From the IMG/VR virus record IMGVR_UViG_3300027759_000110, positions 1-56,727 of that record: a DNA stretch of 56,727 nucleotides; one strand, 5' to 3'. The DNA comes from a virus (Duplodnaviria; Caudoviricetes). Position numbers and translations under genes: made by a program. The notes under the pieces are model-generated. The model worked only from the letters and a program-made list of their open reading frames with translations. It did no database searches and was not told the origin of the DNA. Below, one piece after another: positions 1-56,727 of this stretch; position 1 is the first letter of the stretch; every line of letters begins with the position of its first letter.

Positions 1-1604
1 TTAGTAAACCTCCTCCTCCCCCTCCTCCTCCAGAGCAAGAAATGGAGATGTATCAGACGGGGATTGAAGGCGAGAGCCAAACACCAACATACGGCTACAG
101 GCCAAAGGCTTCGGCAGCACCACCACCACCTCCTCCTCCTCCTAATCAAGAGATGGAGATGTACCAAACAGGTATTGAAGGTGAGAGTCAGTTAGCAACC
201 TATGGTTATAGACCAGTATCTCCTGCGCCAGCTAGTTTTTTAAGTGGCAATGCTCCTGTTGAGCCTAAAGCACCAGATAGTATTGCCTATGAAGACAATC
301 CTTTCATGTTTAATGATGTAGCACAATTATCTTCACCACTTGGAGAAATTGTGGGACAAGCACCAGTAGGACTCGCTCCAAATAGCATCAGCAATGACGC
401 TTATGAAAATGATCCAGCTTATTGGGATAGAGTGATGGCAGACGCAAAAAACGTTGGAATGAATCCTGCACCTGCGCCACAACCTATTCCTACACCTGTT
501 ACTCAAACACCAGTAACACCACAGCCTGCACCAACACCACCTCCTGCGCCTGTGGCTGTAGCACCTCCACCTGTGGCGGCAACCCCTGTGGCTGCCCCTC
601 TTGAGCCTGTGGGAACACCTGCTCCTGTGGCGGCTACACCTGCACCTACACCTGTGGCGACACCCGCACCAGCAACACCAACCCCGACTGCGAGTCCAAC
701 TATGGCAACAGCAACTACATCCAACATTGACCCAACAATTCAACCATATTTATCTTATGGTTTATCAGAAGCCCAAAAGCTATACCAAGGCGGTGGGCCT
801 CAGTACTATGGTGGTCAGACTTATGTAAGCCCCTCACAAGCCACTCAAACTGGTTTACAGGCTTTGGAGCAACGTGCCACTCAGGGTAGCCCCTTAACTG
901 GTGCGGCTCAAGGTCAACTGCAAAGTACCATTCAGGGTAACTACCTAAGTGGAAACCCTTTCTTCCAAGGTGCGTTTAATCCTGCGGCACAGGCGGCTGA
1001 AGCTAAGTTCAAGTCATCATTGGGTGACATTGGTTCTGCGGCTTCTAAGGCTGGTCGTTATGGCTCTGGTGCTATGTCTACCATGCAACAAGGCGCTAGT
1101 GGTCAGTTTGCCAAGACTTTGGCTGATACGGCTGGAACTCTGGCTTACCAGAACTATGAGTCAGAGCGTGGCAGACAACAAGCGGCTACGATGGCTGCAC
1201 CTCAAATGGCTCAAGCTGATTACGCTGATATTCAGAATCAACTCAAAGCTGGTCAGATGCGTGAAGGCTATACAGGCGCACAACAGCAAGCTGACATCAA
1301 CAAGTTCAACTTCCAGCAAACCCAACCACAACAAAACCTGACTAACTTCTTGTCTGGTGTTTATGGCAATCCATTAGGTAGACAGCAAATGTCTGCTGGT
1401 GGCGGTCAAGCTGGCCCATCAGGTTTCCAGAATCTCTTAGGTACTGCGGCTACTCTTGGTGGTCTTTATAAAAACATTGGTGGCGCACAGGGTGTATCTC
1501 AGATTGGTAACTGGTTAACTGGTGGTGGCTCTAGTATTCCTAGTGCATATAACGCTGCGGCAAATTATGCGGCTACATCTCCAACTGGTTGGTTGGATTT
1601 CTAA
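1..1604 (+). CDS. Ejection/DNA-transfer protein (P22 gp7-like C-terminal part) with Pro-rich N-terminal extension; 5'-truncated by the window
   Basis: Frame is open upstream of the ATG at 42. From 702 (MATATTSNIDPTIQPYLSYGLSEAQKLYQ...GRYGSGA) the protein is G/Q/A-rich like podoviral pilot/ejection proteins. First of a three-gene series preceding a tail fibre. Confidence 0.6.
   Translation, partial: SKPPPPPPPPEQEMEMYQTGIEGESQTPTYGYRPKASAAPPPPPPPPNQEMEMYQTGIEGESQLATYGYRPVSPAPASFLSGNAPVEPKAPDSIAYEDNPFMFNDVAQLSSPLGEIVGQAPVGLAPNSISNDAYENDPAYWDRVMADAKNVGMNPAPAPQPIPTPVTQTPVTPQPAPTPPPAPVAVAPPPVAATPVAAPLEPVGTPAPVAATPAPTPVATPAPATPTPTASPTMATATTSNIDPTIQPYLSYGLSEAQKLYQGGGPQYYGGQTYVSPSQATQTGLQALEQRATQGSPLTGAAQGQLQSTIQGNYLSGNPFFQGAFNPAAQAAEAKFKSSLGDIGSAASKAGRYGSGAMSTMQQGASGQFAKTLADTAGTLAYQNYESERGRQQAATMAAPQMAQADYADIQNQLKAGQMREGYTGAQQQADINKFNFQQTQPQQNLTNFLSGVYGNPLGRQQMSAGGGQAGPSGFQNLLGTAATLGGLYKNIGGAQGVSQIGNWLTGGGSSIPSAYNAAANYAATSPTGWLDF
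42..215 (+). repeat. MEMYQTGIEGESQ..TYGYRP peptide repeat, copies 1-2 (starts 42 and 153)
   Basis: Direct reading; homologous copies at 17093 and 17366. Confidence 0.9.
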
Positions 1605-1614
1605 GGAATAAATC

Positions 1615-3018
1615 ATGGCAGGACTATTAGACATTTTTGGCACTAGCGGTCAAGACACAATGGGTCTTCTGGGGATGTCTCCAGAGGATATTGGTCGTAG
1701 CCGTGACGAAGCACAAGCCCAAGCACTTTACGCATTAGCAGGTCGTCTGTTTAAAGGCGGTAGTGGTGCATCGTCTGTTTTAGAGGGCTTACAGCAAGGT
1801 CAGCAAGCCTACAGAACCGCTATGCAAGGTGGTCTGCAAGAGCAATTGCAAAGAGCACAACTTCAAGAAATGCTTAAAAAGAAGCAACTTGAAGAACAAC
1901 AGAAAAAAGATGAATTGATGGCTAGACAATTGTTTATGCGTGGCTATCAACCTGCTGTTGCTGGTAAAGAATCTATGCCTATTGAGGAAGATGGCAGATT
2001 TATTGGTGATTCACAAGGTATTGCTGCTAAACCTGCTAGGTTTGATATTGGCTCAATTGCTCCTGAACTAATGGCTATTGGACCTGCTGGTCAGGCTCAA
2101 CTTAAAACAGGTCTTGAACTTCAAAAGTCAATGGCTGGTGAAACATTCAAACTTGGTGAAGGTGAGAAGCAATATCAACGTAATCCTCTTACTGGTGAAA
2201 TTACTGAAGTTGCGGCTGGTGCACCAAAGCGTGAGCCAGTACCTACATCAATTGCTGAATACAATTTAGCAAAAGCTCAAGGATTTGAAGGTACTTTGTT
2301 AGATTATGAAAAATCTAAAAAGGGATTTACATATCAAGACGTTGGCAATGCAATTATTCAATTAGATGCAAATGGAAAAGAAGTTTCACGCATAACTAAA
2401 GGTCGTGCGCCAGAAGGCCCTGTAAGTTTCCAAGCTATTGAAACTGACCAAGGATTGATGGCGTTTAATCCAAAGACATATCAAATGACTCCTGTTATGG
2501 GTGCTGATGGTAAGCCATTAACTAAGTCTGGTAAGCCAACTGAAGGTGAAACTAATGCGGCTGGATTTGCATCTCGGATGGTTGCTGCAAATGCAATCAC
2601 ATCTAAATTAGCCTCAGGCAATGTTCCTAAAACAATAGAAGCAATTTCAGGTGTTATTCCTTTAATTGGCAAAGCAATTCCAGAAGTTATCCCTCAGGGT
2701 ATTGGTGGATTATCTCCAGAACGCAGACAATACTTACAAGCGGCTAATAACTTTATTCGTGCTAACTTGCGTAAGGAATCAGGCGCAGCAATTGGTGCTG
2801 ATGAGTGGACTGCTGAGTTTATTAACTACTTCCCACAGTACAACGATGATGCACAAACAATTAAGCAGAAAGAAATTTTCCGTAACATTCTGACTCAAAA
2901 CATGGTTGCTGCTGGCGGTAAGTCATACAAAGCACCAAGCATGACAGCACCTGAGTCAATGACTGATGCTTACGGACTAAATCCAAGATTGCGTGACTCT
3001 TTGCGTGGAGGTCAGTAA
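1615..3018 (+). CDS. Ejection/DNA-transfer protein (gp20-like position)
   Basis: 467 aa, AAGGA RBS, MAGLLDIFG start, C-terminal NFIRANLRKESGAAI...YFPQ motif seen in phage internal virion proteins; synteny. Confidence 0.55.
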   Translation: MAGLLDIFGTSGQDTMGLLGMSPEDIGRSRDEAQAQALYALAGRLFKGGSGASSVLEGLQQGQQAYRTAMQGGLQEQLQRAQLQEMLKKKQLEEQQKKDELMARQLFMRGYQPAVAGKESMPIEEDGRFIGDSQGIAAKPARFDIGSIAPELMAIGPAGQAQLKTGLELQKSMAGETFKLGEGEKQYQRNPLTGEITEVAAGAPKREPVPTSIAEYNLAKAQGFEGTLLDYEKSKKGFTYQDVGNAIIQLDANGKEVSRITKGRAPEGPVSFQAIETDQGLMAFNPKTYQMTPVMGADGKPLTKSGKPTEGETNAAGFASRMVAANAITSKLASGNVPKTIEAISGVIPLIGKAIPEVIPQGIGGLSPERRQYLQAANNFIRANLRKESGAAIGADEWTAEFINYFPQYNDDAQTIKQKEIFRNILTQNMVAAGGKSYKAPSMTAPESMTDAYGLNPRLRDSLRGGQ

Positions 3019-5054
3019 TGGCTTACGAAAATGTTGAGCGTATCCGTAAAAACCTTATCACAATGGTTGATAAGAACGCACCTGTTGATGATATTAACAA
3101 ATACCTAAAAGAAGAAGGATTCACTCAAGAATCTTTTGTTAAAGCACTAGATCTTGTTAAAAAATCTGGTGGTAAGACTGCTGAGTTTGGCGCAGGTCGA
3201 TCATTGGCTCAAGGTGCTACATTTGGTTTTGCTGATGAACTTGAGGCACTAACAAAGTCACTTGCGGGTCAAGGTACTTATGAACAAAACTTAGCGGCAC
3301 TTGAACTTGCTAAACAAAGGTATGGTCAAGAAAATCCTAAGACTGCATTGGCTACTGAGATTGCAGGTGGATTGCCATACGCATTATTACCATTTTTAGG
3401 AACTGCTCGTTATGCACAAATGGCTAGAGAAGCATCTCCATTGGTTCGTGCGGGAGTTACGTCTGGGGCCTCTGCTGTTACAGGCGCAATTACTGGCGCA
3501 CTCGGTGGTGCTGGTGCTGCAGGGGTTGGTGAGCGTATGGCTGGCGCACAAGCTGGTGGTGCATTGGGTGGTTTAGTTGGTGGTGCTGCACCTGCGGTTA
3601 CCAAGGGCATTGGAATGGCTGGAGGTAAAGTAGTTGATGTAACTAGCGGAATTCCTGTTGTTCAGCAAGTTGGTAAGGTTGTTGGGTTGGCAACTGGTCA
3701 AAGTGTTGACTATGCTAATCGTGCAAAAGCTAAGTTATTAGAGGCTTTGTATCGTGATAAGGTAAGCCCTGCTGATTTAGAAAAGATGATTCTTGCTTCT
3801 GCTAATTTAGAGAGAACAATTACTGGTACTACCAAGCCAGTAGGAATTGTTGATATTGCTGGTGAAAATGTAAGGTCACTTGCTGATGTTGCTCAGAAGT
3901 ACCCAAGCACAGCGAGACAGACTGCTAAGACAGCACTTGAAGAACGAGCCGCAGGTCAGGGTGAGCGTATTCAAGGCGACATTTCAAAGTACCTTGGTGG
4001 CTTTACAGACCCATTTGAATACACAACAGCAATTGCTCAACGGCAACAACAAGTATCATCTCCGCTTTACCAAAAAGCATACGCTTATGGTGAGGTAACA
4101 AACCCTAAGGTTCTTAAATTTTTAGAACTTCCTCAATTCAAAAAGGCGGCTAAAGAAGCTCAAGATTTGCTTGCGGCTGAAGGTCGTTCTGTAGATATGT
4201 CTATGCCTACAGTAGAGGTTTTAGATCAAGTTAAACGTGGTCTTGATGTTTTAATTAAAAAAGAAACAGACCCATTTGGAAAGATTACTGATCTTGGTCG
4301 TATCTATAAAAATAAGAAAAATGAATTTTTGGCTGAGTTAGATACTGCTGTTCCTGACTTTGGTAGGGCTAGAGCCGCATTTGCTGGTGAAGCTGAATTG
4401 CTTGATGCGACAAAGCTAGGAAAAGACTTTTATAAACAGACTGCGGCAGAAGCCAATCGTACATTTGCCAAGTTGTCTCCATCTGAGCAAGAGGCTTACA
4501 AAGTAGGTGCTTTAGATGCTGTAAAAGAAAAAATTACAACTGCTAAAGATACTGCTGATATTCGTAAGCGCATATTTGGTTCACCAGCAGAGCGTGATCG
4601 TGTTTCGTCACTATTCCCTGATACTGATACTTTCAAGCAATTTGAAAAAGACATGATGACTGAATCAATGATGCGTAAGACTCAAGAGAAAATCTTGGGT
4701 AACTCTGCAACATTTGAGAGGCAAATTGCTGGTCAGGCTTTAGAAGCAGAGCCTAGCTTTATTGGTCAAATGATTGAACAGGGCCCACTCAGGGGAACTA
4801 TGGGTTACTTGAAAGCACAGGGTCAAGGTGTTGCTGGTCAAACAGCAGAGGAACTTGGCCCAATGTTATTTAAACTTGGTGACCCAAGAGCAAATCTTCA
4901 AACATTAAAAGCCTTGAGTGCTTATGAGAAATACTTGCTTGATTTGGAAGCCAAAAAAGCTGCTGGTTTAACTGGTGCATCTACAATGACAGGATTGCTA
5001 GACACAGAAAAACCTTATCGTATAGATTTAACTGGAATGGCTAACCCCGACTAA
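3018..5054 (+). CDS. Ejection/DNA-transfer protein (gp16-like position)
   Basis: 678 aa, TAATG overlap with the previous gene, GRSLAQGATFGFADE motif and a Gly/Ala hydrophobic stretch typical of podoviral injection proteins. Confidence 0.6.
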   Translation: MAYENVERIRKNLITMVDKNAPVDDINKYLKEEGFTQESFVKALDLVKKSGGKTAEFGAGRSLAQGATFGFADELEALTKSLAGQGTYEQNLAALELAKQRYGQENPKTALATEIAGGLPYALLPFLGTARYAQMAREASPLVRAGVTSGASAVTGAITGALGGAGAAGVGERMAGAQAGGALGGLVGGAAPAVTKGIGMAGGKVVDVTSGIPVVQQVGKVVGLATGQSVDYANRAKAKLLEALYRDKVSPADLEKMILASANLERTITGTTKPVGIVDIAGENVRSLADVAQKYPSTARQTAKTALEERAAGQGERIQGDISKYLGGFTDPFEYTTAIAQRQQQVSSPLYQKAYAYGEVTNPKVLKFLELPQFKKAAKEAQDLLAAEGRSVDMSMPTVEVLDQVKRGLDVLIKKETDPFGKITDLGRIYKNKKNEFLAELDTAVPDFGRARAAFAGEAELLDATKLGKDFYKQTAAEANRTFAKLSPSEQEAYKVGALDAVKEKITTAKDTADIRKRIFGSPAERDRVSSLFPDTDTFKQFEKDMMTESMMRKTQEKILGNSATFERQIAGQALEAEPSFIGQMIEQGPLRGTMGYLKAQGQGVAGQTAEELGPMLFKLGDPRANLQTLKALSAYEKYLLDLEAKKAAGLTGASTMTGLLDTEKPYRIDLTGMANPD

Positions 5055-5066
5055 GGACTAACATGG

Positions 5067-5555
5067 CTACTCAAGTCTTGCAAAACTCCCATGTAATTCC
5101 AATGCGGCTTTTTTGTAGGCTTGACTAGCTTCTTCAGCAGTTTTGTAACAACCCAAACTAATACATTTGTAATTAACTGTAATTCTTGCAACAAACCTAT
5201 TATTTTGATTATGAAGATAAACCCCTTTAAATCCAGTAGTGTTGCTTGTTCTCAGTTTTGTGTTTCTGTTGTTTTGAGCGTTGTTTGCTTCACGCAGATT
5301 AGAAGCCAAGTTGTTTGAACGATTGCCATCTATATGATCTATCTGTTCAGGCCAATAACCATTAAACATCATAAAAATGATTCTATGAACGTAGTGCTTC
5401 TTTTTGTTAATTGTTACTTCACAGTAGCCGTTGCTTTTTTTAAGTCGGCTGGCTTGTTTGCCTATGAGTTTATTTCCTCTGCGATCAACTTTCCAAAAGA
5501 GATGACCATCACGATACTCGAAAAGTTCGTGAAGAAATTGCTGTGTGATTTCCAT
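5067..5555 (-). CDS. HNH homing endonuclease with C-terminal AP2-like DNA-binding domain
   Basis: HRIIF...IDHIDGNRSNNLASNLRE HNH motif; NTTGFKGVY...LGCYKTAEEASQAY AP2-like tail. Start placed at ATG 5555 (GGTGGA upstream) rather than 5585. Confidence 0.9.
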   Translation of the reverse strand: MEITQQFLHELFEYRDGHLFWKVDRRGNKLIGKQASRLKKSNGYCEVTINKKKHYVHRIIFMMFNGYWPEQIDHIDGNRSNNLASNLREANNAQNNRNTKLRTSNTTGFKGVYLHNQNNRFVARITVNYKCISLGCYKTAEEASQAYKKAALELHGSFARLE

Positions 5556-5564
5556 ATATCCACC

Positions 5565-5665
5565 AAAGAAAAACCCCTTGAACATTCGCAGTACCAGTGC
5601 AAATATCCAAGGGGTAGCCAGTGGCTTAGAACTCTAAAGGTCTGGTACACCCAAGGTCTAAGCCT
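5565..5665 (-). ncRNA. Two-hairpin leader with complementary loops (GTACCAG / CTGGTAC); the second hairpin is terminator-like
   Basis: Minus strand GGCTTAGA...TCTAAGCC stem, then ACCCCTTGGATATTTGCA-CTGGTAC-TGCGAATGTTCAAGGGGT followed by TTTTCTTT. Confidence 0.55.
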
Positions 5666-5671
5666 ACCGAT

Positions 5672-5700
5672 ATTCTTTCATAAACAAATTGCCTTGTCAA
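5672..5700 (-). promoter_or_regulatory. Sigma70-like promoter for the HNH-AP2 gene
   Basis: Minus strand TTGACA-17 bp-AAGAAT with TG extension. Confidence 0.55.
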
Positions 5701-5743
5701 CCACCAAGGCTTAAAATCAGATTAACCGAACTAGGAGTCCAAA

Positions 5744-7330
5744 ATGGCCCGTACGAAGATTAGCGAATTTAGCGCAACACCAGCAAGCAATACCGATATT
5801 GATAGTATTAACATCAGTGAGGGCTGTGCACCCTCTGGTATCAATGACGCTATCCGTGAATTAATGAGCCAACTGAAGGACTTTCAGACAGGTGCTGTTG
5901 GTGACTCGTTTAACGGCCCTGTAGGAACGACTACGGCTGCTGCTGGTGCGTTTACTACGCTAGCGGCTTCTGGTGCTGTAACCCTGTCTGGTGGTACTGC
6001 CAATGGTGTTACTTATTTAAACGGCTCTAAAGTCCTTACAAGTGGTTCTGCGCTTACTTTTGATGGTACTAATTTAAATACTACTGGTAACTTTCAAATT
6101 GGCGGCACAAAGATGCTGAGTAAGATTACTGGTGATTCTTACATTTGGAATAACACATCTGCATTGAATTTTGTTAGTAGCGATGGAAATACTGTTCAAT
6201 TAAAACTTGACTCCTCTGGCAACCTTGGATTAGGAGTTACTCCTAGTGCTTGGAGTGGAATGAAAGCATTTCAGTTGGGTGACGGCACATTTGCAATGTC
6301 TTCTGATGGAGCAGGTGCAGGTGATGGCTCTCTCACTTGGAACGGCTATTACAACGGCACAAATTGGATTTATGGCTATACAGGTGGCGGTTCTAGTAGA
6401 TATCGCCAGACTGAATTAGGTCACGCTTGGTTTTATGCCGCATCAGGTACAGCAGGAAACGCCATTACCTTTACTCAGGCAATGACTCTGGATGCTAACT
6501 CCAATTTAATTGTCAATGATACTGCGGTTCAATACTCATCAAAGCTGTATGTCAATGGTGCTTTTGCCGCTCGTAATGGCGGTGTGGACGGAACATATGC
6601 GGATGCTTTTACTGCGGGATACAACGGGAACTATAACGAAAAAAATGTTATTCAGACTCAAGTAGGCGGGGCTTCAGGATTTAGATTTAAAACTTCAAAT
6701 GGAGGTGGTTCTGCGTCAACCACCACAACCCTTGATCTAGCAATAAATGGAACTATTTTTTATATTAATGGATCGGAAAAAGCCCGTATAGACTCAAGCG
6801 GTAACTTGCTGGTGGGGACTACAAATTCAGCAGAAAATGCTGGAGCTGGCTTTAAGTTGCTAACTAGCGGTCAAGTTGCTTGTATTACTACAGCAAACAC
6901 AACAAATGCTCAAATGTCAACTTACGAGTTGTACTCAACAGGTGCTAGTGCTTTTAGATTTTATGTTGGTGCTGGTGGAACTATTTTTGCCACATCTACA
7001 ACTATCACCGCTATTTCTGACAAACGCCTAAAAGAAAACGTCCGAGATTTGGATGATGGTCTTGATGTGGTGATGGCATTGAAGCCTCGCAAGTTTGATT
7101 GGAAAGAAGGCAAAGGCGCTAATATCAAAAATGCTCGTGGTTTTATTGCTCAAGAGTTTGAGACAGTATTGCCAGACATGATTGAAACATGGCGTGACCC
7201 TGCGCCTGAAGGTGAAGAACCATATAAAGCAATCAATGCAAACTTGATTCCAACATTGGTCAAAGCCATCCAAGAACAACAAGCAATCATTGAATCACTC
7301 AAGGCACGTTTGGATGCCGCTAACCTTTAA
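5744..7330 (+). CDS. Tail fibre with C-terminal intramolecular chaperone (peptidase S74) domain
   Basis: N-terminal anchor NTDIDSINISEGCAPSGINDAIRELMSQLK; repeated LDSSGNL/IDSSGNL fibre motifs; SDKRLKENV...GFIAQE...LVKAIQE S74 signature; AGGAG RBS. Confidence 0.88.
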   Translation: MARTKISEFSATPASNTDIDSINISEGCAPSGINDAIRELMSQLKDFQTGAVGDSFNGPVGTTTAAAGAFTTLAASGAVTLSGGTANGVTYLNGSKVLTSGSALTFDGTNLNTTGNFQIGGTKMLSKITGDSYIWNNTSALNFVSSDGNTVQLKLDSSGNLGLGVTPSAWSGMKAFQLGDGTFAMSSDGAGAGDGSLTWNGYYNGTNWIYGYTGGGSSRYRQTELGHAWFYAASGTAGNAITFTQAMTLDANSNLIVNDTAVQYSSKLYVNGAFAARNGGVDGTYADAFTAGYNGNYNEKNVIQTQVGGASGFRFKTSNGGGSASTTTTLDLAINGTIFYINGSEKARIDSSGNLLVGTTNSAENAGAGFKLLTSGQVACITTANTTNAQMSTYELYSTGASAFRFYVGAGGTIFATSTTITAISDKRLKENVRDLDDGLDVVMALKPRKFDWKEGKGANIKNARGFIAQEFETVLPDMIETWRDPAPEGEEPYKAINANLIPTLVKAIQEQQAIIESLKARLDAANL

Positions 7331-7342
7331 AAGGAAAACATC

Positions 7343-7645
7343 ATGTCAGTAACTTGGAAAATCTCAACCCTTGATCGTGACGTAGCAACAGGCTATGTAA
7401 CTACCGCCCATTGGACAGCATCAGCAGTAGACGGAGATCACTCTGCCTCTGCCTATGCAACAGTCTCATGGCCTGAAGGCACTCCTGCCATTCCTTACGC
7501 ATCCCTCACAGAAGCCACAGTCCTTAATTGGGTGTGGGAATCTGTTGACAAGGAAGCTACTGAGTCTGCTTTGGCGGCTCAGATTGCTTTGCTGAAGAAT
7601 CCTGTAAAAGCCTCTGGCACACCTTGGGCAACACCAATAGTTTAA
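7343..7645 (+). CDS. Tail fibre-associated small protein
   Basis: 100 aa directly after the fibre; IPYASLTEATVLNWVW...GTPW pattern common downstream of phage fibres. Confidence 0.55.
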   Translation: MSVTWKISTLDRDVATGYVTTAHWTASAVDGDHSASAYATVSWPEGTPAIPYASLTEATVLNWVWESVDKEATESALAAQIALLKNPVKASGTPWATPIV

Positions 7646-7660
7646 ACAGGAAGCTGCCAC

Positions 7661-8350
7661 ATGACTGCCTTTTATGTTTATGAACATACCCGTAAAGATA
7701 CGGGGGCGGTCTTTTATGTTGGCAAAGGTCATGGTAAACGGCATTGCTCTAAACTCAACAGAAACCAATATTGGCATAATGTTGTGAACAAAGCTGGAGG
7801 ATTTGATTCCCGTGTTGTTTACGAAGACCAGTCTGAAGAATTAATATTGCTTGCTGAAATAGAGAAAATTAACCAGTTGCGGATGCTAGGTGTAACTCTT
7901 GTTAACTTGACTGATGGCGGTCAGGGCATCACAGGATTAAAACACTCAGAGGAAAGCAAACGGTTAATGAGCCAAAAGCTCAAGGGCAAAAGCCACAAGC
8001 ACACGCCTGAGTCAATTGAAAAAATTAGGCAAGCAAATACGGGTGTTGTTTTTTCTGATGAACGTAAAGAGAAGTTGCGGCAAAAGGCTTTAGGCAGAAA
8101 GATGCTACCTCATGTAAGAGAAGCTCTTAAGCAAAGAATGAAGTCTTTTAAACAATCAGAAGAAACCAAAGAGCATTTGAGGCAAGTAAACCTTGGTCGC
8201 AAACATACGCCAGAAACTTTAATAAAAATGAGTGCATGGCAAAAAGATAGACCAAAGTTAATTTGCCCACATTGCAACAAGGCCGCTAACGTTAACATGG
8301 CTAAACGTTGGCATTTTAATAACTGTAAACTGAAAGAACAAAATGGCTAA
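7661..8350 (+). CDS. GIY-YIG-type homing endonuclease with NUMOD3 repeats
   Basis: FYVYEH...FYVGKG...LVNLTDGGQG catalytic domain; repeated KHSEESKRLMS / KHTPESIEKIR / KHTPETLIKMS NUMOD3 motifs; C-terminal CPHC. Confidence 0.85.
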   Translation: MTAFYVYEHTRKDTGAVFYVGKGHGKRHCSKLNRNQYWHNVVNKAGGFDSRVVYEDQSEELILLAEIEKINQLRMLGVTLVNLTDGGQGITGLKHSEESKRLMSQKLKGKSHKHTPESIEKIRQANTGVVFSDERKEKLRQKALGRKMLPHVREALKQRMKSFKQSEETKEHLRQVNLGRKHTPETLIKMSAWQKDRPKLICPHCNKAANVNMAKRWHFNNCKLKEQNG

Positions 8351-8570
8351 AGACACGAAAAATGCCGTTTCAATCGACGGGCAAGAATATCCAGTAGATG
8401 ATTTAACGCCGCAACAGCAAGCCCTGCTTTCGCACGTTGCCGACTTAGATCGTAAATTAGACTCTGCCCGATTTTCTGTAGATCAGCTCTCAGTGGGAAG
8501 AAACGCCTTCTTTGAGTTACTCAAGCAAGCACTGGCAAAGCCTGAAGAGGCTGTGTCGGACGTAGAGTAA
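8343..8570 (+). CDS. Hypothetical protein (coiled coil, fibre-region)
   Basis: 75-aa ORF, VSIDGQEYPVDDLTPQQQ pattern typical after phage fibre genes. Confidence 0.55.
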   Translation: MAKDTKNAVSIDGQEYPVDDLTPQQQALLSHVADLDRKLDSARFSVDQLSVGRNAFFELLKQALAKPEEAVSDVE

Positions 8571-8590
8571 CCGGAGAACGCTTATGAACT

Positions 8591-8875
8591 ATGCGCTTGT
8601 TTTTTGTATTACTCATCTGCGTTGTTTTTTGGGCGAGTGCAAAGAGCTTGTGCATAGTTTCGGATTTTTATGGGCTGAGCTGGATAGGTGAACCAACCCT
8701 GCGCCACACGGAATTGTCCAAGTGGCTGACAGTAAACGGTGATTCATGTGGCTCACAAGAGTTGGCTGGAATTTGGAACAACCTGTCTATGTGGGCAGGG
8801 GTTGCAGATAGCGCAGAGTTAAGGGCAAAGGTACTGTATTACTACGCAAGGGCGCGAGAAAGGGAAGGAAAATGA
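8591..8875 (+). CDS. Hypothetical secreted/membrane protein
   Basis: Hydrophobic signal-like N-terminus; ATGA overlap with the next gene. Confidence 0.5.
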   Translation: MRLFFVLLICVVFWASAKSLCIVSDFYGLSWIGEPTLRHTELSKWLTVNGDSCGSQELAGIWNNLSMWAGVADSAELRAKVLYYYARAREREGK

Positions 8876-9108
8876 TTGAAACAATTAAGCTTTTCCCGAC
8901 AGTGCAAGCGTCAGGGTATCCCGACAAGCACGATCTTGCCCAAGCCAAACTAGAAAAACAACAACAAGTAAACAAAACGCTTGAGGTGGCTAAGCAAAAG
9001 CAGACGGAATTACAAGACATTGGGTTTGAGATTTACTGCAAGAAGGTAGTTCAAGAGCGGCTCCGCATGGAGATATTCACAAATCGTAAGCTGGATATTT
9101 ATGTATGA
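8872..9108 (+). CDS. Hypothetical protein
   Basis: 78-aa ORF with ATGA overlaps on both sides. Confidence 0.5.
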   Translation: MIETIKLFPTVQASGYPDKHDLAQAKLEKQQQVNKTLEVAKQKQTELQDIGFEIYCKKVVQERLRMEIFTNRKLDIYV

Positions 9109-9368
9109 CCAAGAAACCACCACAACCCGACACGAAAGAAAAGCTGACGTTATACGTCACTCTGATGGTAAGCACGACATTGTGCATCTCTGTTTTGGGC
9201 ATGGTATTTGCCTTTCTCCTTGGTTTGTGGGCCAAGGAAGTGGACAACGCAGAGATATTCAAGATGATTTCACCCGCTTTTTCTACTCTTATCGGCGGCA
9301 TGATTGGGTTCCTGTCTGGTATCAAACTCATGCAGAATGAAGACACTAAACCAAAGGATCCCAAATGA
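9105..9368 (+). CDS. Two-TM membrane protein in the lysis cassette
   Basis: Two hydrophobic helices; translationally coupled to the holin. Confidence 0.55.
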   Translation: MTKKPPQPDTKEKLTLYVTLMVSTTLCISVLGMVFAFLLGLWAKEVDNAEIFKMISPAFSTLIGGMIGFLSGIKLMQNEDTKPKDPK

Positions 9369-9778
9369 TCGGTCTAGACGCAATCCTTAATATTGGCGGT
9401 AAGCTCATTGACAAGCTTATACCGGATCCTGAAGCCAAGGCGCGGGCGCAACTGGAGCTTACCAAGCTGGCGCAGGACGGTGAACTAACTAAGATGGCCA
9501 ACGAAACTAAACTGTATGAGACTGAGCAGAACAATCTGACCCAGCGCGTTCAGGCCGACATGGGCAGTGATTCATGGCTGTCTAAGAACATCCGCCCCAT
9601 GACGCTGATCTTCCTGCTTGTAGCCTATTCCGGCTTTGCCATTGCCTCTATATTTGAATACGAAACACGTGGTGCATACGTGGAATTGCTTGGGACTTGG
9701 GGCATGGTGGTAATGAGTTTTTATTTTGGAGGCCGTACCGCTGAAAAAATGATGGACAAGTTTGGGAATAAGAAATGA
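9365..9778 (+). CDS. Holin (3TM / GTA-holin-like)
   Basis: GKLIDKLIPDPEAK...DSWLSKNIRP...FYFGGRT motifs with two C-terminal TM segments; adjacent to the endolysin. Confidence 0.75.
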   Translation: MIGLDAILNIGGKLIDKLIPDPEAKARAQLELTKLAQDGELTKMANETKLYETEQNNLTQRVQADMGSDSWLSKNIRPMTLIFLLVAYSGFAIASIFEYETRGAYVELLGTWGMVVMSFYFGGRTAEKMMDKFGNKK

Positions 9779-10212
9779 ACCTCACACCACACTTTACGCT
9801 TGATGAACTTACCGCCTCAGAAGCCGCAGAGCGCAACGGATGGGACAACACCCCAAATGAAGCAGAACTTGCCAACCTCAAACGCCTTGCCGCCTTCCTT
9901 GAGGAGGTCAAAACTGTACTGGGCGGACGACCAATTATGGTTAACTCAGCTTTTCGCAATAAGCAAGTCAATGACTCTGTGGGCAGTAAAGATAGCTCTC
10001 AGCATCGCACTGGTTGTGCTGTGGACATCCGAGTACCTCAACTAACTCCCGATCAGGTGGTTAAAGCCATCATTGAGTCTGGGCTTCCCTATGACCAAGT
10101 CATACGTGAGTTTGATCGCTGGACGCATTTAAGCATTCCAAACACGCCAGATGCAGCTCCAAGAAAGCAAGCGTTAGTGATTGATAAATTGGGCACACGG
10201 CTTTATGCTTGA
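9775..10212 (+). CDS. Endolysin, peptidase M15A family
   Basis: MNLTPHFTLDELTAS start; NSAFR, SQHRTGCAVD and WTHLS zinc-ligand motifs. Confidence 0.88.
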   Translation: MNLTPHFTLDELTASEAAERNGWDNTPNEAELANLKRLAAFLEEVKTVLGGRPIMVNSAFRNKQVNDSVGSKDSSQHRTGCAVDIRVPQLTPDQVVKAIIESGLPYDQVIREFDRWTHLSIPNTPDAAPRKQALVIDKLGTRLYA

Positions 10213-10242
10213 TGCATCCCTAAATTGATGGGAAAATAAGCC

Positions 10243-12384
10243 ATGCCATTAAAGAAACTTCAGCAAAAAGCCGGTGTAAACAGGGAAAATACTCGATATA
10301 CATCGGAGAACGGTTACTACGTTTCCGATAAGATCCGTTTCCGCCAAGGAACGCCAGAGAAAATTGGTGGTTGGCAACGCATTTCCTCTGCTATTTTCCA
10401 AGGTGTTTGCCGTTCTTTGTGGAACTGGGTAACTCTAGGCGGTCAGAACTTGCTGGCAATTGGAACTAACCTGAAGTTTTATATTGAAAACGGCGGTCTA
10501 TACTACGACATTACCCCCTTGCGCTCGGCTACAGCGGCTCCTGTATCACTAAACAATCCATTTGACACTACATCTGGGTCAGCTGTTATTAACGTAAATG
10601 ACACTGCTCACGGCTTACTCACCGGTGATATTGCTACCTTTTCTGGAGCTGTTGCGGTTGGCGGGATTTCAGCGGAAATCCTTAATACCAATCACAGCAT
10701 AACGTTTGTTGGAGTTGATGATTACACAATTACTGTGTCTGTTACAGCATCTTCCACTGTGACTGGCGGGGGCGGCGCATCTGTTTCAGCAACATACACA
10801 GAGCTTAGAGTTGCACTGACAAACCCATTTGCTACAGTTAATGGGTCTACAACGGTCACTGTGACTGACGCAGCTGGTGGGTATACCAATGGCGACTTTG
10901 TTACATTCAGTGGTGCTACGACCGTTGGCGGCCTTAATTTAAACGCTGAATATCAGATCACTATTGCAGGTACATCTACCACGCAGTACACAATTACCGC
11001 TTCAAGCGCGGCTACTTCTACTGCTACGGGTGGCGGATCCGCTGTGGTGGCCGCTTATCAACTTAACGTCGGTGCTCCTTATGCGCTTCCTTTGGTTGGT
11101 TGGGGCGCAGGCCCATGGGGTTCTGGGCCTTGGGGTATTGGTGTTGAATCTAATGACCAGATGCGCATTTGGTCACAGGCTAACTTTGGTGAAGACTTAC
11201 TCTTTGCACCCAACGGTGGTGAGATCTACGTCTGGACTGTTAGCTCTTTAGTAACTTCCCGTGGTGTGGCTATTAACACTTTACCGGGAGCCTCTTTCTG
11301 TCCAACAGTTCAAAATTCTATTTTGGTGTCTGATGCTTCACGTTTTACGTTTGCGTTTGGTTGTAACGACTACGGAAGTACCACTCAAAACCCCATGTTA
11401 ATTCGCTGGTCTGACCAAGAGGATTACTTGGAGTGGTTTCCTGCGGCAACAAATCAGGCTGGTAGCTTACAGCTATCCCACGGCTCAAAGATTGTTACTG
11501 CGGTTCAGACCCGGCAGGAGATTGTTGTATTTACAGACTCAGCTCTGTATTCGGTGCAGTATCAAGGGCCACCAGCAGTATGGGGTTCTCAGTTGCTGGG
11601 AGACAACATCTCTATTGCTGGAACAAACGCCGCCGCTACTGCCACAGGTGTAGTGTATTGGATGGGTATTGATAAGTTCTACAAATATGATGGTCGTATA
11701 CAAACTTTACGTTGTGACTTGCGTCAGTTTGTTTTCCAAGACATTAACTTAGATCAATCTGACCAATTCTTTGCCTCTACCAACGAAGGCTTTAATGAGA
11801 TTTGGTTCTTCTACTGTTCAGCAGGTTCATTTGAAGTTGATAGATATGTAACGTACAACTACCTAGAAGATGTCTGGGCGTATGGAACCATGGGTAGGAC
11901 GGCGTGGATTGATTCCGCTTTGCGCAAATACCCAATGGCGGCAACTTACACCTACAACATTGTTTACCATGAGCAAGGTAATGACAACAATGAAACCGGA
12001 ACACCTTTACCAATTAACGCAATCATTGAGACAACCGAGTTTGACATTGATGACGGCGATCACTTTGGGTTTGTCTGGCGTATTGTTCCTGACATTACCT
12101 TCCGTGGATCTGATGCCGCATCCCCACAAGTCACCATGACTTTAATCCCAATGCAGAACTCTGGCTCTGGCTATAACGACCCAATCTCTTTAGGTGGAAA
12201 TTCAGACGCTACAGTGGTTAGAACGGCAACGGTTCCAATTGAGGAATTTACTGGTCAAGTTTATGTAAGGGTTCGTGGTCGTCAGATGATTATGAAAGTA
12301 GAGTCAAATCAACTTGGTTGTGCATGGCAACTTGGCTCCCCCCGTATTGACATTAAACAAGATGGACGCAGGGGTAACTCATGA
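10243..12384 (+). CDS. Tail hub / stabilisation protein (P22 gp10 / T7 gp12-like) with two inserted beta-rich (FCCH-like) repeats
   Basis: 713 aa; MPLKKL...KIRFRQGTPEKIGGW; IRWSDQED propeller motif; two NPFxTxxGSxxxxVxD...G...GDxxTFSGA repeats; ends DGRR. Confidence 0.7.
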   Translation: MPLKKLQQKAGVNRENTRYTSENGYYVSDKIRFRQGTPEKIGGWQRISSAIFQGVCRSLWNWVTLGGQNLLAIGTNLKFYIENGGLYYDITPLRSATAAPVSLNNPFDTTSGSAVINVNDTAHGLLTGDIATFSGAVAVGGISAEILNTNHSITFVGVDDYTITVSVTASSTVTGGGGASVSATYTELRVALTNPFATVNGSTTVTVTDAAGGYTNGDFVTFSGATTVGGLNLNAEYQITIAGTSTTQYTITASSAATSTATGGGSAVVAAYQLNVGAPYALPLVGWGAGPWGSGPWGIGVESNDQMRIWSQANFGEDLLFAPNGGEIYVWTVSSLVTSRGVAINTLPGASFCPTVQNSILVSDASRFTFAFGCNDYGSTTQNPMLIRWSDQEDYLEWFPAATNQAGSLQLSHGSKIVTAVQTRQEIVVFTDSALYSVQYQGPPAVWGSQLLGDNISIAGTNAAATATGVVYWMGIDKFYKYDGRIQTLRCDLRQFVFQDINLDQSDQFFASTNEGFNEIWFFYCSAGSFEVDRYVTYNYLEDVWAYGTMGRTAWIDSALRKYPMAATYTYNIVYHEQGNDNNETGTPLPINAIIETTEFDIDDGDHFGFVWRIVPDITFRGSDAASPQVTMTLIPMQNSGSGYNDPISLGGNSDATVVRTATVPIEEFTGQVYVRVRGRQMIMKVESNQLGCAWQLGSPRIDIKQDGRRGNS

Positions 12385-12728
12385 GTTTGATTGTTACGTC
12401 AGAGTTTGAGCTTCAAAGGATTCAACCTCCTGCTTTGCCATTGGCAACAGATGACTACAGCAAGGCTTATCAAGATCAACTAAACAATGTGTTGCGTTTG
12501 TACTTCAACCGCATCCAGAACATTCTTAATCAGTTGGAATCTAATGGGGTTCAGCCGCCACTGACTAACTATACCGTGACCACATTACCCAGTGCAGTCA
12601 CTTCAGGCAAGGGCGCTAGATCTTTTGTTACTGATGCTTTGGCTCCTGCGTTTGGGGCTACCGTTGCAACTGGCGGAGCTGTTGCAGTCCCTGTATATTC
12701 AGACGGAACAAATTGGAAGGTGGGATAA
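12381..12728 (+). CDS. Virion structural protein (tail needle/short fibre-like)
   Basis: PALPLAT...DQLNNVLRLYFN N-terminus; C-terminal VPVYSDGTNWKVG fibre-like motif. Confidence 0.5.
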   Translation: MSLIVTSEFELQRIQPPALPLATDDYSKAYQDQLNNVLRLYFNRIQNILNQLESNGVQPPLTNYTVTTLPSAVTSGKGARSFVTDALAPAFGATVATGGAVAVPVYSDGTNWKVG

Positions 12729-12730
12729 AC

Positions 12731-13114
12731 ATGACTGCAGACGAAATCCTTGAAATAGACGCTCAGCGAAACCATGAACCCGGCACTGAAGCTGGTCATT
12801 TACGCGCCATGATTAATGACCAATTGCGCAAACAAGGACATATTGTCCAACAAGGCGACACGTTGATTGTGTTCTCTAATGCTGATGGCGATGCGGATGT
12901 TGAATATCACTGCTTTAATGCAGATACACCACCAAACTTAGCTGCAAATGTAATGAAGTTCTTTGAGTTAGCTAAGAAGCTTGGTTACAAGACTGCCACC
13001 ACACCTTACGAAAATCCTAAAGTTTCCGAGTTGTTTAAACAATTTGTTGCGAAAAGATACAAGGTTGACATTAAGCGCAAGGATGGCCGATATGAAGCGA
13101 AAGCGAGGCTGTAA
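12731..13114 (+). CDS. Hypothetical protein
   Basis: Probable start ATG 12731; TAATG coupling to the next gene. Confidence 0.5.
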   Translation: MTADEILEIDAQRNHEPGTEAGHLRAMINDQLRKQGHIVQQGDTLIVFSNADGDADVEYHCFNADTPPNLAANVMKFFELAKKLGYKTATTPYENPKVSELFKQFVAKRYKVDIKRKDGRYEAKARL

Positions 13115-14481
13115 TGGGATTTGTTAGAAAAATTGGTCGTAAGATTGACAAAGAAATTCTCCAGCCTATCAAGCATACGGTTGAAGCGGTACTTGATGAC
13201 CCCAGAAAGTTAGCTATGGTGGCGCTCTCGGTCTTTGCACCGGGTGTTGGTACTGCTATTGGTAGCGCCATGGGCCTTAGTGGTACTGCGGCGGCAATCA
13301 TAGGCAATACAGCAGTCAATACGGTTCTAAATGGCGGAGATGTTAAGTCGGCAATCTTTGCCGCAGCCATTCCTGTTGTAGGTCGAGAGATGGCTGGCCT
13401 TGCCTCTAATGCATTTATTGATGCTGGCATGGATAAAGCTCTTGCTGATACTGCCGGTAACGTAACTTCTCGTGGTTTACTGGCCGCAGCACAAGGAAAA
13501 GATCCAGTTAACGCTCTTATTTCTGGTGGTTTAAACGCCGGAACAGACGCAGTTCTTAACCAAATACCGGGGTTTGAAGACTTAGATCCATCTATAAAGA
13601 AGATGACTACCCGCGCAGTGGCTAATACATTGGTTGGAAACAATGCGCTATCACCGCAGGATGCCATCAATGCCGCACTAAACATTGGTATGAAGGCTGT
13701 AGATCGGACTACGGATGAAGAAGGTAACTACATTGAGAATTACTTCCGTCCGGGTGGTGCTGGGTATATTGACCCAGAGAACCTAGAGGCAACGGTCAAG
13801 CAGGACGAAGGCGATGGCGGGTTCATGAGTCAGTTTAAGTCGTATTTGCCTCAAACCCCCGCTGAATTTCTTGCTGTTGAAAACCCAACACCAGCACCAT
13901 CTGAGCCTCCAGTAGAGCAACCAATGCCAAGTCCAGATGATGACTTTGCCCCAACATTGCCTTCAGTAGAACAGCCGATGCCAAGTCCGGATGATGACTT
14001 TGTGCCAACGGTTCCACCTTCTGAGGGTGGTGGTGAAAACGTATTTGATCCCACGTTTGGTGGAACACTTCCTTTACCCACTGGTGGGGATGGAACTCCC
14101 GGCGGTGCTTCTAAATCGCCCACTAGAACAACTCCCGGAGCTAAGCCCGCCATCCCCGGTGCAAAGACGGGTGCTACTGGAAACCCTGCGGTTGATGCCA
14201 TTACCAATTTAGCCAACCAACAGCAACAATACCAAAACTCTGTGTTAAACATGATGATGAATGACAAGAATGAGGTTGCTAATATAAAATCATTCAAAGA
14301 TCTTTATGGTGGGGATTTGTTTGGCGGAAGCTATGTGCCGCCTTCTGCGCTTGGTATGCCTGCTGGAGGCAATGTAATGATGCCCCAACAAAATCAAGAT
14401 GAACAAGATAATGATTTTTTTGATGGTGGTCACGTAGATGATATTGACGTTGACGTTTTACTACGAATTTTGAGGAGTTGA
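13114..14481 (+). CDS. Internal virion/ejection-like protein
   Basis: Basic MGFVRKIGRK start, hydrophobic Gly/Ala segment (FAPGVGTAIG), Pro/acidic low-complexity C-half. Confidence 0.5.
   Translation: MGFVRKIGRKIDKEILQPIKHTVEAVLDDPRKLAMVALSVFAPGVGTAIGSAMGLSGTAAAIIGNTAVNTVLNGGDVKSAIFAAAIPVVGREMAGLASNAFIDAGMDKALADTAGNVTSRGLLAAAQGKDPVNALISGGLNAGTDAVLNQIPGFEDLDPSIKKMTTRAVANTLVGNNALSPQDAINAALNIGMKAVDRTTDEEGNYIENYFRPGGAGYIDPENLEATVKQDEGDGGFMSQFKSYLPQTPAEFLAVENPTPAPSEPPVEQPMPSPDDDFAPTLPSVEQPMPSPDDDFVPTVPPSEGGGENVFDPTFGGTLPLPTGGDGTPGGASKSPTRTTPGAKPAIPGAKTGATGNPAVDAITNLANQQQQYQNSVLNMMMNDKNEVANIKSFKDLYGGDLFGGSYVPPSALGMPAGGNVMMPQQNQDEQDNDFFDGGHVDDIDVDVLLRILRS
13912..14001 (+). repeat. Tandem coding repeat VEQPMPSPDDDF (54-nt period, 2 copies)
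   Basis: Copies start at 13912 and 13966 and differ at synonymous positions. Confidence 0.85.
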
Positions 14482-16799
14482 TGATGGCAACAAAATATGG
14501 TTCAGAGGGCGGAGTCGAGATTCCTGACTCAATGCTAGTGGGGTATGGCGGCACAGCAGAGAACGGTTATATCTCTCCCGGCGGTAATGAAAGCGTATTT
14601 GACCCCACTTACGGCGGCTCAATGCCAATTACAAATACCGGCGGCGCTACTAATAATAGATCTGATATTACCAATGCTATCAACAACCTTTTTGGAAGCA
14701 ATTTATCTGGAGCAGAGTTAGCAAAACGAGCCGCTGTTCTTGGTGGTGGTTTGGCTGGTGGCCTTGGCGCATTCTCCTCTGGAACGCAGAAAGTTGGATA
14801 TCAAGGTGGTATTCCAAAGTTCACAGCTAATCGTGAAATGACAAAAGCTCCTCCCGCTGGTAGCCGTCCCGGTGCTGGTGGTGTTAATTATGGTGGTGAT
14901 GTTACTTACACTCCAACTGGTGTATCTTCTGGTGGATCGTCTGGTGGCGGATCTTCCGGCGGTGGCTCTGCTTTAGGAGACATAGCAAAAGTAGCTGGCG
15001 GTGCTGGCTTGGCCGCTTTACTTGCTAACTATCTTGGTAAATCTGGTGGTGCATCTGGTGGTTTAGATGCTATTTTGAAAGCCATTAGAAATCCTTCTTC
15101 TGGTAACGTACCAGTAAGAAATCAAGGTGGCGACACTCGTGGCGAATTAACTACACCCGGGGGTGACTACGCGGGCAGAGATGAATTTGATGGAATTGAT
15201 GCTCAAATTATAGCCAATGAAAATGATCTTCAATCGCCACCCCTGTTAAACGACACAGAAGTTGATGCTGAGCTTGATCGTCTTCGTGAACCAGAGTACA
15301 CAATGCCAATGTATATAGAAGAATCTCCGATGTTTAACCCTTCATTCTACGAAGACCTACTTGAGTACGCTAAGGGTGGCAGCGTACCACGCTATTTACA
15401 AGGGGAGACTGACGGTATGGCTGACAAAATCCCAGCCCGTATTGGAAAAGACCAACCTGCCGCGCTTAGCCATGGTGAGTTTGTTGTCCCTGCGGATGTT
15501 GTGTCTCATCTTGGTAACGGTAACTCTGATGCCGGAGCCAAGAAGCTGTACAGCATGATGGACAAGATCCGTCAAGCTCGTACCGGCACAAAGAAACAAG
15601 GCAAAAAGATCAACCCCGACAGCTTTATGCCCGGTGGTTTGGCTTCTGCTTATGCCAATGGTGGCTCAGTTATGAAATTTGCAGGCCCAACAGGAAGTTT
15701 AGTCCCTTCTGGTTCAACAGGATCAGAGCAAACACTTGCAAGCTGGACTGGTGACTATGTGCCTAATATGCTTGGTAAAGCTGAAGCTTTGGCTAGTGCT
15801 CCATACCAACAGTATGGCGGCCCATTATCGGCTGGTGCATCTGGCCTTCAACAGCAAGCATTCCAAGCTGCGGGTAATCTGTCCGTTCCTAGCAGTGTGG
15901 GTCAAGCCACGCAAACCGCTGGTGACATTGCCGCTAAAGCACAGGGCATTAGCTACGATCCAACCAAGTTTGATAATCAGTTTAAAGCACCTGATAAGTA
16001 TCAAAACACCAACTTTACTTCTGGCACTTTTGGTCAAGATCAAGCTCAGCAGTACATGAATCCGTACTTGCAAGCTTCTTTGAATCCTCAGTTGGAAGAA
16101 GCCCGTCGCCAGTCAAACATTAGTGAGCAGGCAAATAAAGCCGCAATGACCAAGGCCGGTGCGTTTGGTGGTGGCCGTAGTGCCATTTTGACCGCAGAGA
16201 ACCAACGTAATCTTGGAACTAACCTTGCCGGTATTACTGGCAAGGGCTACGACACTGCGTATACCAATGCTATGGGTCAGTTCAATGCTGACCAAGCCCG
16301 TAATATGCAAGCACAGCAGGCATCTGAACAGTCTAAGCAGTTTGGTGCTGGTCAGGGCATGACTTCCGCACAACAAGCCGCTCAGTACGGTCAGGCCGCT
16401 CAACAAGCCTCCGAGCAATCCAAACAGTTTGGTGCAAACTTGGGTCTGCAAGGTCTTCAGACTGGTCTTCAAGCCGCTAAAACTCAAGGTGATTTAGGTA
16501 TTTCTGGTGGTCAATTGGGCTTGGCTCAGCTACAACAACAGTCTGCTCTGGGTGCTCAACAGCGTGGCATTGAAGCTGAAGGTATTGCCGCAGACAAGGC
16601 CGCATTTGAAGAAGCTCGTGCAAACCCATACAAGATGCTTCAGTTTCAGCAGTCTATGCTTCAGGGCTTGCCAATTTCTGCAACCAACTACTCTATGCCT
16701 GAGCAAGATGCTCTTACAAAGGCGGCTGGTGGTGCAACGACTGTGAATAAGTTATTGGAAACTTTGGGACTTGGAGGGTCTACACCCCCAAAGAAGTGA
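14478..16799 (+). CDS. Multi-module ejection/pilot-like protein
   Basis: 773 aa; GETDGMADKIPA...LSHGEFVVPADVV module; C-terminal QQYMNPY...AGAFGGGRS gp7-like Q/G/A-rich domain. Confidence 0.6.
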   Translation: MMMATKYGSEGGVEIPDSMLVGYGGTAENGYISPGGNESVFDPTYGGSMPITNTGGATNNRSDITNAINNLFGSNLSGAELAKRAAVLGGGLAGGLGAFSSGTQKVGYQGGIPKFTANREMTKAPPAGSRPGAGGVNYGGDVTYTPTGVSSGGSSGGGSSGGGSALGDIAKVAGGAGLAALLANYLGKSGGASGGLDAILKAIRNPSSGNVPVRNQGGDTRGELTTPGGDYAGRDEFDGIDAQIIANENDLQSPPLLNDTEVDAELDRLREPEYTMPMYIEESPMFNPSFYEDLLEYAKGGSVPRYLQGETDGMADKIPARIGKDQPAALSHGEFVVPADVVSHLGNGNSDAGAKKLYSMMDKIRQARTGTKKQGKKINPDSFMPGGLASAYANGGSVMKFAGPTGSLVPSGSTGSEQTLASWTGDYVPNMLGKAEALASAPYQQYGGPLSAGASGLQQQAFQAAGNLSVPSSVGQATQTAGDIAAKAQGISYDPTKFDNQFKAPDKYQNTNFTSGTFGQDQAQQYMNPYLQASLNPQLEEARRQSNISEQANKAAMTKAGAFGGGRSAILTAENQRNLGTNLAGITGKGYDTAYTNAMGQFNADQARNMQAQQASEQSKQFGAGQGMTSAQQAAQYGQAAQQASEQSKQFGANLGLQGLQTGLQAAKTQGDLGISGGQLGLAQLQQQSALGAQQRGIEAEGIAADKAAFEEARANPYKMLQFQQSMLQGLPISATNYSMPEQDALTKAAGGATTVNKLLETLGLGGSTPPKK

Positions 16800-17617
16800 C
16801 CCCCTCCAATTCTTCGGATTCTGGCGGGGGCCCTAGTTTAGGTGGTGGATTGGCGGCGGCGGCTGTGGCCGCGCCGTTTATGGCATCGGCGTTTAGTACT
16901 CCAGACCCACAACCTCAAGCCCCAGCTACGCCTGTGTCAATGTATTCACCTGAGCCTCCAGCTCCTGCGCCAGTTCCAGATGCGCCTGCTCAACCAAGGT
17001 CGGCGTATGATCCTCCGCCGCCTCCACCTCCGCCGCCACCTCCTCCTCCGCCACCTCCTGCGCCAGTGGCTCCACCTCCTCCAGAGCAAGAAATGGAGAT
17101 GTACCAAACAGGTATTGAGGGCGAGAGTCAGTTAGCAACTTATGGTTACAGACCAAAAGCTCCTGTAGCACCACCACCACCACTTGCACCTCCATCGGGT
17201 TCCGCTGCATCTGGGTACAAAGGCCCAGCTAGATTAAATTCTTCTAGGGGTCTGGGTGACATGTTCTGGGAAGGTGAATTTGATTTTTCAGGCATTGATT
17301 TGCCGCCTGTTCCCGAAGCTCCTCCTCCTCCTGCGCCTACTCCAACTCCTCCTCCACAACAAGAGATGGAAATGTATGAGACAGGTATTGAGGGTGAGAG
17401 CCAAATCCCAACTTATAGCTATAGGCCAAAGGCTCCCGTAAATACAAAAGATAGGCTCCGTGAAATGGAGACTGGAAATTATAATAACCCAAACCTTGGT
17501 TTAGGTATACCCAGAATCGGTGGCGGCCAATCTAGAAATGATAGACGCGCATACGCAGCATACGCCAATGGCGGATTAGTCGATCTTCTCCGTAGACACA
17601 TGCAGAAATATCAATAA
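16796..17617 (+). CDS. Pro-rich low-complexity protein carrying two MEMY[QE]TGIEGESQ repeats
   Basis: GTGA overlap with the upstream stop; 16-Pro run; ends with YANGG motif like its neighbours. Confidence 0.55.
   Translation: MTPSNSSDSGGGPSLGGGLAAAAVAAPFMASAFSTPDPQPQAPATPVSMYSPEPPAPAPVPDAPAQPRSAYDPPPPPPPPPPPPPPPPAPVAPPPPEQEMEMYQTGIEGESQLATYGYRPKAPVAPPPPLAPPSGSAASGYKGPARLNSSRGLGDMFWEGEFDFSGIDLPPVPEAPPPPAPTPTPPPQQEMEMYETGIEGESQIPTYSYRPKAPVNTKDRLREMETGNYNNPNLGLGIPRIGGGQSRNDRRAYAAYANGGLVDLLRRHMQKYQ
17093..17434 (+). repeat. MEMY[QE]TGIEGESQ..TY[GS]YRP peptide repeat, copies 3-4 (starts 17093 and 17366)
   Basis: 17093-17155 matches 153-215 at 59 of 63 nt. Confidence 0.9.
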
Positions 17618-17646
17618 AATGAGCAAAGTTATTAGAAGGAATCATC

Positions 17647-19398
17647 ATGGGTATTGATCAACTTGTAAACGCATACAAAGGCAACCCACAGCCTTTGCAG
17701 GCTAAAGTACAAAAGGCTCAGCAAGGTCAGCCTCCCGGAGCTATTCCGCCTGATCTGGAAGAGGCTATTGCTCTTCAGAAAATTACCGAACTGCGTAACA
17801 GTGCTCAAAATCAACAGGCTATGCAGGCTGGTGGTGCTCAGCCTTCCGTTGTAGAAAAACTGCGTCAGATGTTAAGTGCTGAACAAAGACAGCAGGCCCA
17901 ACCTCCACAAATGCCTCAAAACCCCCAAGAGCAACCTCAAGGGCAGCCACAAGGACAACCTCAAATGGCACAACCTCCCCAACAACCACCTCAAGGTGTA
18001 GATGCTCTGCCAACTAACGTAGGTCAACAATACGCAGAAGGCGGCATTATTGGCAACACCCGTCATTTTGAAGAGGGTGGCCCAACTTCTTGGATTGAAA
18101 GATTGTTGTATGCCAACATTAGCCCAGCTGAGCGTGAGCGTAAAGAAGCTCTTGAAGAAAGAGCGCGGGAAAAACGTTCTGCCCCAGATTTAAGTTTGGA
18201 AGGACAGCGACGCAGGAATATGGAAGAAGTCAATAAACAACAAGGCTCTCCTACTGATCCAAATTTCAGAAGAGCAAGATATGCCGACGATCCTCGCCTT
18301 GTTGCTCCGTTACCTCAAGAAGATGTTGGCCCTCCAACACCGTCTGCCGCTGATCTGCAAGCGGCAGCAAGAGTAAACAGACCAGCACAACCTCGTGTAA
18401 ACGTTGACAGCGCCCCTATGCCAGCTGGATTGGCGGGCTTGCCATCAGTTGGCGTTGGCCGTGACTACGAGCGAAGAATGCTTGCGGAAAATCAGAAGTT
18501 TGATCCCGAAGCATACAAACAGAAGTACATGCAAGAAGTGGGCGCAAAAGATCTTTCAATCTATGACGAGATGGCCGCAGAACTTAAAGCCAGAAAAGAA
18601 CGTTTAAAAGGGCCAGAGAAAGGCTTTGATTCTTTGATGGAATATTTGGGTCAAATTGCTCAAGGTGGCGGTGGCCGTAGCTGGATGGAAGCTGGTGCTA
18701 AGGGTGCTGCTGGCGTAACTGCCTTGCAGAAAGCCCGTCAAGAACAACAAGATGCTTTGGTAGACAAGATCCTTGATCTTGGCGCTAAGAAGAAAGAAGC
18801 CCAGTACGGTGAGCGACTTGGTATGTTTAATCTTACCAAGGCTGAAAAGGACAAAATCAATACAGAGAGCGCAGCATTTGCCAAATCTCTTGGTTTGTCC
18901 GAGGATAAAGCTGAGGAACTTCGTCAACAATCAATTGAGAAAGAACTTGATCGTAAAAATCAAATCCGTGCCGCAAGCATTGGTAAGAGTGACAACTTGA
19001 TGGAACGTGCCGCAGCTATTAGGTCTGAAAACAAGGGTATGACTATTGAAGAGTCCATCAGACGTGCAGCTTTGGCTGGCGGTGCAGCTTCAGTAGGGGG
19101 TACTGATGCACGTAGAGATAAAGCTTACATTGATGCCAAGAACAAGATTGATGAGCGTTTCCAGCATTTGATCAGCGACACTCCTTATGGCAAGAAACAA
19201 AAAGAGTTGTACGACAAAGCTATTTCCGATTTAAACGCTACATTTGGTGTAAGCGGTAGCGGCATAAACACGCTGCCAGCCGCAGCGCAACCAATTCCAT
19301 CCGGAGCAAAACCAAGCGATTTAATCGTAGGAACTGTTTATCAAACCGCCAGAGGCCCAGCAAAATGGAATGGTAAAGCATTTGATCCAGTGCAATAA
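17647..19398 (+). CDS. Internal virion/ejection-like protein
   Basis: 583 aa; AAGGA RBS; Q/P-rich, coiled coil, GVDALP...YAEGGII motif; C-terminal GTVYQTARGPAKWNGKAF. Confidence 0.55.
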   Translation: MGIDQLVNAYKGNPQPLQAKVQKAQQGQPPGAIPPDLEEAIALQKITELRNSAQNQQAMQAGGAQPSVVEKLRQMLSAEQRQQAQPPQMPQNPQEQPQGQPQGQPQMAQPPQQPPQGVDALPTNVGQQYAEGGIIGNTRHFEEGGPTSWIERLLYANISPAERERKEALEERAREKRSAPDLSLEGQRRRNMEEVNKQQGSPTDPNFRRARYADDPRLVAPLPQEDVGPPTPSAADLQAAARVNRPAQPRVNVDSAPMPAGLAGLPSVGVGRDYERRMLAENQKFDPEAYKQKYMQEVGAKDLSIYDEMAAELKARKERLKGPEKGFDSLMEYLGQIAQGGGGRSWMEAGAKGAAGVTALQKARQEQQDALVDKILDLGAKKKEAQYGERLGMFNLTKAEKDKINTESAAFAKSLGLSEDKAEELRQQSIEKELDRKNQIRAASIGKSDNLMERAAAIRSENKGMTIEESIRRAALAGGAASVGGTDARRDKAYIDAKNKIDERFQHLISDTPYGKKQKELYDKAISDLNATFGVSGSGINTLPAAAQPIPSGAKPSDLIVGTVYQTARGPAKWNGKAFDPVQ

Positions 19399-19418
19399 TA
19401 GCCTCATAGGAGTTTGTA

Positions 19419-22400
19419 ATGGCAAAAGAATTCTCGTTTGAAGAGGCAATTGGCACACCCAAAGAAGACAAAGAAAAGAAGTCTTTTTCTTTTCAGGAAG
19501 CCGTACAGCAACCTAGTGCTGGGTTTTCTCTTAAAAACATAGGTCTTGCTTTTGGCCAAGGATTGACCGGTGCAACGCAAGACATTTCCAGTATTGCTGG
19601 TGCAACCAATCCTCTTGCTCAAGGCTTGGGTAGTTTGCAACAAACTGCTGGCGAGGCAATGACTCCTGAGCGCAGAGCTGAGATTCAACGTCGCCAACAA
19701 ATTGAAAAAGCCGCAGAAGGCAACACTTGGGAAGAGATCAAAGCCAAGCTTGGTGGTGTTGCTGAGGCTCCCCTTATAACGGCAGCAACAGTTGCTGGCG
19801 GTGTTGTTCCATATGTAGCTGGTACGCTTGCAGTCCCAGAGGTTGCTATTCCTGCAATGATTGCAAGGCTGACCGGCCTTGGCATGTCTGCCAAAGTGGC
19901 GCAAAAGGTTGCTTCCGCAGTGCCTGTTACTGCGGTTGGTGGAGTGATGGGCCTTGGCGGTCAGAAGAGCCAAGACTATGAAACAGTCAAACGTGAGTTG
20001 CTTGAAAAAGGTGTTAAAGAAGAAGAAGCGGAAATCCTTGCTCAAAAGGCCGCAGAGTATTCTTTAAAGAATCTTCCTAGACAAGCCGCAGCTGCTGGCG
20101 CTGGCGCATTTGAAGGCGCTATTGGTGCTGAAGGTTTGTTGAGCCGTGCTGTTAAGAAGCCTCCTCAAATCCAAGGTAAATCAGTCAACATGCCTGAGCC
20201 AACTTGGAAAGAAGCAATTGCAAAAAGCACTGTTGGTGAGGCTTTGCCTGAAGGCATTCAGTCTGCGGTTGGTACTGCCGGAACGAACGTCGCTCTAACC
20301 GAGGCTGGTATCCCTACAGACATTGGTAAAGGCGTACTGTCTAGTGCAGTGCGCGATACGCTGGTTGGCGGCCTTATGGGTACGGCTGTCTCTCCGTTGA
20401 AGATGAGAGAACTGCGTCAAGAATTTGTTGCTAATGAGATAGAAGCCCAGAAAGAATATCAAAAGCAGCAGCGTGAAGAAATTACTGCTGCTAAAAAACG
20501 TTTAGACGATCAGTTGGAGATGACCAAGAACCCTCTTGGATCATTTACTCTTGATGAACTTGGCCCTGATTTAGCTAAGACTGTTGAATTACACCGTTCA
20601 GTTACAGGTAAGCCAGCACTAACTTCATATGCTTTAGATGACATCATTGATGCGCTGCCCGGTAAAGACAAGATCAAAGAATCAGAGAGTTTAAACACAT
20701 TAATTGCAGCCAAATCTGGCTACACCGATGAGGTTTACACACCTACTCAAATTATTGAAATAGCTCAGGCTAAGAACGTAGACAGTGCCGCACCAAGCTT
20801 TGCCGACTTTCTTTCTAGGACAACTGGCATCAGTGATCCTATGCAGATGTCTCAACCCCAGCTTCATGCTGCGGTTACAAGTTTAAACAGTCTGCCCGGT
20901 TTCGCCACAACGCAGGCTCTACCAGAAGGCTCAAACGCCACCCGGTACAGCCCAGAGCAGTTTAAACAAGCCATTGATGGTTTAAACGCACAAATGGATG
21001 CGCTGGCCAGTGACGAGTTAAATTTTAAACAAACTACAAAAACAATAGAAGCAGCCACGGGACTCAAAGGTTCTGCTGTCAATGAGTTGCTTAATGATGC
21101 CAACCGCAACGGCGACATCCTTACGGTTGACAAAAAAGTTAGTATCCCCTCACGTACCATGCCTACTGGATACGGCATTTCTGAGGAAGTTGGTCTTGAG
21201 CAAGAGGTTGCAGACGCTTACGACATCATGCGCGGTGAAGAGAAGCTGACTACCGCTCCCAATGAAAATGCAGCTACCACTCTTGTAGAGAAACTACAAA
21301 AGATTACAGACTCTGACATTAAGAAAGTTGATGCAGAACTTAAATCAATTGATGAGAAGACCGCCAAGTCTGAAGATGAATTAAACAGATTGATCATTGA
21401 AGGTAAAGCTAACTCTGAGGAATACAAAGCCGCAGAGATGGCCCATCAAGCCCTGATGGATACCTCCATGCCAACCATTGCAGAATTGGTGGCTAAAAAG
21501 GAATCTTATGGTAAACCCCTAGAGATCATTCCAACTGGGGTTAAAACAGTTAAGCCTACGTCCTATATTGTACGTAAGGGTGAAGACATCCAAACCGTTG
21601 CACAAGACCGTGCTGCGGCTGAACAAGCCATTTTTGAAGACTTGTCCGAGAAAGATCTTCAGGATCTGGTCAAGAAGCCTTCGCCCGCATTGCAGAAGCG
21701 TGTAAACGCAGAGATCCAACGCCGTGCAGCTTTACCGCCAGAAGGCGCTCCTGCAACAGCGGCAACACCTGAGCAGGAAACTAAATTAAAGCAGTTGGAA
21801 ACTGATCTTCCAGCCATGTTGGCTAAGTTTGGTTTGCAAGATGTTGGCCTTAAGATTGTTAACGCCATCAAGGGCGGTGCTGACGGCTCTTATGAGGCTA
21901 ACCTAATCCAGATCGCTCTGGACGCAGTTAACCCTATCCGCACCCTTCGCCATGAGTCTATCCACGCCCTGAAAGAGCTGGGCTTTTTTACGCCCCAACA
22001 ATGGGCCGTATTGGAGCGTCAAGCTAAAGCTGAATGGGTGCAGAAGTACCTGAAGAATAAGAAATACACGACAGATGATGGCGAGATTATCAGCCGTTAC
22101 GAAGCTTATCAAACCCCCGGTATTGCCAGCAAAGAGGGTTTAAACGAAGAGCAGATTATTGAAGAAGCGATTGCTGATGCTTTTGGTGATTGGGATGGCA
22201 CTAAAGCACCTCCCGGAATGATGACTGCGCTCTTGAACAAGATGCGTAACTTCTTTACTGCGTTGCGTAATTACCTAAACGGTCAAGGCTACCAAACTTA
22301 CGAAGACGTGTTTGGTAAGGCTGAGCGGGGCGAACTCAAAGCCCCTGCTACAAAAGTAGCAAAAGAGCCAATTGAAGAAGCTGAGCCTAAAAAGTCTCTT

Positions 22401-25400
22401 ATCCGTCCCGCAGTTGAGGGTGAAACAGAGATATCCACACGTAACCCACAGGGCGTTAAACGCACTAACGATCCAATCGCAGAGATGCTGTCGATTGATG
22501 AGGCGGCAGTACGTGAGGCCATGAAGGCCAATCCTGATATGTATAAACGCACAGTCCAAGCCATCAAAGGCTACGGATTTGTGCCAAACAACACGCCGCC
22601 CAATCAAGTTATTGATGTGTTTAAACGCAACATTATTAGCAATTTGCTGTATCTCTACAACAAAGTTCCAGCTGATATTCGTGAGCGCAGTAAGCTTTGG
22701 TACGACGGTGCAAACCGTATTGCCACCGATATGAGCAAGAACTACAAGGTTTCCATGGAGCAAGTGGCTGGCATTATGGCCGCTATGTCTCCGCAGAAAG
22801 ACTGGTTCCAAAACGTTTCTATGGCTGAACGTGCGTTGGACATCTTGACTGAACAAGGCAACAAGTCTTGGGATGCCAACATGATCAAATACGCTGAGAG
22901 CTATGTTAAGGAGGCTACAAGCCGTAAGGAGCGAGAGAAGCGTCAGGCTGCTTTTGACAAGATCAAGGGCGTATCCCGTGCTGGTACAAGTTTAAACGAC
23001 ATGACGCAAGACGATGCGGCTGCGTTTATACGTGCCTATGACGAGGCTTATAACTCCCGTCAGTATCGGATCGTCACACCAGAGGGTGGCTTTGGCGATT
23101 TTGTTCGTAAGAATGATGGCGATCCTGCGACCATGATGTGGTCTACATACGACCCAATCAAGAAAACAGTCAGCATCTTCCGTGATGGAAGCCGTAAAAA
23201 CATTAGCGAACAGCTGGGCGAAGAGCACAAGATCCGTTCTTTCTACAACAACATTGCCGCACCTAACAGCGATATCGGCCACGTAACCATTGACACTCAC
23301 GCAGTTGCCGCAGGCTTGTTTGAGGCGCTGGCTGGAACAGACCAAGAGGTTGTCCACAACTTTGGCGGCACAGGCAAGAACATCAACCTTGGCGTTGGTG
23401 GCACATACGGCATCATCGCAGATGCTTATCGTGAAGCCGCTCAGAAAAAGGAAGTTCGTGCCCGTGAGATGCAATCCATTACATGGGAAGCTGTACGTGG
23501 TTTGTTTGGCGAGAACATCAAGAGCACCATCAAGCCTAAGATCCGTGCCGAGTGGACTAAGTACAAGACTGGTGAGCAATCATTTGAGGCTACCCGTGAA
23601 AAGGTTATGCAGATTGCCGGTGGTATCGACAACCCTGACTGGGTAGGAACTGACGCTGGAAACTTTGTGGCCAATGGCGGCTCAAGCTACGACAAAGCGT
23701 TTACACCTGAAGGTGGTGTGCGCCTGCGTGAAGCCAAGGACATCCGTGAGAAGCTGACATTCAACCTTTCTGCGGTTACTAACTCTATCCCCGGCCTGCG
23801 TGAGTTGTACCAACGTGCAATGGGCCGTGATCAGGAAGCTTACACCGTGCTCCAACGAGTTGCGGAAAGCTCCCTCAAGTTCTTATTGAGTGGTACAGGC
23901 GCAAAGGTTAACGTTGAATATGCCAAGGGCGTGTATCTATCCGACCGTGAGCCATCTATTTCTGTTGGCGTTTCATTCTCTGAAGCAGAAATGAACGATG
24001 TGATGGCCGCATTGGCCAAGTTTGCCGACAGCTATAACCAACAACAGATCCATGTGCGTCAAGAGACTGCGCAGAAGTTTGGTCATGACTTTGGTGATGG
24101 TTCATACGCCACTGCGGTGTATGAAATTGGCCTCAAAAAACAACTAAACAACAAACAAATTTCACGAGTAATTGATGAGTCTGGCTTGCAAGGTTTTACA
24201 ATTACCAATAACAAACTGACAACATACTTTGTAAGGACAGAAGGCGATGAACAAGCAAACTACAAATCCTTCACAGAACGAGTCAAGCGAGTCCACGAGT
24301 TGGTGGGAGACAGCTCTAGCCGAGTCGGACGAACTATTGAACGCCTCTACGTCTACGGAGATGGATACGGAGCAAGGATCCCGTACAGCGAAGTCGCGTA
24401 CCCTTCAAGCGACATTCGTACCAAACAAGAGAGTGACACAGTAACTCCCAAGCTGATTGCTGAGTACTTAACAAAAGCTCCTGTTACAACGTTTAAACAG
24501 AAGCCTCTTTCCGCCAAACAAGTCAAAGATCAACAGAAGCTGGCAAAAGCATTTGATGCCATGCCTGTTAACGACTTGAGCAACCCTTTAGTCAAACGAG
24601 CCTACACTGCGTTGGCAAATGCTCTTAAAGAGCAATACCAAGTCATGCCTATTAAGGTTGAGTTGATGGAGACCATTGACGAGCCTTACGCCAACAGCGA
24701 TGAAGTCCGTCGTGATGTAAGTGTAAACAACAGATTTAAAGTTTACGCCACCTCTCCTGAGACATTCGGCCCACCCGGTTCAAACTTTAAAAACCATCCG
24801 CTGCTCAAAGATTCCGGGCTGAAAGATGTAAACGGCAAGCCAATGTTGTACAACGACTTGCTCCGTGCAGTTCATGATTACTTTGCCCACAACCTGACTG
24901 AGACTCAGTTTGGGCCAAATGGTGAAGCAGCCGCTTGGCGCAACCACATGGCCATGACGCAAGATCCGTTTGCACGTTGGGCGCTGACAGCAGAAACCCG
25001 TGCGCAGAATGCATGGCAAAATTTCCGTCCAGAAGCAAAAGGTTTAAACCTTATTGAGCGAGGATTTGCAGATCAGAAGGCAGCTTTGCCGCCTCTTGAG
25101 TTTGTAATGACTGGCGATTCCAAAATTGATCAGCCTGTAACTGAGCTAAAAGAAGTGCTGACACCTGAGCAACAGCGTGGCAGTGTTCCAGCTGGCGTTA
25201 AGTACAGCTTACGTGCTGCGCCAGAAACTTCTGAGTTTAAACAATGGTTTGGTGATAGCAAAGTTGTAGATGTGTTTAACAGACCAAAGATGATGTACCA
25301 CGGCACTGCTCAGGACATTACTGAATTTAGACCAAAGCAAGCTGGTGCAATCTTTTTGACAGATGACCCCGAGTTTGCTAGTGGATTTTCTTCTGATAGC

Positions 25401-28400
25401 AAAATGTGGATGGCTGGACATCCAGATCAATTTTTAACTCCTGAGCAATTAGACAAAGGGGTTAAACAGGCTATCAAGATTATTCGCAGTGAATACGGTA
25501 ATGATTCTTTAGGCAAAGAGATGATTGCTAGTTTGGCATCAGGTAAGTATGCTGATGCTACACCTGAAGCTCAATTGACTCTGCGCACTGTGTACAAGTA
25601 CATGTTACCGTCCGGCCCTAACATCATGCCTGTCTACGTTAGCGCACAGGATCCTTTTAATTTTGACAATCCCGATCACATTGACAGGGTGATGGATAAA
25701 TTAAAAAATTCTGACATGTGGCGCGAAGCTGTTGAAAATGGTAATTGGAAAACAATTGAAAATTCTACGGTTCAAGAAGCAATTAAAGCCGCAGGTTTTG
25801 ATGGCTTTTATGTTAACGAAGCGGGTCGCAAAAACCTTGCAGTCTATGACTCATCACAAATTAAGTCTGCCACGGGGAACATAGGTACATACGACAAGTC
25901 CAGCCGCGACATTCGTAAGAGTTTACGTAAAGTTCAAGATGAAGTAGATTCTTTGCCTAACGGTGCGGCTATCAACGCTAGTATCAACAGAATTGCACCA
26001 GCTCGTGAACAAGAAGGTTTCTTTGAGCGCATCATTAATGCGTTTAAACCACAAAGCGTAGACGCGCTGCGCCAGCAGTTTCTAAACCGCTATAACCAAC
26101 TTGGTGTGTATGACAAGCTTCTTGCTGAGAAGATGGGTGGAGCCGCTCTTCTGGCTGACTCAAGCGCAGAATCTGCCGCCCTCATGTCAGACAATGCCGC
26201 CGCTATTGCATCTATGGCTTGTGGTATTGATGGTAACGGTGGCGCTCCAGTTTTTAAGAACGGTTTTACAACCATCGATAACTCGGTTAAAGGCCCTTTA
26301 GAGCTTTTAATGCCTTTGGCAAAAACCGGTGACCCCCGTATCTATCAAACCTATCAATTCTGGGCTGGCGCTAAGCGCGGCAAGCGTTTGTTAGCCACAG
26401 GCAAAGATTACACTTACACTCCCGCAGACCTTGCTTACGCAGCTGAGCTGGAGAAGAAGTATCCTGAGTTTAAACAGGTGCAGGCAGACTGGATCCAGTA
26501 CAACAATGGACTGATGAAGTACGCAGTGGACACGGGAGTTCTTGCTCCTGAAAGAGCCGCAGAGTTCATGAAGTACTCTGACTACATCCCGTTCTATCGT
26601 CAGATTGACGGTGAGACCACTGTCGGCCCTAGACTGTTCCAAAATATCTCAGGAGTTACACCTCCTAAGAAGTTGACGGGCATCAAGGAAGGACAAGAGG
26701 CTCCTCTGGCTGACTTCCTAGAAACCATTGTCCGTAACACTCAGTCCATCATCCAATCCGGTATGAAGAATGCTGCGGCACAACGCGCTGTCGGTGCGGC
26801 TGTTCAGTTAAAGACTGCCCAAAAGCGTACTGACGTGTCATATTCACCCGGTGTTGTTACTGTGTTGGAGCGTGGAAAGCCTGTCTCCTACGATGTTTCT
26901 GATCAGTTGTTCATTGATGCTGTTAAGAGTTTAAACCTACCAGAACTGCCGTTCTTGAGCATCTTCTCTGCCCCTGCCAACTTGCTCCGGAATATGATCA
27001 CCAAAGATCCCGGCTTTATGATGGCCAACTTGATGCGTGACTCCTTGTCTGCGTGGGTTACTAGCGGTGCAAATATGACTCCTATCGCCTCTACCATCTC
27101 CAACTTTGGTAAGGCTATCGGTGGCAAAGATCCTGCATACCTTGCTCTACGCAATGCTGGTGTGATCGGTGGTTATGAGTTTGCCAGCGACATCAAGACA
27201 AGCGGTGCTATCTTGGGTGCAAGTCTGCGCAGAGCGACTGGAACTGAGATGGGTGCAGAGAAGGCTCTTAAGCCGTTTACAAGCCTTTGGCGCGGCCTAG
27301 AGAAAGGTACAGAGGCATCTGATGCCGCTACCCGTATGGCTGTCTACAAATCAACCTTGGAGCGTACAGGTAACGAGGCAGAAGCCATCTTCCGCGCCAT
27401 GGAGGTGATGAACTTTAACCGCAAGGGTAACCTTGCCATTGTTCGTATTCTGACTGCGGCTGTGCCATTCCTGAATGCTCGTATGCAGGGCTTGGATGTG
27501 TTCTACCGTGCCGCCTTTGGCAAGATGGCCAGTGAAGATGCCGCCGCTATTCAGCGTTCATTCTTCATCCGTGGTGCAACTCTCATGGCCCTGTCTGCCA
27601 TGTATTGGTTCTTAACCCATGATGATGAGGAATACATCAATCAAGAGCAAGAGACACGAGACAACAATTGGCTGTTCCCATCTGCGGGCATTCGTATCCC
27701 AATCCCGTTTGAGGTTGGTGTACTGTTTAAAGTCGTTCCGGAGCGTCTGCTTGAGTACTCATTTGGTAACGATACTGGTAAAGATCTAGCCGACTCAATG
27801 AAGCGTAACTTGGTTAGTACCTTTGGTATTAGCCCTCCTCAGACTTTCTTACCATTGATTGAGGCTCGCACCAACTACTCTTTCTTCACAATGAGACCCA
27901 TTGTTGGGCAGGGCATGGAAGGTGTAGCCACTGAATTTCAGACATCTCCCGGAACTTCTGAGCTGGCTAAGACGGTCGGTAAGGCAATTGGACAGTCACC
28001 TATCATGGTTGACCACATCATTAAAGGTTACACAGGCTCAATGGGAATGTACGCAGTTGACTTGATTGACGCAATTCTTTTTGCAAATGATTCATCGCCT
28101 AAAGCCGCTAAACGCTTTGAGCAACTGCCTGTTGTCAAAAGGTTTGCAGTTGACAAGGAAGCCAAAGGTACGCAAACGGCTTACTATGAACTAAAAAATT
28201 CTGTTGATGAAGTTGTGAGAACAGTCAACATGATGGAGGCAACTGGCGCTGGTGAAGATCTTGGCGCTTACATGGAGAAAAACGCTCAACTGTTTGGCAT
28301 GAGAAACTACATAAGTAGCGTAGAGAAACAAATGAAGTTGATGCGTCAGGCAACAGTCCAGATCCGTTCATCGGATATGTCTCCTGAAGAGAAGAGAGAC

Positions 28401-28478
28401 TCTCTAATGGCTATCACACAGGCTCAGAATGCAATGACCTCCGGCATTAGAGAACTCAAGAAATCTATTGCACAGTAA
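19419..28478 (+). CDS. Large polyvalent (DarB-like) injected protein: HExxH metallopeptidase-like, HhH/glycosylase-like, second His-motif domain, ADP-ribosyltransferase-like and LPD38-like domains
   Basis: 3019 aa, AGGAG RBS; RHESIH...EEAIADAF (~21950); WYDGA..MSPQKDW..KIRSFYNNI..VTIDTH..MQSITW (~22700-23490); RAVHDYFAH (~24865); FKQWFGDSKVVD..YHGT..IFLTD..IMPVY..GFDG..QIKSATGN (~25235-25900); IRIPIPFEVGVLFK (~27690). Confidence 0.75.
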   Translation: MAKEFSFEEAIGTPKEDKEKKSFSFQEAVQQPSAGFSLKNIGLAFGQGLTGATQDISSIAGATNPLAQGLGSLQQTAGEAMTPERRAEIQRRQQIEKAAEGNTWEEIKAKLGGVAEAPLITAATVAGGVVPYVAGTLAVPEVAIPAMIARLTGLGMSAKVAQKVASAVPVTAVGGVMGLGGQKSQDYETVKRELLEKGVKEEEAEILAQKAAEYSLKNLPRQAAAAGAGAFEGAIGAEGLLSRAVKKPPQIQGKSVNMPEPTWKEAIAKSTVGEALPEGIQSAVGTAGTNVALTEAGIPTDIGKGVLSSAVRDTLVGGLMGTAVSPLKMRELRQEFVANEIEAQKEYQKQQREEITAAKKRLDDQLEMTKNPLGSFTLDELGPDLAKTVELHRSVTGKPALTSYALDDIIDALPGKDKIKESESLNTLIAAKSGYTDEVYTPTQIIEIAQAKNVDSAAPSFADFLSRTTGISDPMQMSQPQLHAAVTSLNSLPGFATTQALPEGSNATRYSPEQFKQAIDGLNAQMDALASDELNFKQTTKTIEAATGLKGSAVNELLNDANRNGDILTVDKKVSIPSRTMPTGYGISEEVGLEQEVADAYDIMRGEEKLTTAPNENAATTLVEKLQKITDSDIKKVDAELKSIDEKTAKSEDELNRLIIEGKANSEEYKAAEMAHQALMDTSMPTIAELVAKKESYGKPLEIIPTGVKTVKPTSYIVRKGEDIQTVAQDRAAAEQAIFEDLSEKDLQDLVKKPSPALQKRVNAEIQRRAALPPEGAPATAATPEQETKLKQLETDLPAMLAKFGLQDVGLKIVNAIKGGADGSYEANLIQIALDAVNPIRTLRHESIHALKELGFFTPQQWAVLERQAKAEWVQKYLKNKKYTTDDGEIISRYEAYQTPGIASKEGLNEEQIIEEAIADAFGDWDGTKAPPGMMTALLNKMRNFFTALRNYLNGQGYQTYEDVFGKAERGELKAPATKVAKEPIEEAEPKKSLIRPAVEGETEISTRNPQGVKRTNDPIAEMLSIDEAAVREAMKANPDMYKRTVQAIKGYGFVPNNTPPNQVIDVFKRNIISNLLYLYNKVPADIRERSKLWYDGANRIATDMSKNYKVSMEQVAGIMAAMSPQKDWFQNVSMAERALDILTEQGNKSWDANMIKYAESYVKEATSRKEREKRQAAFDKIKGVSRAGTSLNDMTQDDAAAFIRAYDEAYNSRQYRIVTPEGGFGDFVRKNDGDPATMMWSTYDPIKKTVSIFRDGSRKNISEQLGEEHKIRSFYNNIAAPNSDIGHVTIDTHAVAAGLFEALAGTDQEVVHNFGGTGKNINLGVGGTYGIIADAYREAAQKKEVRAREMQSITWEAVRGLFGENIKSTIKPKIRAEWTKYKTGEQSFEATREKVMQIAGGIDNPDWVGTDAGNFVANGGSSYDKAFTPEGGVRLREAKDIREKLTFNLSAVTNSIPGLRELYQRAMGRDQEAYTVLQRVAESSLKFLLSGTGAKVNVEYAKGVYLSDREPSISVGVSFSEAEMNDVMAALAKFADSYNQQQIHVRQETAQKFGHDFGDGSYATAVYEIGLKKQLNNKQISRVIDESGLQGFTITNNKLTTYFVRTEGDEQANYKSFTERVKRVHELVGDSSSRVGRTIERLYVYGDGYGARIPYSEVAYPSSDIRTKQESDTVTPKLIAEYLTKAPVTTFKQKPLSAKQVKDQQKLAKAFDAMPVNDLSNPLVKRAYTALANALKEQYQVMPIKVELMETIDEPYANSDEVRRDVSVNNRFKVYATSPETFGPPGSNFKNHPLLKDSGLKDVNGKPMLYNDLLRAVHDYFAHNLTETQFGPNGEAAAWRNHMAMTQDPFARWALTAETRAQNAWQNFRPEAKGLNLIERGFADQKAALPPLEFVMTGDSKIDQPVTELKEVLTPEQQRGSVPAGVKYSLRAAPETSEFKQWFGDSKVVDVFNRPKMMYHGTAQDITEFRPKQAGAIFLTDDPEFASGFSSDSKMWMAGHPDQFLTPEQLDKGVKQAIKIIRSEYGNDSLGKEMIASLASGKYADATPEAQLTLRTVYKYMLPSGPNIMPVYVSAQDPFNFDNPDHIDRVMDKLKNSDMWREAVENGNWKTIENSTVQEAIKAAGFDGFYVNEAGRKNLAVYDSSQIKSATGNIGTYDKSSRDIRKSLRKVQDEVDSLPNGAAINASINRIAPAREQEGFFERIINAFKPQSVDALRQQFLNRYNQLGVYDKLLAEKMGGAALLADSSAESAALMSDNAAAIASMACGIDGNGGAPVFKNGFTTIDNSVKGPLELLMPLAKTGDPRIYQTYQFWAGAKRGKRLLATGKDYTYTPADLAYAAELEKKYPEFKQVQADWIQYNNGLMKYAVDTGVLAPERAAEFMKYSDYIPFYRQIDGETTVGPRLFQNISGVTPPKKLTGIKEGQEAPLADFLETIVRNTQSIIQSGMKNAAAQRAVGAAVQLKTAQKRTDVSYSPGVVTVLERGKPVSYDVSDQLFIDAVKSLNLPELPFLSIFSAPANLLRNMITKDPGFMMANLMRDSLSAWVTSGANMTPIASTISNFGKAIGGKDPAYLALRNAGVIGGYEFASDIKTSGAILGASLRRATGTEMGAEKALKPFTSLWRGLEKGTEASDAATRMAVYKSTLERTGNEAEAIFRAMEVMNFNRKGNLAIVRILTAAVPFLNARMQGLDVFYRAAFGKMASEDAAAIQRSFFIRGATLMALSAMYWFLTHDDEEYINQEQETRDNNWLFPSAGIRIPIPFEVGVLFKVVPERLLEYSFGNDTGKDLADSMKRNLVSTFGISPPQTFLPLIEARTNYSFFTMRPIVGQGMEGVATEFQTSPGTSELAKTVGKAIGQSPIMVDHIIKGYTGSMGMYAVDLIDAILFANDSSPKAAKRFEQLPVVKRFAVDKEAKGTQTAYYELKNSVDEVVRTVNMMEATGAGEDLGAYMEKNAQLFGMRNYISSVEKQMKLMRQATVQIRSSDMSPEEKRDSLMAITQAQNAMTSGIRELKKSIAQ

Positions 28479-28752
28479 GATGACCCCGCTCAAAGAGCCA
28501 TCCAATGGTTCTGCGGTGGGCTTCATCCCAGATTTCTTTACGTTCTTCCTTGTTTAAACGTTTGCCTTGGTCAATATCTGCGTGGCAGCTAAAACATAAA
28601 GCCGCTATCCGGTAGTCGTGGGCTTTTAAACCCATTCCTTTACCATCCTTTTGTTGGTTGGAATGAGAGGCTACCACCGTGCCATCCTGCACCCCGCAGA
28701 TCTGGCATGGTGATTCCCTGACGATATCTAATAGAGATCTACTCCGGTACAT
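28465..28752 (-). CDS. DUF1364/YbcO-like zinc-binding putative nuclease
   Basis: PCQICG...VVASHSNQ..GKGMGLKAHD...CFSCHADID. Confidence 0.7.
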   Translation of the reverse strand: MYRSRSLLDIVRESPCQICGVQDGTVVASHSNQQKDGKGMGLKAHDYRIAALCFSCHADIDQGKRLNKEERKEIWDEAHRRTIGWLFERGHLTVQ

Positions 28753-28951
28753 CTTGCTTCGCTATAAAGTTAACGTAACGGGCTATCTCATGGCCGGTGT
28801 AATCAATGTCCCCATAACTTCCAAACCTCGCTGCAAGCCGTTTAAACGCAGCTTGCTGGGCTGCCTGCCAAACTTCGTAACTCCAGCCCCCGTCATCTTC
28901 AAAGGCTTTATTGCCTATGAACTCACAGTATTCTTTCTTGCATTCAGTCAT
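28739..28951 (-). CDS. Hypothetical protein
   Basis: 70-aa ORF in a chain of overlapping minus-strand genes. Confidence 0.5.
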   Translation of the reverse strand: MTECKKEYCEFIGNKAFEDDGGWSYEVWQAAQQAAFKRLAARFGSYGDIDYTGHEIARYVNFIAKQDVPE

Positions 28952-29121
28952 TTCTTTTCCTGTTTAAACGTTGCATAGTATGCTGCCGGGAATTTTGCTT
29001 TTTGTTTTACGTAAGTCCGTAACCATTCAGCCCCGCCAAGTTCTTTAAACATCAACCACTCAACATCCGACATCCTAAGATAGCGATTTTTTAGTTGTGC
29101 TGGTGGTTTAGATCTAGGCAT
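28948..29121 (-). CDS. Small hypothetical protein, possible ribbon-helix-helix (not in ORF track)
   Basis: Manual translation MPRSKPPAQLKNRYLRMSDVEWLMFKELGGAEWLR... (57 aa); AAGGAG RBS; ATGA overlap. Confidence 0.55.
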   Translation of the reverse strand: MPRSKPPAQLKNRYLRMSDVEWLMFKELGGAEWLRTYVKQKAKFPAAYYATFKQEKK

Positions 29122-29299
29122 TTTTAGGTCTCCTTGTTGCTCGTAGAGTCCAACAGGAAGCGCAATACCATTTACTAGAATTCATTTGCACACCACCTTC
29201 TGGTGGTTTGGCGGTATCACATTTTCCACACTGTTTAAACCTGTGCAGGTTTGGCTGCATACCGTTTAAATCTAGTTGTTGTTTGACAAATCCGTTCAT
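29114..29299 (-). CDS. Small zinc-finger protein
   Basis: CGKC...WYCASC. Confidence 0.55.
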   Translation of the reverse strand: MNGFVKQQLDLNGMQPNLHRFKQCGKCDTAKPPEGGVQMNSSKWYCASCWTLRATRRPKNA

Positions 29300-29526
29300 G
29301 TTTTCATATCCCTTACATACCGCGCAAAGCTTGCGGCTGTATCACCAAAAGCAATCTGCATATTTTCAAACTCTTTAGCTACCTCCTCCAGCACATGATT
29401 TCTCTGTGAGGGAGATACATATAAAGTGAACTCTAGTTGAGCTTCTACCATCTGTCTTTTCCGCCAGCCCATTTCTTTTTCTGATATGTTTAAACTATGT
29501 TTATCTTCAGATGATATCTGCGACAT
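29296..29526 (-). CDS. Hypothetical protein
   Basis: RNHVLEEVAKE...FGDTAASFA pattern common in phage middle genes. Confidence 0.5.
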   Translation of the reverse strand: MSQISSEDKHSLNISEKEMGWRKRQMVEAQLEFTLYVSPSQRNHVLEEVAKEFENMQIAFGDTAASFARYVRDMKT

Positions 29527-30049
29527 ACGTTGCTCCTTCAGTGGTTAATGCCCATACCAATGCCTTGCTACCTGATGGTGCAGGGCGCTTTACTCTTTGC
29601 CCGTGAGCATCCGTCAATCCGGTGATAAGTCCTGCGTCTTGGCATTCTTTTCGTCGTTTGCCAATACTGTTTTGTTGAAGCCCTGTGCGGGATGCCAACT
29701 CATAATCTGTCAAGGGGCCAAATCTTTTGAGCGTAGTGAGTGCCAATATGCGATGTCTACTCGCTCTAAATTTAGCATCTTCAGCGGCCTCATGTGAGGT
29801 TTCAGGATCGCTATTACGGGACATAGGATCGTTAAACAAAAGAATTTGTTTTGCACTATGTTTAAACTCTTTAGGATCACTTGATATATTCTTTGCATCA
29901 ATAGATTTTCTGTACTGCAAAACCTCTTCCAGTAACTGCTCCATCTCATCAGCCGCCATTAAATGAAACGGGCTGATCGGAACACTATTTGCAAGACCGC
30001 GCATCATTCCAATGGTCGCCCTTGCCGTTCGTTCGCTTAGCTTCTTCAT
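29507..30049 (-). CDS. Winged-HTH DNA-binding protein with N-terminal extension
   Basis: SRNSDPETSHEAA...GPLTDYEL...SIGKRRKE...SGSKALVW; paralogous to 37316-37624. Confidence 0.6.
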   Translation of the reverse strand: MKKLSERTARATIGMMRGLANSVPISPFHLMAADEMEQLLEEVLQYRKSIDAKNISSDPKEFKHSAKQILLFNDPMSRNSDPETSHEAAEDAKFRASRHRILALTTLKRFGPLTDYELASRTGLQQNSIGKRRKECQDAGLITGLTDAHGQRVKRPAPSGSKALVWALTTEGATYVADII

Positions 30050-30348
30050 GTATTCTTCTCCTTGAGTTTGGCTTCAATAACCCGAACGTAGCGAATCACG
30101 GTCTGGTTTGATACGTTCCCATCATCAAGACCAAATGCAAAGCCGTCATCAATGGCGTCTTCAATCTCCTGATCCGTCAGCCCTACCCAAGGGCGAACGT
30201 AGTCTTGGATATCATCGTTATCTTGTTCCCTGCCCACCACTCGGCTCAAAGACTCACCTCGCGCATCAAAATGGTACGGCTGACCGTTCTTCATCTCAAT
30301 CTCATGGGCTATGCGGCCAAACTCATCGTCTTCATCGGTATGAATCAT
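30046..30348 (-). CDS. Hypothetical protein
   Basis: RPWVGLTDQEI...IEAKLKEKNT motif common in phage small genes. Confidence 0.55.
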   Translation of the reverse strand: MIHTDEDDEFGRIAHEIEMKNGQPYHFDARGESLSRVVGREQDNDDIQDYVRPWVGLTDQEIEDAIDDGFAFGLDDGNVSNQTVIRYVRVIEAKLKEKNT

Positions 30349-30977
30349 GTGGTTTTCTCCTTAATATCGTAGAACCAATCGTCCCCCGCAGACCACTTGC
30401 GTGTTCCATCCACAGTCCAAAGAGACTTTGCGGCTTGGAAGTCGGGGAACTTTGTCTCGGCAGGGATCAAGCTCTGGTCGTACCAAAAGCAACGATTGTT
30501 TGGCTGGCAAGCAAACTGTCCGTTGTCCAATGCAATCCAGTTAAAAGACTTATGCTCCTCGGCTTGCTCGGTAAAACCCGTGTCCAAGTCCATACCTTCA
30601 GCACAGAAGTCCACCGTAAACAGATACCTACCAAAGTGCCACTCTTTGTCTTTGCCCAAAAACTTCACTCCAAGATTACGCAGACCAATCTTTTCAATGA
30701 CTGTGAAACGATAGCCCATGCAATCCCAAAGCTGAAGCGTATCTATTGGCAAGTCGCCATGCCCCGTGTCAGAAACGTAGGCGTGTATTGGAAGCTTGTC
30801 GTATAGCGCCCCGTAGTTGGGCAGTAAGCTTTCAATACGAAACACCTGTCCTCGCAAAGCTTTGAGACTTACCCAGATGGCGGGTTCAAGTTCACCAAAA
30901 CCCTTTTCAAAGTTGTAAAGAAACTCTTTACGAACAAAGCATTTGATGGGCGGCAGTGATGCCACGATGTAACTCAT
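30345..30977 (-). CDS. Conserved hypothetical phage protein
   Basis: 210 aa, LQLWDC..YLFTVD..EHKSFN..NGQFACQPNNR; ATGA overlaps. Confidence 0.6.
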   Translation of the reverse strand: MSYIVASLPPIKCFVRKEFLYNFEKGFGELEPAIWVSLKALRGQVFRIESLLPNYGALYDKLPIHAYVSDTGHGDLPIDTLQLWDCMGYRFTVIEKIGLRNLGVKFLGKDKEWHFGRYLFTVDFCAEGMDLDTGFTEQAEEHKSFNWIALDNGQFACQPNNRCFWYDQSLIPAETKFPDFQAAKSLWTVDGTRKWSAGDDWFYDIKEKTT

Positions 30978-31195
30978 GCTGATCCTCCAAAAATCTTTCT
31001 TAGTATTCTTTGAGTGAGGGATTCTGCCGCAACATACTCAGGTGTAATCGTGCATTCCAAGTCATCCTCCCAAGTAGCCCACTCTAGGAGCCATTGCCAT
31101 GAACGTTGTTCATCGCCATCAAGGAAGTTTTGCTCGGCAATCTGCAAGCACAGCTGCTTATTTGGGCGTTTAAACTCTTCAGTATTCAAGCTCAT
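30974..31195 (-). CDS. Hypothetical protein
   Basis: Probable start MSLNTEEF with AGGAG RBS. Confidence 0.45.
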   Translation of the reverse strand: MSLNTEEFKRPNKQLCLQIAEQNFLDGDEQRSWQWLLEWATWEDDLECTITPEYVAAESLTQRILRKIFGGSA

Positions 31196-31374
31196 AATTT
31201 CTCCTGTAGTGATATTGGAACGTAGAAGCAAGCCTTACTCTTGCTATCAAGTACATGCACAACGCCATTGCCTTTTGTCTGCTCAGGGTGATCCAACCAC
31301 CGTTTACAGTTCATGCACTTGTCATTGACAAGTTGTGGTTTACACCTTGTGTACTCATGAGACAGAGGTGTCAC
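31192..31374 (-). CDS. Small Cys-rich protein
   Basis: TRC...CMNCKR...C; overlaps with neighbours. Confidence 0.5.
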   Translation of the reverse strand: MTPLSHEYTRCKPQLVNDKCMNCKRWLDHPEQTKGNGVVHVLDSKSKACFYVPISLQEKL

Positions 31375-31577
31375 TCTCCAAGCTCCCCAAGCATTTGATC
31401 TGTTAAGTCACGCACCCGCTTTAACGCTACATTCATGTCTGCCTTATGTGTAAACTCACCAGTAACAGCCATCTTGATGCTTGTTAAAGTTTTGTACATG
31501 TCCTTACCCTTTAGGGCAAATAGCAAGTTATCTTCGTCTTCAGGATATGTAAATTCAAGTATTGCCTTGGATTGCAT
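31371..31577 (-). CDS. Hypothetical protein
   Basis: KAILEFTYPEDED motif; start at ATG 31577. Confidence 0.5.
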   Translation of the reverse strand: MQSKAILEFTYPEDEDNLLFALKGKDMYKTLTSIKMAVTGEFTHKADMNVALKRVRDLTDQMLGELGE

Positions 31578-31734
31578 AAAGTCTTTCAATTGGTTTGGCA
31601 ATCAACCAACGGTCGCCTAGCTGTAATACAGCGCGAACCCATTTGCGTTGGTTATGGCGATTGATATGTTCGGGAACCATGTCGTTGTTATAGATCTGTC
31701 TAGCTTTTCTGCGTAGTTGTTCAGGCGTTAACAT
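31555..31734 (-). CDS. Hypothetical protein (not in ORF track)
   Basis: Manual translation MLTPEQLRRKARQIYNN...NRHNQRKWVRAVLQLGDRWLIA (59 aa); GGAGAG RBS. Confidence 0.5.
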   Translation of the reverse strand: MLTPEQLRRKARQIYNNDMVPEHINRHNQRKWVRAVLQLGDRWLIAKPIERLYAIQGNT

Positions 31735-31951
31735 TTTCTCTCTCCCTAAGTTTTAGATGATCCGGCATCTTTGAAGCAATCCAATAACCGGTTGCGTTTA
31801 AACTAAATCCTTTTTCAATCATTTCTTCCGGAGTTCTGCATCTGCGGTCTACTCCATGTTTGCCTGTGCGGTGCTTACTAAAAGCACCAGTGCTGTTAAA
31901 GTATTCTTTGCACGACTGACATTGATTACGGTCACCCTTTAGAATTTTCAC
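31721..31951 (-). CDS. Zinc-binding small protein
   Basis: CQSCKEYFNSTGAFSKHR...RRC (FDxHR-like zinc-binding pattern). Confidence 0.6.
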   Translation of the reverse strand: MKILKGDRNQCQSCKEYFNSTGAFSKHRTGKHGVDRRCRTPEEMIEKGFSLNATGYWIASKMPDHLKLRERENVNA

Positions 31952-32249
31952 TGGTTACCTCCCTCATTGTTAGGCTTGCAATCTCTACACTCATCATCTC
32001 GCCAAAAGATTGCCCTGACGGGAATCTCATCTGCGATGCTTGGTTCTCATTGATGACTTTGGTTGCCGCTTTTAGGCCATCATTAAATCCCTTGAGGTAA
32101 GGATTGTCTTGTGCCATACGCACCTCCAATCCCTCACGCAGAATCCTAGCCATCGTCACCTTCTTTAATTTAGAAAACTTCTTTAGCTTGAGATAGTCGG
32201 CATCGTCCAAGTACGTCATGAACGGTTTTAGTTTTTTAGAAGGGGTCAT
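31932..32249 (-). CDS. Hypothetical protein, RHH-like N-terminus
   Basis: FMTYLDDADYLKLKKFS...MARILREGL. Confidence 0.5.
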   Translation of the reverse strand: MTPSKKLKPFMTYLDDADYLKLKKFSKLKKVTMARILREGLEVRMAQDNPYLKGFNDGLKAATKVINENQASQMRFPSGQSFGEMMSVEIASLTMREVTSENSKG

Positions 32250-32628
32250 CAGTTTTCCTTACGGATTCAAACTCACGGAGTAACACATCAAACTCAGCTA
32301 TAGCAAATTTATTTCCATGTAGCTCGGTACGTGATTCAATTCCACAGCGTTTACACAACATGTGCGTAGCATCAAGTTCGTTGTCGCACAACAGGAACTC
32401 TTGGAAGTCGTGGTCGCGGCAAAGCATCCCTGCCTTGGCGACTCGATTGCTGTACTGTGTAGGTGATTCATCATCTTGTATGCGAACCAATGCACAGGCG
32501 TATCTCGCCCCAACAAAGTCACGCAGAATCTCTTCCGGTGCTTCATCAGGGTGCATAGCAAGCGTCAAAATAAAACCGGTACGGTCTTGCTTTAACGCTA
32601 CCTTACGAGCTTCAAACTGTAACGCCAT
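32236..32628 (-). CDS. Hypothetical protein
   Basis: 130 aa; AGMLCRD...CGIESRTEL. Confidence 0.5.
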   Translation of the reverse strand: MALQFEARKVALKQDRTGFILTLAMHPDEAPEEILRDFVGARYACALVRIQDDESPTQYSNRVAKAGMLCRDHDFQEFLLCDNELDATHMLCKRCGIESRTELHGNKFAIAEFDVLLREFESVRKTDDPF

Positions 32629-32965
32629 CGAGTTGCCCCTGAAGATAGGAGATCACTGCACGGTAGCCAATCACGTCATTTTCCAACTGCTTAAGTTCAT
32701 CTTCTTGCTCTTGTATTACTTGATCATTGATGTCTTTAAGCATTTCTAAGTTGGCGATTAGCGCGTGTAAACGATCAATTTCTTTGCGCAGAACTTTTTG
32801 CCCTTCTGTAGGGGCTACTGGCTTCACCTTCTTTACCTTTTTCTTGTCGTTATGCAAGACTTGGTAAACATAAGCGTTTGTTACACCACAAGCCTTGGCA
32901 ACATCGCTTGGCTTGTGTGTAGGGTTGGCTTCTTTGTAGTCTCTGATTTGTTGTGATTTAGTCAT
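32612..32965 (-). CDS. HTH plus coiled-coil protein
   Basis: KSQQIRDY...PSDVAKACGVTNAYVYQV HTH. Confidence 0.55.
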   Translation of the reverse strand: MTKSQQIRDYKEANPTHKPSDVAKACGVTNAYVYQVLHNDKKKVKKVKPVAPTEGQKVLRKEIDRLHALIANLEMLKDINDQVIQEQEDELKQLENDVIGYRAVISYLQGQLDGVTV

Positions 32966-32974
32966 GGTCTCTCC

Positions 32975-33307
32975 TTAAAACGGGATCTCGCTATCATCAG
33001 CAGGGAATTCCTGCGCTTGGTTCTCTTGGCGTACACCGCCTTGTTGTTCGGGAACAAAACGATTCACAGCAATCGACAAATAAGTCTTGCCATTAGTTTC
33101 GCTAACTCTTTTCCAACCGGATAGCTTAATAACTGTCAAACCGTTTTCAGTTTTGATATTTGTCAAGTCTTTGAGGTTAATGGCAATAGTCCCCCAGTAA
33201 TCGGGAGACTGGGCTGTAGTCTTTGTTTGACTTGCAAACAGATTGCCAGTGTCAGGACGTGCCTCAAAGGGCTTCGTATAACTTTTCTTTGGTGCGTAAT
33301 TACTCAT
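32975..33307 (-). CDS. Single-stranded DNA-binding protein (phage type)
   Basis: GNLF...SPDYWG...LSGW...GKTYLSIAV with acidic tail DDSEIPF; adjacent to the annealase. Confidence 0.7.
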   Translation of the reverse strand: MSNYAPKKSYTKPFEARPDTGNLFASQTKTTAQSPDYWGTIAINLKDLTNIKTENGLTVIKLSGWKRVSETNGKTYLSIAVNRFVPEQQGGVRQENQAQEFPADDSEIPF

Positions 33308-34037
33308 TTGGTTTCTCCGTTTGGTTAAGTTTTAGCTTCAAGGATTTGAAGCAGTTCAAGACCTCCTCGTAAAGAGGAGGGTGCGTTTGCTTCAGCGAAT
33401 CAAGCTGAAGTTCATTGCTCTTCCAGTAGCTGTTTAAACCCGCTACTGTGGTGCAGTGGGTCGTCCACTCAATCATTCCATCAGCAAACAACTTACGGCT
33501 TGCGTCTGAGTTGTCCCACTCGGTGGGCTTGGGTTTAGTCTTAGTCAAGATCTTCTCGTACTTATTGCCGTCTTCCTGTTTGGTCAATTCACCCATAGAA
33601 GCTTTCGCCTGTGTGATAGGAGCGGCTTTCTCATCGTCTTGCGGCAAGTCATCTCCGGCATAGATATATATGCCCAAACCGTGCAGGGCGAGAGCTTTGG
33701 TCATGCATCTCATGATGGCAGTGTTAACGGCAAACGCATCGGGGTTAAGGATGGGTTTGTTCTTGTAGTCCATGACAGGCAACATACATGTACGTGGCTG
33801 ACCGAACAGAGTGACGGTGACCCATACCATACCTGTGCCATTGACATCCATGTAGGGTTTACCCTCAAAGATCTGCACATCAAAGGTTGCGGTGGCATCG
33901 GCTTTTAAAGCCTCTTGCCATGCCCACGCCCATGAAAGGTACGTCAGGCCATTCTTCTTCTCTGTGTGCTCGTTGACGTTAATCTTGAGCAAATCATGGG
34001 GCGACATTTGTGTTTCCGTTGTTTCTTTTTTCATCAT
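33300..34037 (-). CDS. Sak3-like (DUF1071) single-strand annealing protein
   Basis: EKKNGLTYLSWAWAW...LPVMD...NTAIMRCMTKALALHGLGIYIYAGDDLP. Confidence 0.85.
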   Translation of the reverse strand: MMKKETTETQMSPHDLLKINVNEHTEKKNGLTYLSWAWAWQEALKADATATFDVQIFEGKPYMDVNGTGMVWVTVTLFGQPRTCMLPVMDYKNKPILNPDAFAVNTAIMRCMTKALALHGLGIYIYAGDDLPQDDEKAAPITQAKASMGELTKQEDGNKYEKILTKTKPKPTEWDNSDASRKLFADGMIEWTTHCTTVAGLNSYWKSNELQLDSLKQTHPPLYEEVLNCFKSLKLKLNQTEKPNE

Positions 34038-34254
34038 GTTCCTTTTGCAATTTATTAATTAAAACCGTGAGGTTTGTTCCAACTGAATCCTCGATAAATT
34101 CAAGACAATCTTCGGCATCCCATCCTTCTTGATAAACACCTAATGTGATATCAGTCAAAAGCTCTTCAATTCTTTCAGCCATATCCAAGCAAGTTTCTTC
34201 ATCCCTGCCCTTCACGATGTCCATGATTTCCTCTTTGACCTCATTGATCTTCAT
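33994..34254 (-). CDS. Acidic hypothetical protein
   Basis: 86-aa ORF with AAGGAG RBS. Confidence 0.45.
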   Translation of the reverse strand: MKINEVKEEIMDIVKGRDEETCLDMAERIEELLTDITLGVYQEGWDAEDCLEFIEDSVGTNLTVLINKLQKEHDEKRNNGNTNVAP

Positions 34255-35107
34255 TTAACTCTCCTTGATATTGTTTACACCACTTGCTGACTCCACAGAA
34301 ATCTCCTGTGCATCGCTTGGGTTCGCCTTTTCTTTCCTCGACATATCCTTTTTCCTTTTCTGCCAACTCTGTGGCTTCTTCTATTGACTTAAATACACGG
34401 ATCGCAGTCTTGCGTCCTTCCCTCTTCACTGCGTAGATGGTCTCGCTCATCCATCGTTCTTCATCGGTACAGGCTTGTAAGTCCTCCCCGAATTCCTGTG
34501 CTTGCTTGGCGGCACGGTGCATGTCCAAGCGTTGGCGTACATAGGTTTCTGTGGTGACCGAGTCCCACATGGGGATGTCAATCATGACTGCCTCTGCTTC
34601 GGGGTAGTTCTCCTGATTGGAGTGAGCACTGTAGTCTTTGATAATTGCGCAGATCTTTAGACCGCAGACCTTTTGCTTCTTGACGGTCTCCACAAGCCAT
34701 TTGTAGATGTTCAACTGGGTGACCCAATCGTCCTTAGACTGCATGACTGACCAAGCCTTGACGAACTTGTAGTCAATGATGACGATACCCTCCTCAGTAT
34801 GTTCCTGTAGGTCAACTGCACCGCTGACAGTGATGCCGTCTATAGAGTGGAAGATCCGCTCCTCGTTGGTGTAGCCCTCAACAGTCTTGCCCTCAAGCTT
34901 GCCGTGCATGAATGTTCCGAGCTGAGATGCAATTAACTTGGTAACGTCAACCTCCATCTCTTCATCATACTGTTCGCGCATTCTGCGTATCTTTGGTGGC
35001 GACATTAACTCTGTTACGCTATACTGTGACGCACCCTTTGTGTAGAAGTCCCTTGCAAGCAAAGCCACGAACGGTGCGGGTAAGCCTTGTTTATTGGTTA
35101 TTTTCAT
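34241..35107 (-). CDS. PD-(D/E)XK exonuclease (Cas4/RecB-like)
   Basis: SVTELM...GTFMH...SGAVD...IIDYK...QLNIY; C-terminal RC..FC....C cluster; next to the annealase. Confidence 0.8.
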   Translation of the reverse strand: MKITNKQGLPAPFVALLARDFYTKGASQYSVTELMSPPKIRRMREQYDEEMEVDVTKLIASQLGTFMHGKLEGKTVEGYTNEERIFHSIDGITVSGAVDLQEHTEEGIVIIDYKFVKAWSVMQSKDDWVTQLNIYKWLVETVKKQKVCGLKICAIIKDYSAHSNQENYPEAEAVMIDIPMWDSVTTETYVRQRLDMHRAAKQAQEFGEDLQACTDEERWMSETIYAVKREGRKTAIRVFKSIEEATELAEKEKGYVEERKGEPKRCTGDFCGVSKWCKQYQGELNEDQ

Positions 35108-35127
35108 TTACTCTCCTGAAAGTTGTT

Positions 35128-35565
35128 ATGAACCCAGACCTCAATAATAGCGATGCTCCGCAAGAATTGCAAGCACTATCACAAATTATTTTTGGTGAGC
35201 CAGCTTCCAAAGCAAATTCTCGGAGGGTTGTTCACTACGGTGGTATGTCTAGGCTGATTAAGTCTGCTAAAGCACTCAGTTACTCTGATGTTTTTAGACA
35301 ACAATGCGGGAAACTACCTACGTTAATGACAGGTGATCTGCGAGTTACTCTGCATATTTTCTATGCATCAAGACGACCCGACTTGGATGAGAGCCTGATC
35401 TTAGACCTGATGCAGGGACTCATATATGAGAACGACAGGCAAGTTAAAGAGCGTCATTGCTACTGGGGGCTAGACCCTGACAACCCTCGTTCAGAGATCA
35501 TCATTGAAAAGATCCCTGAGATTGCCCCAAAAAAAAGCCCCTCCAAGAAAACTCGGAAGGGCTAA
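35128..35565 (+). CDS. rusA: RusA-like Holliday junction resolvase
   Basis: GEPASKAN...RRPDLD...ILDLMQG..YENDRQV...DPDNPRSEIII; start at ATG 35128. Confidence 0.8.
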   Translation: MNPDLNNSDAPQELQALSQIIFGEPASKANSRRVVHYGGMSRLIKSAKALSYSDVFRQQCGKLPTLMTGDLRVTLHIFYASRRPDLDESLILDLMQGLIYENDRQVKERHCYWGLDPDNPRSEIIIEKIPEIAPKKSPSKKTRKG

Positions 35566-35656
35566 TCCCATTACAGGAGGAGAGTACCAGCAACTGCAAG
35601 TTGTGGTGCTCATAGTTTAAACCAAAATACAACCGGTAAACAAAATACAGCTGTTG

Positions 35657-35714
35657 GCCAGCAGCGGATGTTTAAACACCACAGCAGCCCCGGCGCACTT
35701 GTTTAAACGCTGTA
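35657..35714. repeat. Degenerate GTTTAAAC-containing intergenic repeat, copy A
   Basis: GCCAGCAGC..GGA.TG..GTTTAAACAC..CACAGC.GC..CCCGG..GTTTAAACGC.TGTA shared with 40374-40451. Confidence 0.65.
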
Positions 35715-35765
35715 CGCCGCCCGGGATAAAGTATTTTAAATATTTCAGCGTTATCTAGGAATTAA

Positions 35766-36287
35766 ATGTTAAAGGATCATTCTCAAATTATTCAATCATT
35801 TAAAGATGGCGCAACCATGCCTGATATTGCCGCATCGCATGGGGTTACGCGACAACGCATTCAGCAAATCTTAAAGGCTCATAATTTAAATCGAGTAGAT
35901 GGTGGCGCGTATTTAAAAAAGATGGCTATGCGCACAACCCAGCTTGAGGAGCGCAATGCTCGTTATATAGACAAGCTTGGGTGTACCTATGGACAGTACA
36001 GGGCAATCCCTGTTCCGGCTCGTCTGGCTTATCGATACCAACAAAGGAATGCCAGAGCACGAAATATTGGCTGGGCTTTTACTGTTTACACGTGGTGGTG
36101 TATCTGGCAGGAGTCCGGCAAATGGGATGAGCGAGGCCGAGGGTTTGGGTATTGCATGGCCCGTAAGAATGATGTGGGAATTTATAGCCCCGAAAACGTG
36201 TACATCTGCACTGGATCTCAAAACATGCGTGACTATTACGCAACAGACTTGTACAAAGAACGTAAAAAAAGATATACAACTCCTTAA
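35766..36287 (+). CDS. HTH plus HNH-like endonuclease
   Basis: TMPDIAASHGVTRQRIQQIL HTH; WWCIW..RGRG..YCMARKND.GIYSPENVYICT..QN HNH-like motif. Confidence 0.65.
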   Translation: MLKDHSQIIQSFKDGATMPDIAASHGVTRQRIQQILKAHNLNRVDGGAYLKKMAMRTTQLEERNARYIDKLGCTYGQYRAIPVPARLAYRYQQRNARARNIGWAFTVYTWWCIWQESGKWDERGRGFGYCMARKNDVGIYSPENVYICTGSQNMRDYYATDLYKERKKRYTTP

Positions 36288-36304
36288 AATTTGTGCTTAT
36301 AATT

Positions 36305-36790
36305 CAATCGTTGCTGTAGTGAGTAACAGATAAGTTAGGCCATTTACACATGCGTTTCGCTTTACCCAATGCTTTCGGTCGGAGAGTCATTAGGTAAGGT
36401 CACTACCGAAACGCAGTTGTAAGTGGCCTTTTTTGTTTTGGGACTGGGACTGTGCAGTGGGTTAGCGCCACTGTGGACGTTTCTAATGTTTTGAAAACAC
36501 TGCTTCATGTGGGCAGTCCCAGTCTCTCCTCCTCCTACGACAACCGTACTCCAGACGTTACTAAGGGGTAGACATCTGCCTGCGTGGAAGCAAAGGGTTA
36601 CGTGGTATGCCGTAAGGCTAGGGGGCAGTTCCCGAATAATCCACGGTGCTGGTCGAGTCTGCAAGCATAGGGGTTCAGCTAACGCTGACATGCAGATGCC
36701 GTTAGGCGGTGAAACCAAACTCCTCCGTACTCCATGCGTGGGGTAGGGGGGTCTTTGGGTGAAATATAAGCACAAGCCCCGACAGGGGCG
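36305..36790 (+). ncRNA. Structured non-coding leader upstream of the replication genes (antisense/attenuator-like)
   Basis: TATAAT at 36298; hairpin with GTAGTG loop; long stem 36337-36434 ending in a T-run and containing TCACTAC; GACTGGGACTG/CAGTCCCAGTC stem; no convincing ORF. Confidence 0.5.
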
Positions 36791-36803
36791 TTAAGGAGAG
36801 GAT

Positions 36804-37094
36804 ATGAATACAGAGGCAAGGATCAAGGCATTAAAGGCGGGGATACAGGCTGAACTAGACCGCACCGCAGACAAGGATGTTTTCAACAGTAATCCACAAC
36901 GCAGAATGGAACTGGAGATTGCATTGTTGGAGCAAGGATGTCAGGTTGATCAGGATGAGCATGGCTTGCTTGTCAACCGAAGGTACATCGTGGCGGTGTC
37001 AAAGAATAAATGGTGTGTCAAGGGTAATTACAAATGGTATTACTACAAGGACATCCCAACGTTTGTTAAAAAATATGTAAAGAGAGAAGCATGA
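36804..37094 (+). CDS. Hypothetical protein
   Basis: AAGGAG RBS; 96 aa. Confidence 0.55.
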   Translation: MNTEARIKALKAGIQAELDRTADKDVFNSNPQRRMELEIALLEQGCQVDQDEHGLLVNRRYIVAVSKNKWCVKGNYKWYYYKDIPTFVKKYVKREA

Positions 37095-37294
37095 AGCAAC
37101 GTGTTTACACGGTCGGGGTGGGAAATCAGATCAGGCTGATCCGTGCATCCAATCGCAGACAAGCGATAGCGCATGTATCCCTCGGGATCATGACCATCCG
37201 AGTCGCCACACAGGAAGACATCATCACCCAACTAGACAAAGGAGTGCCTATTGAGAACTACACACCGCCCGAGCAGATTGAATTAGAACTTTAA
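37091..37294 (+). CDS. Hypothetical protein
   Basis: RLIRASNRRQAIAHV motif; ATGA overlap. Confidence 0.55.
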   Translation: MKQRVYTVGVGNQIRLIRASNRRQAIAHVSLGIMTIRVATQEDIITQLDKGVPIENYTPPEQIELEL

Positions 37295-37315
37295 TTTTCA
37301 AAACAGGAGAGAGAG

Positions 37316-37624
37316 ATGGAATTTCATAGAGCAAGAAACACAGATCCAGTAACAAGCCACATGGCGGCCGCATCAATCAAAGATTCTGCCCATGCACATT
37401 ACGAGTTAATTTTGGACTGTTTAAAGCGGTTTGGCCCTCTGGGCAAAGATGGCATCGCGTTACACGCTAACATCAACGGGTCAGCCGATGGTAATGCAGT
37501 GGCTAGGCGTTTGCCCGAACTTGAAAAGTTAGGTTTAGTAGAGCAAACTGGCAAGTTGGTTTTATCAAAAAGTGGCCGCAAAGAACGCGAGTGGGCTTAT
37601 GTCATACCGCAGTCTTTGTTTTAA
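37316..37624 (+). CDS. Winged-HTH DNA-binding protein
   Basis: ARNTDPVTSHMAA...VARRLPELEKLGLV...SGRKEREW. Confidence 0.65.
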   Translation: MEFHRARNTDPVTSHMAAASIKDSAHAHYELILDCLKRFGPLGKDGIALHANINGSADGNAVARRLPELEKLGLVEQTGKLVLSKSGRKEREWAYVIPQSLF

Positions 37625-37636
37625 ACAGGATCAATC

Positions 37637-37876
37637 ATGACACGCAACTATAAACAAGAATTTAAAACACAAACAGAACGTGGCGAACATGAGAACCGAA
37701 TGGAACGCCAACGTGCCCGTAGAAAATTAGACGCTAAGGGAGTGACCCGACAAGGTAAAGACGTAGCCCACGTCAAGGCTTTGTCCAAAGGTGGATCAAA
37801 CGCAGATGGCATCCGTCTTGAGTCACCGGCCAAGAATCGTTCGTTCCCAAGAAAATCTAATGGGGGTATGAAATGA
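37637..37876 (+). CDS. Small HNH-like protein
   Basis: RNYKQE...RARR...GKDVAHVKALSKGGSN...NRS. Confidence 0.65.
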   Translation: MTRNYKQEFKTQTERGEHENRMERQRARRKLDAKGVTRQGKDVAHVKALSKGGSNADGIRLESPAKNRSFPRKSNGGMK

Positions 37877-38373
37877 TTGCAGAAAGTTTAAACCAAAAGG
37901 AATGTTTAAACTGTAAATCTGATTTGGCAGCTTTAGGAAAAAACAGGCAAGCTTTGTATTGTGGTGTTCAATGTAAGAACGCCTACCGCAGGATAAAAGA
38001 TCCTGAGATACATACCCTTCAGACAGCCAAATATAAATCAACCATGCGTGGCAGGGCAATCGCCATGTTTCATGGGACTAAGGTTGGGCGAAGATTCCGT
38101 GATGGGAATGAACTAACGCCCGAATGGATCATGCAAAAATTACAACATGGTTTTTGCGAAGTTACTGGCTTGCCATTTACATACGGATTAGAAGCAAGAA
38201 ATCCGTGGTCGCCATCTCTAGACAGAATTGATCCAAAGATTGGCTACACGTTGGAAAATACACGAGTGGTTGTTTGGATTTACAACACAGCTAAAAACGT
38301 TTTCCACGATGAAGATGTCATGTTAATGGCTCAAGCTTTGATCAATCAAAGCATTAAAGAGACTATGAAATGA
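37873..38373 (+). CDS. HNH-like endonuclease with N-terminal zinc finger
   Basis: CLNC..YCGVQC; CEVTG...PSLDRIDPKIGYTLENTRVV..N..K. Confidence 0.7.
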   Translation: MIAESLNQKECLNCKSDLAALGKNRQALYCGVQCKNAYRRIKDPEIHTLQTAKYKSTMRGRAIAMFHGTKVGRRFRDGNELTPEWIMQKLQHGFCEVTGLPFTYGLEARNPWSPSLDRIDPKIGYTLENTRVVVWIYNTAKNVFHDEDVMLMAQALINQSIKETMK

Positions 38374-40043
38374 ACGCTGAGTTTGTGGATCAGTTCCACT
38401 TCAACGAATCTACTCGGGTTGCTTGCCCGTACTGTTCTACTGAACGTAGAAAATCAAATCAAAAAGACATGACGCTAACCCGCAAAGCAGACGGGGCGGT
38501 CGTGTTTCATTGCCATCATTGCCAGACTAACGGCTCAGTCCAACCACAACAGGAGAGAATTTTGTCAGCCGTACCCAATCCAACAATTGTTTCCAACAAA
38601 CTGCAAGATACACATTACGCATGGTTAGCTATGCGCGGGATTTCAAAACCAACCGCAGACAAGATGAACTTGTTTGCATCAGAAAAATACTTTGGCAAGC
38701 TAGGTAAGACCGCAGATGCCATAGGCTTTCCTTACTACAGACAAGGTGCATTGGTTGCCGCCAAGTACAGATCATTTCCTGAGAAAGACTTTACCCAAGA
38801 CTCAGGCGGTGCACATGATTTTTTTGGGCTTGATCTTGTTAAGAAAGATCAGCCACTCATCATTGTTGAGGGCGAGATAGATTGCTTGTCCCTTATGGAG
38901 TTAGGCTTTGAGAATGTGGTCAGCGTCCCATCAGGAGCACCCATCAAAGTCGCAGATGGAAAGGTTCTGCCCTCCGAAGACAAGAAGTTTGCCTACGTAT
39001 GGAACGCACGGGAAGTCCTTGACGCAGTTCCTTATGTAATCCTTGCCACAGACCAAGACACTGCGGGTCAGGCGTTAGCCGAAGAGTTGGCAAGGAGAAT
39101 TGGAAAAGAGAAATGTCGGCTGGCCAAATTTGAAAAGAAAGATTTAAACGAGGTCATGCTTGATGACCCGACAAAGGTAGGGGAGGTACTGGCATCTGCC
39201 GCCCCGTACCCAGTCTCCGGCATCTCTGACGCGGGCACGTTCTACGAGCGTTTAAACGAGTTGTACGCCAAGGGGACTGGCAAAGGTTTCTCAACAGGCT
39301 ACTCCTCGGTTGATGAGATTTACACAGTCGCCCCTGCACAGTTGACAGTCGTCACTGGTTACCCTTCATCGGGCAAGTCAAACTTTGTGGATCAGATTAT
39401 GGTCAACCTTGCGCAAGCCCATGATTGGAAGTTTGCCGTGTGTTCGTTTGAGAATCAGCCTGAGATCCACATCAGCCGCCTGATGGAGATCTATACCAAG
39501 CGTAGGTTCTTTGATGGCAAGGATCGGATGTCAGAGAGCGACAAAGAGATAGCGTTTAAATTCGTTAAGGATCACTTCTTGTTCATCGATACAAACGGGG
39601 AAGAGCCTTCAACACTGGACTCAATACTGGACAGGGCAAGAATTGCCGTTAAGAGAATGGGAGTTCGGGGGTTGGTCATTGACCCGTATAACTACATTGA
39701 GTTACCAAAGTCAGAGGGGACTGAGACTGCCGCCATCAGCGACATGCTGACTCGGGTTCAGAAGTTTTGTAAGGCACATGACGTGCATACATGGTTTGTG
39801 GCACACCCATCTAAGATCACCCGACAAGGCACTGAACAACCCCGTCCGGATGGAATGTCCATCGCAGGGTCGATGGCTTGGTGGGCAAAGACCGACTGCG
39901 GGGTGACTGTGCACCGCAAGGATCATCACGTAGAGATTGCAGTGTGGAAGTGTAGGTATCGTTGGGTCGGAACGCAGGGCGAAACAACAATGCTATACAA
40001 CAAAACCGCAGGGACTTACTCGGAGAATCTCGATGCCTTCTAA
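38370..40043 (+). CDS. Bifunctional primase-helicase (T7 gp4 / Twinkle-like)
   Basis: CPYC..CHHC zinc domain; TOPRIM IVEGEIDCLS...DQD..G; SF4 helicase Walker A TGYPSSGKS, LVIDPY, VAHP. Confidence 0.92.
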   Translation: MNAEFVDQFHFNESTRVACPYCSTERRKSNQKDMTLTRKADGAVVFHCHHCQTNGSVQPQQERILSAVPNPTIVSNKLQDTHYAWLAMRGISKPTADKMNLFASEKYFGKLGKTADAIGFPYYRQGALVAAKYRSFPEKDFTQDSGGAHDFFGLDLVKKDQPLIIVEGEIDCLSLMELGFENVVSVPSGAPIKVADGKVLPSEDKKFAYVWNAREVLDAVPYVILATDQDTAGQALAEELARRIGKEKCRLAKFEKKDLNEVMLDDPTKVGEVLASAAPYPVSGISDAGTFYERLNELYAKGTGKGFSTGYSSVDEIYTVAPAQLTVVTGYPSSGKSNFVDQIMVNLAQAHDWKFAVCSFENQPEIHISRLMEIYTKRRFFDGKDRMSESDKEIAFKFVKDHFLFIDTNGEEPSTLDSILDRARIAVKRMGVRGLVIDPYNYIELPKSEGTETAAISDMLTRVQKFCKAHDVHTWFVAHPSKITRQGTEQPRPDGMSIAGSMAWWAKTDCGVTVHRKDHHVEIAVWKCRYRWVGTQGETTMLYNKTAGTYSENLDAF

Positions 40044-40368
40044 CAGTTTAAACGGAAACCGGATTGCAGGTAGCTCATCTGGTGATCCTGCTGATGATCC
40101 CCGTTTAAACATCAGGGAAGAACTGGCAGGTGAGTGGGACACAGAACTTCTCTTCCTGTCGGAGGAGGAGTTTGACGAGGCAATCATTGGGGTGGCAGAG
40201 CGGACAGGTGAAGAGCCTGTCGTTGCCTATGACACAACAAAGATCGTGGAGATCCTGAGTCGGTCAATGACTGTGGACGAGGCTTATGAATATTTTGAGT
40301 TCAATATTCTTGGGGCATACGTCGGCCACAAGACTCCACTGTTCATAACCACAACGTTTAAACAGTAA
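40033..40368 (+). CDS. Conserved hypothetical phage protein
   Basis: FDEAIIGV...VAYD...EAYEYFEFNILGAYVG..TP; GGAG RBS. Confidence 0.6.
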   Translation: MPSNSLNGNRIAGSSSGDPADDPRLNIREELAGEWDTELLFLSEEEFDEAIIGVAERTGEEPVVAYDTTKIVEILSRSMTVDEAYEYFEFNILGAYVGHKTPLFITTTFKQ

Positions 40369-40373
40369 CAGCA

Positions 40374-40451
40374 GCCAGCAGCAGGAATGTATTGCGTTTA
40401 AACACACACAGCGGCATCCCGGGCTGCGCTGTAAACGTTTAAACGCATGTA
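40374..40451. repeat. Degenerate GTTTAAAC-containing intergenic repeat, copy B
   Basis: Aligns with 35657-35714. Confidence 0.65.
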
Positions 40452-40459
40452 TATAGGCC

Positions 40460-40484
40460 AAAAAAAGGGAGCCGAAGCTCCCTT
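40460..40484 (-). terminator. Intrinsic terminator of the minus-strand early operon
   Basis: Minus strand AAGGGAGC-TTCG-GCTCCC-TTTTTTT at the convergence point. Confidence 0.85.
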
Positions 40485-40719
40485 AAATTCTTGCGACTCT
40501 CACGGCCTGAATGATGTTTGGATATTTCCCACAGTAACGAGGCACTCGGTCTCTGCCCATCCGATAGACTGCCCATGCCTTCTGAGCGTAGGTGATGTAC
40601 TTCTCGGCAGGGTTGACAAAGCGTTCATGATTAACAAGGTCAACGAGGTTGTCGTAGTAGTAGGTTGTTTTGAGAAAGGTTGGGTCTGATTGGGTGATGG
40701 CTTTGATTTTCTTCATCAA
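40483..40719 (-). CDS. Hypothetical protein
   Basis: 78-aa ORF, last gene of the early operon. Confidence 0.5.
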   Translation of the reverse strand: MMKKIKAITQSDPTFLKTTYYYDNLVDLVNHERFVNPAEKYITYAQKAWAVYRMGRDRVPRYCGKYPNIIQAVRVARI

Positions 40720-40973
40720 TGAACCTCATCAGACCTAGGACGCATGGATCGTTCTATCTCATAGGTAACTGCTACAACTTCTAGCACATCCTCCTTGGCT
40801 AGTTTATTTGTCACGGCTATGGACACTGCGGCCTTGATCAGGAGACCAAGGGTCTCTTGCCCATCTACCTCATTCGCCCCGATCCAATCGATCAACCCCT
40901 CATAGGCTTTGTAGAGGCGGTCATAGTCCATGTCCTTGTCGTTAAGTTTAATGGTCTTGATCTGCATGATCAA
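40716..40973 (-). CDS. Hypothetical protein
   Basis: AAGGAG RBS; overlaps with neighbours. Confidence 0.5.
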   Translation of the reverse strand: MIMQIKTIKLNDKDMDYDRLYKAYEGLIDWIGANEVDGQETLGLLIKAAVSIAVTNKLAKEDVLEVVAVTYEIERSMRPRSDEVH

Positions 40974-41208
40974 TCTCCTTTTCCATGTATCGGACTAATG
41001 CCTGAGCCTGTTCACTCTGCATTTTCTGAATGATCTCATACATCTGCGGGGCGATAGCCATCAGACGTGCGTTGGCCCTCTGAGTGGCAGTCGGTAGGTT
41101 TTTGTTGACGCATGATCCAACTTGAGGTTGGCCGTGCTCATTCTCATAGCCCCACACTGTAGAGCCGTGCGCAGTCCAAGGGTGAGGTGATACGTGTTTA
41201 AACATCAT
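40948..41208 (-). CDS. Hypothetical protein
   Basis: PHPW...ANARLMAIAPQM motif common in phage early genes. Confidence 0.6.
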   Translation of the reverse strand: MMFKHVSPHPWTAHGSTVWGYENEHGQPQVGSCVNKNLPTATQRANARLMAIAPQMYEIIQKMQSEQAQALVRYMEKEIDHADQDH

Positions 41209-41297
41209 GGTCTCCAGTAGAACAAGTCAAGAAGCAAAACGATCATGCCGATAAGAAGCAAGACCCGCTCAAGTTTTTGCCATAGTGTGTGGTTCAT
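41205..41297 (-). CDS. 30-aa single-TM peptide (not in ORF track)
   Basis: MNHTLWQKLERVLLLIGMIVLLLDLFYWRP; GAGG RBS; ATGA overlaps at both ends. Confidence 0.5.
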   Translation of the reverse strand: MNHTLWQKLERVLLLIGMIVLLLDLFYWRP

Positions 41298-41470
41298 TTA
41301 ATTTCCTCAATGTCTTGAATAAATTCTTCCGCATGAACTACTTCATAATTTTCAAGGCCAGTATGAATTTCTCTCGCTATTTCTTCGGCTTGAATTTCAT
41401 CTTCAGCTTCAATTTCAAAAAAAGTAACTTGGTGTTCAATGCGAACATATGGGACTTTAAATTTTTTCAT
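41294..41470 (-). CDS. Small acidic protein (not in ORF track)
   Basis: MKKFKV...FEIEAEDEIQAEEIA (58 aa); AAGGAG RBS; resembles 41633-41866. Confidence 0.5.
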   Translation of the reverse strand: MKKFKVPYVRIEHQVTFFEIEAEDEIQAEEIAREIHTGLENYEVVHAEEFIQDIEEIK

Positions 41471-41642
41471 TGCTTTTCTCCTTTTTTAAACGTGTTGATT
41501 TCAGAACGCCCTTTGCAAATTCCACATCAAGTGTTAAGTGCTCGATCCATGAGCCGTCATCGATGTAGCGGTCAGCAGACAGGGTGAGGTTTTTTAATCC
41601 CGCAGTGAGGTAGACAATTCGTTCTTGATCGGTCATTTCCAC
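41457..41642 (-). CDS. Hypothetical protein
   Basis: 61-aa ORF with GAGGAG RBS. Confidence 0.45.
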   Translation of the reverse strand: MEMTDQERIVYLTAGLKNLTLSADRYIDDGSWIEHLTLDVEFAKGVLKSTRLKKEKSNEKI

Positions 41643-41866
41643 TCCTCTACATCGGTTATTGTCATTTCGGTAACAAGCATCCCCTGCACCTCTACCCTGT
41701 CGATGGCAGAGGCTTCGGCCTCTTCCCGACTGGTTGCATCTATCACAATGTCAACGTAGCCTTCAACGGCCACTGAGACTGTGTAAGTCTTGGTGCGGTT
41801 CTGTTCGTCCAGTCTGCGCTCATTGGCAACCCACAGAGCGGAATAATGATTGTCTAGTCCTTGCAT
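41633..41866 (-). CDS. Small acidic protein
   Basis: KTYTV...IDATSREEAE motif; AAGGAG RBS. Confidence 0.5.
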   Translation of the reverse strand: MQGLDNHYSALWVANERRLDEQNRTKTYTVSVAVEGYVDIVIDATSREEAEASAIDRVEVQGMLVTEMTITDVEEWK

Positions 41867-42057
41867 TACTGTTCTCCTTCATGGCCTTGTGCGTAAATGT
41901 TTTCAAGAAAATTAAGCACGTCATCAAGACAGTCACCAATGGTTATGTCTGTGCCGTCATTGTCCTTGGGCATGTCTTTAATCTTTTTGGGCAGTGCACG
42001 TCTTACGTCCATAAGATCGCAAATTGCAGATGATGTATCGTTTAGGTTTAAACGCAT
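41866..42057 (-). CDS. Hypothetical protein
   Basis: AAGGAG RBS; TAATG coupling. Confidence 0.5.
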   Translation of the reverse strand: MRLNLNDTSSAICDLMDVRRALPKKIKDMPKDNDGTDITIGDCLDDVLNFLENIYAQGHEGEQ

Positions 42058-42111
42058 GTTTTCTCTCCTTAGCTACTGGTCTCTTTTTTAGGGGTGAGGG
42101 GCAAGCCCCCC

Positions 42112-42783
42112 TCAGGCCGCAAGCTTCAGCTTGTCAAACGCTATCGTGCCCAAGTCCTCGATCTTCTCGATGGTCACTGCGTTTTTGTAGATGTGGGTCA
42201 CATCGGCACGGATGCCGATCCCAATGGTTGTGATGCCGAGGTTCTCGCCCACAATGGCTTGCTCTTTGCACTGGTCAGCCTCACCGATTCCATCGCTCAG
42301 TAAGAAGCAAACCTTGCGCTCTTCCTGACGATTCAGCAACAGGCCATGAGCGTATTGCAGGGCAGTGCTATCGTTTGTGCCGCCCCCTGCGGTGATGCGC
42401 TCTAGCAGGGGTTTGATGCGTTGGTAGGGGGTGTTGAAGTCCTTGAGGATCGACACGTCACAACCGAACGTTACGACACTGGTTGCAACCCCTGCCTTGG
42501 TCAGCGTGTCCAGTAGGGCATACGTGGCAAGGATGGCATGGTACATCTTAGAGGTCAGGGGGTCTTTGTTCTTGAACATCGAGCCGGACACGTCCAACAC
42601 AATCACAACCGCAGAGTCGATGCCGTCATGCGCTTTGCGCTGTTTAAACAGGCGGTCATTGTGTGCCATAGTAGGCAGTGCACGGATATTCAAAGTGCCT
42701 GACTTGCGGTTGTTTTGGAATTCTTCAAAGCCTGAATTCTCAAACAGTTTGCGTACAGAGTAACGTAATTTTGCAGGGATCAT
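42112..42783 (-). CDS. von Willebrand factor A (vWA) domain protein, CobT C-terminal-like
   Basis: MIDAS VLDVSGSM, GGTND, LLSDG; start at ATG 42783 with GAGG RBS. Confidence 0.85.
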   Translation of the reverse strand: MIPAKLRYSVRKLFENSGFEEFQNNRKSGTLNIRALPTMAHNDRLFKQRKAHDGIDSAVVIVLDVSGSMFKNKDPLTSKMYHAILATYALLDTLTKAGVATSVVTFGCDVSILKDFNTPYQRIKPLLERITAGGGTNDSTALQYAHGLLLNRQEERKVCFLLSDGIGEADQCKEQAIVGENLGITTIGIGIRADVTHIYKNAVTIEKIEDLGTIAFDKLKLAA

Positions 42784-42793
42784 AAGACCTCTA

Positions 42794-43753
42794 TTAGAAG
42801 TTGATGGGAAACACTGAGTCACCATGTGGCCGAGTGTGTTTTTCTTTTTTGGCAATATGCCCTGTCCAGTAAGTGCCGCCCGTCTCTGTACCCTCGGGTG
42901 CTTTTGTGTCAGGTTCTACCTTACGTGCTTCAACGGGTTGACCATTGGGCTTGATAGGAGACTTCGCAGGGTTAGTTGGGGGGGTAGGTGCACCGCCTCC
43001 CTGATCGCCCGTTGTAGGGTCATCTGAGGGGCTTCCTGAGCCATCCTCGGGATCGCCATCGGTTGGCTGACCATCGGTTGGCTTGTCGCCCTTTTCTTTG
43101 CCCTTTACAGGCTCAGGGTTGGGGTTGATGTTGGGCGGTTGGATCTTAGCCAGTTGGCCGTAAACCCACATTGCAACATCCAAGGTCTGCCATGAATTGT
43201 CGCAAGCGTTTAAACGTTTAGCGGCTTCAGCAAAGATCACTTGCAAACCCTCGGCCACTGGTACTTTGATTGTGGCGTGTCTACGTGCATAGACTGCAAG
43301 AGCAAAGGGGTACTGCGCAGGGTTTGCCCAGTCGGTCACCTCGGCTATGGCTTCGGCCACAACACCATTGATCAATGCGGCAAGCAGGGGTTCAATGTTG
43401 CCAGTCAAGTTGGCCTTGATGGCTTTGTGCTCGATCCATGCATCCTCTAAGGCGTTGTGCAATTGAGCCACATACTGACTGTGATCCCATCCCTTGCGGG
43501 TAGCGTCAAAGTTGGTGTATGTCCAGTGCAACAATTCGTGAATGCCGTAGCCAACATAGCGCATCAGGTCAGCGTGTGTCAGGGTAGCGTCATCTCTGAC
43601 GTTGCTCAGGCAGAGGTGACCTTTTTGGGTGATGGACGCAGACTGAGTGCCGCCCCATTGGATCTGCACTGGGTCACGCCCAAGGTCAGAACAGAACTTG
43701 TGAATCGCCAATGTCACCGCACGTTTAAACTCAAAACCTCGGTAATGTCTCAT
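42794..43753 (-). CDS. CobT-N-like protein with HExxH metallopeptidase motif
   Basis: GYGIHELLH...HNALEDAWIE followed by an acidic/Pro linker; lies between the MoxR ATPase and vWA genes. Confidence 0.75.
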   Translation of the reverse strand: MRHYRGFEFKRAVTLAIHKFCSDLGRDPVQIQWGGTQSASITQKGHLCLSNVRDDATLTHADLMRYVGYGIHELLHWTYTNFDATRKGWDHSQYVAQLHNALEDAWIEHKAIKANLTGNIEPLLAALINGVVAEAIAEVTDWANPAQYPFALAVYARRHATIKVPVAEGLQVIFAEAAKRLNACDNSWQTLDVAMWVYGQLAKIQPPNINPNPEPVKGKEKGDKPTDGQPTDGDPEDGSGSPSDDPTTGDQGGGAPTPPTNPAKSPIKPNGQPVEARKVEPDTKAPEGTETGGTYWTGHIAKKEKHTRPHGDSVFPINF

Positions 43754-43761
43754 GATTTTCC

Positions 43762-45186
43762 TTACAAATATTTTGCTAGAACACTAGCGTTGATGTATGC
43801 CGCCTTGATTGCATCGAGTGCAGTGCGGCTCTCTTCGGGTTGACGTGAAGTAATGGTTGATTCCCAAGCTTCATCGACAGTTAGAACGTCCAGTGCCCGA
43901 ATGAATGCGAGTGCTGAACGAATAGATGGGGGATCAATAACATCCCCAGTGGCAACCTTGGCACGGGCGGCATTGATGGCGTTCACCACATGCTCGGCCA
44001 ACTGTTTCTGACATCCTGTGTGGCGGGTGATGGCCTCGACTTCCTGATCCTTGCTTAGGTAGGTGAACGGGATCACACGGGCAAAGCGGTCAGCCAGTGA
44101 TGAATTCATGGTCTGCGTCTTGGCGTAGCGGCCTGACGTGTCGCCATTGGTCATTGTGTTGTCAGCGGCAAAGACCAACACACCCTGCGCTCTGCGGTGC
44201 ACAAAGCCCCCGTAATTCACTGCACTGTTCTCTTCCAAGAACCCGTTCAAGGGGGCAAGTTCTCCGGCATCGGCCATGCTGATCTCATCGAGCAAAACCA
44301 CAGTCGAGGGGCATGTGAAAGCTTCCAAGAAGTTGCCTTTCTTGAACACTGTCGCACCATTCTCCAAACCTACTGCACCGACATAATCGTCCGCAGTGGT
44401 GTACTTGTGGAAGTTAATGCGAGTGTATGAACGGCCTGTACGGGCGGCAAACTGACGGGCGGTCTCTGATTTGCCAGTCCCTTTCGGGCCTCCGAACCAT
44501 GCGTTCTCGCCTGTGTTTTGAGAGGCAACCAAGTGCTTCAAGATGCCGCCATGCCACACAAAGTTGGGGTCAATTGCAGGGGCGTTGGGTGAATTCCAAA
44601 TGTCAATCATGACGGGGTCACCATTGGCACGGCAGATATCGACACCGAACACATCGAGCGCAGACTTGCGATCCACAATGGTTGCACTGGTAGCACTGGC
44701 AAGCACCGACTCGGCCTTGGCATCCTTGACGGCCTGAGCAAAGGGTTTAAACGCCTTGGCAATTGCACTGGCAACCTCTGCGTTGATCTTGTCCTCATCA
44801 AGGGTTGACTTGGATGCATTGGCAAGCCTGTTCAATTGATCGGTCAGGTCATTGACTTGGGTTGCAATGTTCTTGGTATTTTCCACGGCCAGTCGGGCTT
44901 TTTGGATAGCGTCAAGGGCAGTCGATTCACCACGGCTTGCCACGTTGGAGATGGCATCGAGGCGGGTATTGTCAACACCGCCTGTGTTGTCGGCCACTGG
45001 GGGGCAACCTTTGATGTAGTCAATGCTGACTGAGCCGTCCTCGATCAGGTCAGCAAGCCAGTTCAGGCGAACCATTTTGTCCTTGTCATTGATGACGGAC
45101 TGGGGGGCTTTGAGGGCGATAACCGCGCCATTGATGACGTATTTGTCGATGGGGGTCAGGGTTTTAATTGTGCTTAATGCGGCCAT
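43762..45186 (-). CDS. MoxR-family AAA+ ATPase (CobS/CbbQ/NorQ-like)
   Basis: Walker A GPKGTGKS, Walker B LLDE, AADNT, LADRF; N-terminal coiled coil. Confidence 0.9.
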   Translation of the reverse strand: MAALSTIKTLTPIDKYVINGAVIALKAPQSVINDKDKMVRLNWLADLIEDGSVSIDYIKGCPPVADNTGGVDNTRLDAISNVASRGESTALDAIQKARLAVENTKNIATQVNDLTDQLNRLANASKSTLDEDKINAEVASAIAKAFKPFAQAVKDAKAESVLASATSATIVDRKSALDVFGVDICRANGDPVMIDIWNSPNAPAIDPNFVWHGGILKHLVASQNTGENAWFGGPKGTGKSETARQFAARTGRSYTRINFHKYTTADDYVGAVGLENGATVFKKGNFLEAFTCPSTVVLLDEISMADAGELAPLNGFLEENSAVNYGGFVHRRAQGVLVFAADNTMTNGDTSGRYAKTQTMNSSLADRFARVIPFTYLSKDQEVEAITRHTGCQKQLAEHVVNAINAARAKVATGDVIDPPSIRSALAFIRALDVLTVDEAWESTITSRQPEESRTALDAIKAAYINASVLAKYL

Positions 45187-45214
45187 TTTTATCTCTCCTA
45201 GGTACTGGTTTCTT

Positions 45215-45826
45215 TTAAATTAATCCGAGAACATCGCCCTCATTGGGGCAGAGGGGCAAGTTCAAATTGCCCTGTTTAAACGCCCACTTGGCAGTGAGCC
45301 TGACTGTGTACCCGCATGAGGGGCACACACATTTCAGCATCCGTGTCCCTTGCTTTTTGCCAACCGAGGCAGATAATTCTGCGTGGACATAAGCACCGAG
45401 CGAGTCGATGATCTGTTGGTAGGCGGCAACGAATGCACCGCCATGTGTGACCGATTTGTATCGGGCTGACTGAGTGCCGTTGGGCAACAAGTGCATGGCA
45501 TCTGCCACTTTTTGGTAGGGCTTGCCGTGGTTCAATGCACCCTTGGCGGTGTGGCACAACATGGCAACAAGGGTCTCAAAGACCTTGACGGGGTCAGCCA
45601 GTACAGGGCTGATGAAAATTTCAAAGTGTGCGTCAGCACTGTTGGTATTGGGGAAGCACTCGCCAACCGACTTGAAGTTGGTGCGTTTAGCGTTGGACGG
45701 GAGGGCACAGGAAACCCGAACTTTGTCAGTGATTGACACGCCATTGGACAGGAAAAAGGGACGCAGTTCATCGACTGCCGCAGTGAGCCAGTCTTCACGG
45801 GTAAGGTGTTTGATAGGTAAGGTCAT
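45215..45826 (-). CDS. SprT-like protein with degenerate HExxH and C-terminal zinc ribbon
   Basis: GEC...EIFISP...TLVAMLCH...HGKPY; KQGTRMLKCVCPSCGYTVR..W...LPLCP. Confidence 0.6.
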   Translation of the reverse strand: MTLPIKHLTREDWLTAAVDELRPFFLSNGVSITDKVRVSCALPSNAKRTNFKSVGECFPNTNSADAHFEIFISPVLADPVKVFETLVAMLCHTAKGALNHGKPYQKVADAMHLLPNGTQSARYKSVTHGGAFVAAYQQIIDSLGAYVHAELSASVGKKQGTRMLKCVCPSCGYTVRLTAKWAFKQGNLNLPLCPNEGDVLGLI

Positions 45827-45842
45827 GGATGGTCTCCGAAGT

Positions 45843-45896
45843 GTGGCGAAATTACCACTTCAATGCACTGACTCGCAGTGCATCAAGGTGAAAATT
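45843..45896 (-). promoter_or_regulatory. Repeated structured leader E3 (RNase III-site-like)
   Basis: TGATGCACTG/CAGTGCATTG stem followed by GTGGT-AATTTC-GCCAC hairpin, then GGAGA RBS. Confidence 0.55.
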
Positions 45897-46212
45897 AAGG
45901 GCAGTTGGCGTGTTCACGCAGTGCACCGAGCAGGGTCAGGCCAAGCACATGCTTGCAGATCACGTCACCCCAGTTGCCGAGTGGCTCATGTGTGAGGGCA
46001 AGCAAGAGGGCTTGCCTGTCCTCTTCAGTGCGACTGACTGCACCGAAAAAGTAGAACGCCTGTTGGTAGACAAAGGCTTCACGGGTCTGCACGTTCCAAC
46101 GTGTGGCATTGGGGTACTTGCTGAAGTCATTCTGAGCAGATTTCAGGGTGGCTTTGAGAGTGGCAAGCACCTCAAATGATTGAAGTTGGAAAGTGTTTGT
46201 AACTGTGGTCAT
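45895..46212 (-). CDS. Hypothetical early protein
   Basis: 105-aa ORF with AGGGA RBS. Confidence 0.55.
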   Translation of the reverse strand: MTTVTNTFQLQSFEVLATLKATLKSAQNDFSKYPNATRWNVQTREAFVYQQAFYFFGAVSRTEEDRQALLLALTHEPLGNWGDVICKHVLGLTLLGALREHANCP

Positions 46213-46232
46213 GGTGTTTCCCTATGGGTTGA

Positions 46233-46287
46233 AGTGCGACTTAGCACTGCAATACCCCCGTGCGGAGGGGTATCACGCTGATAAGTC
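46233..46287 (-). promoter_or_regulatory. Repeated structured leader E2 (RNase III-site-like)
   Basis: GACTTA-TCAG-CGTGATACCCC...GGGGTATTGCA-GTGC-TAAGTC long stem; alternative AGTGC-TAAGTC-GCACT hairpin. Confidence 0.55.
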
Positions 46288-46411
46288 ATGCAACCTTTTT
46301 GCCGAGGCAGTCGTTGTAACTGCCAGTGAAAAAGATGCGGTAGCCGTTGCGCTCTGTATCGCCCTTACAGACGATGATGTTGCCGTGGCGGTCAATCTGT
46401 GCGGTGTACAT
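46286..46411 (-). CDS. 41-aa hypothetical protein (not in ORF track)
   Basis: MYTAQIDRHGNIIVCKG...RNGYRIFFTGSYNDCL; AAGGAG RBS. Confidence 0.5.
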   Translation of the reverse strand: MYTAQIDRHGNIIVCKGDTERNGYRIFFTGSYNDCLGKKVA

Positions 46412-46413
46412 AT

Positions 46414-46575
46414 TCATTCTCCTTTGTAGTGACGGGCGATGGCTTGCTGAAGCAGGGCTTGATCTTCAAGCTCAAGCATCATGGAAGCAAAGGGGTGTTT
46501 CCATTCATGGCGGTAGACACGCCTTGCGTTTTCCAATGTGGGGTTGGCCTTGTAGGCATCAAGAAGCTTTTTCAT
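46414..46575 (-). CDS. Hypothetical protein (first early gene)
   Basis: MKKLLDAYKANPT...; GGAGAG RBS. Confidence 0.55.
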   Translation of the reverse strand: MKKLLDAYKANPTLENARRVYRHEWKHPFASMMLELEDQALLQQAIARHYKGE

Positions 46576-46591
46576 AGTGTCTCTCCGTAGC

Positions 46592-46640
46592 AGTGCGAAA
46601 GTGCACTCCATTGCCCAAAGGCAACAGACTGAACTCTTTC
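46592..46640 (-). promoter_or_regulatory. Repeated structured leader E1 (RNase III-site-like)
   Basis: AGAGT-TCAG-TCTGTTGCC...GGCAATGGA-GTGC-ACTTT long stem; alternative AGTGC-ACTTTC-GCACT hairpin. Confidence 0.55.
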
Positions 46641-47110
46641 AGTCCTCTGTGGTGCGATCACCGAGAGGGTGACTGGATCTGCACTATCTACTGTTCTTTG
46701 CCCATCACGGGTCAGTAGGTCTGAGCGGTAATCCTTGCGTGTAAACGATATCGTCTACGCTAACACAACGCTATTGTAATAGCATTGGTTGACAAGGTCT
46801 ACAACTATTTTCAATTATTTTTAAAATATTTTTTGAGGTGATCTGAGCACTGTATTTATATTAGAGCAAGGGTGTTCAGTGTTTTGAACTACAAAGTATT
46901 AGTTTTAATCTGTGTACTTAAGTTCAATTTACCATGGTCTAAAATGAGTACTAAAGTTAATGCACCAAAATGGTGAAAAACGCTCAGGAGACGCGATCGG
47001 GAGGTGGCTAAGGGGGTAGTGGCCTAAATTGAAAACGGACGCTCCTAGGGGCCTTTAAATCGATTCTAGAGGCATGTATGTTTATACAGTTTTTGGCCTT
47101 TTTGGGGTCG

Positions 47111-47235
47111 TTTGTATAAGTAATGTATAACAAATGTATAAGCTGTGGATAACTTGGGGGGTGTGGAAAACCTGTGGATAACATCCTGTGGATAACTTTT
47201 GACTTATGCACAGGGTGTTGATAAACTGTGCATAA
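47111..47235. promoter_or_regulatory. DnaA-box cluster (oriC-like)
   Basis: TGTGGATAA at 47144, 47173, 47187; TGTGGAAAA 47162; TTATGCACA 47204; TGTGCATAA 47227; near-matches at 47111, 47122, 47133, 47216. Confidence 0.8.
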
Positions 47236-47308
47236 TACGAACAGTGCGTTTCCCTGCGTTGGTGATGGGGAAAGTTGGTAGATGCTAACAAATATGGAGT
47301 GTTTAAAC

Positions 47309-47977
47309 ATGACGAAGACAAGCAAGGCTGAGTACAAGGCGGAGTTGGATCAGGCACTGGACGAAGTGGATGAGTGGGCGGGTGATGAAGGCCACGCAGA
47401 ACTGAGCGAAGCGGAACAGTATGCCCATGCCGCAGAGAGACCTAAGCTAAGAAAGGATGGAGAACATAAAGGGTCAGACATAAAGAGACCAAAGCCTCTA
47501 AGCCCACGTCAAGTACTGTTCACACAGGGAGTGATACAGGGTAAAAGCCTAAGGCAAGCTTACAGGGATGCCTATGCCAACGACACAGGATCAGATGCTT
47601 CTATTAGTGCATCCGCGAACAAACTGATGAATGATCCAAGGATCAAGCACATACTAAAAGAAGCTTGGGAAGAGACGGCAGAACACCTCAGTGAAGACCT
47701 TGCCGCAAGCAAGAGATACGTATTGAAAGGACTGTTGGCACTAAGCAAGAAGGCCAAGCAAGAGGGTACTAAATTAAAAGCACTGGAACTGCTAGGCAAA
47801 GCGGCAGGGTTGTTCACCCCGACAGAGGTGCAAGACAAAGCAGTGATCACCGCAGATCAATTGAAGAGAGAACTCGCAGGGCACATGAAACTATTAGAGA
47901 GTGCCAAGGCCAACGTGCTTGACGTAGACATGAAGAGTTTAAACAGTGCTATGCCTATAGCCGAGCAGGGCGTTTAA
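47309..47977 (+). CDS. terS: Terminase small subunit
   Basis: LSPRQVLF...AYRDAY...ASANKLMNDPRI...KALELLGKAAGLF; upstream of TerL; start at ATG 47309 (GGAG RBS). Confidence 0.8.
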   Translation: MTKTSKAEYKAELDQALDEVDEWAGDEGHAELSEAEQYAHAAERPKLRKDGEHKGSDIKRPKPLSPRQVLFTQGVIQGKSLRQAYRDAYANDTGSDASISASANKLMNDPRIKHILKEAWEETAEHLSEDLAASKRYVLKGLLALSKKAKQEGTKLKALELLGKAAGLFTPTEVQDKAVITADQLKRELAGHMKLLESAKANVLDVDMKSLNSAMPIAEQGV

Positions 47978-47984
47978 ACATCGG

Positions 47985-48165
47985 CATACTCGTACCCCCA
48001 CCCGTACCCGACCCCCACTTGGCACGAGCCGACACCCCTCCTGCGTATACGCTCTAATCCACTCTTCCAAAACATGTTCCCCACTCTTCCAAAACATATC
48101 CATAGAACACCCCCCCTTCCTTTTCCATTTCAGACCCCCCGGGGGTATATATATTTTTTAAAAAA
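47985..48165. repeat. C-rich/palindromic intergenic block, candidate packaging (pac/terminus) site
   Basis: CCACTCTTCCAAAACAT direct repeat at 48059 and 48081; CGTACCC twice; ACCCCCCGGGGGT-ATATATA-TTTTTTAAAAAA stacked palindromes, between terS and terL. Confidence 0.4.
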
Positions 48166-48169
48166 GGTC

Positions 48170-48198
48170 TTGCGAACGTTCGTATTTGCGTTTAAACT
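48170..48198 (+). promoter_or_regulatory. Sigma70-like promoter with palindromic operator candidate
   Basis: TTGCGA-17 bp-TAAACT; CGAACGTTCG palindrome at 48173-48182; GTTTAAAC overlaps the -10. Confidence 0.5.
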
Positions 48199-48296
48199 CT
48201 AAACATTGGTAAGCGAGTGCCAACTTATCTGAAGACACATTGTGGTTGACAACCAAACTGAGCGGCTAGTCACCGTGTTGGGCAGTGTGTCCTCAA

Positions 48297-48527
48297 ATGA
48301 GCAAACGCAGACAGTTAGTCCTAGACTTTATCCGTGCATACATTCGGTTGCATGGTGTGTCTCCGTCTTATGAAGTTATTGCCAAAGGAATTGGATTGAG
48401 ATCTAAGTCAAACATACACCGGATCATCCACCGCCTAAAGGCGGATGGACATCTGGAGACCAAGCCTTATAAGTTCCATGCGATTAAGTTAGTGGACACT
48501 ACGGCAAAGGCTATGATGAGACTATGA
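48297..48527 (+). CDS. LexA-like winged-HTH DNA-binding domain protein (no protease domain)
   Basis: RQLVLDFIRAYIRLHGVSPSYEVIAKGIGLRSKSNIHRIIHRLKADGHL matches the LexA N-terminal domain pattern. Confidence 0.75.
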   Translation: MSKRRQLVLDFIRAYIRLHGVSPSYEVIAKGIGLRSKSNIHRIIHRLKADGHLETKPYKFHAIKLVDTTAKAMMRL

Positions 48528-50023
48528 GCTTACTCACCCACGCAGAGATAACAAAGTACTTGGGCATGGCTCCTAAGGCTTCGCCGGAGAACCGGGCTAA
48601 GATTCAGATGCTGTTGGAGATGGACAGGATTGAGCGCAGTAAAGAATCCTTTGTGTACTTCGCCTCGCAGATGTGGCCTGTGTTTATCTCTGGTGCTCAT
48701 CATAAGATCATGGCAGATGCTTTTGAGAGAGTGGCTAAGGGAGAGCTTAAGAGGCTGATCATCAATATGCCTCCCCGGCACACTAAGTCTGAGTTTGCCT
48801 CTTTCCTTCTACCTGCGTGGTTCTTAGGTAAGTTTCCACATAAGAAGATTATTCAGACTGCGCACACTGCCGAGCTTGCCACTGGATTTGGACGAAAGGT
48901 TAGGAATCTTGTTTCATCAGAACAGTATCAAAAGGTATTTCAGACTAAGCTGTCGAGCGATTCAAAGGCCGCTGGTCGTTGGAACACTAATGTGGGTGGT
49001 GATTACTTTGCTATCGGTGTTGGCGGCGCTGTTACAGGTAAGGGCGCTGATCTATTGATCATTGATGACCCCCATTCGGAGCAAGAAGCCAAACAAGGCA
49101 ACGCAGCTGTCTTTGACAATGTGTATGAATGGTTCACTTCCGGCCCCCGTCAGCGTCTACAGCCGGGCGGAGCGATCATTATTGTGATGACAAGGTGGTC
49201 TAAGAGGGACTTAACCGGTCAAATTTTAAAAAATTCGGCTAAAGACGGTGTAGATCAGTGGGAAGTCATTGATTTCCCGGCAATCATGCCCTCTGGTAGC
49301 CCTTTATGGCCCGGATTCTGGTCTTTACAGGCCCTAGAAGCCCTGAAATCTGAGCTTCCAGTGTCTAAATGGGAGGCTCAGTACCAACAGAACCCCACAT
49401 CCGAAGAGGGTGCGATCATTAAGCGCGAAAACTGGCAGCTTTGGGAGAAAGAAGATCCCCCTTCATGTGAATACATTATTCAATCTTGGGATACTGCGTT
49501 TGAAAAGAACAACCGTGCCGACTATTCAGCCTGTACAACGTGGGGTGTGTTTAAACATCCCAATAAACAGGGCGATTTAAGGCCCAACATCATTCTTCTT
49601 GATGCCTACAAAGCTCGTCTTGAGTTCCCTGAACTTAAACACAAAGCTTTGGAGATGTGGAAGGAATGGAACCCAGATACATTGATCGTTGAGAAACGTG
49701 CGGCTGGTGCTCCGCTCATCTATGAGATGAGAAAGATGGGAATACCTATGTCGGAGTATACGCCGGGCAAAGGAAACGATAAGATATCGCGTGTAAACGC
49801 TATCTCAGACTTGTTTGCATCTGGCATTGTTTGGTGTCCTGAGACTCGATGGGCAGAAGAGGTGATGGATGAACTCGCCTCCTTCCCTAATGGGGATCAT
49901 GACGACCTTGTTGACTCAAGCAGTCAAGCTTTGATGCGTTTTCGCTTGGGAGGATTCATCTCTATTGACTCTGACGAGGAAGATGAACCTACTTACCATC
50001 GCAGAAAAGTAGCGTACTACTAA
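48524..50023 (+). CDS. terL: Terminase large subunit
   Basis: NMPPRHTKS Walker A, LLIIDDP Walker B, QSWDTA and HDDLVD nuclease motifs. Confidence 0.95.
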   Translation: MSLLTHAEITKYLGMAPKASPENRAKIQMLLEMDRIERSKESFVYFASQMWPVFISGAHHKIMADAFERVAKGELKRLIINMPPRHTKSEFASFLLPAWFLGKFPHKKIIQTAHTAELATGFGRKVRNLVSSEQYQKVFQTKLSSDSKAAGRWNTNVGGDYFAIGVGGAVTGKGADLLIIDDPHSEQEAKQGNAAVFDNVYEWFTSGPRQRLQPGGAIIIVMTRWSKRDLTGQILKNSAKDGVDQWEVIDFPAIMPSGSPLWPGFWSLQALEALKSELPVSKWEAQYQQNPTSEEGAIIKRENWQLWEKEDPPSCEYIIQSWDTAFEKNNRADYSACTTWGVFKHPNKQGDLRPNIILLDAYKARLEFPELKHKALEMWKEWNPDTLIVEKRAAGAPLIYEMRKMGIPMSEYTPGKGNDKISRVNAISDLFASGIVWCPETRWAEEVMDELASFPNGDHDDLVDSSSQALMRFRLGGFISIDSDEEDEPTYHRRKVAYY

Positions 50024-50031
50024 GGAATATT

Positions 50032-52593
50032 ATGAGCATAGAGCAATCATTGAGCCAAGCCCCATTGGGTTTAAACATGTTAGAGGTAGATGAGTCTCCA
50101 ACCTTTGAGATTGAGATCGTCAACCCTGAGGGTGTAAAGATAGATATGGATGGCGTAGAGATTGATCTAATGCCAGAAGATGATGAGGAAGGCTTTGATG
50201 ACAACCTCGCAGAATACATTGATGAAGGTGAGCTTCAAAAAATTGCCACTGATTTAATTGAGATGGTTGAAGCTGATATCAATTCCAGAAAAGACTGGGT
50301 TGATATGTATGTCAAAGGTCTTGATGTTTTGGGAATGAAGTATGAAGAGCGTACTGAGCCATGGCTGGGGGCGTGTGGTGTATTTTCAACTGTTCTTACC
50401 GAAGCCGCAGTGCGCTTTCAAAGCGAAACAATTATTGAAACCTTTCCGGCTCAAGGCCCAGTTAAGACAGAAATCATTGGTGCAATTGATAAGCTCAAAG
50501 AGGAAGCAGCGGAGCGTGTCAGAGATGACATGAACTACAAACTCACGGAAGGTATGCCAGAGTACCGCCCTGAGCATGAGCGCATGTTGTATTCCTTAGG
50601 TCTGGCTGGCGCAGCTTTCAAGAAAGTCTACTACGATCCAACCATGGGCCGTCAGGCAGCCATCTTTATCCCCGCAGAAGATGTGATCATTCCTTACGGT
50701 GCTTCCAGTGCCATGACCTCCGAGCGTGTGACTCACATCATGCGCAAGACTAAGAATGATATTCGCAAGCTTCAGGTCAACGGCTTCTACCTTGATGAAG
50801 ATCTTGGCGATCCTCTTGAGTTCTACACCGACGTAGAAAAGAAGAAAGCTGAAGATCAGGGATATAACTTATCTGATGATGACCGCTACCAGATCTATGA
50901 GATCCACGTAGACTACGACCTCCCCGGTTATGAAGATGAGAACGGCATCGGTCTTCCTTACGTGATTACCTTAGAGCGCGGTACACAAACAATTTTGTCT
51001 GTTCGCCGTAACTGGGTTGAAGACGACAAACACAAACTCAAGCGCCAGCACTTTGTTCAGTACACATACGTACCCGGCTTTGGTGCTTATGGTCTGGGAT
51101 TGATTCACCTGATCGGTGGATACGCCCGTGCAGGCACATCTTTGATTCGTCAATTGGTGGACGCAGGTACATTGTCCAATCTCCCCGGAGGTCTTAAGAC
51201 TCGTGGTCTGCGCATTAAAGATGACGATACCCCAATCACTCCCGGTGAGTTCCGAGATGTGGATGTGCCCAGCGGTTCAGTCAAAGACAACATCATGGCT
51301 TTGCCATACAAGGAGCCTTCTCAGGTTCTCTTGTCTTTGTTGAATCAAATTACAGACGAGGGCAGAAGACTTGGATCTATCGCAGATATGAACATCAGCG
51401 ATATGTCTGCCAACGCCCCCGTAGGTACAACTCTGGCTCTGTTAGAGCGCCAGCTTAAGACCATGTCTGCGGTGCAAGCTCGTGTTCATTATTCAATGAA
51501 ACAAGAGTTTAAACTGCTCAAAGAAATCATCCGCGACTACACCCCTGAAGAGTACGAGTACACACCTGTATTTGGTACACCTCAGGCCAAGCGCGAAGAC
51601 TATGACATGGTGGATGTTATTCCGGTCTCCGACCCAAATTCAGCCACGATGGCTCAAAGGATCATGCAGTACCAAGCTGTGATTCAGCTGGCCCAAGGTG
51701 CTCCTCAGATCTATGACCTTCCATTGCTGCACCGTCAAATGATTGAAGTCTTGGGTATCAAGAACGCAGATAAATTGGTTCCAGTTGATGATGACCAAAC
51801 TCCTCGTGATCCCGTGTCCGAGAACATGTCATTCTTGACCGGAAAACCTACTAAGGCGTTTATCTACCAAGATCATGACGCTCACATTGGTGTACACACA
51901 ACAATGATGCAGGATCCTATTGTGATGGGACAGATTGGTCAAAGTCCTATGGCTCAGCAAATCCAAGCTGCAATCATGGCCCACGTTGCCGAGCACGTTG
52001 CATTCCAGTACCGCCAGAAGATTCAGGAACAGCTTGGAGCAACATTACCAGCACCTGATGCAAAACTGGATGAGAACGCAGAAGTTCAAATCTCTAAACT
52101 TGTGGCCCAAGCTGCAACTCAACTTCTCCAGATGGATAAAGCCAAGCAAGCTCAGCAGCAAGCGGCCCAGCAGGCTCAGGATCCAATTATCCAGATGCAG
52201 CAAGCCGAACTCCAAATCAAAGCCAAAGACGCTGAGACAAAACAACTCAAAGTTAAAGGCGACTTGCAGCTCAAAGCTGAAGAGCTATCACTCAAGGCGC
52301 AGGAAAGCGCAGCTAGAGTTGGGGAAGATCCCAATATGGCAGCAATGCGTTTACAGCAAGAAATTGCTCAGGCTCAAGAGTTACACGCTTTAGAGATGGC
52401 GGCTAAGCAGATGGAGCTTCAGCAAGCGCAGGCCCAACAGCAACAGGCTCAAGCTCAACAGCAGCAAGCCATGATGCAACAACAACAAGTTCACCAACAG
52501 AATATGGCTCATGGTGGACAAGTTCATAAGCAAAAAATGGGTCACACCGATTTAGATCAGCTTCAAAAGTTATTAAAAGGTAATAAGGAGTAA
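50032..52593 (+). CDS. Portal protein (podoviral, long C-terminal Q-rich barrel)
   Basis: 853 aa directly after TerL; AFKKVYYD, YGLGLIHL motifs; Q/A coiled-coil tail like P22 gp1. Confidence 0.88.
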   Translation: MSIEQSLSQAPLGLNMLEVDESPTFEIEIVNPEGVKIDMDGVEIDLMPEDDEEGFDDNLAEYIDEGELQKIATDLIEMVEADINSRKDWVDMYVKGLDVLGMKYEERTEPWLGACGVFSTVLTEAAVRFQSETIIETFPAQGPVKTEIIGAIDKLKEEAAERVRDDMNYKLTEGMPEYRPEHERMLYSLGLAGAAFKKVYYDPTMGRQAAIFIPAEDVIIPYGASSAMTSERVTHIMRKTKNDIRKLQVNGFYLDEDLGDPLEFYTDVEKKKAEDQGYNLSDDDRYQIYEIHVDYDLPGYEDENGIGLPYVITLERGTQTILSVRRNWVEDDKHKLKRQHFVQYTYVPGFGAYGLGLIHLIGGYARAGTSLIRQLVDAGTLSNLPGGLKTRGLRIKDDDTPITPGEFRDVDVPSGSVKDNIMALPYKEPSQVLLSLLNQITDEGRRLGSIADMNISDMSANAPVGTTLALLERQLKTMSAVQARVHYSMKQEFKLLKEIIRDYTPEEYEYTPVFGTPQAKREDYDMVDVIPVSDPNSATMAQRIMQYQAVIQLAQGAPQIYDLPLLHRQMIEVLGIKNADKLVPVDDDQTPRDPVSENMSFLTGKPTKAFIYQDHDAHIGVHTTMMQDPIVMGQIGQSPMAQQIQAAIMAHVAEHVAFQYRQKIQEQLGATLPAPDAKLDENAEVQISKLVAQAATQLLQMDKAKQAQQQAAQQAQDPIIQMQQAELQIKAKDAETKQLKVKGDLQLKAEELSLKAQESAARVGEDPNMAAMRLQQEIAQAQELHALEMAAKQMELQQAQAQQQQAQAQQQQAMMQQQQVHQQNMAHGGQVHKQKMGHTDLDQLQKLLKGNKE

Positions 52594-52595
52594 TC

Positions 52596-52790
52596 ATGGC
52601 CAATATGCTTGATGTGTTAAACAAGAAACTTGACGAACAGGTCAAGCAGTTGGTTGATGTTGTTAGTGGTGGTGGTGCGAAAACCTACGATCACTACAAA
52701 GAGCTGTGCGGAACTATCCGAGGTCTGCAAACCGCGCAGTATGAACTTGCTGACCTTGTGCGAAAAACGAAGGAATATGACGATGACTGA
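52596..52790 (+). CDS. Hypothetical protein
   Basis: AAGGAG RBS; YKELCGTIRGL motif common after portals. Confidence 0.6.
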   Translation: MANMLDVLNKKLDEQVKQLVDVVSGGGAKTYDHYKELCGTIRGLQTAQYELADLVRKTKEYDDD

Positions 52791-53190
52791 ATTTGATGTC
52801 AGTGCGGTTGATCTAAGTGGAGTGCTTAATACCTCTGCTGAAGAAAAAGCCAAACAAGTGCCCGATCCGGCCACTTACCATCTACTCTGTATGCTGCCAA
52901 AAGCAGAAGAAGAGTTTAGCGAAACCGGTATTTTAAAATCTGCTACTGCGATGTACCACGAGGAGCTTCTTTCCCCCGTGCTGTTTGTTGCAAAGATTGG
53001 CCCTGATGCGTTTAAAGACGCTACCCGCTTTCCATCTGGCGCGAGCTGTAAGGTTGGTGACTTTGTGTTAGTACGTCCTAACACGGGAACCCGCATGAAG
53101 ATTCACGGTACAGAGTGGAGGTTGATTAATGATGACTCCGTTCAGGCGGTTGTGCAAGACCCTCGTGGTATCCAACGTCCCAACATGTAA
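52783..53190 (+). CDS. groES: Phage co-chaperonin GroES-like
   Basis: TGIL...VAKIGPDAF...CKVGDFVLV...GTRMKIHGTEWRLINDDSVQAVV Cpn10 pattern. Confidence 0.8.
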   Translation: MTEFDVSAVDLSGVLNTSAEEKAKQVPDPATYHLLCMLPKAEEEFSETGILKSATAMYHEELLSPVLFVAKIGPDAFKDATRFPSGASCKVGDFVLVRPNTGTRMKIHGTEWRLINDDSVQAVVQDPRGIQRPNM

Positions 53191-53200
53191 GGAATAAATC

Positions 53201-54169
53201 ATGGCCGATACAGAAAAAACAGAATTTGAATTCCCTGATGAAGGGGAAGACAACCCCCGCAAAGGTGGAAAAGTTGTAGAAACTGAAATTGAAATTTCTT
53301 CAGATGACAAACCTGAAATTGAAGTTGTAGATGACACTCCAGAAGAGGATAAATACAGAACTCCAATGTCAGAAGCTCCGCAAGATCCTACAGAGGAAGA
53401 GCTTGCAAGCTATTCTGAGAGTGTAAAAAATAGGTTTAAACACTTTACCAAGGGCTATCACGAAGAACGCAGGGCTAAAGAGACTGCTCAACGTGAGAAA
53501 GACGAGGCTATTCGCATCGCTCAGGCGGTGTTTGAAGAAAACAAACGTCTTAAAGGCTCTGTCAATCAAAGTCAGCAAGTTCTTTTGGAACAAGCCAAGA
53601 AAACTGTTAACTCAGAGATAGAAGAGGCTAAAAGACAATATAAAGAGGCATACGAGTCTGGAGATTCAGATAAGCTGTTGGATGCACAGGAAGCACTCAC
53701 TACCGCCAAGATCCGCGCAGACAAAGTAAATAATTTTAAACCCACCCCTTTACAGGAAAGAGAAACTCCTGTACAAATGCAACCACAGCCTCAACAGGCT
53801 GCACCCGTTGACCAAAAACTACTTGCATGGCAAGACCAAAATCAGTGGTTTGGAAGTAATAAACGGATGACTTCATACGCTTTAGGGCTGCATGAAGAGC
53901 TTGTTGAGAACGGTATCAGGGTTGGCAGTGAAGAATACTATAAACGTATCGACACTGACATCCGAGAAAGATTCCCAGACCAAGTTGGAGCCGGGGAGTC
54001 CGTTGATGCGAAACCTCAACGTACCAAATCCAATATTGTTTCACCTGCTACCCGTAGTACAGCGCCTAAAAAGATCGTACTTACGCAGACACAAGTGAAT
54101 ATCGCCAAGCGGTTGGGAGTTCCTTTGGAACTGTACGCCCGTAAGGTTGCTGAAGAAATGAGGAAATGA
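53201..54169 (+). CDS. Capsid scaffolding protein
   Basis: Acidic N-terminus, long coiled coil, NQWFG, C-terminal AKRLGVPLELYA; position before capsid genes. Confidence 0.7.
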   Translation: MADTEKTEFEFPDEGEDNPRKGGKVVETEIEISSDDKPEIEVVDDTPEEDKYRTPMSEAPQDPTEEELASYSESVKNRFKHFTKGYHEERRAKETAQREKDEAIRIAQAVFEENKRLKGSVNQSQQVLLEQAKKTVNSEIEEAKRQYKEAYESGDSDKLLDAQEALTTAKIRADKVNNFKPTPLQERETPVQMQPQPQQAAPVDQKLLAWQDQNQWFGSNKRMTSYALGLHEELVENGIRVGSEEYYKRIDTDIRERFPDQVGAGESVDAKPQRTKSNIVSPATRSTAPKKIVLTQTQVNIAKRLGVPLELYARKVAEEMRK

Positions 54170-54627
54170 AAATGGAAAAATCTATTGCCCGTCAAGGCCG
54201 TGATCTGAGCACCCGCGATTCTGTAGAACGTCCAAAACATTGGATGCCTCCACAGCTTCTACCTGATCCCAATCCGGAGGATGGTTATGCGTTTCGTTGG
54301 ATTAGGATTGCGTCGCTAGGTAAAGATGATGCCACAAACATTTCCGGCAAGTTACGCGAAGGCTGGGAACCTGTTAGGGCTTCTGACCATCCCGAAATCC
54401 GTCTGTTTGGTTCTTCCAACGGGAAGTTTCCTGACAGTATTGAGGTCGGCGGTTTGTTGCTTTGCAAAACACCTGTGGAATTTACCAGTCAGCGAAATGA
54501 GTACTACCGAAAACAATCGGAAGCTCAGATGGCTTCAGTAGATAACACTTACATGCGCGAGAATGATCCGAGGATGCCTATGTTCAAAGAACGTAAGTCC
54601 ACGGTCACTTTCGGAAAAGGTCAGTAA
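54166..54627 (+). CDS. Conserved hypothetical head-module protein
   Basis: FRWIR...EGWEPV...VGGLLLCK; synteny. Confidence 0.55.
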   Translation: MKMEKSIARQGRDLSTRDSVERPKHWMPPQLLPDPNPEDGYAFRWIRIASLGKDDATNISGKLREGWEPVRASDHPEIRLFGSSNGKFPDSIEVGGLLLCKTPVEFTSQRNEYYRKQSEAQMASVDNTYMRENDPRMPMFKERKSTVTFGKGQ

Positions 54628-54644
54628 ACTTTTTGGAGTCTTAA

Positions 54645-55259
54645 ATGGCATATCCTACCGTTGATAAGACGTATGGTTTCAAGCCAGTCAACCGACTGGA
54701 CGGACTACCCTACGCCGGAGCGATCCGTCAAATCCCAATCGCACCTTCCTATGCAACAGCAATTCTGAACGGTGATACCGTTAAGGTAGACACTAACGGC
54801 TACATCGTAGCTGCTAGTACTACTGATTCAGGCGCAATTGTTGGCGTTTTGGTTGGTTGTTCTTACATCAACTCTTTGAGTCAGCCTACGTTCGCACAGA
54901 ACTATCCAGCTGCTACTTCAACTTCAACAAACATGGCTTTGGCTTTTGTTGTGGATGATCCTAGTGCTGCGTTCCGTGTTGTTGCTACAGTTGCTGGTTC
55001 CACCACTCCTACGGCTTATTCCCGTGCTTTGGTTGGTTCTAACGTCGCTTTGGTTGCTAACACTGGTTCTACTACCACTGGTGATTCGTATTATGGTATT
55101 GACGGTTCTTCCGCCAACACCACCAATACATTGCCTATTCGCGTGATTGATGTCATTCCTGACACAGCCACAGGCCCTGCAACAACTGCCGCTACAACTT
55201 ACTATGAATTCATTGTTAAGTTCAACACCGCGCAGTACAACAACACCACTGGTGTTTAA
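54645..55259 (+). CDS. Capsid decoration / minor head protein
   Basis: YGFKPV...ILNGDTV...VVDDP; T/S/A-rich beta protein just upstream of the major capsid gene. Confidence 0.6.
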   Translation: MAYPTVDKTYGFKPVNRLDGLPYAGAIRQIPIAPSYATAILNGDTVKVDTNGYIVAASTTDSGAIVGVLVGCSYINSLSQPTFAQNYPAATSTSTNMALAFVVDDPSAAFRVVATVAGSTTPTAYSRALVGSNVALVANTGSTTTGDSYYGIDGSSANTTNTLPIRVIDVIPDTATGPATTAATTYYEFIVKFNTAQYNNTTGV

Positions 55260-55272
55260 GGAGTAACTTACC

Positions 55273-56181
55273 ATGGCTATTTCACGCGCACAGCTACTTA
55301 AAGAGTTGCTCCCCGGTCTGAATGCATTGTTCGGTCTTGAGTACGCCAAATACGGCGAAGAGCACAAAGAGATCTACGAAACAGAGACATCTGAGCGTAG
55401 CTTTGAAGAAGAGACAAAACTGTCTGGTTTCTCTGCCGCTCCTGTCAAAAACGAGGGTTCTGCCATCGCTTATGACAATGCACAGGAAGCATGGACTGCA
55501 CGTTACACCCACGAAACCATTGCGATGGGCTTTTCCATCACAGAGGAAGCTGTGGAAGATAACTTGTATGACAGCCTGTCTTCACGTTATACCAAGGCTT
55601 TGGCCCGTGGTATGGCTTACACCAAGCAAGTTAAAGCCGCTTATGTGTTGAACAACGCCTTTACTGGCGGCCCAACATACGGCGACGGCGTGGTGCTTTG
55701 CTCTACTGCTCACCCCTTGGTTTCTGGTGGTACTAACAGCAATACACCTTCTACCGCTGCTGACTTGAACGAAACATCGTTGGAAAACGCTGTTATTCAG
55801 ATCGCTGGCTGGACAGATGAGCGTAGTTTGCTGATCGCCGCTAAGCCTAAGAAGCTGGTTGTTCCTCCTTCTTTGATGTTCGTTGCTACTCGTCTGCTGG
55901 AAACCGAACTCCGTGTTTCTACTGCTGACAATGATATCAACGCATTGAAGAACAATGGCTCAATCCCTGAAGGCTATACCGTAAACCACTTCTTGACAGA
56001 CACCAATGCTTGGTTCCTGTTGACAGATGTGCCTAACGGTTTGAAGCACTTCGTGCGTACCCCCATGTCTACCGGCATGGACGGTGACTTTGACACAGGT
56101 AACGTTCGTTACAAAGCCCGTGAGCGTTACAGCTTCGGCGTGTCAGATCCTTTGGGCATCTTCGGTTCACCCGGAGCCTAA
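55273..56181 (+). CDS. Major capsid protein (HK97 fold, Mu gpT-like family)
   Basis: MAISRAQLLKELLPGLNALFGLEY...KLVVPP...DTNAWFL...YKARERYSFGVSDP; AAGGAG RBS. Confidence 0.9.
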   Translation: MAISRAQLLKELLPGLNALFGLEYAKYGEEHKEIYETETSERSFEEETKLSGFSAAPVKNEGSAIAYDNAQEAWTARYTHETIAMGFSITEEAVEDNLYDSLSSRYTKALARGMAYTKQVKAAYVLNNAFTGGPTYGDGVVLCSTAHPLVSGGTNSNTPSTAADLNETSLENAVIQIAGWTDERSLLIAAKPKKLVVPPSLMFVATRLLETELRVSTADNDINALKNNGSIPEGYTVNHFLTDTNAWFLLTDVPNGLKHFVRTPMSTGMDGDFDTGNVRYKARERYSFGVSDPLGIFGSPGA

Positions 56182-56189
56182 TAGGCATC

Positions 56190-56220
56190 AAAAAAAAGGG
56201 GAGCTTCGGCTCCCTTTTTT
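56190..56220 (+). terminator. Intrinsic (bidirectional) terminator after the major capsid gene
   Basis: A-run-GGGAGC-TTCG-GCTCCC-T-run. Confidence 0.88.
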
Positions 56221-56221
56221 G

Positions 56222-56250
56222 TTGCAATGGTTTAAACGTAGTGGTATAAA
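56222..56250 (+). promoter_or_regulatory. Sigma70-like promoter
   Basis: TTGCAA-17 bp-TATAAA with TG extension; GTTTAAAC in the spacer. Confidence 0.6.
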
Positions 56251-56259
56251 CATACTAAT

Positions 56260-56332
56260 CCGGGCTTTCCGGTGTATCAAACAGTCCCGGCTGACGACAT
56301 ACAGATTGATACACTTAACTTGTATGTAAGGA
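56260..56332 (+). ncRNA. Pseudoknotted 5' leader candidate
   Basis: Three interleaved complementary pairs, the last abutting the AAGGA RBS. Confidence 0.5.
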
Positions 56333-56340
56333 CACATATC

Positions 56341-56727
56341 ATGGCACGTACCACGTTTCAAGGCCCAGTTCGTTCATTGGGCGGCATTTATCAACAAGGC
56401 CCAGCTACTACTGTTGAAATCACAGCAAGTACCACATTAAGCCCAGAGGCTCATGGTGGTCGTATTATTTCTATTGGTGGTTCTTTGGCTGCTGCATTGA
56501 CATTGACTTTGCCAGCAATTAACACATCAGCAAACTCTGTCACATCTGGCCCCGGTCAAGACCCAAGCACAGTCAACAACGAAGGCGTTGTTTACACAAT
56601 CTGGGTTCCTACTACCATCTCTACAAGTTCCTTGAAGATTGGTACTAACGGCACTGACAAATACATTGGCACAATTGTTATGAATGACGTTGATTCAGAC
56701 GGAGCCGCTTTGGTTGGCTTTTCAGCC
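56341..56727 (+). CDS. Virion structural protein (head fibre/decoration-like), 3'-truncated
   Basis: MARTTFQGPVRS... open to the window end; AAGGA RBS; follows the major capsid gene. Confidence 0.6.
   Translation, partial: MARTTFQGPVRSLGGIYQQGPATTVEITASTTLSPEAHGGRIISIGGSLAAALTLTLPAINTSANSVTSGPGQDPSTVNNEGVVYTIWVPTTISTSSLKIGTNGTDKYIGTIVMNDVDSDGAALVGFSA

Follow-up and report, generated by a model that had tools for sequence, protein, structure and literature searches.

Four copies of a 21-residue peptide, with the consensus MEMY[QE]TGIEGESQxxTY[GS]YRP, are encoded on the + strand of a 56,727-nucleotide tailed-phage record (IMG/VR record IMGVR_UViG_3300027759_000110, positions 1 to 56,727), which we refer to below as the window. 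The copies are located in the arms of two proteins that have the character of virion ejection proteins. Our tentative interpretation, to which we give somewhat less than an even chance, is that the peptide may serve as a swappable short linear module that is presented to a host partner on disordered arms of both proteins, one of which would gain its C-terminal arm through ribosomal frameshifting.

Copies of the peptide motif and selection on its sequence

A preliminary description of this DNA reported copies beginning at positions 42, 153, 17093 and 17366, and all four are present, each following a proline run and the residues xQE. Copy 1 (positions 42..104, + strand; MEMYQTGIEGESQTPTYGYRP) and copy 2 (153..215, + strand; MEMYQTGIEGESQLATYGYRP) are each preceded by a run of eight proline codons (9..32 and 120..143, + strand), and a second pair is found far downstream as copy 3 (17093..17155, + strand; MEMYQTGIEGESQLATYGYRP) and copy 4 (17366..17428, + strand; MEMYETGIEGESQIPTYSYRP). 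The window contains four matches to a degenerate pattern built on the 11 opening codons of the motif, 100 shuffles contain none, and a peptide search of the whole record recovered exactly the same four places.

Across the aligned copies, 22 of 31 columns are invariant; 19 of the 21 motif residues are near-absolutely conserved, and the synonymous sites between copies are near saturation. As originally described, copies 2 and 3 differ at 4 of 63 nucleotides (94% identity), and all four changes are synonymous (GAA/GAG, GGT/GGC, ACC/ACT and TAT/TAC). In the other five of the six copy pairs, 15-21 of 75 nucleotides differ, almost all of them synonymously, such that pS is 0.78-1.0 versus a pN of 0.05-0.14, and the amino acid changes sit at two variable positions and in the flanks. 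A wider sample of copies (P0005 and P0138) keeps the core MYxTGIEGESQxxTYxY. The motif peptide is under purifying selection, as had been proposed. The nucleotide identity of copies 2 and 3 could also be read as the mark of a repeat that is conserved as DNA or RNA, such as a recombination site or a regulatory element, but this reading is already contradicted by the remaining five pairs, in which synonymous sites have changed and amino acids have been kept, and we give it hardly any credence.

The exact motif is rare. A profile search of 1.84 billion representatives returned four hits, of which three are true clusters and one (P0009, an unrelated Cys-rich repeat protein) is spurious. Scans of viral contigs found the exact motif in three contigs, a metagenome scan found it at two loci, and a scan of genome contigs yielded no match. 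We have consequently rejected a wide distribution of the exact motif on the basis of the viral-contig, metagenome and profile searches. Mimicry of a bacterial protein, suggested as a check in the preliminary description, gained no backing: neither the profile search nor the genome-contig scan produced a bacterial match, and there is thus no sign of host mimicry. Prophages and MAGs provided no host clue. The lysis genes of the window encode a GTA-type holin and an M15 peptidase and would suit a Gram-negative host.

An optional N-terminal arm on a gp7-like protein

Copies 1 and 2 are located in the gene for P0001 (3..1604, + strand), a P22-gp7-like ejection protein. The window opens inside this gene, and therefore approximately 45 leader residues are missing. 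P0001 residues 235-488 match phrog_4287 ('DNA ejection protein', E 6.6e-10), and the profile covers the core of the protein (702-1604). A complete orthologue of 560 amino acids is present in contig L007, the family is represented in at least 598 viral contigs, and in complete relatives the gene lies between the tail genes and the tail fibre. The points in common with the P22 gp7 family (PHROG 4287) are this core profile match and the position near tail genes. However, the known gp7 family is without a polyproline arm bearing repeated modules, whereas such arms are seen in the relatives examined here.

The core had been proposed to start at position 702, and this start is corroborated by 52 of 80 related loci in which the gene begins at exactly that methionine, with a stop codon no more than 22 codons upstream of it. 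An in-frame N-terminal extension of at least 50 amino acids, corresponding to the arm encoded by positions 3-701 of the window, is present in 26 of the 80 P0001-type loci and is proline-rich in 21 of these 26. The N-terminal arm is therefore an optional extension of the P22-gp7-like protein. The linker beside the cassette is unrelated between the window and L007, and the cassette itself is 98% identical.

A probable frameshift extension of the 773-residue protein P0003

The second carrier, P0003 (14478..16799, + strand), is an internal-virion-type protein of 773 amino acids that matches no Pfam or PHROG family. It belongs to a very large metagenomic family, with 4898 homologues at E<=1e-3 among 8000 scored candidates, and the closest cultured phages show 28-31% identity over part of P0003 only. 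It resembles the P0001 core only marginally (BLASTP E 8e-4; hhalign probability 39%), and neither P0003 nor P0002, the listed open reading frame at 16796-17617 that includes copies 3 and 4, matches the PHROG 4287 profile.

P0002 had been regarded as a separate ORF. This view now appears doubtful, given that P0002 is read in the -1 frame relative to the upstream gene, overlaps its 3' end and is probably part of a frameshift extension, the -1 frame arm (16787..17617, + strand). The arm consists, in order, of a hydrophobic stretch rich in G, A and L, a run of 17 prolines (17009-17059), the two motif copies and a C-terminal helix. In the arm alignment the ends are conserved (SSDSGGGLGLGLAGGLAAAA... 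and ...FAKGGL[VI].LLRRR) and the middle is variable; in the window the conserved C-terminal end (...GGL[VI].LLRR...) opens with YANGGLV (17561..17581, + strand), which includes columns that are invariant in this alignment. The arm is present in 12 of 24 P0003-type loci and absent from the other 12. P0002 has no match among cultured phages, and its look-alikes in the ESM Atlas (best score 0.79) are uninformative.

The sequence C_CCA_AAG, a slippery heptamer, occurs at 16787..16793 (+ strand); it is phased as X_XXY_YYZ relative to P0003, and a single codon separates it from the TGA stop of that gene. All 12 arm-bearing loci, whose junctions are of three different sequences, have it in phase; the last 40 nucleotides contain no such heptamer in any of the 12 arm-less loci. 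The heptamer alone is unremarkable in the window, where 9 matches compare with 9.9 expected. PMC5009743 describes C_CCA_AAG as highly shift-prone in E. coli. Nine nucleotides upstream of the heptamer, a GGAGG (16773..16777, + strand) that is present in 7 of the 12 arm-bearing loci is a possible stimulatory SD-like element. Downstream, a GC-rich hairpin with a UUCG loop (16800..16830, + strand; -14.7 kcal/mol) is predicted to begin 6 nucleotides past the heptamer. Hairpins begin 4-6 nucleotides downstream of the heptamer in four sequence variants, and their energies in the three variants other than that of the window are -15.5 to -18 kcal/mol. Relative to shuffled sequences, z is -2.2 to -2.8 in three variants, whereas the window hairpin is no more stable than its shuffles (z -0.85). 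The hairpin consensus includes 14 pairs, two of which exhibit compensatory changes. The junction is ungapped in contigs of two other runs (X2, 16629-17181; X4, 16761-17019).

The locus thus combines two features expected of -1 frameshift sites, namely an in-phase X_XXY_YYZ heptamer and a downstream hairpin that is kept in relatives, a stimulatory structure being expected 5-9 nucleotides downstream. From these signals we infer that frameshifting is used, and that the -1 arm is probably made by programmed ribosomal frameshifting as a C-terminal extension of P0003. Alternatively, the arm might be an independent small protein, for example a membrane-anchored periplasmic one, that starts from the GTG at 16796 in the window or from a TTG elsewhere. 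Start codons do exist in the arm frame (the GTG at +9 in the window; in 11 of the 12 loci the first on offer is a TTG 39-45 nucleotides after the heptamer), gene callers list proteins beginning MGLGLGL..., the hydrophobic N-terminal stretch could act as an anchor, and GTGA-type start/stop overlaps are common in phages. We nevertheless judge an independent protein to be unlikely, since the heptamer accompanies the arm in every locus that has it and is missing from every locus that does not, and the hairpins occur at canonical spacing. Moreover, the TTG is situated within the hairpin or immediately after it, and a G-run is just one nucleotide away, which is poor spacing for a ribosome binding site, and the residues encoded between the heptamer and the TTG are conserved.

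Extensions of phage structural proteins by -1 frameshifting include the lambda G/GT tail chaperone and the T7 capsid proteins 10A/10B. The arrangement proposed for P0003 resembles these systems in that a heptamer located a codon or two before the stop, together with a hairpin, would give a longer minor product that shares its N-terminal body with the main one. It is unlike them in that the carrier is of the internal or ejection type, and the extension is disordered, modular and proline-rich rather than a folded domain. A full-text literature search found no paper on proline-rich or frameshifted ejection proteins.

Predicted structure of the arm

An AF2 model of the arm, built from an 11-sequence alignment, has a mean pLDDT of 57 and predicts helices solely at residues 221-228 and 252-274. 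By block, pLDDT is 80-93 for the polyproline, which takes the form of an extended rod in this high-confidence part of the model, and 47-62 for the motif; the long proline runs of the arms have 17 to more than 20 residues. According to this model, the arm is disordered and its motif blocks are without secondary structure. The motif shows two attributes of a short linear motif, being a conserved island of less than about 25 residues that is held under purifying selection within a disordered, variable context. The preliminary description had placed the peptide on polyproline tethers of injected-type proteins, and this setting is upheld to the extent that the motif resides in disordered, proline-tethered arms of ejection-type virion proteins. 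Judging from family membership and gene context, the carrier proteins would be ejected.

Module types shared between two groups of phages

The 21-residue peptide is type I of at least three module types. When 10 distinct -1 arms were compared with 23 distinct N-terminal arms, with proline runs masked, each type was found to be common to the P0001-like N-terminal arms, which belong to phages of about 35 kb, and the P0003 -1 arms, which belong to phages of about 60 kb. The E values for sharing between the two kinds of arm are about 1e-19 for type I, 1e-21 to 6e-30 for type II (..MQNGFNVDDTPAYI..KGAAGNAAVQ, PDYFAQQF) and 5e-15 to 1e-33 for type III (RDKFIPQMEMEG..F.SF..GNA), and the shared modules exhibit 74-90% nucleotide identity. 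The idea, formed by eye, that types I and II diverged from a single motif is not supported, given that the type I profile scores at best 0.4 bits on types II and III versus up to 3.6 bits in shuffled arms.

Both groups also share a gene of 100 amino acids after the tail fibre, whose product in the window is 91% identical to that of L010 and 81% identical to that of G001, and parts of the tail fibre are likewise common to the two. The head genes of the window have no tblastn match in L007 or L010. Spread of the peptide between phages had been suggested. This holds for the module types, which are shared between unrelated arms in two phage groups, but not for the exact motif, which is confined to one narrow lineage; spreading is therefore established for module types generally and not for this one in particular.

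Mosaic or chimeric origin of the contig

Only the window contig carries both P0001 and P0003. The P0001 core is present in none of 11 P0003-type records, and P0003 is present in none of 14 P0001-type records, 4 of which are at least 93% complete. Consequently, the contig represents a mosaic genome or else a chimera of assembly, and the two carriers need not be displayed by one virion. In the chimeric case, assembly would have joined sequence from a ~35-kb-type phage (1-9364) to sequence from a ~60-kb-type phage (9365-56727), and the motif-bearing proteins would come from two phages that occur together rather than from a single virion. Beyond the uniqueness of the record, such a chimera would fit the collinearity of 1-9364 with L010 and L007 and of 9365 onward with G010, G001, G008 and G003. 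The GC content is 43-45% on the left versus 47-48% on the right, although this gap of 3-4 points is also compatible with a mosaic. Contig ends in this group also fall within the cassette: L010 begins at the same base as the window, and the last bases of L005 lie in the motif. We still place the chimera on the unlikely side, because the gene order fits a natural recombinant, with both groups having head, connectors, (trio), fibre and the 100-residue gene, and because the changeover at 9362 coincides with a gene boundary at which a gene for an 87-residue membrane protein overlaps the holin start by ATGA. A gene-boundary switch with an ATGA overlap is typical of phage mosaicism, and CheckV rates the record as 92% complete. 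The Logan contigs are a few hundred bases each and none is shown bridging 5000-5800 or 9200-9400, which makes them uninformative on continuity; likewise, the lack of cover for parts of 2002-4669 in X1 and X2 has no bearing on it.

Proposed function and alternative explanations

In the mechanism we propose, module type I would be one allele of an interchangeable set of short peptides in disordered proline-rich arms, and each module, projected on rigid polyproline spacers, would work as a short linear motif for binding. A minority of P0003 molecules would receive the C-terminal arm by way of C_CCA_AAG and the hairpin, and recombination would shuttle modules from one kind of arm to the other and across the two phage groups. 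The partner would belong to the host and be encountered while the genome is being ejected or shortly afterwards. Given that the modules are portable between phages with unrelated head genes and related tail-fibre-region genes, a host factor would be the most likely partner. The more particular roles suggested in the preliminary description, a decoy or inhibitor of a host sensor or protease or a tag that binds the host envelope, are guesses at this stage.

The partner could instead be a phage component within the particle, in which case the module might be a procapsid incorporation tag or a site that is recognized or cleaved by the head maturation protease. This alternative draws on the internal or ejection-type character of the two carriers, on the known principle that several internal proteins can share one tag, for which the T4 capsid targeting sequence offers a possible analogy, and on a fusion-like gene for a head protease and major head protein at 55273-56181. 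The same module types nevertheless recur in two groups of phages without detectable head-gene similarity, and since 52 of 80 and 12 of 24 relatives lack an arm, packaging of the cores must be able to proceed without one. Nor do the copies take the form of a T4-type capsid targeting or prohead-protease leader, since they are internal and repeated rather than N-terminal, and C-terminal in one carrier. A phage partner therefore strikes us as improbable. We are still more doubtful that the chief role of the arm is to span the envelope as a physical tether, anchored in the membrane by its G/A/L-rich stretch and basic C-terminal helix, with polyproline as spacer and with aromatic and acidic modules that stick to peptidoglycan or membrane instead of to one particular protein. 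Conserved ends around a variable middle, the length and rod-like modelling of the proline runs, and lysis genes that fit a Gram-negative host are all consistent with such a tether, but a generic sticky spacer would explain neither the near-absolute conservation of 19 of 21 residues alongside saturated synonymous sites nor the existence of discrete module types that the type I profile does not link.

A more specific version of the host-partner reading, which we offer as speculation and consider rather unlikely as a whole, is that two unrelated families of freshwater phages with the same hosts trade 'address-label' peptides between the arms of injected proteins. The labels would dock on an entry factor, in the envelope or cytoplasm, or on a defence sensor, and the -1 frameshift would set the number of labelled copies per virion. 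If this were true, the modules would play in phages the part that Tol/Ton boxes play in colicins, and would evolve by cassette swapping. Disordered translocation domains of colicins carry TolB and TonB boxes, and TonB has a proline-rich spacer. The possible analogy is one of working principle only, in that short conserved epitopes reside in disordered or polyproline segments that thread the envelope; the carriers here are virion proteins, unlike colicins and TonB, and we claim no sequence relation.

Passage of podovirus DNA and proteins through the envelope, and the host-specific success of ejection, are poorly understood beyond a few model phages. Optional disordered arms with swappable, strongly selected peptides would point to an undescribed modular layer of host interaction, in which the dosage of arm peptides would be set by the frameshift. 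The arms occur in very abundant uncultured freshwater phages, and the peptides are short enough for synthesis and direct use as baits once the host is known.

Polyvalent proteins of phages are described by Iyer et al. (2017, PMC5512222) as injected multi-module proteins with shuffled parts. They string together folded enzymatic domains, whereas the arms here present peptides of about 20-30 amino acids on proline linkers. A polyvalent protein of 3019 amino acids (ART-PolyVal, LPD38, DUF7178) is encoded in the same operon as P0003, two genes downstream of the arm.

A peptide repeat conserved at the protein level

The window, a linear IMG/VR virus record of 56,727 bp with a completeness of 92%, encodes four copies of the peptide MEMY[QE]TGIEGESQxxTY[GS]YRP. 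Copies 1 and 2 (42-104 and 153-215) lie in frame 3-1604, which encodes the gp7-like ejection protein P0001, and copies 3 and 4 (17093-17155 and 17366-17428) lie in frame 16796-17617, termed P0002. The preliminary description had located all four copies correctly, and the proline run followed by xQE that it had reported before each was likewise confirmed. A degenerate pattern covering the first eleven motif codons matches the window four times and is absent from 100 shuffles, and 22 of the 31 columns are invariant when the copies are aligned.

As had been noticed earlier, copies 2 and 3 are identical at all but 4 of 63 nucleotides, and reading the sequences reveals that all four changes are synonymous. 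Nei-Gojobori counts across 25 codons, comprising xQE, the 21 of the motif and one other, gave pS values at saturation (0.78-1.0) with pN values of 0.05-0.14 in five of the six copy pairs, and a pS of 0.37 for pair 2/3. Non-synonymous changes fall at the two variable positions (TP, LA or IP), at Q/E and G/S, and in the flanks. Furthermore, MYxTGIEGESQxxTYxY is kept in additional copies from other contigs (proteins P0005 and P0138), one of which reads RQM where the others have MEM, and EP instead of RP. Because synonymous sites are saturated, pN is low and the core persists on other contigs, the conserved entity is the peptide rather than the DNA, as the proposal of selection on the peptide had implied. 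Conservation of the repeat as DNA is thereby contradicted.

An optional N-terminal arm on P0001

Residues 235-488 of P0001 match PHROG 4287 ‘DNA ejection protein’ (E 6.6e-10), and no Pfam match was found. The gene is cut by the window start, but its complete orthologue of 560 aa, in contig L007, opens with a leader of ~45 aa; copy 1 then follows a run of eight prolines and copy 2 one of seven or eight, after which come FLSGNAP, a long P/A/T/V linker and the core. This core is very common, occurring in at least 598 viral contigs. Among the best 80 loci of that set, 52 exhibit a short form with a stop codon 22 or fewer codons upstream of the Met matching window position 702, 26 carry an in-frame N-terminal extension of at least 50 aa (proline-rich in 21), and two are cut by a contig end. 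These counts indicate that the core start previously placed at 702 is right, and that the arm is an optional add-on. A second, non-proline extension (EISSMI.DPS.FD[FY]SK[FY]TP.QLELM...) precedes a P0001-like core at five of the 80 loci (L105, L112, L114, L115 and L117).

The cassette is a point at which assemblies break. Contig L010 and the window share their start base, at ISKPPPP, and contig L005, which is 100% identical to window 1-127, ends within copy 1. When P0001 is compared with its relatives, identity is 98% in the cassette block and 86% in the core, which are separated by an unrelated linker; protein P0006 carries the same cassette behind a different leader. Judged from these alignments, the pattern is that of a mosaic in which the cassette is a unit.

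A second arm behind a candidate frameshift site

P0003 (14478-16799), a 773-aa internal-virion-type protein, yielded no Pfam or PHROG match, and 4898 homologues with E<=1e-3 were found among 8000 candidates scored. Copies 3 and 4 had been assigned to a separate ORF behind a gp7-like gene, an arrangement that we revise because P0002, the listed ORF, is in the -1 frame, overlaps the stop of P0003 and follows conserved frameshift signals. The end of a P0003 homologue could be located at 24 loci, namely the window and 23 others; of the 26 loci fetched, L031, L036 and L037 were excluded because their matches fall short of the P0003 C-terminus. An ORF of the P0002 kind is present at 12 and absent from 12, and thus the arms are optional on both ejection-type proteins. 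The heptamer C_CCA_AAG, in X_XXY_YYZ phase and zero or one codon before the stop, occurs at all 12 ORF-bearing loci and in the last 40 nt of none of the 12 ORF-less loci.

Four sequence variants each have a GC-rich hairpin, in most cases with a UUCG loop, that starts 4-6 nt downstream of the heptamer (-14.7, -18.0, -17.0 and -15.5 kcal/mol); z is -0.85 in the window and between -2.2 and -2.8 in the other three. Two of the 14 pairs in the consensus fold exhibit compensatory changes. GGAGG is located ~9 nt upstream of the heptamer at 7 of the 12 arm-bearing loci. C_CCA_AAG is described as highly shift-prone in E. coli in a published review (PMC5009743). Contigs from two other sequencing runs span the junction gap-free, which excludes an assembly indel as the source of the frame offset. 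We consider programmed -1 frameshifting at this junction probable; it would yield a ~1046-aa product in which P0003 continues C-terminally into the cassette-bearing arm. Against this reading, the heptamer by itself is at chance frequency in the window (9 matches versus 9.9 expected), and TTG or GTG codons are available to start the arm. At 11 of the 12 loci the arm frame lacks a start codon until a TTG at +39 to +45; a GTG at +9 is found only in the window. That the arm is translated independently from such a start is unlikely in our judgement.

Two further repeats were observed in this region. AQQASEQSKQFGA is encoded twice within P0003 (16311-16348 and 16398-16435, +; 76% nucleotide identity). 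In addition, [YF]A.GG[ILS][VI] occurs four times in three consecutive ORFs (+), twice in P0003 (15366 and 15651), once at the arm C-terminus (17561) and once in a 583-aa protein (18031), against a shuffle expectation of 0.14 per window, and it recurs in homologues of the 583-aa protein at other loci.

Module types common to both arms

The -1 arms of relatives resemble the window arm at their ends and vary in the middle. The N-terminal end consists of SSDSGGG, a G/L/A-rich hydrophobic stretch, ...PSYAYNPPPP and polyproline, and the C-terminal end is ...FAKGGL[VI].LLRRR or ...GGLVDLLRRHMQKYQ. Comparison of 10 distinct -1 arms with 23 distinct N-arms, with proline runs masked, uncovered three module types, each present in both arm kinds. 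Type I, the motif described above, is shared by the -1 arm of the window and the N-arms of the window, L041 and L042 (E about 1e-19). Type II, E[FY].. MQNGFNVDDTPAYI.V.KGAAGNAAVQ with PDY[FY]AQQF.PDV[FY]SP, is shared by the -1 arms of L013, L014, L017 and L028 and the N-arm of L039 (E 1e-21 to 6e-30). Type III, RDKFIPQMEMEG..GF.SF..GNA, is shared by the -1 arms of L016 and L022 and the N-arms of L061, L063 and L054 (E 5e-15 to 1e-33). Types II and III do not rise above shuffled controls when scored with the type I profile, and therefore we treat the three as separate.

Modules common to both arms are 74-90% identical in nucleotide sequence, which points to common descent and transfer rather than convergence. 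Modules have thus been exchanged between arms and between phage groups. Modules were also tallied in 26 proteins obtained by a word-based census with the arm profile. Type II is the most frequent, only four of the proteins carry type I, and module combinations differ among proteins. In one -1 arm from another contig (P0134), a PT-HINT (intein-like) domain separates the modules from the conserved C-terminal end.

The exact motif is rare: among 1.84 billion representatives searched with a 31-column profile there were four hits, three of them true, in an N-arm (P0006) and in -1 arms (P0005 and P0008); the remaining hit, the Cys-rich repeat protein P0009, is unrelated. Matches were found in three viral contigs and at two metagenome loci, both P0001 orthologues, and in no cultured phage and no bacterial or archaeal genome. 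These searches thus give no sign of the host-protein mimicry that had been suggested. The proposed spread between phages holds for the module types, but not for this allele, which is not widespread.

Make-up of the contig

The P0001 core is absent from all 11 P0003-type records (22-83% complete), and P0003 is absent from all 14 P0001-type records, four of which measure 32-37 kb with a completeness of 93-100%; P0003-type contigs can be as long as 60-65 kb. The window carries both. It is collinear with the 35-kb type (L010, L007) over positions 1-9364, except for an inserted HNH-AP2 homing endonuclease at 5067-5585, and with the 60-kb type over positions 9365-56181, with GC contents of 43-45% and 47-48% in the left and right parts. 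The switch at 9362 is a gene boundary, where the gene for an 87-aa two-TM protein (9105-9368, +) overlaps the holin start. Summed contig depth in four metagenome runs is 130-610x at ~9220-9340 versus ~5x next to it, and the stretch is flanked by loose ends, which suggests a segment common to many abundant phages at the switch between contig halves. A chimeric assembly, rather than a natural recombinant, is a real if lesser possibility, and module sharing between the two protein families stands either way. The two groups have in common parts of the tail fibre and the 100-aa gene that follows it, which is 91% identical to L010 and 81% to G001 (of the 60-kb type); this fits a common host.

Other features of the window include the HNH_3+AP2 gene (5067-5585, -), an insertion relative to L007, where the preceding 46 nt and the fibre start are contiguous, and a second homing-endonuclease gene (PHROG 314; 7661-8350, +). 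The lysis genes (9365-10212, +) encode a GTA-type 3-TM holin (PF11351) and a Peptidase_M15_3 endolysin. A 455-aa ORF contains a tandem 54-nt duplication (13894-14001, +; 81% identical) encoding ...PSVEQPMPSPDDDF twice, and at 42112-45186 (-) a MoxR-type AAA ATPase (AAA_5) adjoins a VWA/CobT_C protein, forming a CobS/CobT-like pair among early genes.

Proposed role of the arms

An AlphaFold2 model of the arm from an 11-sequence alignment (mean pLDDT 57, pTM 0.17) contains only helices 221-228 and 252-274, with pLDDT values of 80-93 for polyproline and 47-62 for the motif. The strongly selected, repeated peptide is thus unstructured and borne on polyproline spacers, and the model fits a linear motif on stiff spacers. 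From the P0001 family match, a nearby polyvalent protein and the fact that both genes lie among those for virion proteins, we infer that the arms may be carried in the virion and leave it at infection. The modules would bind a host factor: the same modules occur in phages with unrelated head genes and related fibre-region genes, and many relatives are armless, so that an accessory, host-directed role fits better than one in core assembly. A phage-internal partner, or use of the module as a protease site, seems unlikely to us. That the arm is a generic envelope tether we regard as improbable.

Each of three elements is of a known kind: a gp7-like core, phage structural proteins extended by frameshifting, and linear motifs within disordered regions. 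Their combination here, a swappable repertoire of peptide modules on proline-rich arms that are N-terminal in one group and C-terminal and probably frameshift-encoded in the other, appears to be new, and a full-text literature search on proline-rich or frameshifted ejection proteins found nothing relevant. Two genes downstream of the arm, the 3019-aa polyvalent protein (19419-28478, +) carries DUF7178 (a match split across a query cut), ART-PolyVal (ADP-ribosyltransferase) and LPD38 domains.

Follow-up and report, generated by a model that had tools for sequence, protein, structure and literature searches.

Gene content of the contig

The window analysed here is a whole 56.7-kb IMG/VR contig (56,727 nt, IMGVR_UViG_3300027759_000110:1-56727), and all genes for which coordinates are given lie on its plus strand. 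ORF1 (3..1604) is open at its 5′ end and consists of an N-terminal extension (residues 1-236), in which two copies of a repeat (nt 12-110 and 130-225) precede a Pro-rich linker, and an ejection-protein-like core (residues 237-533) that matches phrog_4287 'DNA ejection protein' (E 6.6e-10). ORF2 (1615..3018; 467 aa) and ORF3 (3018..5054; 678 aa) are ejection-type proteins with positions and sizes like those of P22 gp20 and gp16, respectively. ORF2 has no Pfam (E<=0.01) or PHROG match, and a six-frame search of the window for PF16928 Inj_translocase gave 0 matches at E<=10; its nearest named Atlas cluster carries this family (score 0.91), a lead only, and its top BFVD match, at 37% identity, is named 'DNA transfer protein'. 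ORF3 carries a Gly/Ala-rich hydrophobic stretch and matches phrog_5880 (E 3.5e-65), a PHROG of unknown function, while its nearest named Atlas cluster, likewise a lead only, carries PF26808 Phage_P22_gp16 (score 0.95, 171 shared features). The stretch 5062-5740 behind ORF3 holds a small, doubtful ORF of 126 aa (5334..5714).

The 528-aa tail fibre (5744..7330) matches tail-fibre PHROGs and, at residues 425-479, Pfam Peptidase_S74; a variable body lies between an anchor formed by the first ~60 residues and the C-terminal S74 intramolecular chaperone. It is followed by a DUF7936 protein (7343..7645; PF25590, E 3.9e-26), a homing endonuclease with a NUMOD3 motif (7661..8350; phrog_314, E 1.9e-24, and PF07460), and the lysis genes for a 3-TM holin (9365-9778; phrog_3427 with PF11351) and an M15 peptidase endolysin (9775-10212; phrog_894 with PF08291). 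The homing endonuclease is a sporadic insertion, as about 7634-8405 is left out of the alignments to three related loci (L041, L049 and L053).

The window has a single tail nozzle/hub gene, o12 (10243..12384), which matches phrog_3287 over residues 3-710 (E 8.8e-63) and, among PDB sequences, 9nwi_Y (E 2.2e-12) and 'nozzle gp16' 8zkk_O (E 0.019). The o12 protein thus combines a full-length profile match with similarity to solved nozzle chains, and its homologues in phage records are labelled 'stabilization protein' or 'constituent protein'. The genes o13-o18 (12381..19398) form an internal/ejection-type series, assigned by synteny with DSL-LC04 and CRP-901, in which o15 contains hydrophobic Gly/Ala stretches, o17 combines a Pro-rich composition with two further repeat copies (17070-17165 and 17336-17434), and o18 is Gln/Pro-rich. 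The structural arm ends with o19 (19419..28478), a 3019-aa protein in which LPD38 (E 3.3e-32), DUF7178 (E 4.3e-28) and ART-PolyVal (E 3e-14), all above Pfam cut-offs, are joined in one chain. This architecture at the end of a virion-protein arm resembles that of the polyvalent proteins of phages and conjugative elements, a concept reportedly put forward by Iyer and colleagues in 2017.

Early genes follow on the other strand; the 11 early ORFs scanned, which are not all ORFs, include a primase/helicase, a Sak-like annealing protein and an exonuclease, and no DNA polymerase was found among them. The head module (47282..56727) contains terS, terL, portal, a GroES-like gene and the major capsid protein (55273-56181; Phage_capsid_4), and the contig stops within its last ORF (56272-56727). 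A sequence-only reading had located a trio plus fibre at 1-7330 and, after lysis genes, a second hub with an ejection series at 10243-28478. ORF scan and profile matches bear out these places, but the 'second' hub is the only one: matches to the lineage-A hub described below fall only inside o12. The window likewise has a single set of terminase, portal and capsid genes.

Two podophage lineages and their relatives

The trio and fibre anchor (~711-5950) belong to a separate SU10/GP4-like podophage lineage of ~33-43 kb (hereinafter lineage A), and window positions 711-5061 are 92% identical at the nucleotide level to two of its loci, L009 and L010. The ORF1 core is 59-90% identical to lineage-A ORFs of 297 aa, whose start corresponds to nt 711. 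ORF3 has 28 related loci (60-99% identity), in 25 of which ORF2 is 64-92% identical (41% in the other three), and the order ORF1, ORF2, ORF3, fibre anchor is kept in all 28 wherever the contig reaches those genes. Among phage records, a protein search found ORF3 homologues only in MJing1 and RHph_I1_23. The stretch 5062-5740 is absent from L009 and L010, and Logan contigs of metagenomes X3 and X4 connect 5059/5067 to 5756/5819; the 126-aa ORF has homologues in lineage-A loci L036 and L198 (82-86%) and a match in L312.

Lineage-A genomes run from the hub through a 262-aa protein, ORF1-ORF2-ORF3, the fibre and lysis genes to early genes. In L009 and L035 the trio is preceded by scaffold, SU10 capsid protein, SU10 adaptor, a gp80-like protein and a 481-aa phrog_3287 hub, and L009 continues behind the trio with an endolysin followed by Erf and primosomal genes but has no second hub. 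The P22-type arrangement of three consecutive genes downstream of the tail hub and needle genes is seen in L009 and L035; the window, which begins within ORF1 and lacks a lineage-A hub, cannot display it.

In P22 the gene order is gp10 hub, gp26 needle, gp14, gp7, gp20, gp16. The lineage-A succession of a 481-aa hub, a 262-aa protein and proteins of 297, 467 and 678 aa approximates the P22 sizes, and the likeness extends to the PHROG annotation of the ORF1 core and, as leads, to the gp20 (Inj_translocase) and gp16 Pfam families of the Atlas clusters nearest to ORF2 and ORF3. It differs in that the trio lacks a Pfam match to Inj_translocase, the fibre stands directly behind the trio, and the lineage-A capsid and adaptor are of SU10 rather than P22 type. 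Sequence and profile searches matched the trio in the window to no solved structure.

The remainder of the window, comprising the fibre body, lysis genes, nozzle, internal proteins, 3019-aa polyvalent protein, early genes and head genes, belongs to a second lineage (lineage B) resembling DSL-LC04, CRP-901 and HTVC023P. The structural arm from fibre through o19 is shared by 88 IMG/VR or metagenome loci; its order of fibre, DUF7936, lysis genes, o12 and o13-o19 recurs in IMG/VR relatives, DSL-LC04 and CRP-901, and the N-terminal part of o19 is 83-86% identical in L042 and L049. In lineage B, fibre and lysis genes thus have their natural place behind the adaptor genes and ahead of the nozzle and its internal proteins. 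Behind the capsid gene, lineage-B relatives carry two SU10-adaptor-like genes and then an anchor-B fibre: all 36 loci in which 5 kb or more of sequence is available continue to the adaptor-like a309/c282, most also reach d138/e158, and the far-reaching ones show f273 and the anchor-B fibre. ORF1-3 occur downstream of the capsid gene in none of the 36.

o12 is 31-38% identical over 77-89% of its length to proteins of DSL-LC04, Roseobacter phages CRP-901/902 and Pelagibacter phages HTVC023P/HTVC027P. These phages share with the window an arm of adaptor, fibre, lysis genes, nozzle, large internal proteins and a long last protein, behind which the early genes lie on the opposite strand; in the window, the segment from fibre to o19 follows the order of DSL-LC04 and CRP-901, and the adaptor part is missing. 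The GroES-like gene in the head module is a further likeness, GroES being listed as a core gene of the HTVC023P type in PMC9599517, which also counts family-A DNA polymerase among the core replication genes. In contrast, ORF3 has no homologue in any of these records, the last protein of DSL-LC04 has 1069 aa versus 3019 aa in the window, and no nucleotide-level match of the window to the DSL-LC04, CRP or HTVC phages was found. Both lineages touch SU10 and Ralstonia phage GP4: lineage-A L009 matches SU10_MCP, SU10_adaptor and Gp80, lineage-B a309 and c282 match SU10_adaptor, and both hubs fall in phrog_3287. The window itself departs from that type, with Phage_capsid_4 as its capsid match and no adaptor, gp80-like or SU10-capsid gene in homologue searches with the relatives' genes.

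Sequence shared by the two modules

Four copies of the repeat P(n)-QEMEMYQTGIEGESQ..TYGYRP, two in ORF1 and two in o17, confirm that a peptide repeat is common to both modules. The copies are 74-88% identical at the nucleotide level and the cross-gene pairs are closest (87.5% and 81.8%), which supports the earlier proposal that the lineages have exchanged sequence. Outside this contig, the QEMEMYQTG repeat was found in 0 of 350 loci (3.59 Mb), whereas ORF1 and o17 both carry it; this fits a common gene pool and possibly one genome.

Two motifs had been used to set the modules apart. [YF]AxGG is indeed confined to module 2, with four occurrences (two in o16, one each in o17 and o18) versus 0.33 expected and 0 in module 1. 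GTTTAAAC, with 52 sites in the window versus 1.11 expected, is absent from 1-7639 as claimed, but this is not peculiar to module 1, since only 3 of the 52 sites fall in 1-20,688. The description of the modules as unrelated holds for ORF2 and ORF3, which show no similarity to any module-2 protein, but not for the ORF1 core, which is homologous to the C-terminal domain of o16 (hhalign probability 94.6%, E 7e-8), nor for the lineage-A hub and o12 (98.5%, E 1.7e-15), which both match phrog_3287.

The switch in the fibre gene and the origin of the join

Exact matches to loci of both lineages, together with Logan contigs, place the switch from A to B at 5952..6936. The last exact matches limited to lineage A end at 5952, similarity to the lineage-B fibre begins at nt 5975, a conserved motif around fibre residues 64-125 is present in both lineages, and from about 6449 on, islands match both. 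The exact islands in the fibre gene (6449-6497, 6782-6822 and 7271-7308 among them) are 40-50 nt long, with a maximum of 50 nt, and Logan contigs from four metagenomes stop or jump at them, with loose ends at 6785 and 6824 and joints 6071>6785 and 6254>6449. Zero-difference Logan contigs are listed for metagenome X1 only from 6936 onward and for X2 only from 8191 onward. A and B loci are collinear over a block that runs from the fibre through DUF7936 (behind the fibre in both) and small ORFs to the holin, and they share exact islands within it.

The N-terminal anchor of the fibre strictly follows lineage. Loci with anchor A have A genes upstream in 35 of 37 cases, B genes upstream in 0 and the B module 2 downstream in 0; loci with anchor B have B genes upstream in 51 of 61 and A genes in 0. 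The window pairs an anchor-A fibre with a lineage-B nozzle. Genes of both lineages are combined in 0 of 125 loci (37 A and 88 B, counts that include ten identical pairs present in two collections); 22 of the A loci extend 6 kb or more downstream of the trio, and 26 of the B loci reach 7 kb or more upstream of o12.

Repeats or conserved islands mark both ends of the contig: it begins within the repeat that recurs at 17.07-17.43 kb, and its last 60 nt form an exact island also present in three B contigs whose overall likeness is only 81-83%. Neither a309-f273, the adaptor-like genes, the lineage-A hub nor the 262-aa protein has a homologue in the window beyond the hub matches inside o12; because adaptor-like genes are present in 36/36 capsid loci that extend far enough, the window lacks, at the would-be second junction, tail genes that a complete genome of either lineage should have. 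The B part (~50.8 kb) together with the B segment missing relative to L117 and L357 (8.4-9.1 kb) amounts to ~59-60 kb, and the CheckV estimate implies a genome of ~61.7 kb (56,727/0.92). HTVC023P-type genomes average 58.8 +/- 2.5 kb (PMC9599517).

The earlier suggestion of two lineages joined near the fibre/lysis genes, by recombination or by chimeric assembly, therefore stands: both lineages are separate and well populated, and the switch lies inside the fibre gene. We consider it most probable (roughly 0.6) that the contig is an assembly join, within 5952-6936, of two separate freshwater podophages; an artefact is more likely than a natural recombinant or a phage with two injection machines. 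As in chimeric virome contigs, the sides come from different lineages and the join occurs in none of the other loci compared; the two lineages are co-linear, and relatives from both share exact islands with the window. The left side would be where the structural arm ends in a phage of ~33-43 kb whose capsid and adaptor are of SU10 type and which has a GP4 gp80-like protein and a phrog_3287 hub, and the right side would come from a ~60-kb phage with an arm like those of DSL-LC04, CRP-901 and HTVC023P. The assembler would have walked from B into A through the collinear block, so that the apparent 'two ejection sets' would be one set for each of two phages.

We infer that the assembler, not recombination in a cell, made the join, but several observations run against this. 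The largest k-mers of common assemblers exceed 50 nt; the islands shared by relatives, at 50 nt or less, fall below them, and a chimera therefore needs longer sharing between the two phages of the sample. All ORFs on either side are intact, the ORF1/o17 repeat is absent from the 350 other loci and its cross-gene copies are most alike, and natural mosaics of these lineages are plentiful: L250 and L251 join an A-like head to B-like e158/f273, L250 and L254 have ORF2- or ORF3-like genes downstream of a hub, and 262-like domains adjoin o13 in B loci. The prior for an artefact is also not high, since chimeras made up <5% of contigs of at least 10 kb in simulated viromes (PMC5610896). Among the runs searched, all of them in the form of Logan contigs, the best contains 0.25 of the query words and none contains half.

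A natural recombinant is possible, if less probable. A lineage-B phage would have taken a ~5.3-kb block (extended ORF1, ORF2, ORF3 and fibre anchor) from a co-infecting lineage-A phage by one homologous crossover in the fibre gene, with the second junction in the unassembled gap, and would encode two sets of ejection-type proteins. The frequent module exchange and the contig-specific repeat favour such an event, the conserved islands that make the fibre gene a patchwork would serve as crossover points, and the homing endonuclease lies 0.3 kb downstream of the fibre. The repeat-bearing ORF1 extension also seems to be present elsewhere, as judged from joint and depth tables: an 817-nt X3 Logan contig lies on 540-752 (5 differences) and also on 151-256, with a similar joint in X4, and ORF1 of L035 has a different Pro-rich extension. 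A resulting genome of at least 65 kb would fit the 61-68 kb range of related contigs. However, none of the 37 A and 88 B loci has the combination, and the anchor of the sole fibre goes with lineage-A tail genes in 35/37 loci while the sole nozzle is of lineage B. The second junction would need illegitimate recombination, as the upstream adaptors are only 25-28% identical between lineages, and the event would be recent and rare, given the 92% nucleotide identity between the A block and true A phages.

Two alternative injection machines in one phage, or a satellite/helper pair on one contig, both raised by the sequence-only reading from the presence of two ejection-type gene sets, are very improbable, since the window has one terminase, portal, capsid and nozzle gene, no adaptor and no integrase or satellite-type gene noticed among the ORFs scanned, and its left part is unremarkable as a segment of a complete phage lineage.

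Gene layout and the two lineages

The window is a complete IMG/VR entry of 56,727 bases, classed as linear and 92% complete by CheckV estimate. A single long structural arm runs on the plus strand from base 3 to 28,478, followed by early genes on both strands and, at 47.3-56.7 kb, by a head module (terS, terL, portal, a GroES-like gene and the capsid gene). In the real genome this layout puts the head module ahead of base 1, and the contig break falls between ORF1 and the gene that follows the capsid gene. The arm opens with ORF1 (3-1604, 5' end open), whose core matches phrog_4287 'DNA ejection protein'; ORF2, without a family match; and ORF3, which matches phrog_5880, a PHROG without assigned function. 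The fibre gene (5744-7330, S74 chaperone domain) is followed by DUF7936, by small ORFs and by the lysis genes, an M15 endolysin preceded by a 3-TM holin; a NUMOD3 homing endonuclease (7661-8350) has been inserted in this block 3' of DUF7936 and 5' of the lysis genes. Next come the nozzle gene o12 (phrog_3287, with nozzle-like chains in PDB), six more ORFs and the 3019-aa polyvalent protein o19 (19419-28478), which ends the arm; all these genes lie on the plus strand. The gene positions proposed in a sequence-only reading of the window agree with our ORF calls and profile matches; its two tail hubs do not, the window having one hub gene.

The DUF7178, ART-PolyVal (ADP-ribosyltransferase) and LPD38 domains of o19 account for a minor share of its length. 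The homing endonuclease is missing at the same place in three related loci (L041, L049, L053), and a contig from one metagenome run (X1) spans 7711-8588, including most of this gene, with zero differences. Auxiliary-type genes on the minus strand (42112-45186 and 30345-30977) encode a CobT-like VWA protein, an AAA+ 'porphyrin biosynthesis' (CobS-like) protein and a ferredoxin-family protein. No tRNA gene was found in the window, and no DNA polymerase among the 11 early ORFs scanned.

Relatives of the left part are SU10/GP4-like podophages (hereinafter designated lineage A). An ORF3 search of IMG/VR returned 28 loci, which all have ORF1 core, ORF2, ORF3 and fibre anchor in this order wherever the contig extends that far; the nearest relatives, L009 and L010, share 92% nucleotide identity with window 711-5061. 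On the L009 and L035 contigs (33-37 kb), the trio is preceded by genes for a scaffold protein, an SU10-type capsid protein, an SU10 adaptor and a GP4 gp80-like protein and, nearer the trio, for a 411-aa protein, a 481-aa hub (hub A) that falls in the PHROG of o12, and a 262-aa protein; the fibre, DUF7936 and lysis genes, then Erf and primosomal genes, lie 3' of it. Among phage records, ORF3 homologues were found in those of 42-43 kb only. The gene order gp10, gp26, gp7, gp20, gp16 of P22 is paralleled by the lineage-A hub, 262-aa protein and trio (297, 467 and 678 aa); irrespective of how the join in the window arose, lineage A combines an SU10-type tail with a hub, needle and trio in P22-like order. 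In L035, ORF1 (6255-7975 of that locus) has a proline-rich N-terminal extension of ~190 aa that differs from the window's, and the 262-aa gene has shrunk to a 100-aa ORF in which only its two ends remain.

Searches with o12 and the capsid protein added 160 loci of podophages like DSL-LC04, CRP-901 and HTVC023P (lineage B). Their order is capsid, a variable region, two SU10-adaptor-like genes (a309 and c282), d138/e158 and f273, then a fibre that bears an N-terminal anchor of its own, DUF7936, lysis genes, o12 and o13-o19. The annotated gene order of DSL-LC04 and CRP-901 is the same, so a lysis cassette within the structural arm is a normal lineage-B trait and no seam; that these lysis genes sit between fibre and nozzle holds independently of the origin of the join. 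In some lineage-B loci (L213, L223, L274), o13 is succeeded by a domain that resembles the lineage-A 262-aa protein (its residues 57-221); in the window (12381-13114), the unrelated 133-aa o14 takes that place.

Relatedness of the ejection modules and their shared motifs

The two ejection modules had been proposed to be unrelated, which holds only in part. The ORF1 core aligns with the o16 C-terminal domain (hhalign 94.6%, E 7e-8, 175 columns) and hub A with o12 (98.5%, E 1.7e-15), and no counterpart of ORF2 or ORF3 was detected in o15, the o16 N-terminus, o18 or the o19 N-terminus (hhalign probabilities at most 0.5%). The homology that profile alignment reveals between the ORF1 core and the C-terminal domain of o16 holds whatever the origin of the join. 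The names gp20-like for ORF2 and gp16-like for ORF3 rest on position and size in lineage A, on Atlas feature matches (to clusters with Inj_translocase, 0.91, and Phage_P22_gp16, 0.95, respectively) and on a BFVD relative named 'DNA transfer protein'. Pfam gave no match for the gp20-like name (PF16928: 0 matches across the window), and sequence and profile searches of ORF1-3 against PDB gave nothing below E 0.08. AlphaFold models made to identify ORF1-3 were too poor for use (pLDDT 59.9 and 51.0, pTM 0.30 and 0.33), and the BFVD matches are therefore treated as sequence relatives, not folds.

ORF1 and o17 each contain two copies of a proline run plus the repeat core QEMEMYQTGIEGES. Nucleotide identity among the four copies is 74-88%, and cross-gene pairs (87.5% and 81.8%) are more alike than within-gene pairs, bearing out the suggestion that the repeat records exchange between two gene pools; this exchange is shown, and it is not proof of both copies in one genome. 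The motif occurs in none of the 350 other loci, and o17 relatives have other motifs in the same position, such as QEFEFMQNGF. As we read the tables of joints and depth, a contig from run X3 connects one repeat copy to the start of the ORF1 core. A 'PEPVYTPP'-type stretch seen by eye in the L035 ORF1 extension and o17 homologues was dropped, as blastp found none at E<0.01.

The motif [YF]AxGG[SLI][VI] is confined to module 2 (o12 onward), as had been noted: it occurs at 15366 and 15651 (o16), 17561 (o17) and 18031 (o18), four copies against 0.33 expected, and may serve the internal proteins as a shared signal for docking or processing. Relatives of o17 retain [YF]AxGG near the C-terminus, e.g. 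FAKGGL(V/I)(N/D)LLRRR.

The 8-base palindrome GTTTAAAC has 52 sites in the window (7640-56237) against 1.1 expected. Its reported absence from module 1 is correct insofar as 1-7639 has none; it is not specific to that module, as only 3 of the 52 sites fall in 1-20,688 and 49 in 20.7-56.3 kb. With the entire 1-20.7 kb poor in sites, we rejected the palindrome as a module-1 marker. Thirty-four sites lie within genes, equally split between the two stop-avoiding frames, and 18 are intergenic or at gene ends; clusters occur at 35615/35670/35701 and 40356/40396/40437, and the sites have no wider flanking consensus. Lineage-B relatives are enriched too (0.08-0.11 per kb); lineage A is not (4 sites in 413 kb). 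The excess is a signal at the level of DNA.

Origin of the join

We estimate a probability of roughly 0.6 that the contig is an assembly chimera of lineages A and B. Across 350 external loci (3.59 Mb, ten loci being duplicates between collections), ORF1-3 homologues occur in 37 and o12/o16/o18 homologues in 88, and never together; 22 lineage-A loci extend far enough downstream to reveal an o12, 26 lineage-B loci far enough upstream to reveal the trio, and 36 capsid loci continue for 5 kb or more downstream. The N-terminal anchor of the fibre (its first ~60 residues) is lineage-specific: anchor A has lineage-A genes upstream in 35/37 loci and lineage-B genes in none, and anchor B accompanies lineage-B genes in 51/61 and never those of lineage A. 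The window pairs anchor A with a lineage-B nozzle and holds no homologue of the adaptor, a309-f273, hub A or the 262-aa protein.

Lineage-A-specific similarity ends at about 5952 by exact words, or 6076 by alignment with L036, and similarity to lineage-B fibres begins at 5975. The fibre body is a patchwork with exact islands (6449-6497, 6782-6822 and 7271-7308) common to loci of both lineages, at which Logan contigs from four metagenomes (X1-X4) stop or jump. When these contigs were aligned to 1-20,000, none of those listed bridged the switch zone (5952-6936), and the zero-difference pieces listed from X1 and X2 all fell within 6936-19,115, so the lineage-B part occurs as such in other samples. 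Cover of the X1 and X2 bins between 2002 and 4669 is near nil, except for variant contigs at ~3.0 kb in X1; missing cover is not taken as evidence, because contigs at depth 3-5 leave holes. No sequencing run contained half of the words from 1-10,000, the highest fractions being 0.25, 0.22, 0.20 and 0.16.

The left contig end falls inside a repeat recurring at 17,070-17,434. The last 60 bases form an exact island in three lineage-B contigs, elsewhere only 81-83% alike, and all three run on into adaptor genes and an anchor-B fibre; both ends are accordingly branch points of the assembly graph. Megablast of 1-20,000 against phage records gave no match. Searches for the same strain or join gave a best fibre-protein identity of 52% in IMG/VR and of 83% in JGI metagenomes (residues 223-528 only, on a 1.7-kb contig), no relatives of the ORF1 linker (228-620), and only other strains in the three contigs with the last 60 nt.

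A single misassembly would account for the unique combination, the anchor/nozzle mismatch and the missing adaptor genes, and also for the repeat-bound ends and the predicted lineage-B genome size of 59-60 kb, which is near the 61.7 kb implied by CheckV and near the published 58.8 +/- 2.5 kb average of HTVC023P-type genomes (PMC9599517). Against it, the shared islands observed are short, natural mosaicism is rife in these phages, and chimeras are a minority among large virome contigs (PMC5610896). A natural recombinant is a possible but clearly less probable source and requires a second, non-homologous junction inside the unseen gap and either a fibre anchor without a partner or an additional tail-gene set. 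Were the contig real, a DSL-LC04/HTVC023P-like phage would have taken the trio and fibre anchor from a co-infecting SU10/GP4-like podophage and would pack two non-homologous ejection-protein sets, ORF1 being recruited to the capsid or ejection channel via an N-terminal extension with the QEMEMYQTGIEGES repeat that the resident internal protein o17 also has, and the repeat would be a portable targeting or docking signal for internal virion proteins; we regard this scenario as unlikely. A dual injection apparatus or a satellite is very improbable.

If the join is an artefact, catalogue contigs can graft half a tail of one phage onto another, because two podophage lineages abundant in freshwater viromes have a collinear fibre-lysis block in common that contains exact islands; claims of gene content, host range or 'novel architecture' from such contigs then require read support. 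If it is natural, this would be a rare podophage with two ejection-protein sets, and the shared repeat would be a testable candidate signal for loading proteins into the virion.

A third arrangement is found in four IMG/VR loci (L250, L251, L249, L254), in which an SU10-like head and adaptor are combined with B-like e158/f273, followed by fibre, holin, a 262-like protein and a hub, with ORF2- or ORF3-like genes 3' of the hub; these four loci are natural mosaics between lineages.

What the first reader, a model, noticed from the sequence alone, without database searches (positions are those of the whole stretch)
7640..56237. Highly iterated palindrome GTTTAAAC: at least 52 copies, about 1 expected
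Seen: GTTTAAAC at 7640, 13033, 13529, 20689, 20881, 20960, 20980, 22138, 22619, 22990, 24491, 25042, 25235, 26042, 26468, 26929, 28552, 28840, 28962, 29233, 29488, 29860, 31168, 31796, 33432, 35615, 35670, 35701, 37886, 37904, 39250, 40046, 40103, 40356, 40396, 40437, 41196, 42046, 42642, 43208, 43723, 44745, 45274, 47301, 47937, 47972, 48190, 49549, 50069, 51507, 53434, 56230 (manual count). A rough mononucleotide model at about 45% GC gives about 1 copy. Sites fall in different reading frames (F-K-x, x-L-N, V-stop), in intergenic clusters, between the terS RBS and its ATG, and inside two promoter candidates. The one-mismatch variant GTGTAAAC/GTTTACAC also recurs. Established: phages usually avoid palindromes because of restriction; the known parallel is cyanobacterial HIP1. 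Inference: a genome-wide cis-acting mark bound by a dimeric phage or host protein (DNA coating/condensation, self-recognition against a phage nuclease, or recombination signal). No methyltransferase is evident in the window. Candidate readers are the two ARxxDPxTS wHTH paralogues, the LexA-like wHTH and the RHH/HTH proteins.
Basis: partly seen in the sequence, partly recalled or inferred. Interest (0 to 1): 0.9.

Follow-up and report, generated by a model that had tools for sequence, protein, structure and literature searches.

The report
Phage 8-mer tied to zinc-ribbon protein
The 52 copies of GTTTAAAC in this freshwater phage are real and selected, and the same 8-letter word (or GTGTAAAC) recurs in unrelated phages of very different bacteria only when they carry one small zinc-ribbon protein, usually fused to a SprT-like protease, which is therefore the likely reader of the word.

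Summary
Confirmed. GTTTAAAC occurs 52 times at exactly the listed places (about 1 expected). Inside genes it survives an amino-acid- and codon-preserving shuffle (37 against 4.4±1.7). It is positionally conserved in relatives (68% against 26% for background 8-mers).

The window is a whole 56.7-kb freshwater phage. Across otherwise unrelated phages, enrichment tracks one gene, window 45215-45826(-). This is a SprT/Wss1-like zincin with a C-terminal Zn ribbon.
- All 13 motif-selected enriched contigs tested whole have at least the ribbon. None of 4 non-enriched contigs does.
- 78 of 80 gene-selected loci are enriched.
- Cultured phages of cyanobacteria, alpha- and beta-proteobacteria show GTTTAAAC; actinophages show GTGTAAAC.
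- Five Streptomyces phages without the gene have none. Two phages with the zincin but no Cys ribbon have 0-1 sites. One lineage has the ribbon alone and is enriched.
- One bacterial family tested as a possible host is not enriched.

The catalytic HExxH is lost in the window's protein, and its loss does not change site density.

Best reading (about 0.6): the ribbon is a sequence-specific DNA reader that docks on dispersed sites. What docking achieves is unknown. The readers the first stage proposed are not supported. I found no description of this in the literature.

The parts
7640..56237 (.). 52 exact copies of GTTTAAAC. Starts: 7640, 13033, 13529, 20689, 20881, 20960, 20980, 22138, 22619, 22990, 24491, 25042, 25235, 26042, 26468, 26929, 28552, 28840, 28962, 29233, 29488, 29860, 31168, 31796, 33432, 35615, 35670, 35701, 37886, 37904, 39250, 40046, 40103, 40356, 40396, 40437, 41196, 42046, 42642, 43208, 43723, 44745, 45274, 47301, 47937, 47972, 48190, 49549, 50069, 51507, 53434, 56230.
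   Evidence: positions; shuffle mean 1.11. (codon shuffle). (positional conservation in relatives).
45215..45826 (-). Gene for P0001 (203 aa), a SprT/Wss1-like zincin domain plus a C-terminal Zn ribbon. It is the candidate reader of the motif. AMLCH stands where relatives have HELCH, so the catalytic Glu and first His are lost.
   Evidence: phrog_6361; alignments; only protein shared by 7 enriched genomes; AF2 mean pLDDT 90.9; SPRTN 6mdx Z 7.4, 4jiu Z 7.3, Wss1 Z 7.2.
45218..45379 (-). The part of the gene that encodes residues 150-203, the Zn ribbon: a conserved K-Q-x-T-R-h-h-K stretch, a Cys knuckle, G-Y-x-V-R, K-W and a second Cys knuckle. This is the module that tracks motif enrichment.
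   Evidence: invariant R162, C168, C171, R176; nearly invariant C193, W181. (homologues without Cys ribbon: 0-1 sites). (ribbon-only protein in enriched contigs)..
45274..45281 (.). A motif copy inside the ribbon-coding part of the gene itself. It is present in 13 of 25 aligned relatives.
35615..35708 (.). Cluster of 3 copies in and next to the divergent intergenic region between the leftward early block and the rightward HTH gene (35766-36287).
40046..40444 (.). Cluster of 5 copies in the non-coding stretch after the primase-helicase gene (38370-40043). It contains the triple that was used as a search pattern.
47301..47308 (.). Copy that fills the spacer between the GGAG ribosome-binding site and the ATG (47309) of the terS-like gene. 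Conserved in 47 of 52 aligned relatives.
   Evidence: (phrog_51 terminase small subunit).
47937..48197 (.). Three copies at and after the end of the terS-like gene. The TAA of the copy at 47972 is that gene's stop codon. The copy at 48190 is conserved in 70 of 71 relatives.
7640..7647 (.). Copy whose TAA is the stop codon of ORF 7343-7645. It sits just before the RBS of the homing-endonuclease-like gene 7661-8350.
19419..28478 (+). Giant 3019-aa ORF (a polyvalent protein) that carries 13 copies. All lie in the two reading frames that avoid a stop.
1..20688 (.). Low-density arc, continuing from 56238 across the record's ends. It holds tail and structural genes and only 3 copies in about 21 kb. 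The syntenic part of relative G006 is also sparse (7 copies in its last 18 kb).

Best explanation
GTTTAAAC, with GTGTAAAC as a tolerated variant, is the cognate DNA site of a small phage-encoded Zn-ribbon module. In this phage that module is the C-terminal domain of the SprT/Wss1-like protein encoded at 45215-45826(-).

Shown:
- The word is held at about 1 per kb by selection on the DNA itself. It sits in synonymous positions, stop codons, RBS-ATG spacers and intergenic DNA.
- Across phages of at least four host phyla, enrichment appears with this module and disappears without it.

Inferred:
- The ribbon binds double-stranded DNA at the word, in either orientation and probably as a monomer, so the protein is docked at many places along the phage chromosome.
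- In relatives with an intact HExxH, docking would station a DNA-dependent protease at intervals on phage DNA. There it could cut proteins sitting on that DNA, such as host silencers, defence enzymes or crosslinked proteins.
- In the window's clade the catalytic residues are lost. Here the protein can only bind, and the clusters of sites at gene-block boundaries (35.6, 40.0-40.4 and 47.9-48.2 kb) suggest use as operators or roadblocks.

Confidence by step: the gene-motif link about 0.9; direct binding by the ribbon about 0.6; the protease-sentinel function about 0.25.
For: 1. Reality and selection. 52 copies against 1.1 expected. Codon shuffle 37 against 4.4. 18 of 28 aligned sites are exact in G006, against 20% of background 8-mers. 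502 of 738 site-by-relative comparisons are exact, against 26% background. All 80 terL-related loci are enriched: 615 copies against 12.3 expected in 722 kb.

2. From motif to gene. Contigs were found only by a triple-motif pattern. All 13 enriched ones tested whole carry the module: G009 and G010; G011, G013, G014 and G015 full-length, and G012 ribbon-only; G021-G025; G017. None of the 4 non-enriched ones does (G016, G018, G019, G020). Within the fetched pieces, 24 of 51 loci with 0.8 or more sites per kb hold the ribbon, against 1 of 16 at 0.5-0.8 and 0 of 33 below 0.5.

3. From gene to motif. 73 of 80 loci with a homologue (34-97% identity) carry GTTTAAAC. 5 of the other 7 carry GTGTAAAC at O/E 18-99 where it was scored.

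4. Cultured phages.
- Pan1: 16 copies against 0.3 expected.
- Mica: 7 against 0.19.
- Floof: 16 GTGTAAAC/GTTTACAC against 0.32. In Pan1, Mica and Floof this is the top O/E 8-mer.
- Counts of the pattern GTKTAMAC: R26L 21, Lizalica 24, Crosby 41.

5. It is the only protein cluster shared by 7 enriched genomes. No other cluster is found in more than 3.

6. Domain-level controls.
- CN1 and Epa5 keep the HExxH zincin but have no Cys ribbon, and have 1 and 0 sites.
- A stand-alone ribbon of about 60 aa occurs in enriched contigs.
- HExxH is present in 55 distinct proteins (median 1.25 sites per kb) and absent in 49 (median 1.43).

7. Host-matched control. Five Streptomyces phages without the gene have 0 of the three enriched words in 237 kb, against 41 in Crosby.

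8. A site lies 16-81 nt upstream of the gene in Mica, ep3, Lizalica, Floof and Pan1. By my arithmetic about 0.24 such cases were expected over the 7 phages.

9. Fold. SPRTN, proabylysin and Wss1 are the top matches. The ribbon resembles the DNA-contacting MCM Zn finger.
Against: - No binding was measured. Everything rests on co-occurrence.
- The window itself has no site within 1.4 kb upstream of the gene.
- L385 and L390 carry a homologue but none of the words in about 10 kb each. ep3 has only 4 copies.
- G018 and G019 lack the gene yet have 9 and 11 copies, in small operator-like clusters.
- Near-identical ribbons go with different variants (the L367 clade with GTGTAAAC, the P0112 clade with GTTTAAAC). 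I saw no residue that explains the T/G choice; this was by eye, not a formal test.
- Spacing is even in the cultured high-GC phages but clustered in the window and G010, so one single function may not fit all.
- Related contigs are not independent observations.
- The fold matches are moderate (Z below 8; Foldseek E about 0.1).
Confidence: 0.6

Rival explanations
1. Something else reads the word: a small fast-evolving phage protein that BLAST cannot link, or a conserved host protein. The SprT-like/ribbon protein then co-occurs because it acts on that complex, for example as a protease that removes a protein bound or trapped at the sites.
For: - The family is built on a DNA-dependent protease fold.
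- In actinophages an HTH 'DNA binding protein' lies just upstream of it (passages of preprint 10.1101/2025.05.26.655371 read).
- Small HTH proteins could escape the blastp clustering.
Against: - About half of the distinct proteins have lost HExxH with no drop in site density.
- One enriched lineage has the ribbon alone.
- Homologues with the zincin but no Cys ribbon have 0-1 sites.
- The hosts span several phyla, so a host reader would need a conserved 8-bp specificity. The bacterial genomes tested are not enriched.
Confidence: 0.2
2. The word is a replication signal: dispersed priming or loading sites. The ribbon serves as a primase-like zinc-binding specificity module.
For: - Spacing is even, at 1.3-4.5 kb, in Crosby, R26L, Pan1, Floof, Mica and Lizalica (CV 0.36-0.63; P from below 0.0002 to 0.023).
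- The gene usually lies in the replication/recombination module, near SSB or polymerase genes.
- The ribbon resembles Zn fingers of replication proteins.
Against: - The enriched phages share no polymerase, primase or helicase.
- The asymmetric word shows no strand bias or switch in Crosby: by my count from the sites listed, 20 against 21 (Lizalica 17 against 7).
- The window's sites are clustered, with a 21-kb arc nearly empty.
- No known primase needs an exact 8-mer (my recollection, from no call).
Confidence: 0.08
3. A HIP1-like phenomenon. The word would be made or kept by a modification or repair bias, or be the target of a DNA modification, not a protein docking site.
For: - It is an 8-bp palindrome at about 1 per kb, in all usable frames.
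- One-mismatch neighbours are mostly at background.
- The rest of the genome shows extreme palindrome avoidance, so restriction pressure is strong.
Against: - No methyltransferase or Vsr-like gene was found among the ORFs scanned.
- No such gene is shared by enriched phages.
- Hosts are not enriched.
- Actinophages use a non-palindromic word.
- Individual sites are conserved in position, and in six phages evenly spaced. That points to selection on sites, not to a mutational drive.
Confidence: 0.05
4. An artefact of composition, codon usage, peptide repeats or assembly, or a host signature.
For: None found. Markov models of order 4-6 give higher expectations, but only because they are trained on the motif's own sub-words.
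Against: (shuffles). (random flanks). Open reading frames run through the sites. The same enrichment is seen in independently sequenced cultured phages. It is absent from bacterial genomes and from host-matched phages.
Confidence: 0.02

Closest known systems
Stoperators of cluster A mycobacteriophages (L5 repressor gp71 and its 13-bp sites). Recalled, not from a call.
   Same: A phage-encoded DNA-binding protein with tens of short cognate sites spread over the whole phage genome, many of them in the tiny gaps between genes.
   Different: Stoperators are asymmetric, keep one orientation relative to transcription, lie mostly between genes and are read by an HTH repressor within one phage cluster. 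Here the word is 8 bp, sits in either orientation (Crosby 20 against 21, my count) and is mostly inside genes (39 of 52). It goes with a Zn ribbon that is often fused to a protease, and is conserved across phages of several host phyla.
HIP1 (GCGATCGC) of cyanobacteria. The link to methyltransferases is recalled, not from a call.
   Same: An 8-bp palindrome at about one per kb, in coding and non-coding DNA and in several frames.
   Different: HIP1 is a property of host chromosomes and goes with cognate methyltransferases. Here the bacterial genomes tested are not enriched, no methyltransferase was found, and the word follows a phage gene.
SPRTN / Wss1 / bacterial SprT (Pfam PF10263 with a Zn ribbon)
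   Same: The same zincin fold plus a C-terminal Zn-binding DNA-contact module. Relatives keep HExxH. These proteases are DNA-dependent (passages of the preprint read; otherwise recalled).
   Different: No sequence-specific docking site is known for SPRTN or Wss1. The window's protein has lost the catalytic Glu and His and does not reach the Pfam threshold.
ArdC-type antirestriction proteins of plasmids (DNA-binding domain plus metalloprotease). Recalled, not from a call. One Bordetella phage homologue is annotated 'antirestriction protein'.
   Same: A mobile-element protein that joins DNA binding to a zincin protease and acts for the incoming DNA.
   Different: ArdC binds single-stranded DNA without a known sequence word and has a different domain order. 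No homology was tested here.
Multi-operator global regulators and site families such as KorB operators, ParB-parS and Noc-binding sites. Recalled, not from a call.
   Same: Short, often palindromic sites repeated over a replicon and read by one protein.
   Different: Those are HTH proteins with 10-16-bp sites at far lower density. None is fused to a protease or shared across phyla of phage hosts.

Membership tests
SprT-like / Wss1 zincins (PF10263) | Zincin (minigluzincin-like) fold of the N-terminal domain | tested here: met
   AF2 model mean pLDDT 90.9. VIA-align: 6mdx SPRTN Z 7.4, 4jiu Z 7.3, Wss1 5xbn Z 7.2 over residues 2-140. Foldseek top hits 4jiu, selecase and Wss1 at probability about 0.9 but E about 0.1. 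The scores are moderate.
SprT-like / Wss1 zincins (PF10263) | Catalytic HExxH motif | tested here: not met
   P0001 has AMLCH where relatives have HELCH. 55 distinct relatives keep HExxH and 49 lack it.
SprT-like / Wss1 zincins (PF10263) | Pfam gathering score for PF10263 | tested here: not met
   P0001 has no SprT-like hit even at E <= 1. The G010 homologue passes (28.8 bits against a cut-off of 25.6). P0112 is below the cut-off (17.5). P0001 is thus a degenerate homologue of members.
SprT-like / Wss1 zincins (PF10263) | C-terminal Zn ribbon | tested here: met
   Cys knuckles at 166/168/171 and 193. Strands 163-167 and 174-178 in the model. Ribbon-like matches at Z 3.6. The Atlas gives only a weak lead to Zn_ribbon_SprT (score 0.77).
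SprT-like / Wss1 zincins (PF10263) | DNA-dependent protease activity | not testable with these tools
   Needs biochemistry. Not expected for P0001 itself, because the catalytic Glu is absent.
HIP1-type highly iterated palindromes | 8-bp palindrome at about 1 per kb in coding and non-coding DNA | tested here: met
HIP1-type highly iterated palindromes | Enrichment in the cellular (host) chromosome | tested here: not met
   5 bacterial genomes: counts at or below control except one at parity (86 against 81). 16 genomes of one family: 15-106 copies per 0.9-4.2 Mb, against 9-195 for the control word. The window's own host is unknown.
HIP1-type highly iterated palindromes | Cognate methyltransferase (feature recalled) | tested here: not met
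   No methyltransferase among the ORFs scanned, and none shared by enriched phages. Many small ORFs were not scanned.
Stoperator-type repressor sites | One orientation relative to transcription (feature recalled) | tested here: not met
   By my count of the sites listed: Crosby 20 GTTTACAC against 21 GTGTAAAC on a genome read almost entirely rightward; Lizalica 17 against 7. Floof 10 against 6.
Stoperator-type repressor sites | Read by the phage's immunity repressor | not testable with these tools
   No integrase or repressor was identified in the window. Some carriers are temperate (Floof, Lizalica, Mica). Others show no integrase in the parts I read.
Chi / DNA uptake sequences | Strand-oriented word that is also enriched in the host genome | tested here: not met
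   The word is a palindrome or orientation-neutral. Bacterial genomes are not enriched.

The most novel reading that the evidence does not exclude
A cross-phylum phage system in which a Zn-ribbon 'address reader' places a SprT-type DNA-dependent protease at evenly spaced 8-bp docking sites written into the phage's own genome. The protease would then patrol the phage chromosome and destroy host proteins that bind or travel along it, such as silencers, restriction or other defence motors.
Probability: 0.22. Interest if true: 0.92.

Novelty: categorically new. Interest (0 to 1): 0.88.

Why it matters
Phages are expected to avoid palindromes. This one lacks 17 six-base palindromes altogether, yet keeps one 8-mer at 50 times expectation.

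The same word, or its one-base variant, is written into phages of cyanobacteria, actinobacteria, alpha- and beta-proteobacteria and uncultured freshwater hosts whenever one small Zn-ribbon module is present. That turns an oddity into a defined gene-site pair. It can be tested tomorrow in harmless hosts (Arthrobacter, Microbacterium, Streptomyces).

If the ribbon reads the word:
- It is a new compact sequence-specific DNA-binding domain.
- It is the first sequence-addressed member of the SPRTN/Wss1 protease family.
- It gives a function to a gene annotated only as 'SprT-like protease' in the 163 phage records that match it.

The word is also a simple marker for recognising such phages in metagenomes.

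Tried and rejected
- Host signature. No locus had more than 11 copies in 8 kb. Of 5 genomes checked whole, none was enriched; in one MAG all 6 copies lay on a single 1.5-kb contig. The window's host remains unknown.
- Hairpin or terminator context. Flank complementarity is at background in the window. Only +/-1 is raised in Pan1, G009 and G010.
- Promoter or RNA signal. Rejected because the asymmetric word occurs in both orientations on one-directional genomes and inside long genes. Many Crosby copies simply fill the 8-10 nt before start codons, a cheap non-coding slot.
- Near-identical phage records: none. terL and the first ORF gave only distant hits.
- Sequencing runs. All 20 holders are kept as contigs from freshwater or lake metagenomes, so read ends, nicks and modification could not be examined. 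None of the 40 variant places shown fell inside a site, but 1598 places were not shown, so this says nothing.
- Foldseek against the PDB gave no match at E <= 0.001.
- The Atlas gave only a weak lead.
- I saw no ribbon residue that explains the T or G variant (by eye only).
- Literature. Five searches found nothing on these words in phages. The AZ-cluster preprint describes the SprT-like gene but no motif (passages read).

Full report
**What the window is**

The window is the whole of a virus record of 56,727 bp at 47% GC. Genes recognised:
- A terS-like gene (47309-47977), terL (48524-50023) and a capsid gene (55273-56181).
- Tail and ejection genes across the record's ends, up to 19.4 kb.
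- A 3019-aa polyvalent protein (19419-28478).
- A leftward early block with a Sak annealing protein and a PD-(D/E)XK nuclease (33.3-35.1 kb).
- A primase-helicase (38370-40043).
- A MoxR ATPase / VWA pair (42.1-45.2 kb).

No phage record in the collection is close at the DNA level. IMG/VR holds 304 stretches encoding terL relatives. The runs that hold parts of the window are freshwater or lake metagenomes.

All 52 listed copies of GTTTAAAC are there, and no others.
- Dinucleotide shuffles give 1.1 copies (maximum 5). Markov orders 0-2 give 1.1-1.3.
- The word is exactly 8 bp with random flanks, and is the commonest 8-mer by a factor of three.
- Inside genes it occurs 37 times, against 4.4 +/- 1.7 after a within-gene synonymous shuffle and 3.2 +/- 1.7 after a pooled one (maximum 9 of 500). 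It occupies 37 of the 54 peptide contexts that could encode it.
- 13 of 52 copies are intergenic (7% expected), and 15 lie within 40 nt of a gene boundary (13% expected). Two supply a stop codon, and one fills an RBS-ATG spacer.
- GTGTAAAC/GTTTACAC is also enriched, 8 + 8 copies.
- The genome otherwise avoids palindromes to an extreme degree: 17 six-base palindromes have no copy where 9-15 are expected.

**Selection on individual sites**

Relative G006 shows 78% nucleotide identity over 25 kb of alignment. In it, 18 of 28 aligned sites are exact, against 20% of background 8-mers.

Over 97 related loci (81% identity), 502 of 738 site-by-locus comparisons are exact, against 26% background. Some sites are nearly universal (48190: 70 of 71; 51507: 70 of 77). 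Others are lineage-specific (49549: 2 of 90). These loci are kin, so the numbers are not independent.

All 80 terL-related loci are enriched: 615 copies against 12.3 expected.

**The lead: one shared gene**

I scanned IMG/VR for three copies of the word close together. This also brought in contigs of quite different GC content (34-55%) with 1-3 copies per kb.

Two of these, read whole, were G009 (62 kb, 35% GC, 46 copies) and G010 (44 kb, 44% GC, 33 copies). With the window they share a single protein by blastp: window 45215-45826(-), called P0001 here.

P0001 has 203 residues, belongs to phrog_6361 and has no Pfam hit. Its relatives carry HExxH and a C-terminal Cys ribbon. Cultured-phage homologues are annotated 'SprT-like protease'. 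The G010 homologue passes Pfam SprT-like.

The AF2 model (pLDDT 90.9) is closest to SPRTN (Z 7.4), proabylysin (7.3) and Wss1 (7.2). Its ribbon resembles MCM Zn fingers. These scores are moderate.

P0001 itself reads AMLCH in place of HELCH, so it cannot be an active protease of this kind.

**Co-occurrence in both directions**

From motif to gene:
- All 13 enriched contigs tested whole have the module. In one of them, G012, it is a stand-alone ribbon of about 60 aa.
- The 4 non-enriched contigs tested lack it. Two of them, G018 and G019, still hold 9-11 copies in small clusters.
- In the fetched pieces alone, the ribbon is present in 24 of 51 loci with 0.8 or more sites per kb, 1 of 16 intermediate loci and 0 of 33 sparse loci.

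From gene to motif:
- 73 of 80 loci with a homologue carry GTTTAAAC.
- 5 of the remaining 7 carry GTGTAAAC instead. Two, L385 and L390, carry nothing.
- Some lineages add ATTTAAAC.

**Cultured phages**

| Phage (host group) | Copies | Expected or note |
|---|---|---|
| Pseudanabaena phage Pan1 | 16 GTTTAAAC | 0.3 expected; top O/E 8-mer |
| Burkholderia phage Mica | 7 GTTTAAAC | 0.19 expected; top O/E 8-mer |
| Microbacterium phage Floof | 16 GTGTAAAC/GTTTACAC | 0.32 expected; top O/E 8-mer |
| Dinoroseobacter phage R26L | 21 | 20 of them GTTTAAAC |
| Arthrobacter phage Lizalica | 24 | all asymmetric |
| Streptomyces phage Crosby | 41 | all asymmetric |
| E. coli phage ep3 | 4 | weak |

In an all-against-all comparison of seven such genomes, the SprT-like protein is the only cluster present in all seven. 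No other cluster is in more than three.

**Controls**

- Bordetella phage CN1 and Pseudomonas phage Epa5 have homologues with HExxH but a cysteine-free C-terminus. Their genomes hold 1 and 0 copies.
- Five Streptomyces phages without the gene, four of them from the same host species as Crosby, hold none of the three enriched words in 237 kb.
- Sixteen genomes of the bacterial family of G001 (a Microbacteriaceae MAG by its record title) show the words at the level of the control word. So do five other bacterial genomes.
- HExxH status makes no difference to density: median 1.25 sites per kb with it (55 distinct proteins) and 1.43 without it (49).

The ribbon, not the protease, is therefore the part that goes with the word.

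**Anatomy of the sites elsewhere**

In the six cultured phages with enough sites, spacing is more even than chance:

| Phage | CV of gaps | P |
|---|---|---|
| R26L | 0.36 | below 0.0002 |
| Crosby | 0.54 | below 0.0002 |
| Floof | 0.49 | 0.001 |
| Pan1 | 0.51 | 0.004 |
| Lizalica | 0.63 | 0.017 |
| Mica | 0.41 | 0.02 |

The window and G010 are clustered instead (CV about 1.5).

The asymmetric word shows no orientation rule. In Crosby several copies sit in the last 8-10 nt before start codons.

A copy lies 16-81 nt upstream of the SprT-like gene in Mica, ep3, Lizalica, Floof and Pan1. I expected about 0.24 such cases over seven phages (my arithmetic). This looks like autoregulation. The window has no such copy, only one inside the gene.

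**Reading**

- Shown: a selected, phage-specific word whose presence follows one Zn-ribbon module across phyla.
- Inferred: the ribbon binds the word on duplex DNA.
- Further inferred: where HExxH is intact, this stations a DNA-dependent protease along the phage chromosome. In the window's clade only binding remains.

The rival readings are another reader, replication priming, a HIP1-like drive, and an artefact. They are weighed in their own sections. None explains the ribbon-only and ribbon-less controls as well.

**What is not settled**

- No binding was measured.
- The function is unknown.
- The residue basis of the T/G choice is unknown.
- The window's host is unknown.
- Two carriers have no sites, and two non-carriers have small clusters.

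Five literature searches found no description of these words in phages. One preprint on AZ-cluster phages discusses the gene without any motif (passages only).

Noticed in passing
whole window; also G006, G009, G010 (L301-L311): Extreme avoidance of six-base palindromes. 17 have no copy in the window where 9-15 are expected, among them GTCGAC, GGTACC, GAGCTC, CTCGAG, GCATGC, TTCGAA and ACTAGT. 8-23 palindromes are at or below 0.1 of expectation in the three other phages, and the sets differ in part (AT-rich ones in the 35% GC phage).
   Followed up: partly
window 19419-28478 (+): The 3019-aa ORF at the end of the structural block is a polyvalent protein. Pfam gives LPD38 (residues 2736-2905), ART-PolyVal (2065-2157) and DUF7178 (best stretch 1069-1147). 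It carries 13 of the 52 motif copies.
   Followed up: partly
window 47144-47196: Three DnaA boxes (TTATCCACA on the minus strand) lie within about 50 bp, in the non-coding stretch upstream of the terS-like gene. DnaA-box words are also among the top O/E 8-mers in related loci L364, L366, L384 and L327. This may be an origin or a DnaA-titrating site.
   Followed up: no
window 1395-17834 and 29099: The E. coli Chi word GCTGGTGG occurs 10 times on the plus strand and once on the minus strand; CTGGTGG occurs 22 against 1. Most copies encode Ala-Gly-Gly. They still exceed a codon shuffle: 9 against 3.8 (3 of 500 shuffles reach it), and 19 against 8.0 (0 of 500). They lie in the very arc that is poor in GTTTAAAC.
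   Followed up: partly
window 42112-45186 (-): A VWA (CobT-like) gene, an unknown 319-aa gene and a MoxR-type AAA ATPase lie directly downstream of the SprT-like gene on the same strand. They are not shared with the other enriched phages.
   Followed up: no
window 7661-8350 (+) and 37873-38373 (+): A homing-endonuclease-like gene (phrog_314) and an endonuclease VII/HNH-like gene (phrog_3322), each with motif copies at its 5' edge. Contigs in three runs skip 37809/37824-38365, and the letters at one junction contain part of the motif. The second gene therefore looks optional among strains.
   Followed up: no
G018 and G019 (whole IMG/VR contigs behind L110 and L134): Two viral contigs without the ribbon gene carry 9 and 11 GTTTAAAC copies in tight groups of 2-3. 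These look like ordinary operator clusters of some other regulator that happens to share the core word.
   Followed up: no
window 56272-56727 and 1-60: The last ORF runs off the 3' end and the first ORF is open at the 5' end, but in different frames. The record has no terminal repeat of 10-199 bp. Its ends are therefore probably not the true genome ends or a clean circular join.
   Followed up: partly

Follow-up and report, generated by a model that had tools for sequence, protein, structure and literature searches.

The stretch of DNA analysed here, called the window throughout, is a virus record of 56,727 bp which is classed as linear and has an estimated completeness of 92% (IMG/VR). Its structural genes form a rightward block that begins with terS, the gene for the small terminase subunit (47282-47977, + strand; phrog_51, E 8e-12), continues with TerL, the large terminase subunit (48524-50023, + strand; phrog_38, E 7.5e-109; Terminase_6C), and the portal gene downstream of TerL (50032-52593, + strand), and wraps round to positions 1-28478, where it ends with a single ORF of 3019 aa (19419-28478). 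On the non-structural side, genes were found for a Sak-type annealing protein (33300-34037, - strand), a PD-(D/E)XK exonuclease (34241-35107, - strand), small HTH proteins, an endonuclease VII-like protein (37873-38373) and a primase-helicase with Toprim and DnaB_C domains (38370-40043, + strand), which is the sole replisome enzyme found. A leftward operon encodes a VWA/CobT-like protein (42112-42855, - strand) and a MoxR/CobS-like AAA+ ATPase (43762-45186, - strand). The first gene of this operon (46414-46611, - strand) specifies a small conserved protein with homologues in the relatives, for which Pfam and PHROGs returned no family match and whose likely start is an internal Met at 46575. 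No tRNA genes were found in the window. In a metatranscriptome run, five small contigs matched the leftward operon, all within 44114-46582, at 95% identity or more (four of the five at 99% or more); the silence of the run over terS carries no weight.

The nearest named phages, as judged by TerL, are DSL-LC04, 023Pt_psg01 and the Pelagibacter phages HTVC027P and HTVC023P with 51-58% identity. Public runs which share part of the sequence as contigs (20 listed) are labelled freshwater, lake-water, aquatic or plain metagenome. Among bacterial species representatives the window TerL had one match only, an 80% identical TerL on a 1528-bp MAG contig (L175); this contig suggested Saprospiraceae as the host, a lead that was dropped because the contig is too short to name one.

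As a separate observation, the window has 52 copies of the 8-bp palindrome GTTTAAAC where 1.1 would be expected, and six copies of the palindrome of this length that ranks next; two relatives (G001 and G002) have 52 and 49 copies of GTTTAAAC. The copies have no flanking consensus, lie in coding as well as non-coding DNA (e.g. at 35615, 35670, 35701 and 47301) and are sparse in the first 20 kb (1-20 kb). The gene for the 3019-aa protein contains 13 of them, and in front of terS one copy separates the ribosome site from the ATG.

Leftward operon and terS are separated by a long non-coding hub of 670 bp (46612-47281), as delimited by ORF lists and alignment; its length is 640-790 bp in an alignment of 15 relatives. 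The gene map thus agrees with the original prediction, made from the sequence of this DNA, which had placed an array of DnaA boxes where the two transcription units diverge. An AT-rich tract expected at about 46800-46960 was found at 46784-46962 and is the least stable part of the hub in the stability profile: the region's least stable 40-mer, with -40.3 kcal/mol at 46798, surpasses the window's 0.1% least-stable cut-off of -42.8 (window mean of -53.8, standard deviation of 3.6). Positions 47107-47156 also belong to the 400 least stable positions of the window. The AT-rich tract holds overlapping promoter-like sites in both directions (46789-46818, 46798-46827 and 46833-46862 on the + strand, 46801-46773 on the - strand), and the promoter scan, scored with the E. 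coli consensus, gave six sites against 1.3 expected. A conserved G+C-rich block (46975-47100) is seen in the alignments between this tract and the array.

Two further elements of the hub may be mentioned for themselves. A short hairpin (46963-46975) lies just upstream of the G+C-rich block and, by eye, seems to be kept with altered sequence in relatives. The leader of the leftward operon (46585-46770, - strand) has a conserved multi-stem fold with 47 predicted pairs, 16 of which show compensatory changes in eight relatives. An Rfam search of 46300-47500 at E<=1 gave no credible match, the operon leader included.

The array itself extends over 47111-47235 and comprises six exact, two 1-mismatch and two 2-mismatch sites. 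In the whole 56.7-kb window the consensus TTWTNCACA has nine exact matches, compared with 6.47 expected from shuffles, and six of the nine fall inside the 92 bp of 47144-47235, at 47144, 47162, 47173, 47187, 47204 (opposite strand) and 47227. A stretch of 92 bp is expected to contain 0.0105 matches, which gives six or more a Poisson probability of about 2e-15, or about 1e-10 after multiplication by all start positions; elsewhere in the window exact sites occur at 0.054 per kb. Read in the TTATCCACA orientation, the near-match at 47111 is TTATACAAA with one mismatch, those at 47122 and 47133 are both TTATACATT with two mismatches each, and that at 47216 is TTATCAACA with one mismatch. All six exact matches and all four near-matches listed in the original prediction were recovered on re-scoring, and the spacings of exactly 11 bp that it gave for the 47111-47144 series and for the pairs 47162/47173 and 47216/47227 were reproduced on re-measurement.

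From left to right, the array starts with three weak DnaA-like 9-mers on the - strand (47111-47141) which share a TTATACA core and are separated from each other and from the first strong box by 2 bp, so that the 9-mers at 47111, 47122, 47133 and 47144 stand, at the sequence level, in an 11-bp register. The four exact boxes at 47144, 47162, 47173 and 47187 (47144-47195, - strand; the + strand reads TGTGGATAA or TGTGGAAAA) are followed by the reversed exact box TTATGCACA (47204-47212, + strand), which overlaps a -35-like hexamer, and by a 1-mismatch box (47216-47224) and an exact box (47227-47235), both on the - strand, the second of which overlaps a -10 element. As the remaining start-to-start spacings are 18, 14, 17 and 12 bp, the array is phased only in part. 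It contains a single short inverted pair (47204-47213 and 47226-47235), and the sole repeat other than the boxes is TGTATAA. The weak sites adjoin the first strong box on its 5' side, with the TGTGGATAA strand as reference, and fall on DNA of low duplex stability; a 10-mer consensus of these repeats has three matches in the window, which are these three AT-rich 11-mers themselves. By sequence, the weak-site repeats at 47111-47141 are a DUE-like element, made of AT-rich 11-mers of low duplex stability.

A search with TerS gave 43 related loci with 57-89% identity. A box cluster with 3-9 exact boxes is present in all 38 loci that hold DNA upstream of terS, and the five loci without boxes begin at or inside terS. 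The presence of boxes at the syntenic position in relatives, on which the original prediction had staked itself, was therefore confirmed. G001 (61 kb) and G002 (64 kb), two near-complete relatives, have no second cluster, and none was found in three named structural relatives (TerL 56-58% identity). Two layouts can be distinguished. Group A resembles the window. In group B, with 13 loci, the distances between boxes are 34, 21, 45, 18 and 22 bp, and the TGTATAA repeats are absent. The 9-mer is the same in both layouts, the spacers are not. A count over 30 distinct upstream sequences gave 248 sites with at most one mismatch, among them 150 copies of TTATCCACA, 29 of TTATGCACA and 18 of TTGTCCACA. 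A common orientation is shown by 191 of these 248 sites, the commonest start-to-start distance is 11 bp (45 times), and the terS start codon lies 55-84 bp from the last box in 30 of 30 sequences. Contigs L002, L021 and L024 end inside the array; whether these ends mark genome ends was considered and dismissed, as their positions differ and, informally, their number is not clearly above chance.

Among 18 distinct group-A rows, the fraction of the majority base is 0.966 in box columns and 0.860 in spacers, and 73 of 90 box columns but only 18 of 35 spacer columns are invariant. This is a rough test, since the rows are related; four rows (three truncated, and L042 with a different indel pattern) were left out of the count. 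The 7-nt core TTATACA of the weak sites is invariant or nearly so in the same 18 rows. DnaA is the universal bacterial initiator, and a 9-mer which outlasts the divergence of spacers, layout and TerS points to such a universal host protein rather than to a phage protein. Judged from these sequences, the sites are very probably genuine host-DnaA sites whose strong boxes would be bound by DnaA. The array is a real feature under selection and is read most simply as a host-DnaA site.

The right half of the array coincides with two promoter-like sites for terS in 47199-47246 (+ strand), TTGACT-17-TAAACT (47199-47227) and TGCACA-18-CATAAT (47207-47236). The boxes at 47204, 47216 and 47227 overlie the -35 and -10 elements of these sites (47199-47236), an overlap at the sequence level that was called with the E. 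coli consensus. The -10 element at 47231-47236 differs among relatives at tolerated positions only and has the conserved CGAACAGTG after it; searched at 0 mismatches, this motif has no second copy in the window. Key positions of the -10 hexamer are kept in both layouts, at a fixed distance to terS.

Similar arrays were found in other phages. A scan of viral contigs for pairs of consensus boxes at a distance of 11 bp yielded at least 119 stretches; 28 of those listed contain at least five exact boxes per 250 bp, with up to 11 boxes in some. Among the matches listed, the 88 ORFs flanking these 28 loci belong most often, where families have names, to the large terminase (6 proteins) and the M15 endolysin (5), and no replication family was found within their 25 commonest PHROG families or the 18 Pfam families reported. 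TerL lies within two ORFs of the array in 6 of these 28 listed loci. In 12 of the 28 the array adjoins the gene for a homologous protein of about 130 aa with an AT-hook, after which TerL follows in four and endolysin in five. This protein is a candidate for terS by position only; its profile gave no PDB match and no Pfam or PHROG family beyond the AT-hook. Of the 28 listed array records, 5 encode PolA, among them two of the four with a completeness of 90% or more. An unrelated lineage of uncultured podoviruses (group X), which encodes PolA, carries up to 11 exact boxes, many in a strict 11-bp register (L054, 3860-3998; L097, 1467-1703; L079, L160, L086 and others). The order in this lineage is boxes, G-rich block, then AT-rich DNA in L054 and L097, and the gene for the AT-hook protein of about 130 aa.

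With one such array as the blastn query, matches were obtained in 75 records of cultured or deposited phages, 17 of them Lactococcus records; six of the 75 were inspected, none of these from Lactococcus, and each has at least five exact boxes. Two of these carriers are cultured Autographiviridae with boxes spaced about 21 bp in their direct terminal repeats: Enterobacter phage phiEap-1 (KT321314.1; L177 1-200, L180) has five exact boxes in each 195-bp repeat and Klebsiella phage vB_KpnP_ZK1 (OK625527.1; L176, L181) six in each 292-bp repeat. In Vibrio phage BD5 the boxes lie in intergenic DNA. Limnohabitans phage DC31 (PQ492658.1; L179 2400-2700) has five exact boxes beside two other sets of tandem repeats in an intergenic gap of about 900 bp, a region which looks origin-like from its sequence. 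Five co-oriented exact boxes in non-coding DNA were also found in Microviridae (PQ006258.1, L182 900-960; KT264787.1, L183 900-1000); in the Microvirus record the array directly follows the replication initiator gene, and the other carrier is a Gokushovirus.

We tentatively read the array of the window, from its sequence, as a docking site for host DnaA that serves as the replication origin of the phage, a reading in which our confidence stays clearly below even. Host DnaA would bind the strong boxes at 47144-47235 and from these would extend along the 11-bp register to the weak sites with the TTATACA core (47111-47141). Opening of this low-stability DNA, or of the AT-rich tract at 46784-46962, would ensue, and the phage primase-helicase would load on the opened DNA while the host polymerase copies the genome. 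The boxes at 47204-47235 cover the terS promoter at its -35 and -10 elements, so this DnaA complex would in addition gate late (packaging) transcription, and the gate could lift as replicated copies dilute DnaA.

In favour of this reading, HMM searches (including PF00476, PF00136 and PF08299, with positive controls) for PolA, PolB, Bac_DnaA_C and tyrosine integrase found none of them in any of the three clade genomes, which bears out, for HMM searches, the statement of the original prediction that no polymerase or initiator gene is seen. A clade without its own polymerase must borrow that of the host. The Microviridae arrays in non-coding DNA, one of which comes directly behind a replication initiator gene, also speak for an origin. 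PolA is present in all three structural relatives (TerL 56-58%), all of which are array-free, and it is reported to belong to the HTVC023P-type core genome (PMC9599517). A general rule that the array accompanies the loss of the phage polymerase was rejected: it fits the window clade compared with the three HTVC023P-type relatives, but the PolA-encoding records among the other arrays listed (5 of 28) break it. No Rep-type initiator was found beside the array with Pfam and PHROGs among six leftward and three rightward genes including terS (small ORFs between terS and TerL were left out).

Other observations bear on the origin reading with mixed sign. The GC skew, which the original prediction had proposed as a check, shows no sign switch at the array in the window (1-kb steps) or in G001 and G002 (2-kb steps) and lends the origin no support; GC skew is a weak marker in phages. 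In the proposed comparison with host origins, the three-box layout (11 + 14 bp) had 0 matches among bacterial species representatives. AT-rich repeats adjoining the first box are not evident in group B, unlike in the window and group A. For bacterial origins the BUS model of Murray and colleagues asks for a box with at most two mismatches, a spacer of at most 16 bp and DnaA-trios of the form (NAN)>=3 (PMC8287927). By eye, three NAN triplets are found at 47126-47134, 9 bp from the box at 47144, a pattern which is too loose in AT-rich DNA to discriminate. The 5' side on which the weak sites lie would be the side of unwinding in that model, an orientation we infer from its wording "5'-tail" (PMC8287927). 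Most other array lineages have their AT-rich DNA on the side of the boxes opposite to that of the BUS model.

The original prediction had offered an origin and a sink for DnaA as alternatives. We rank the origin as the best single explanation for this phage family, though with considerable reserve, because it alone accounts for weak phased sites on low-stability DNA together with the missing polymerase. Its necessity is weakened by the arrays in PolA-encoding phages and in terminal repeats and by the boxes on the -10 element. Since such arrays are found beyond polymerase-less phages and outside replication modules, three other roles are kept as live rivals, and these roles and that of an origin are not mutually exclusive.

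The position of the boxes on the promoter suggests that DnaA could use the array to switch, or to obstruct, transcription of the terS (late) unit: DnaA on the -35 and -10 elements would repress, or would block read-through from upstream, with relief by dilution or by nucleotide state. DnaA/box complexes do repress promoters and block RNA polymerase in an orientation-dependent manner. The two promoter-like sites embedded in boxes at 47199-47236, the -10 element kept across both layouts and the distance of 55-84 bp between last box and start codon in all 30 distinct sequences are consistent with such a role. So is the polarity of the arrays: in the window family, in group X (L054, L097), in phiEap-1 and in two Microviridae, the strand that carries the downstream genes is the one on which the array reads TGTGGATAA, and in L097 and the two Microviridae sigma70-like promoters were recognised by eye between array and genes. 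We nevertheless consider the switch unlikely as the role of the array. Known DnaA-regulated promoters need one or two boxes, compared with about ten here, partly in helical register; the arrays of group X, phiEap-1 and Microviridae lie roughly 50-400 bp upstream of promoters and not on them; and the promoter calls rest on the E. coli consensus, which may not be that of the host.

By analogy with datA, the array could instead act as a sink: genome amplification would provide thousands of high-affinity sites that bind up DnaA, halt new rounds of host replication and derepress DnaA-controlled host genes, which would favour the phage. Six exact and two 1-mismatch boxes in the window would provide the binding capacity, and an explanation would be at hand for the arrays of high-copy Microviridae and of phages that can do without a host initiator, such as PolA-encoding group X, T7-like phages and T5. 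Each genome has a single array, or each terminal repeat its own. A sink needs no fixed position, no orientation and no weak phased sites, yet the distance to terS, the polarity and the register of the weak sites are all conserved, which makes this role, too, an improbable one.

The neighbourhood of the terminase genes raises the possibility of a DnaA dock linked to genome ends or packaging, near pac or cos, which might, like the injection-stop region of T5 or the terminal-repeat arrays of T7-like phages, serve entry arrest, membrane anchoring, the handling of concatemer junctions or terminase assembly. The array lies 55-84 bp upstream of terS, the usual place of cos and pac sites. Among the other loci listed, 12 of 28 have their array next to the gene for the protein of about 130 aa, with TerL following in four, and 6 of 28 have TerL within two ORFs. 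Boxes inside terminal repeats, five in phiEap-1, six in vB_KpnP_ZK1 and about eight in T5-like phages as reported in the T5 preprint by Davison (10.1101/866236), point in the same direction. Microviridae have arrays and possess neither terminase nor terminal repeats. To our knowledge there is no precedent for DnaA as a packaging cofactor, nor did we find one, which also counts against this role; we regard it as quite doubtful. A 123-bp end repeat of G002 was examined as a physical terminus and set aside as an assembly overlap, because an open frame of at least 1598 codons runs through it.

It is very improbable that TerS or some other phage protein is what binds the repeats and that these only look like DnaA boxes: the repeats do lie directly upstream of terS, and the TGTATAA cores are conserved as 7-mers and not as 9-mers, but the 9-mer is unchanged while TerS diverges to 57% identity, it recurs beside unrelated proteins in other lineages, its variation falls mostly at positions which the DnaA consensus leaves free, and HMM searches of the three clade genomes found no DNA-binding domain like that of DnaA.

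The array is a DnaA-box cluster on a phage of lytic type, and the class to which it belongs looks broad and little described. The literature searched contained almost nothing on phage DnaA-site arrays beyond plasmid-prophage origins and the T5 preprint, and no paper was found on arrays upstream of terS or in terminal repeats of Autographiviridae. Beside the T5 work, the only related report found is an Ori-Finder prediction in a Pseudomonas phage (PMC11512268). It is conceivable, if still somewhat short of an even call, that polar DnaA-box arrays form a widespread and essentially undescribed class of phage cis-elements which hijack the host initiator for one common function, either starting and organising phage DNA metabolism or shutting down the host, and that this class spans the present freshwater family, the PolA-encoding podovirus lineage, T7-like terminal repeats, T5 and Microviridae.

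Selection on the array is clear throughout an uncultured freshwater family, and elements of the same kind occur in cultured phages that infect Enterobacter, Klebsiella, Escherichia, Vibrio and Limnohabitans as well as in Microviridae. If the origin reading is true, a polymerase-less phage would borrow the complete initiation pathway of its host; if a sink or a switch is true, the array would represent a new route of host takeover or a coupling of late genes to replication. The cultured carriers, which include phages of the E. coli group, make the function of the array testable either way.

Comparison with known systems places the array closest to several elements at once. With oriC (E. coli-type orisome and BUS model; PMC8287927) it shares consensus boxes, a strong box that would nucleate weak sites 2 bp apart, a mostly uniform orientation and low-stability AT-rich direct repeats 5' of the first TGTGGATAA. 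Unlike oriC, the array is phage-borne, has no neighbouring dnaA and no GC-skew switch, lacks the AT-rich repeats in group B and overlies a promoter with its right half. Like datA and other titrating clusters, it groups high-affinity boxes outside the chromosomal origin, but it is denser, polar and tied to a promoter; the function of datA depends on an IHF site and specific boxes. P1 oriR and RK2 oriV also recruit host DnaA on a mobile replicon. They combine DnaA boxes with Rep iterons, whereas neither a Rep-type initiator gene nor a separate set of iterons was found beside the phage array.

The injection-stop (iss) region of T5-like phages, as reported in the preprint (10.1101/866236), resembles the array in having several conserved consensus or near-consensus boxes, close pairs, a long non-coding region, a lytic phage as carrier and family-wide occurrence. 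There, about eight boxes lie in the terminal repeat, arranged as inverted repeats with 52-bp spacers and as pairs 3 bp apart, in phages with their own replisome, and the author judged them unlikely to serve replication or as an origin (10.1101/866236). The present array is located upstream of terS and is mostly co-oriented, with 2-bp gaps and a single short inverted pair, and the T5-type pairing (3 bp apart, inverted repeats 52 bp apart) was not found in it. The terminal-repeat arrays of the Autographiviridae phiEap-1 and vB_KpnP_ZK1 resemble it in having five to six exact, co-oriented TTATCCACA boxes in non-coding DNA at the terminase end of the map.
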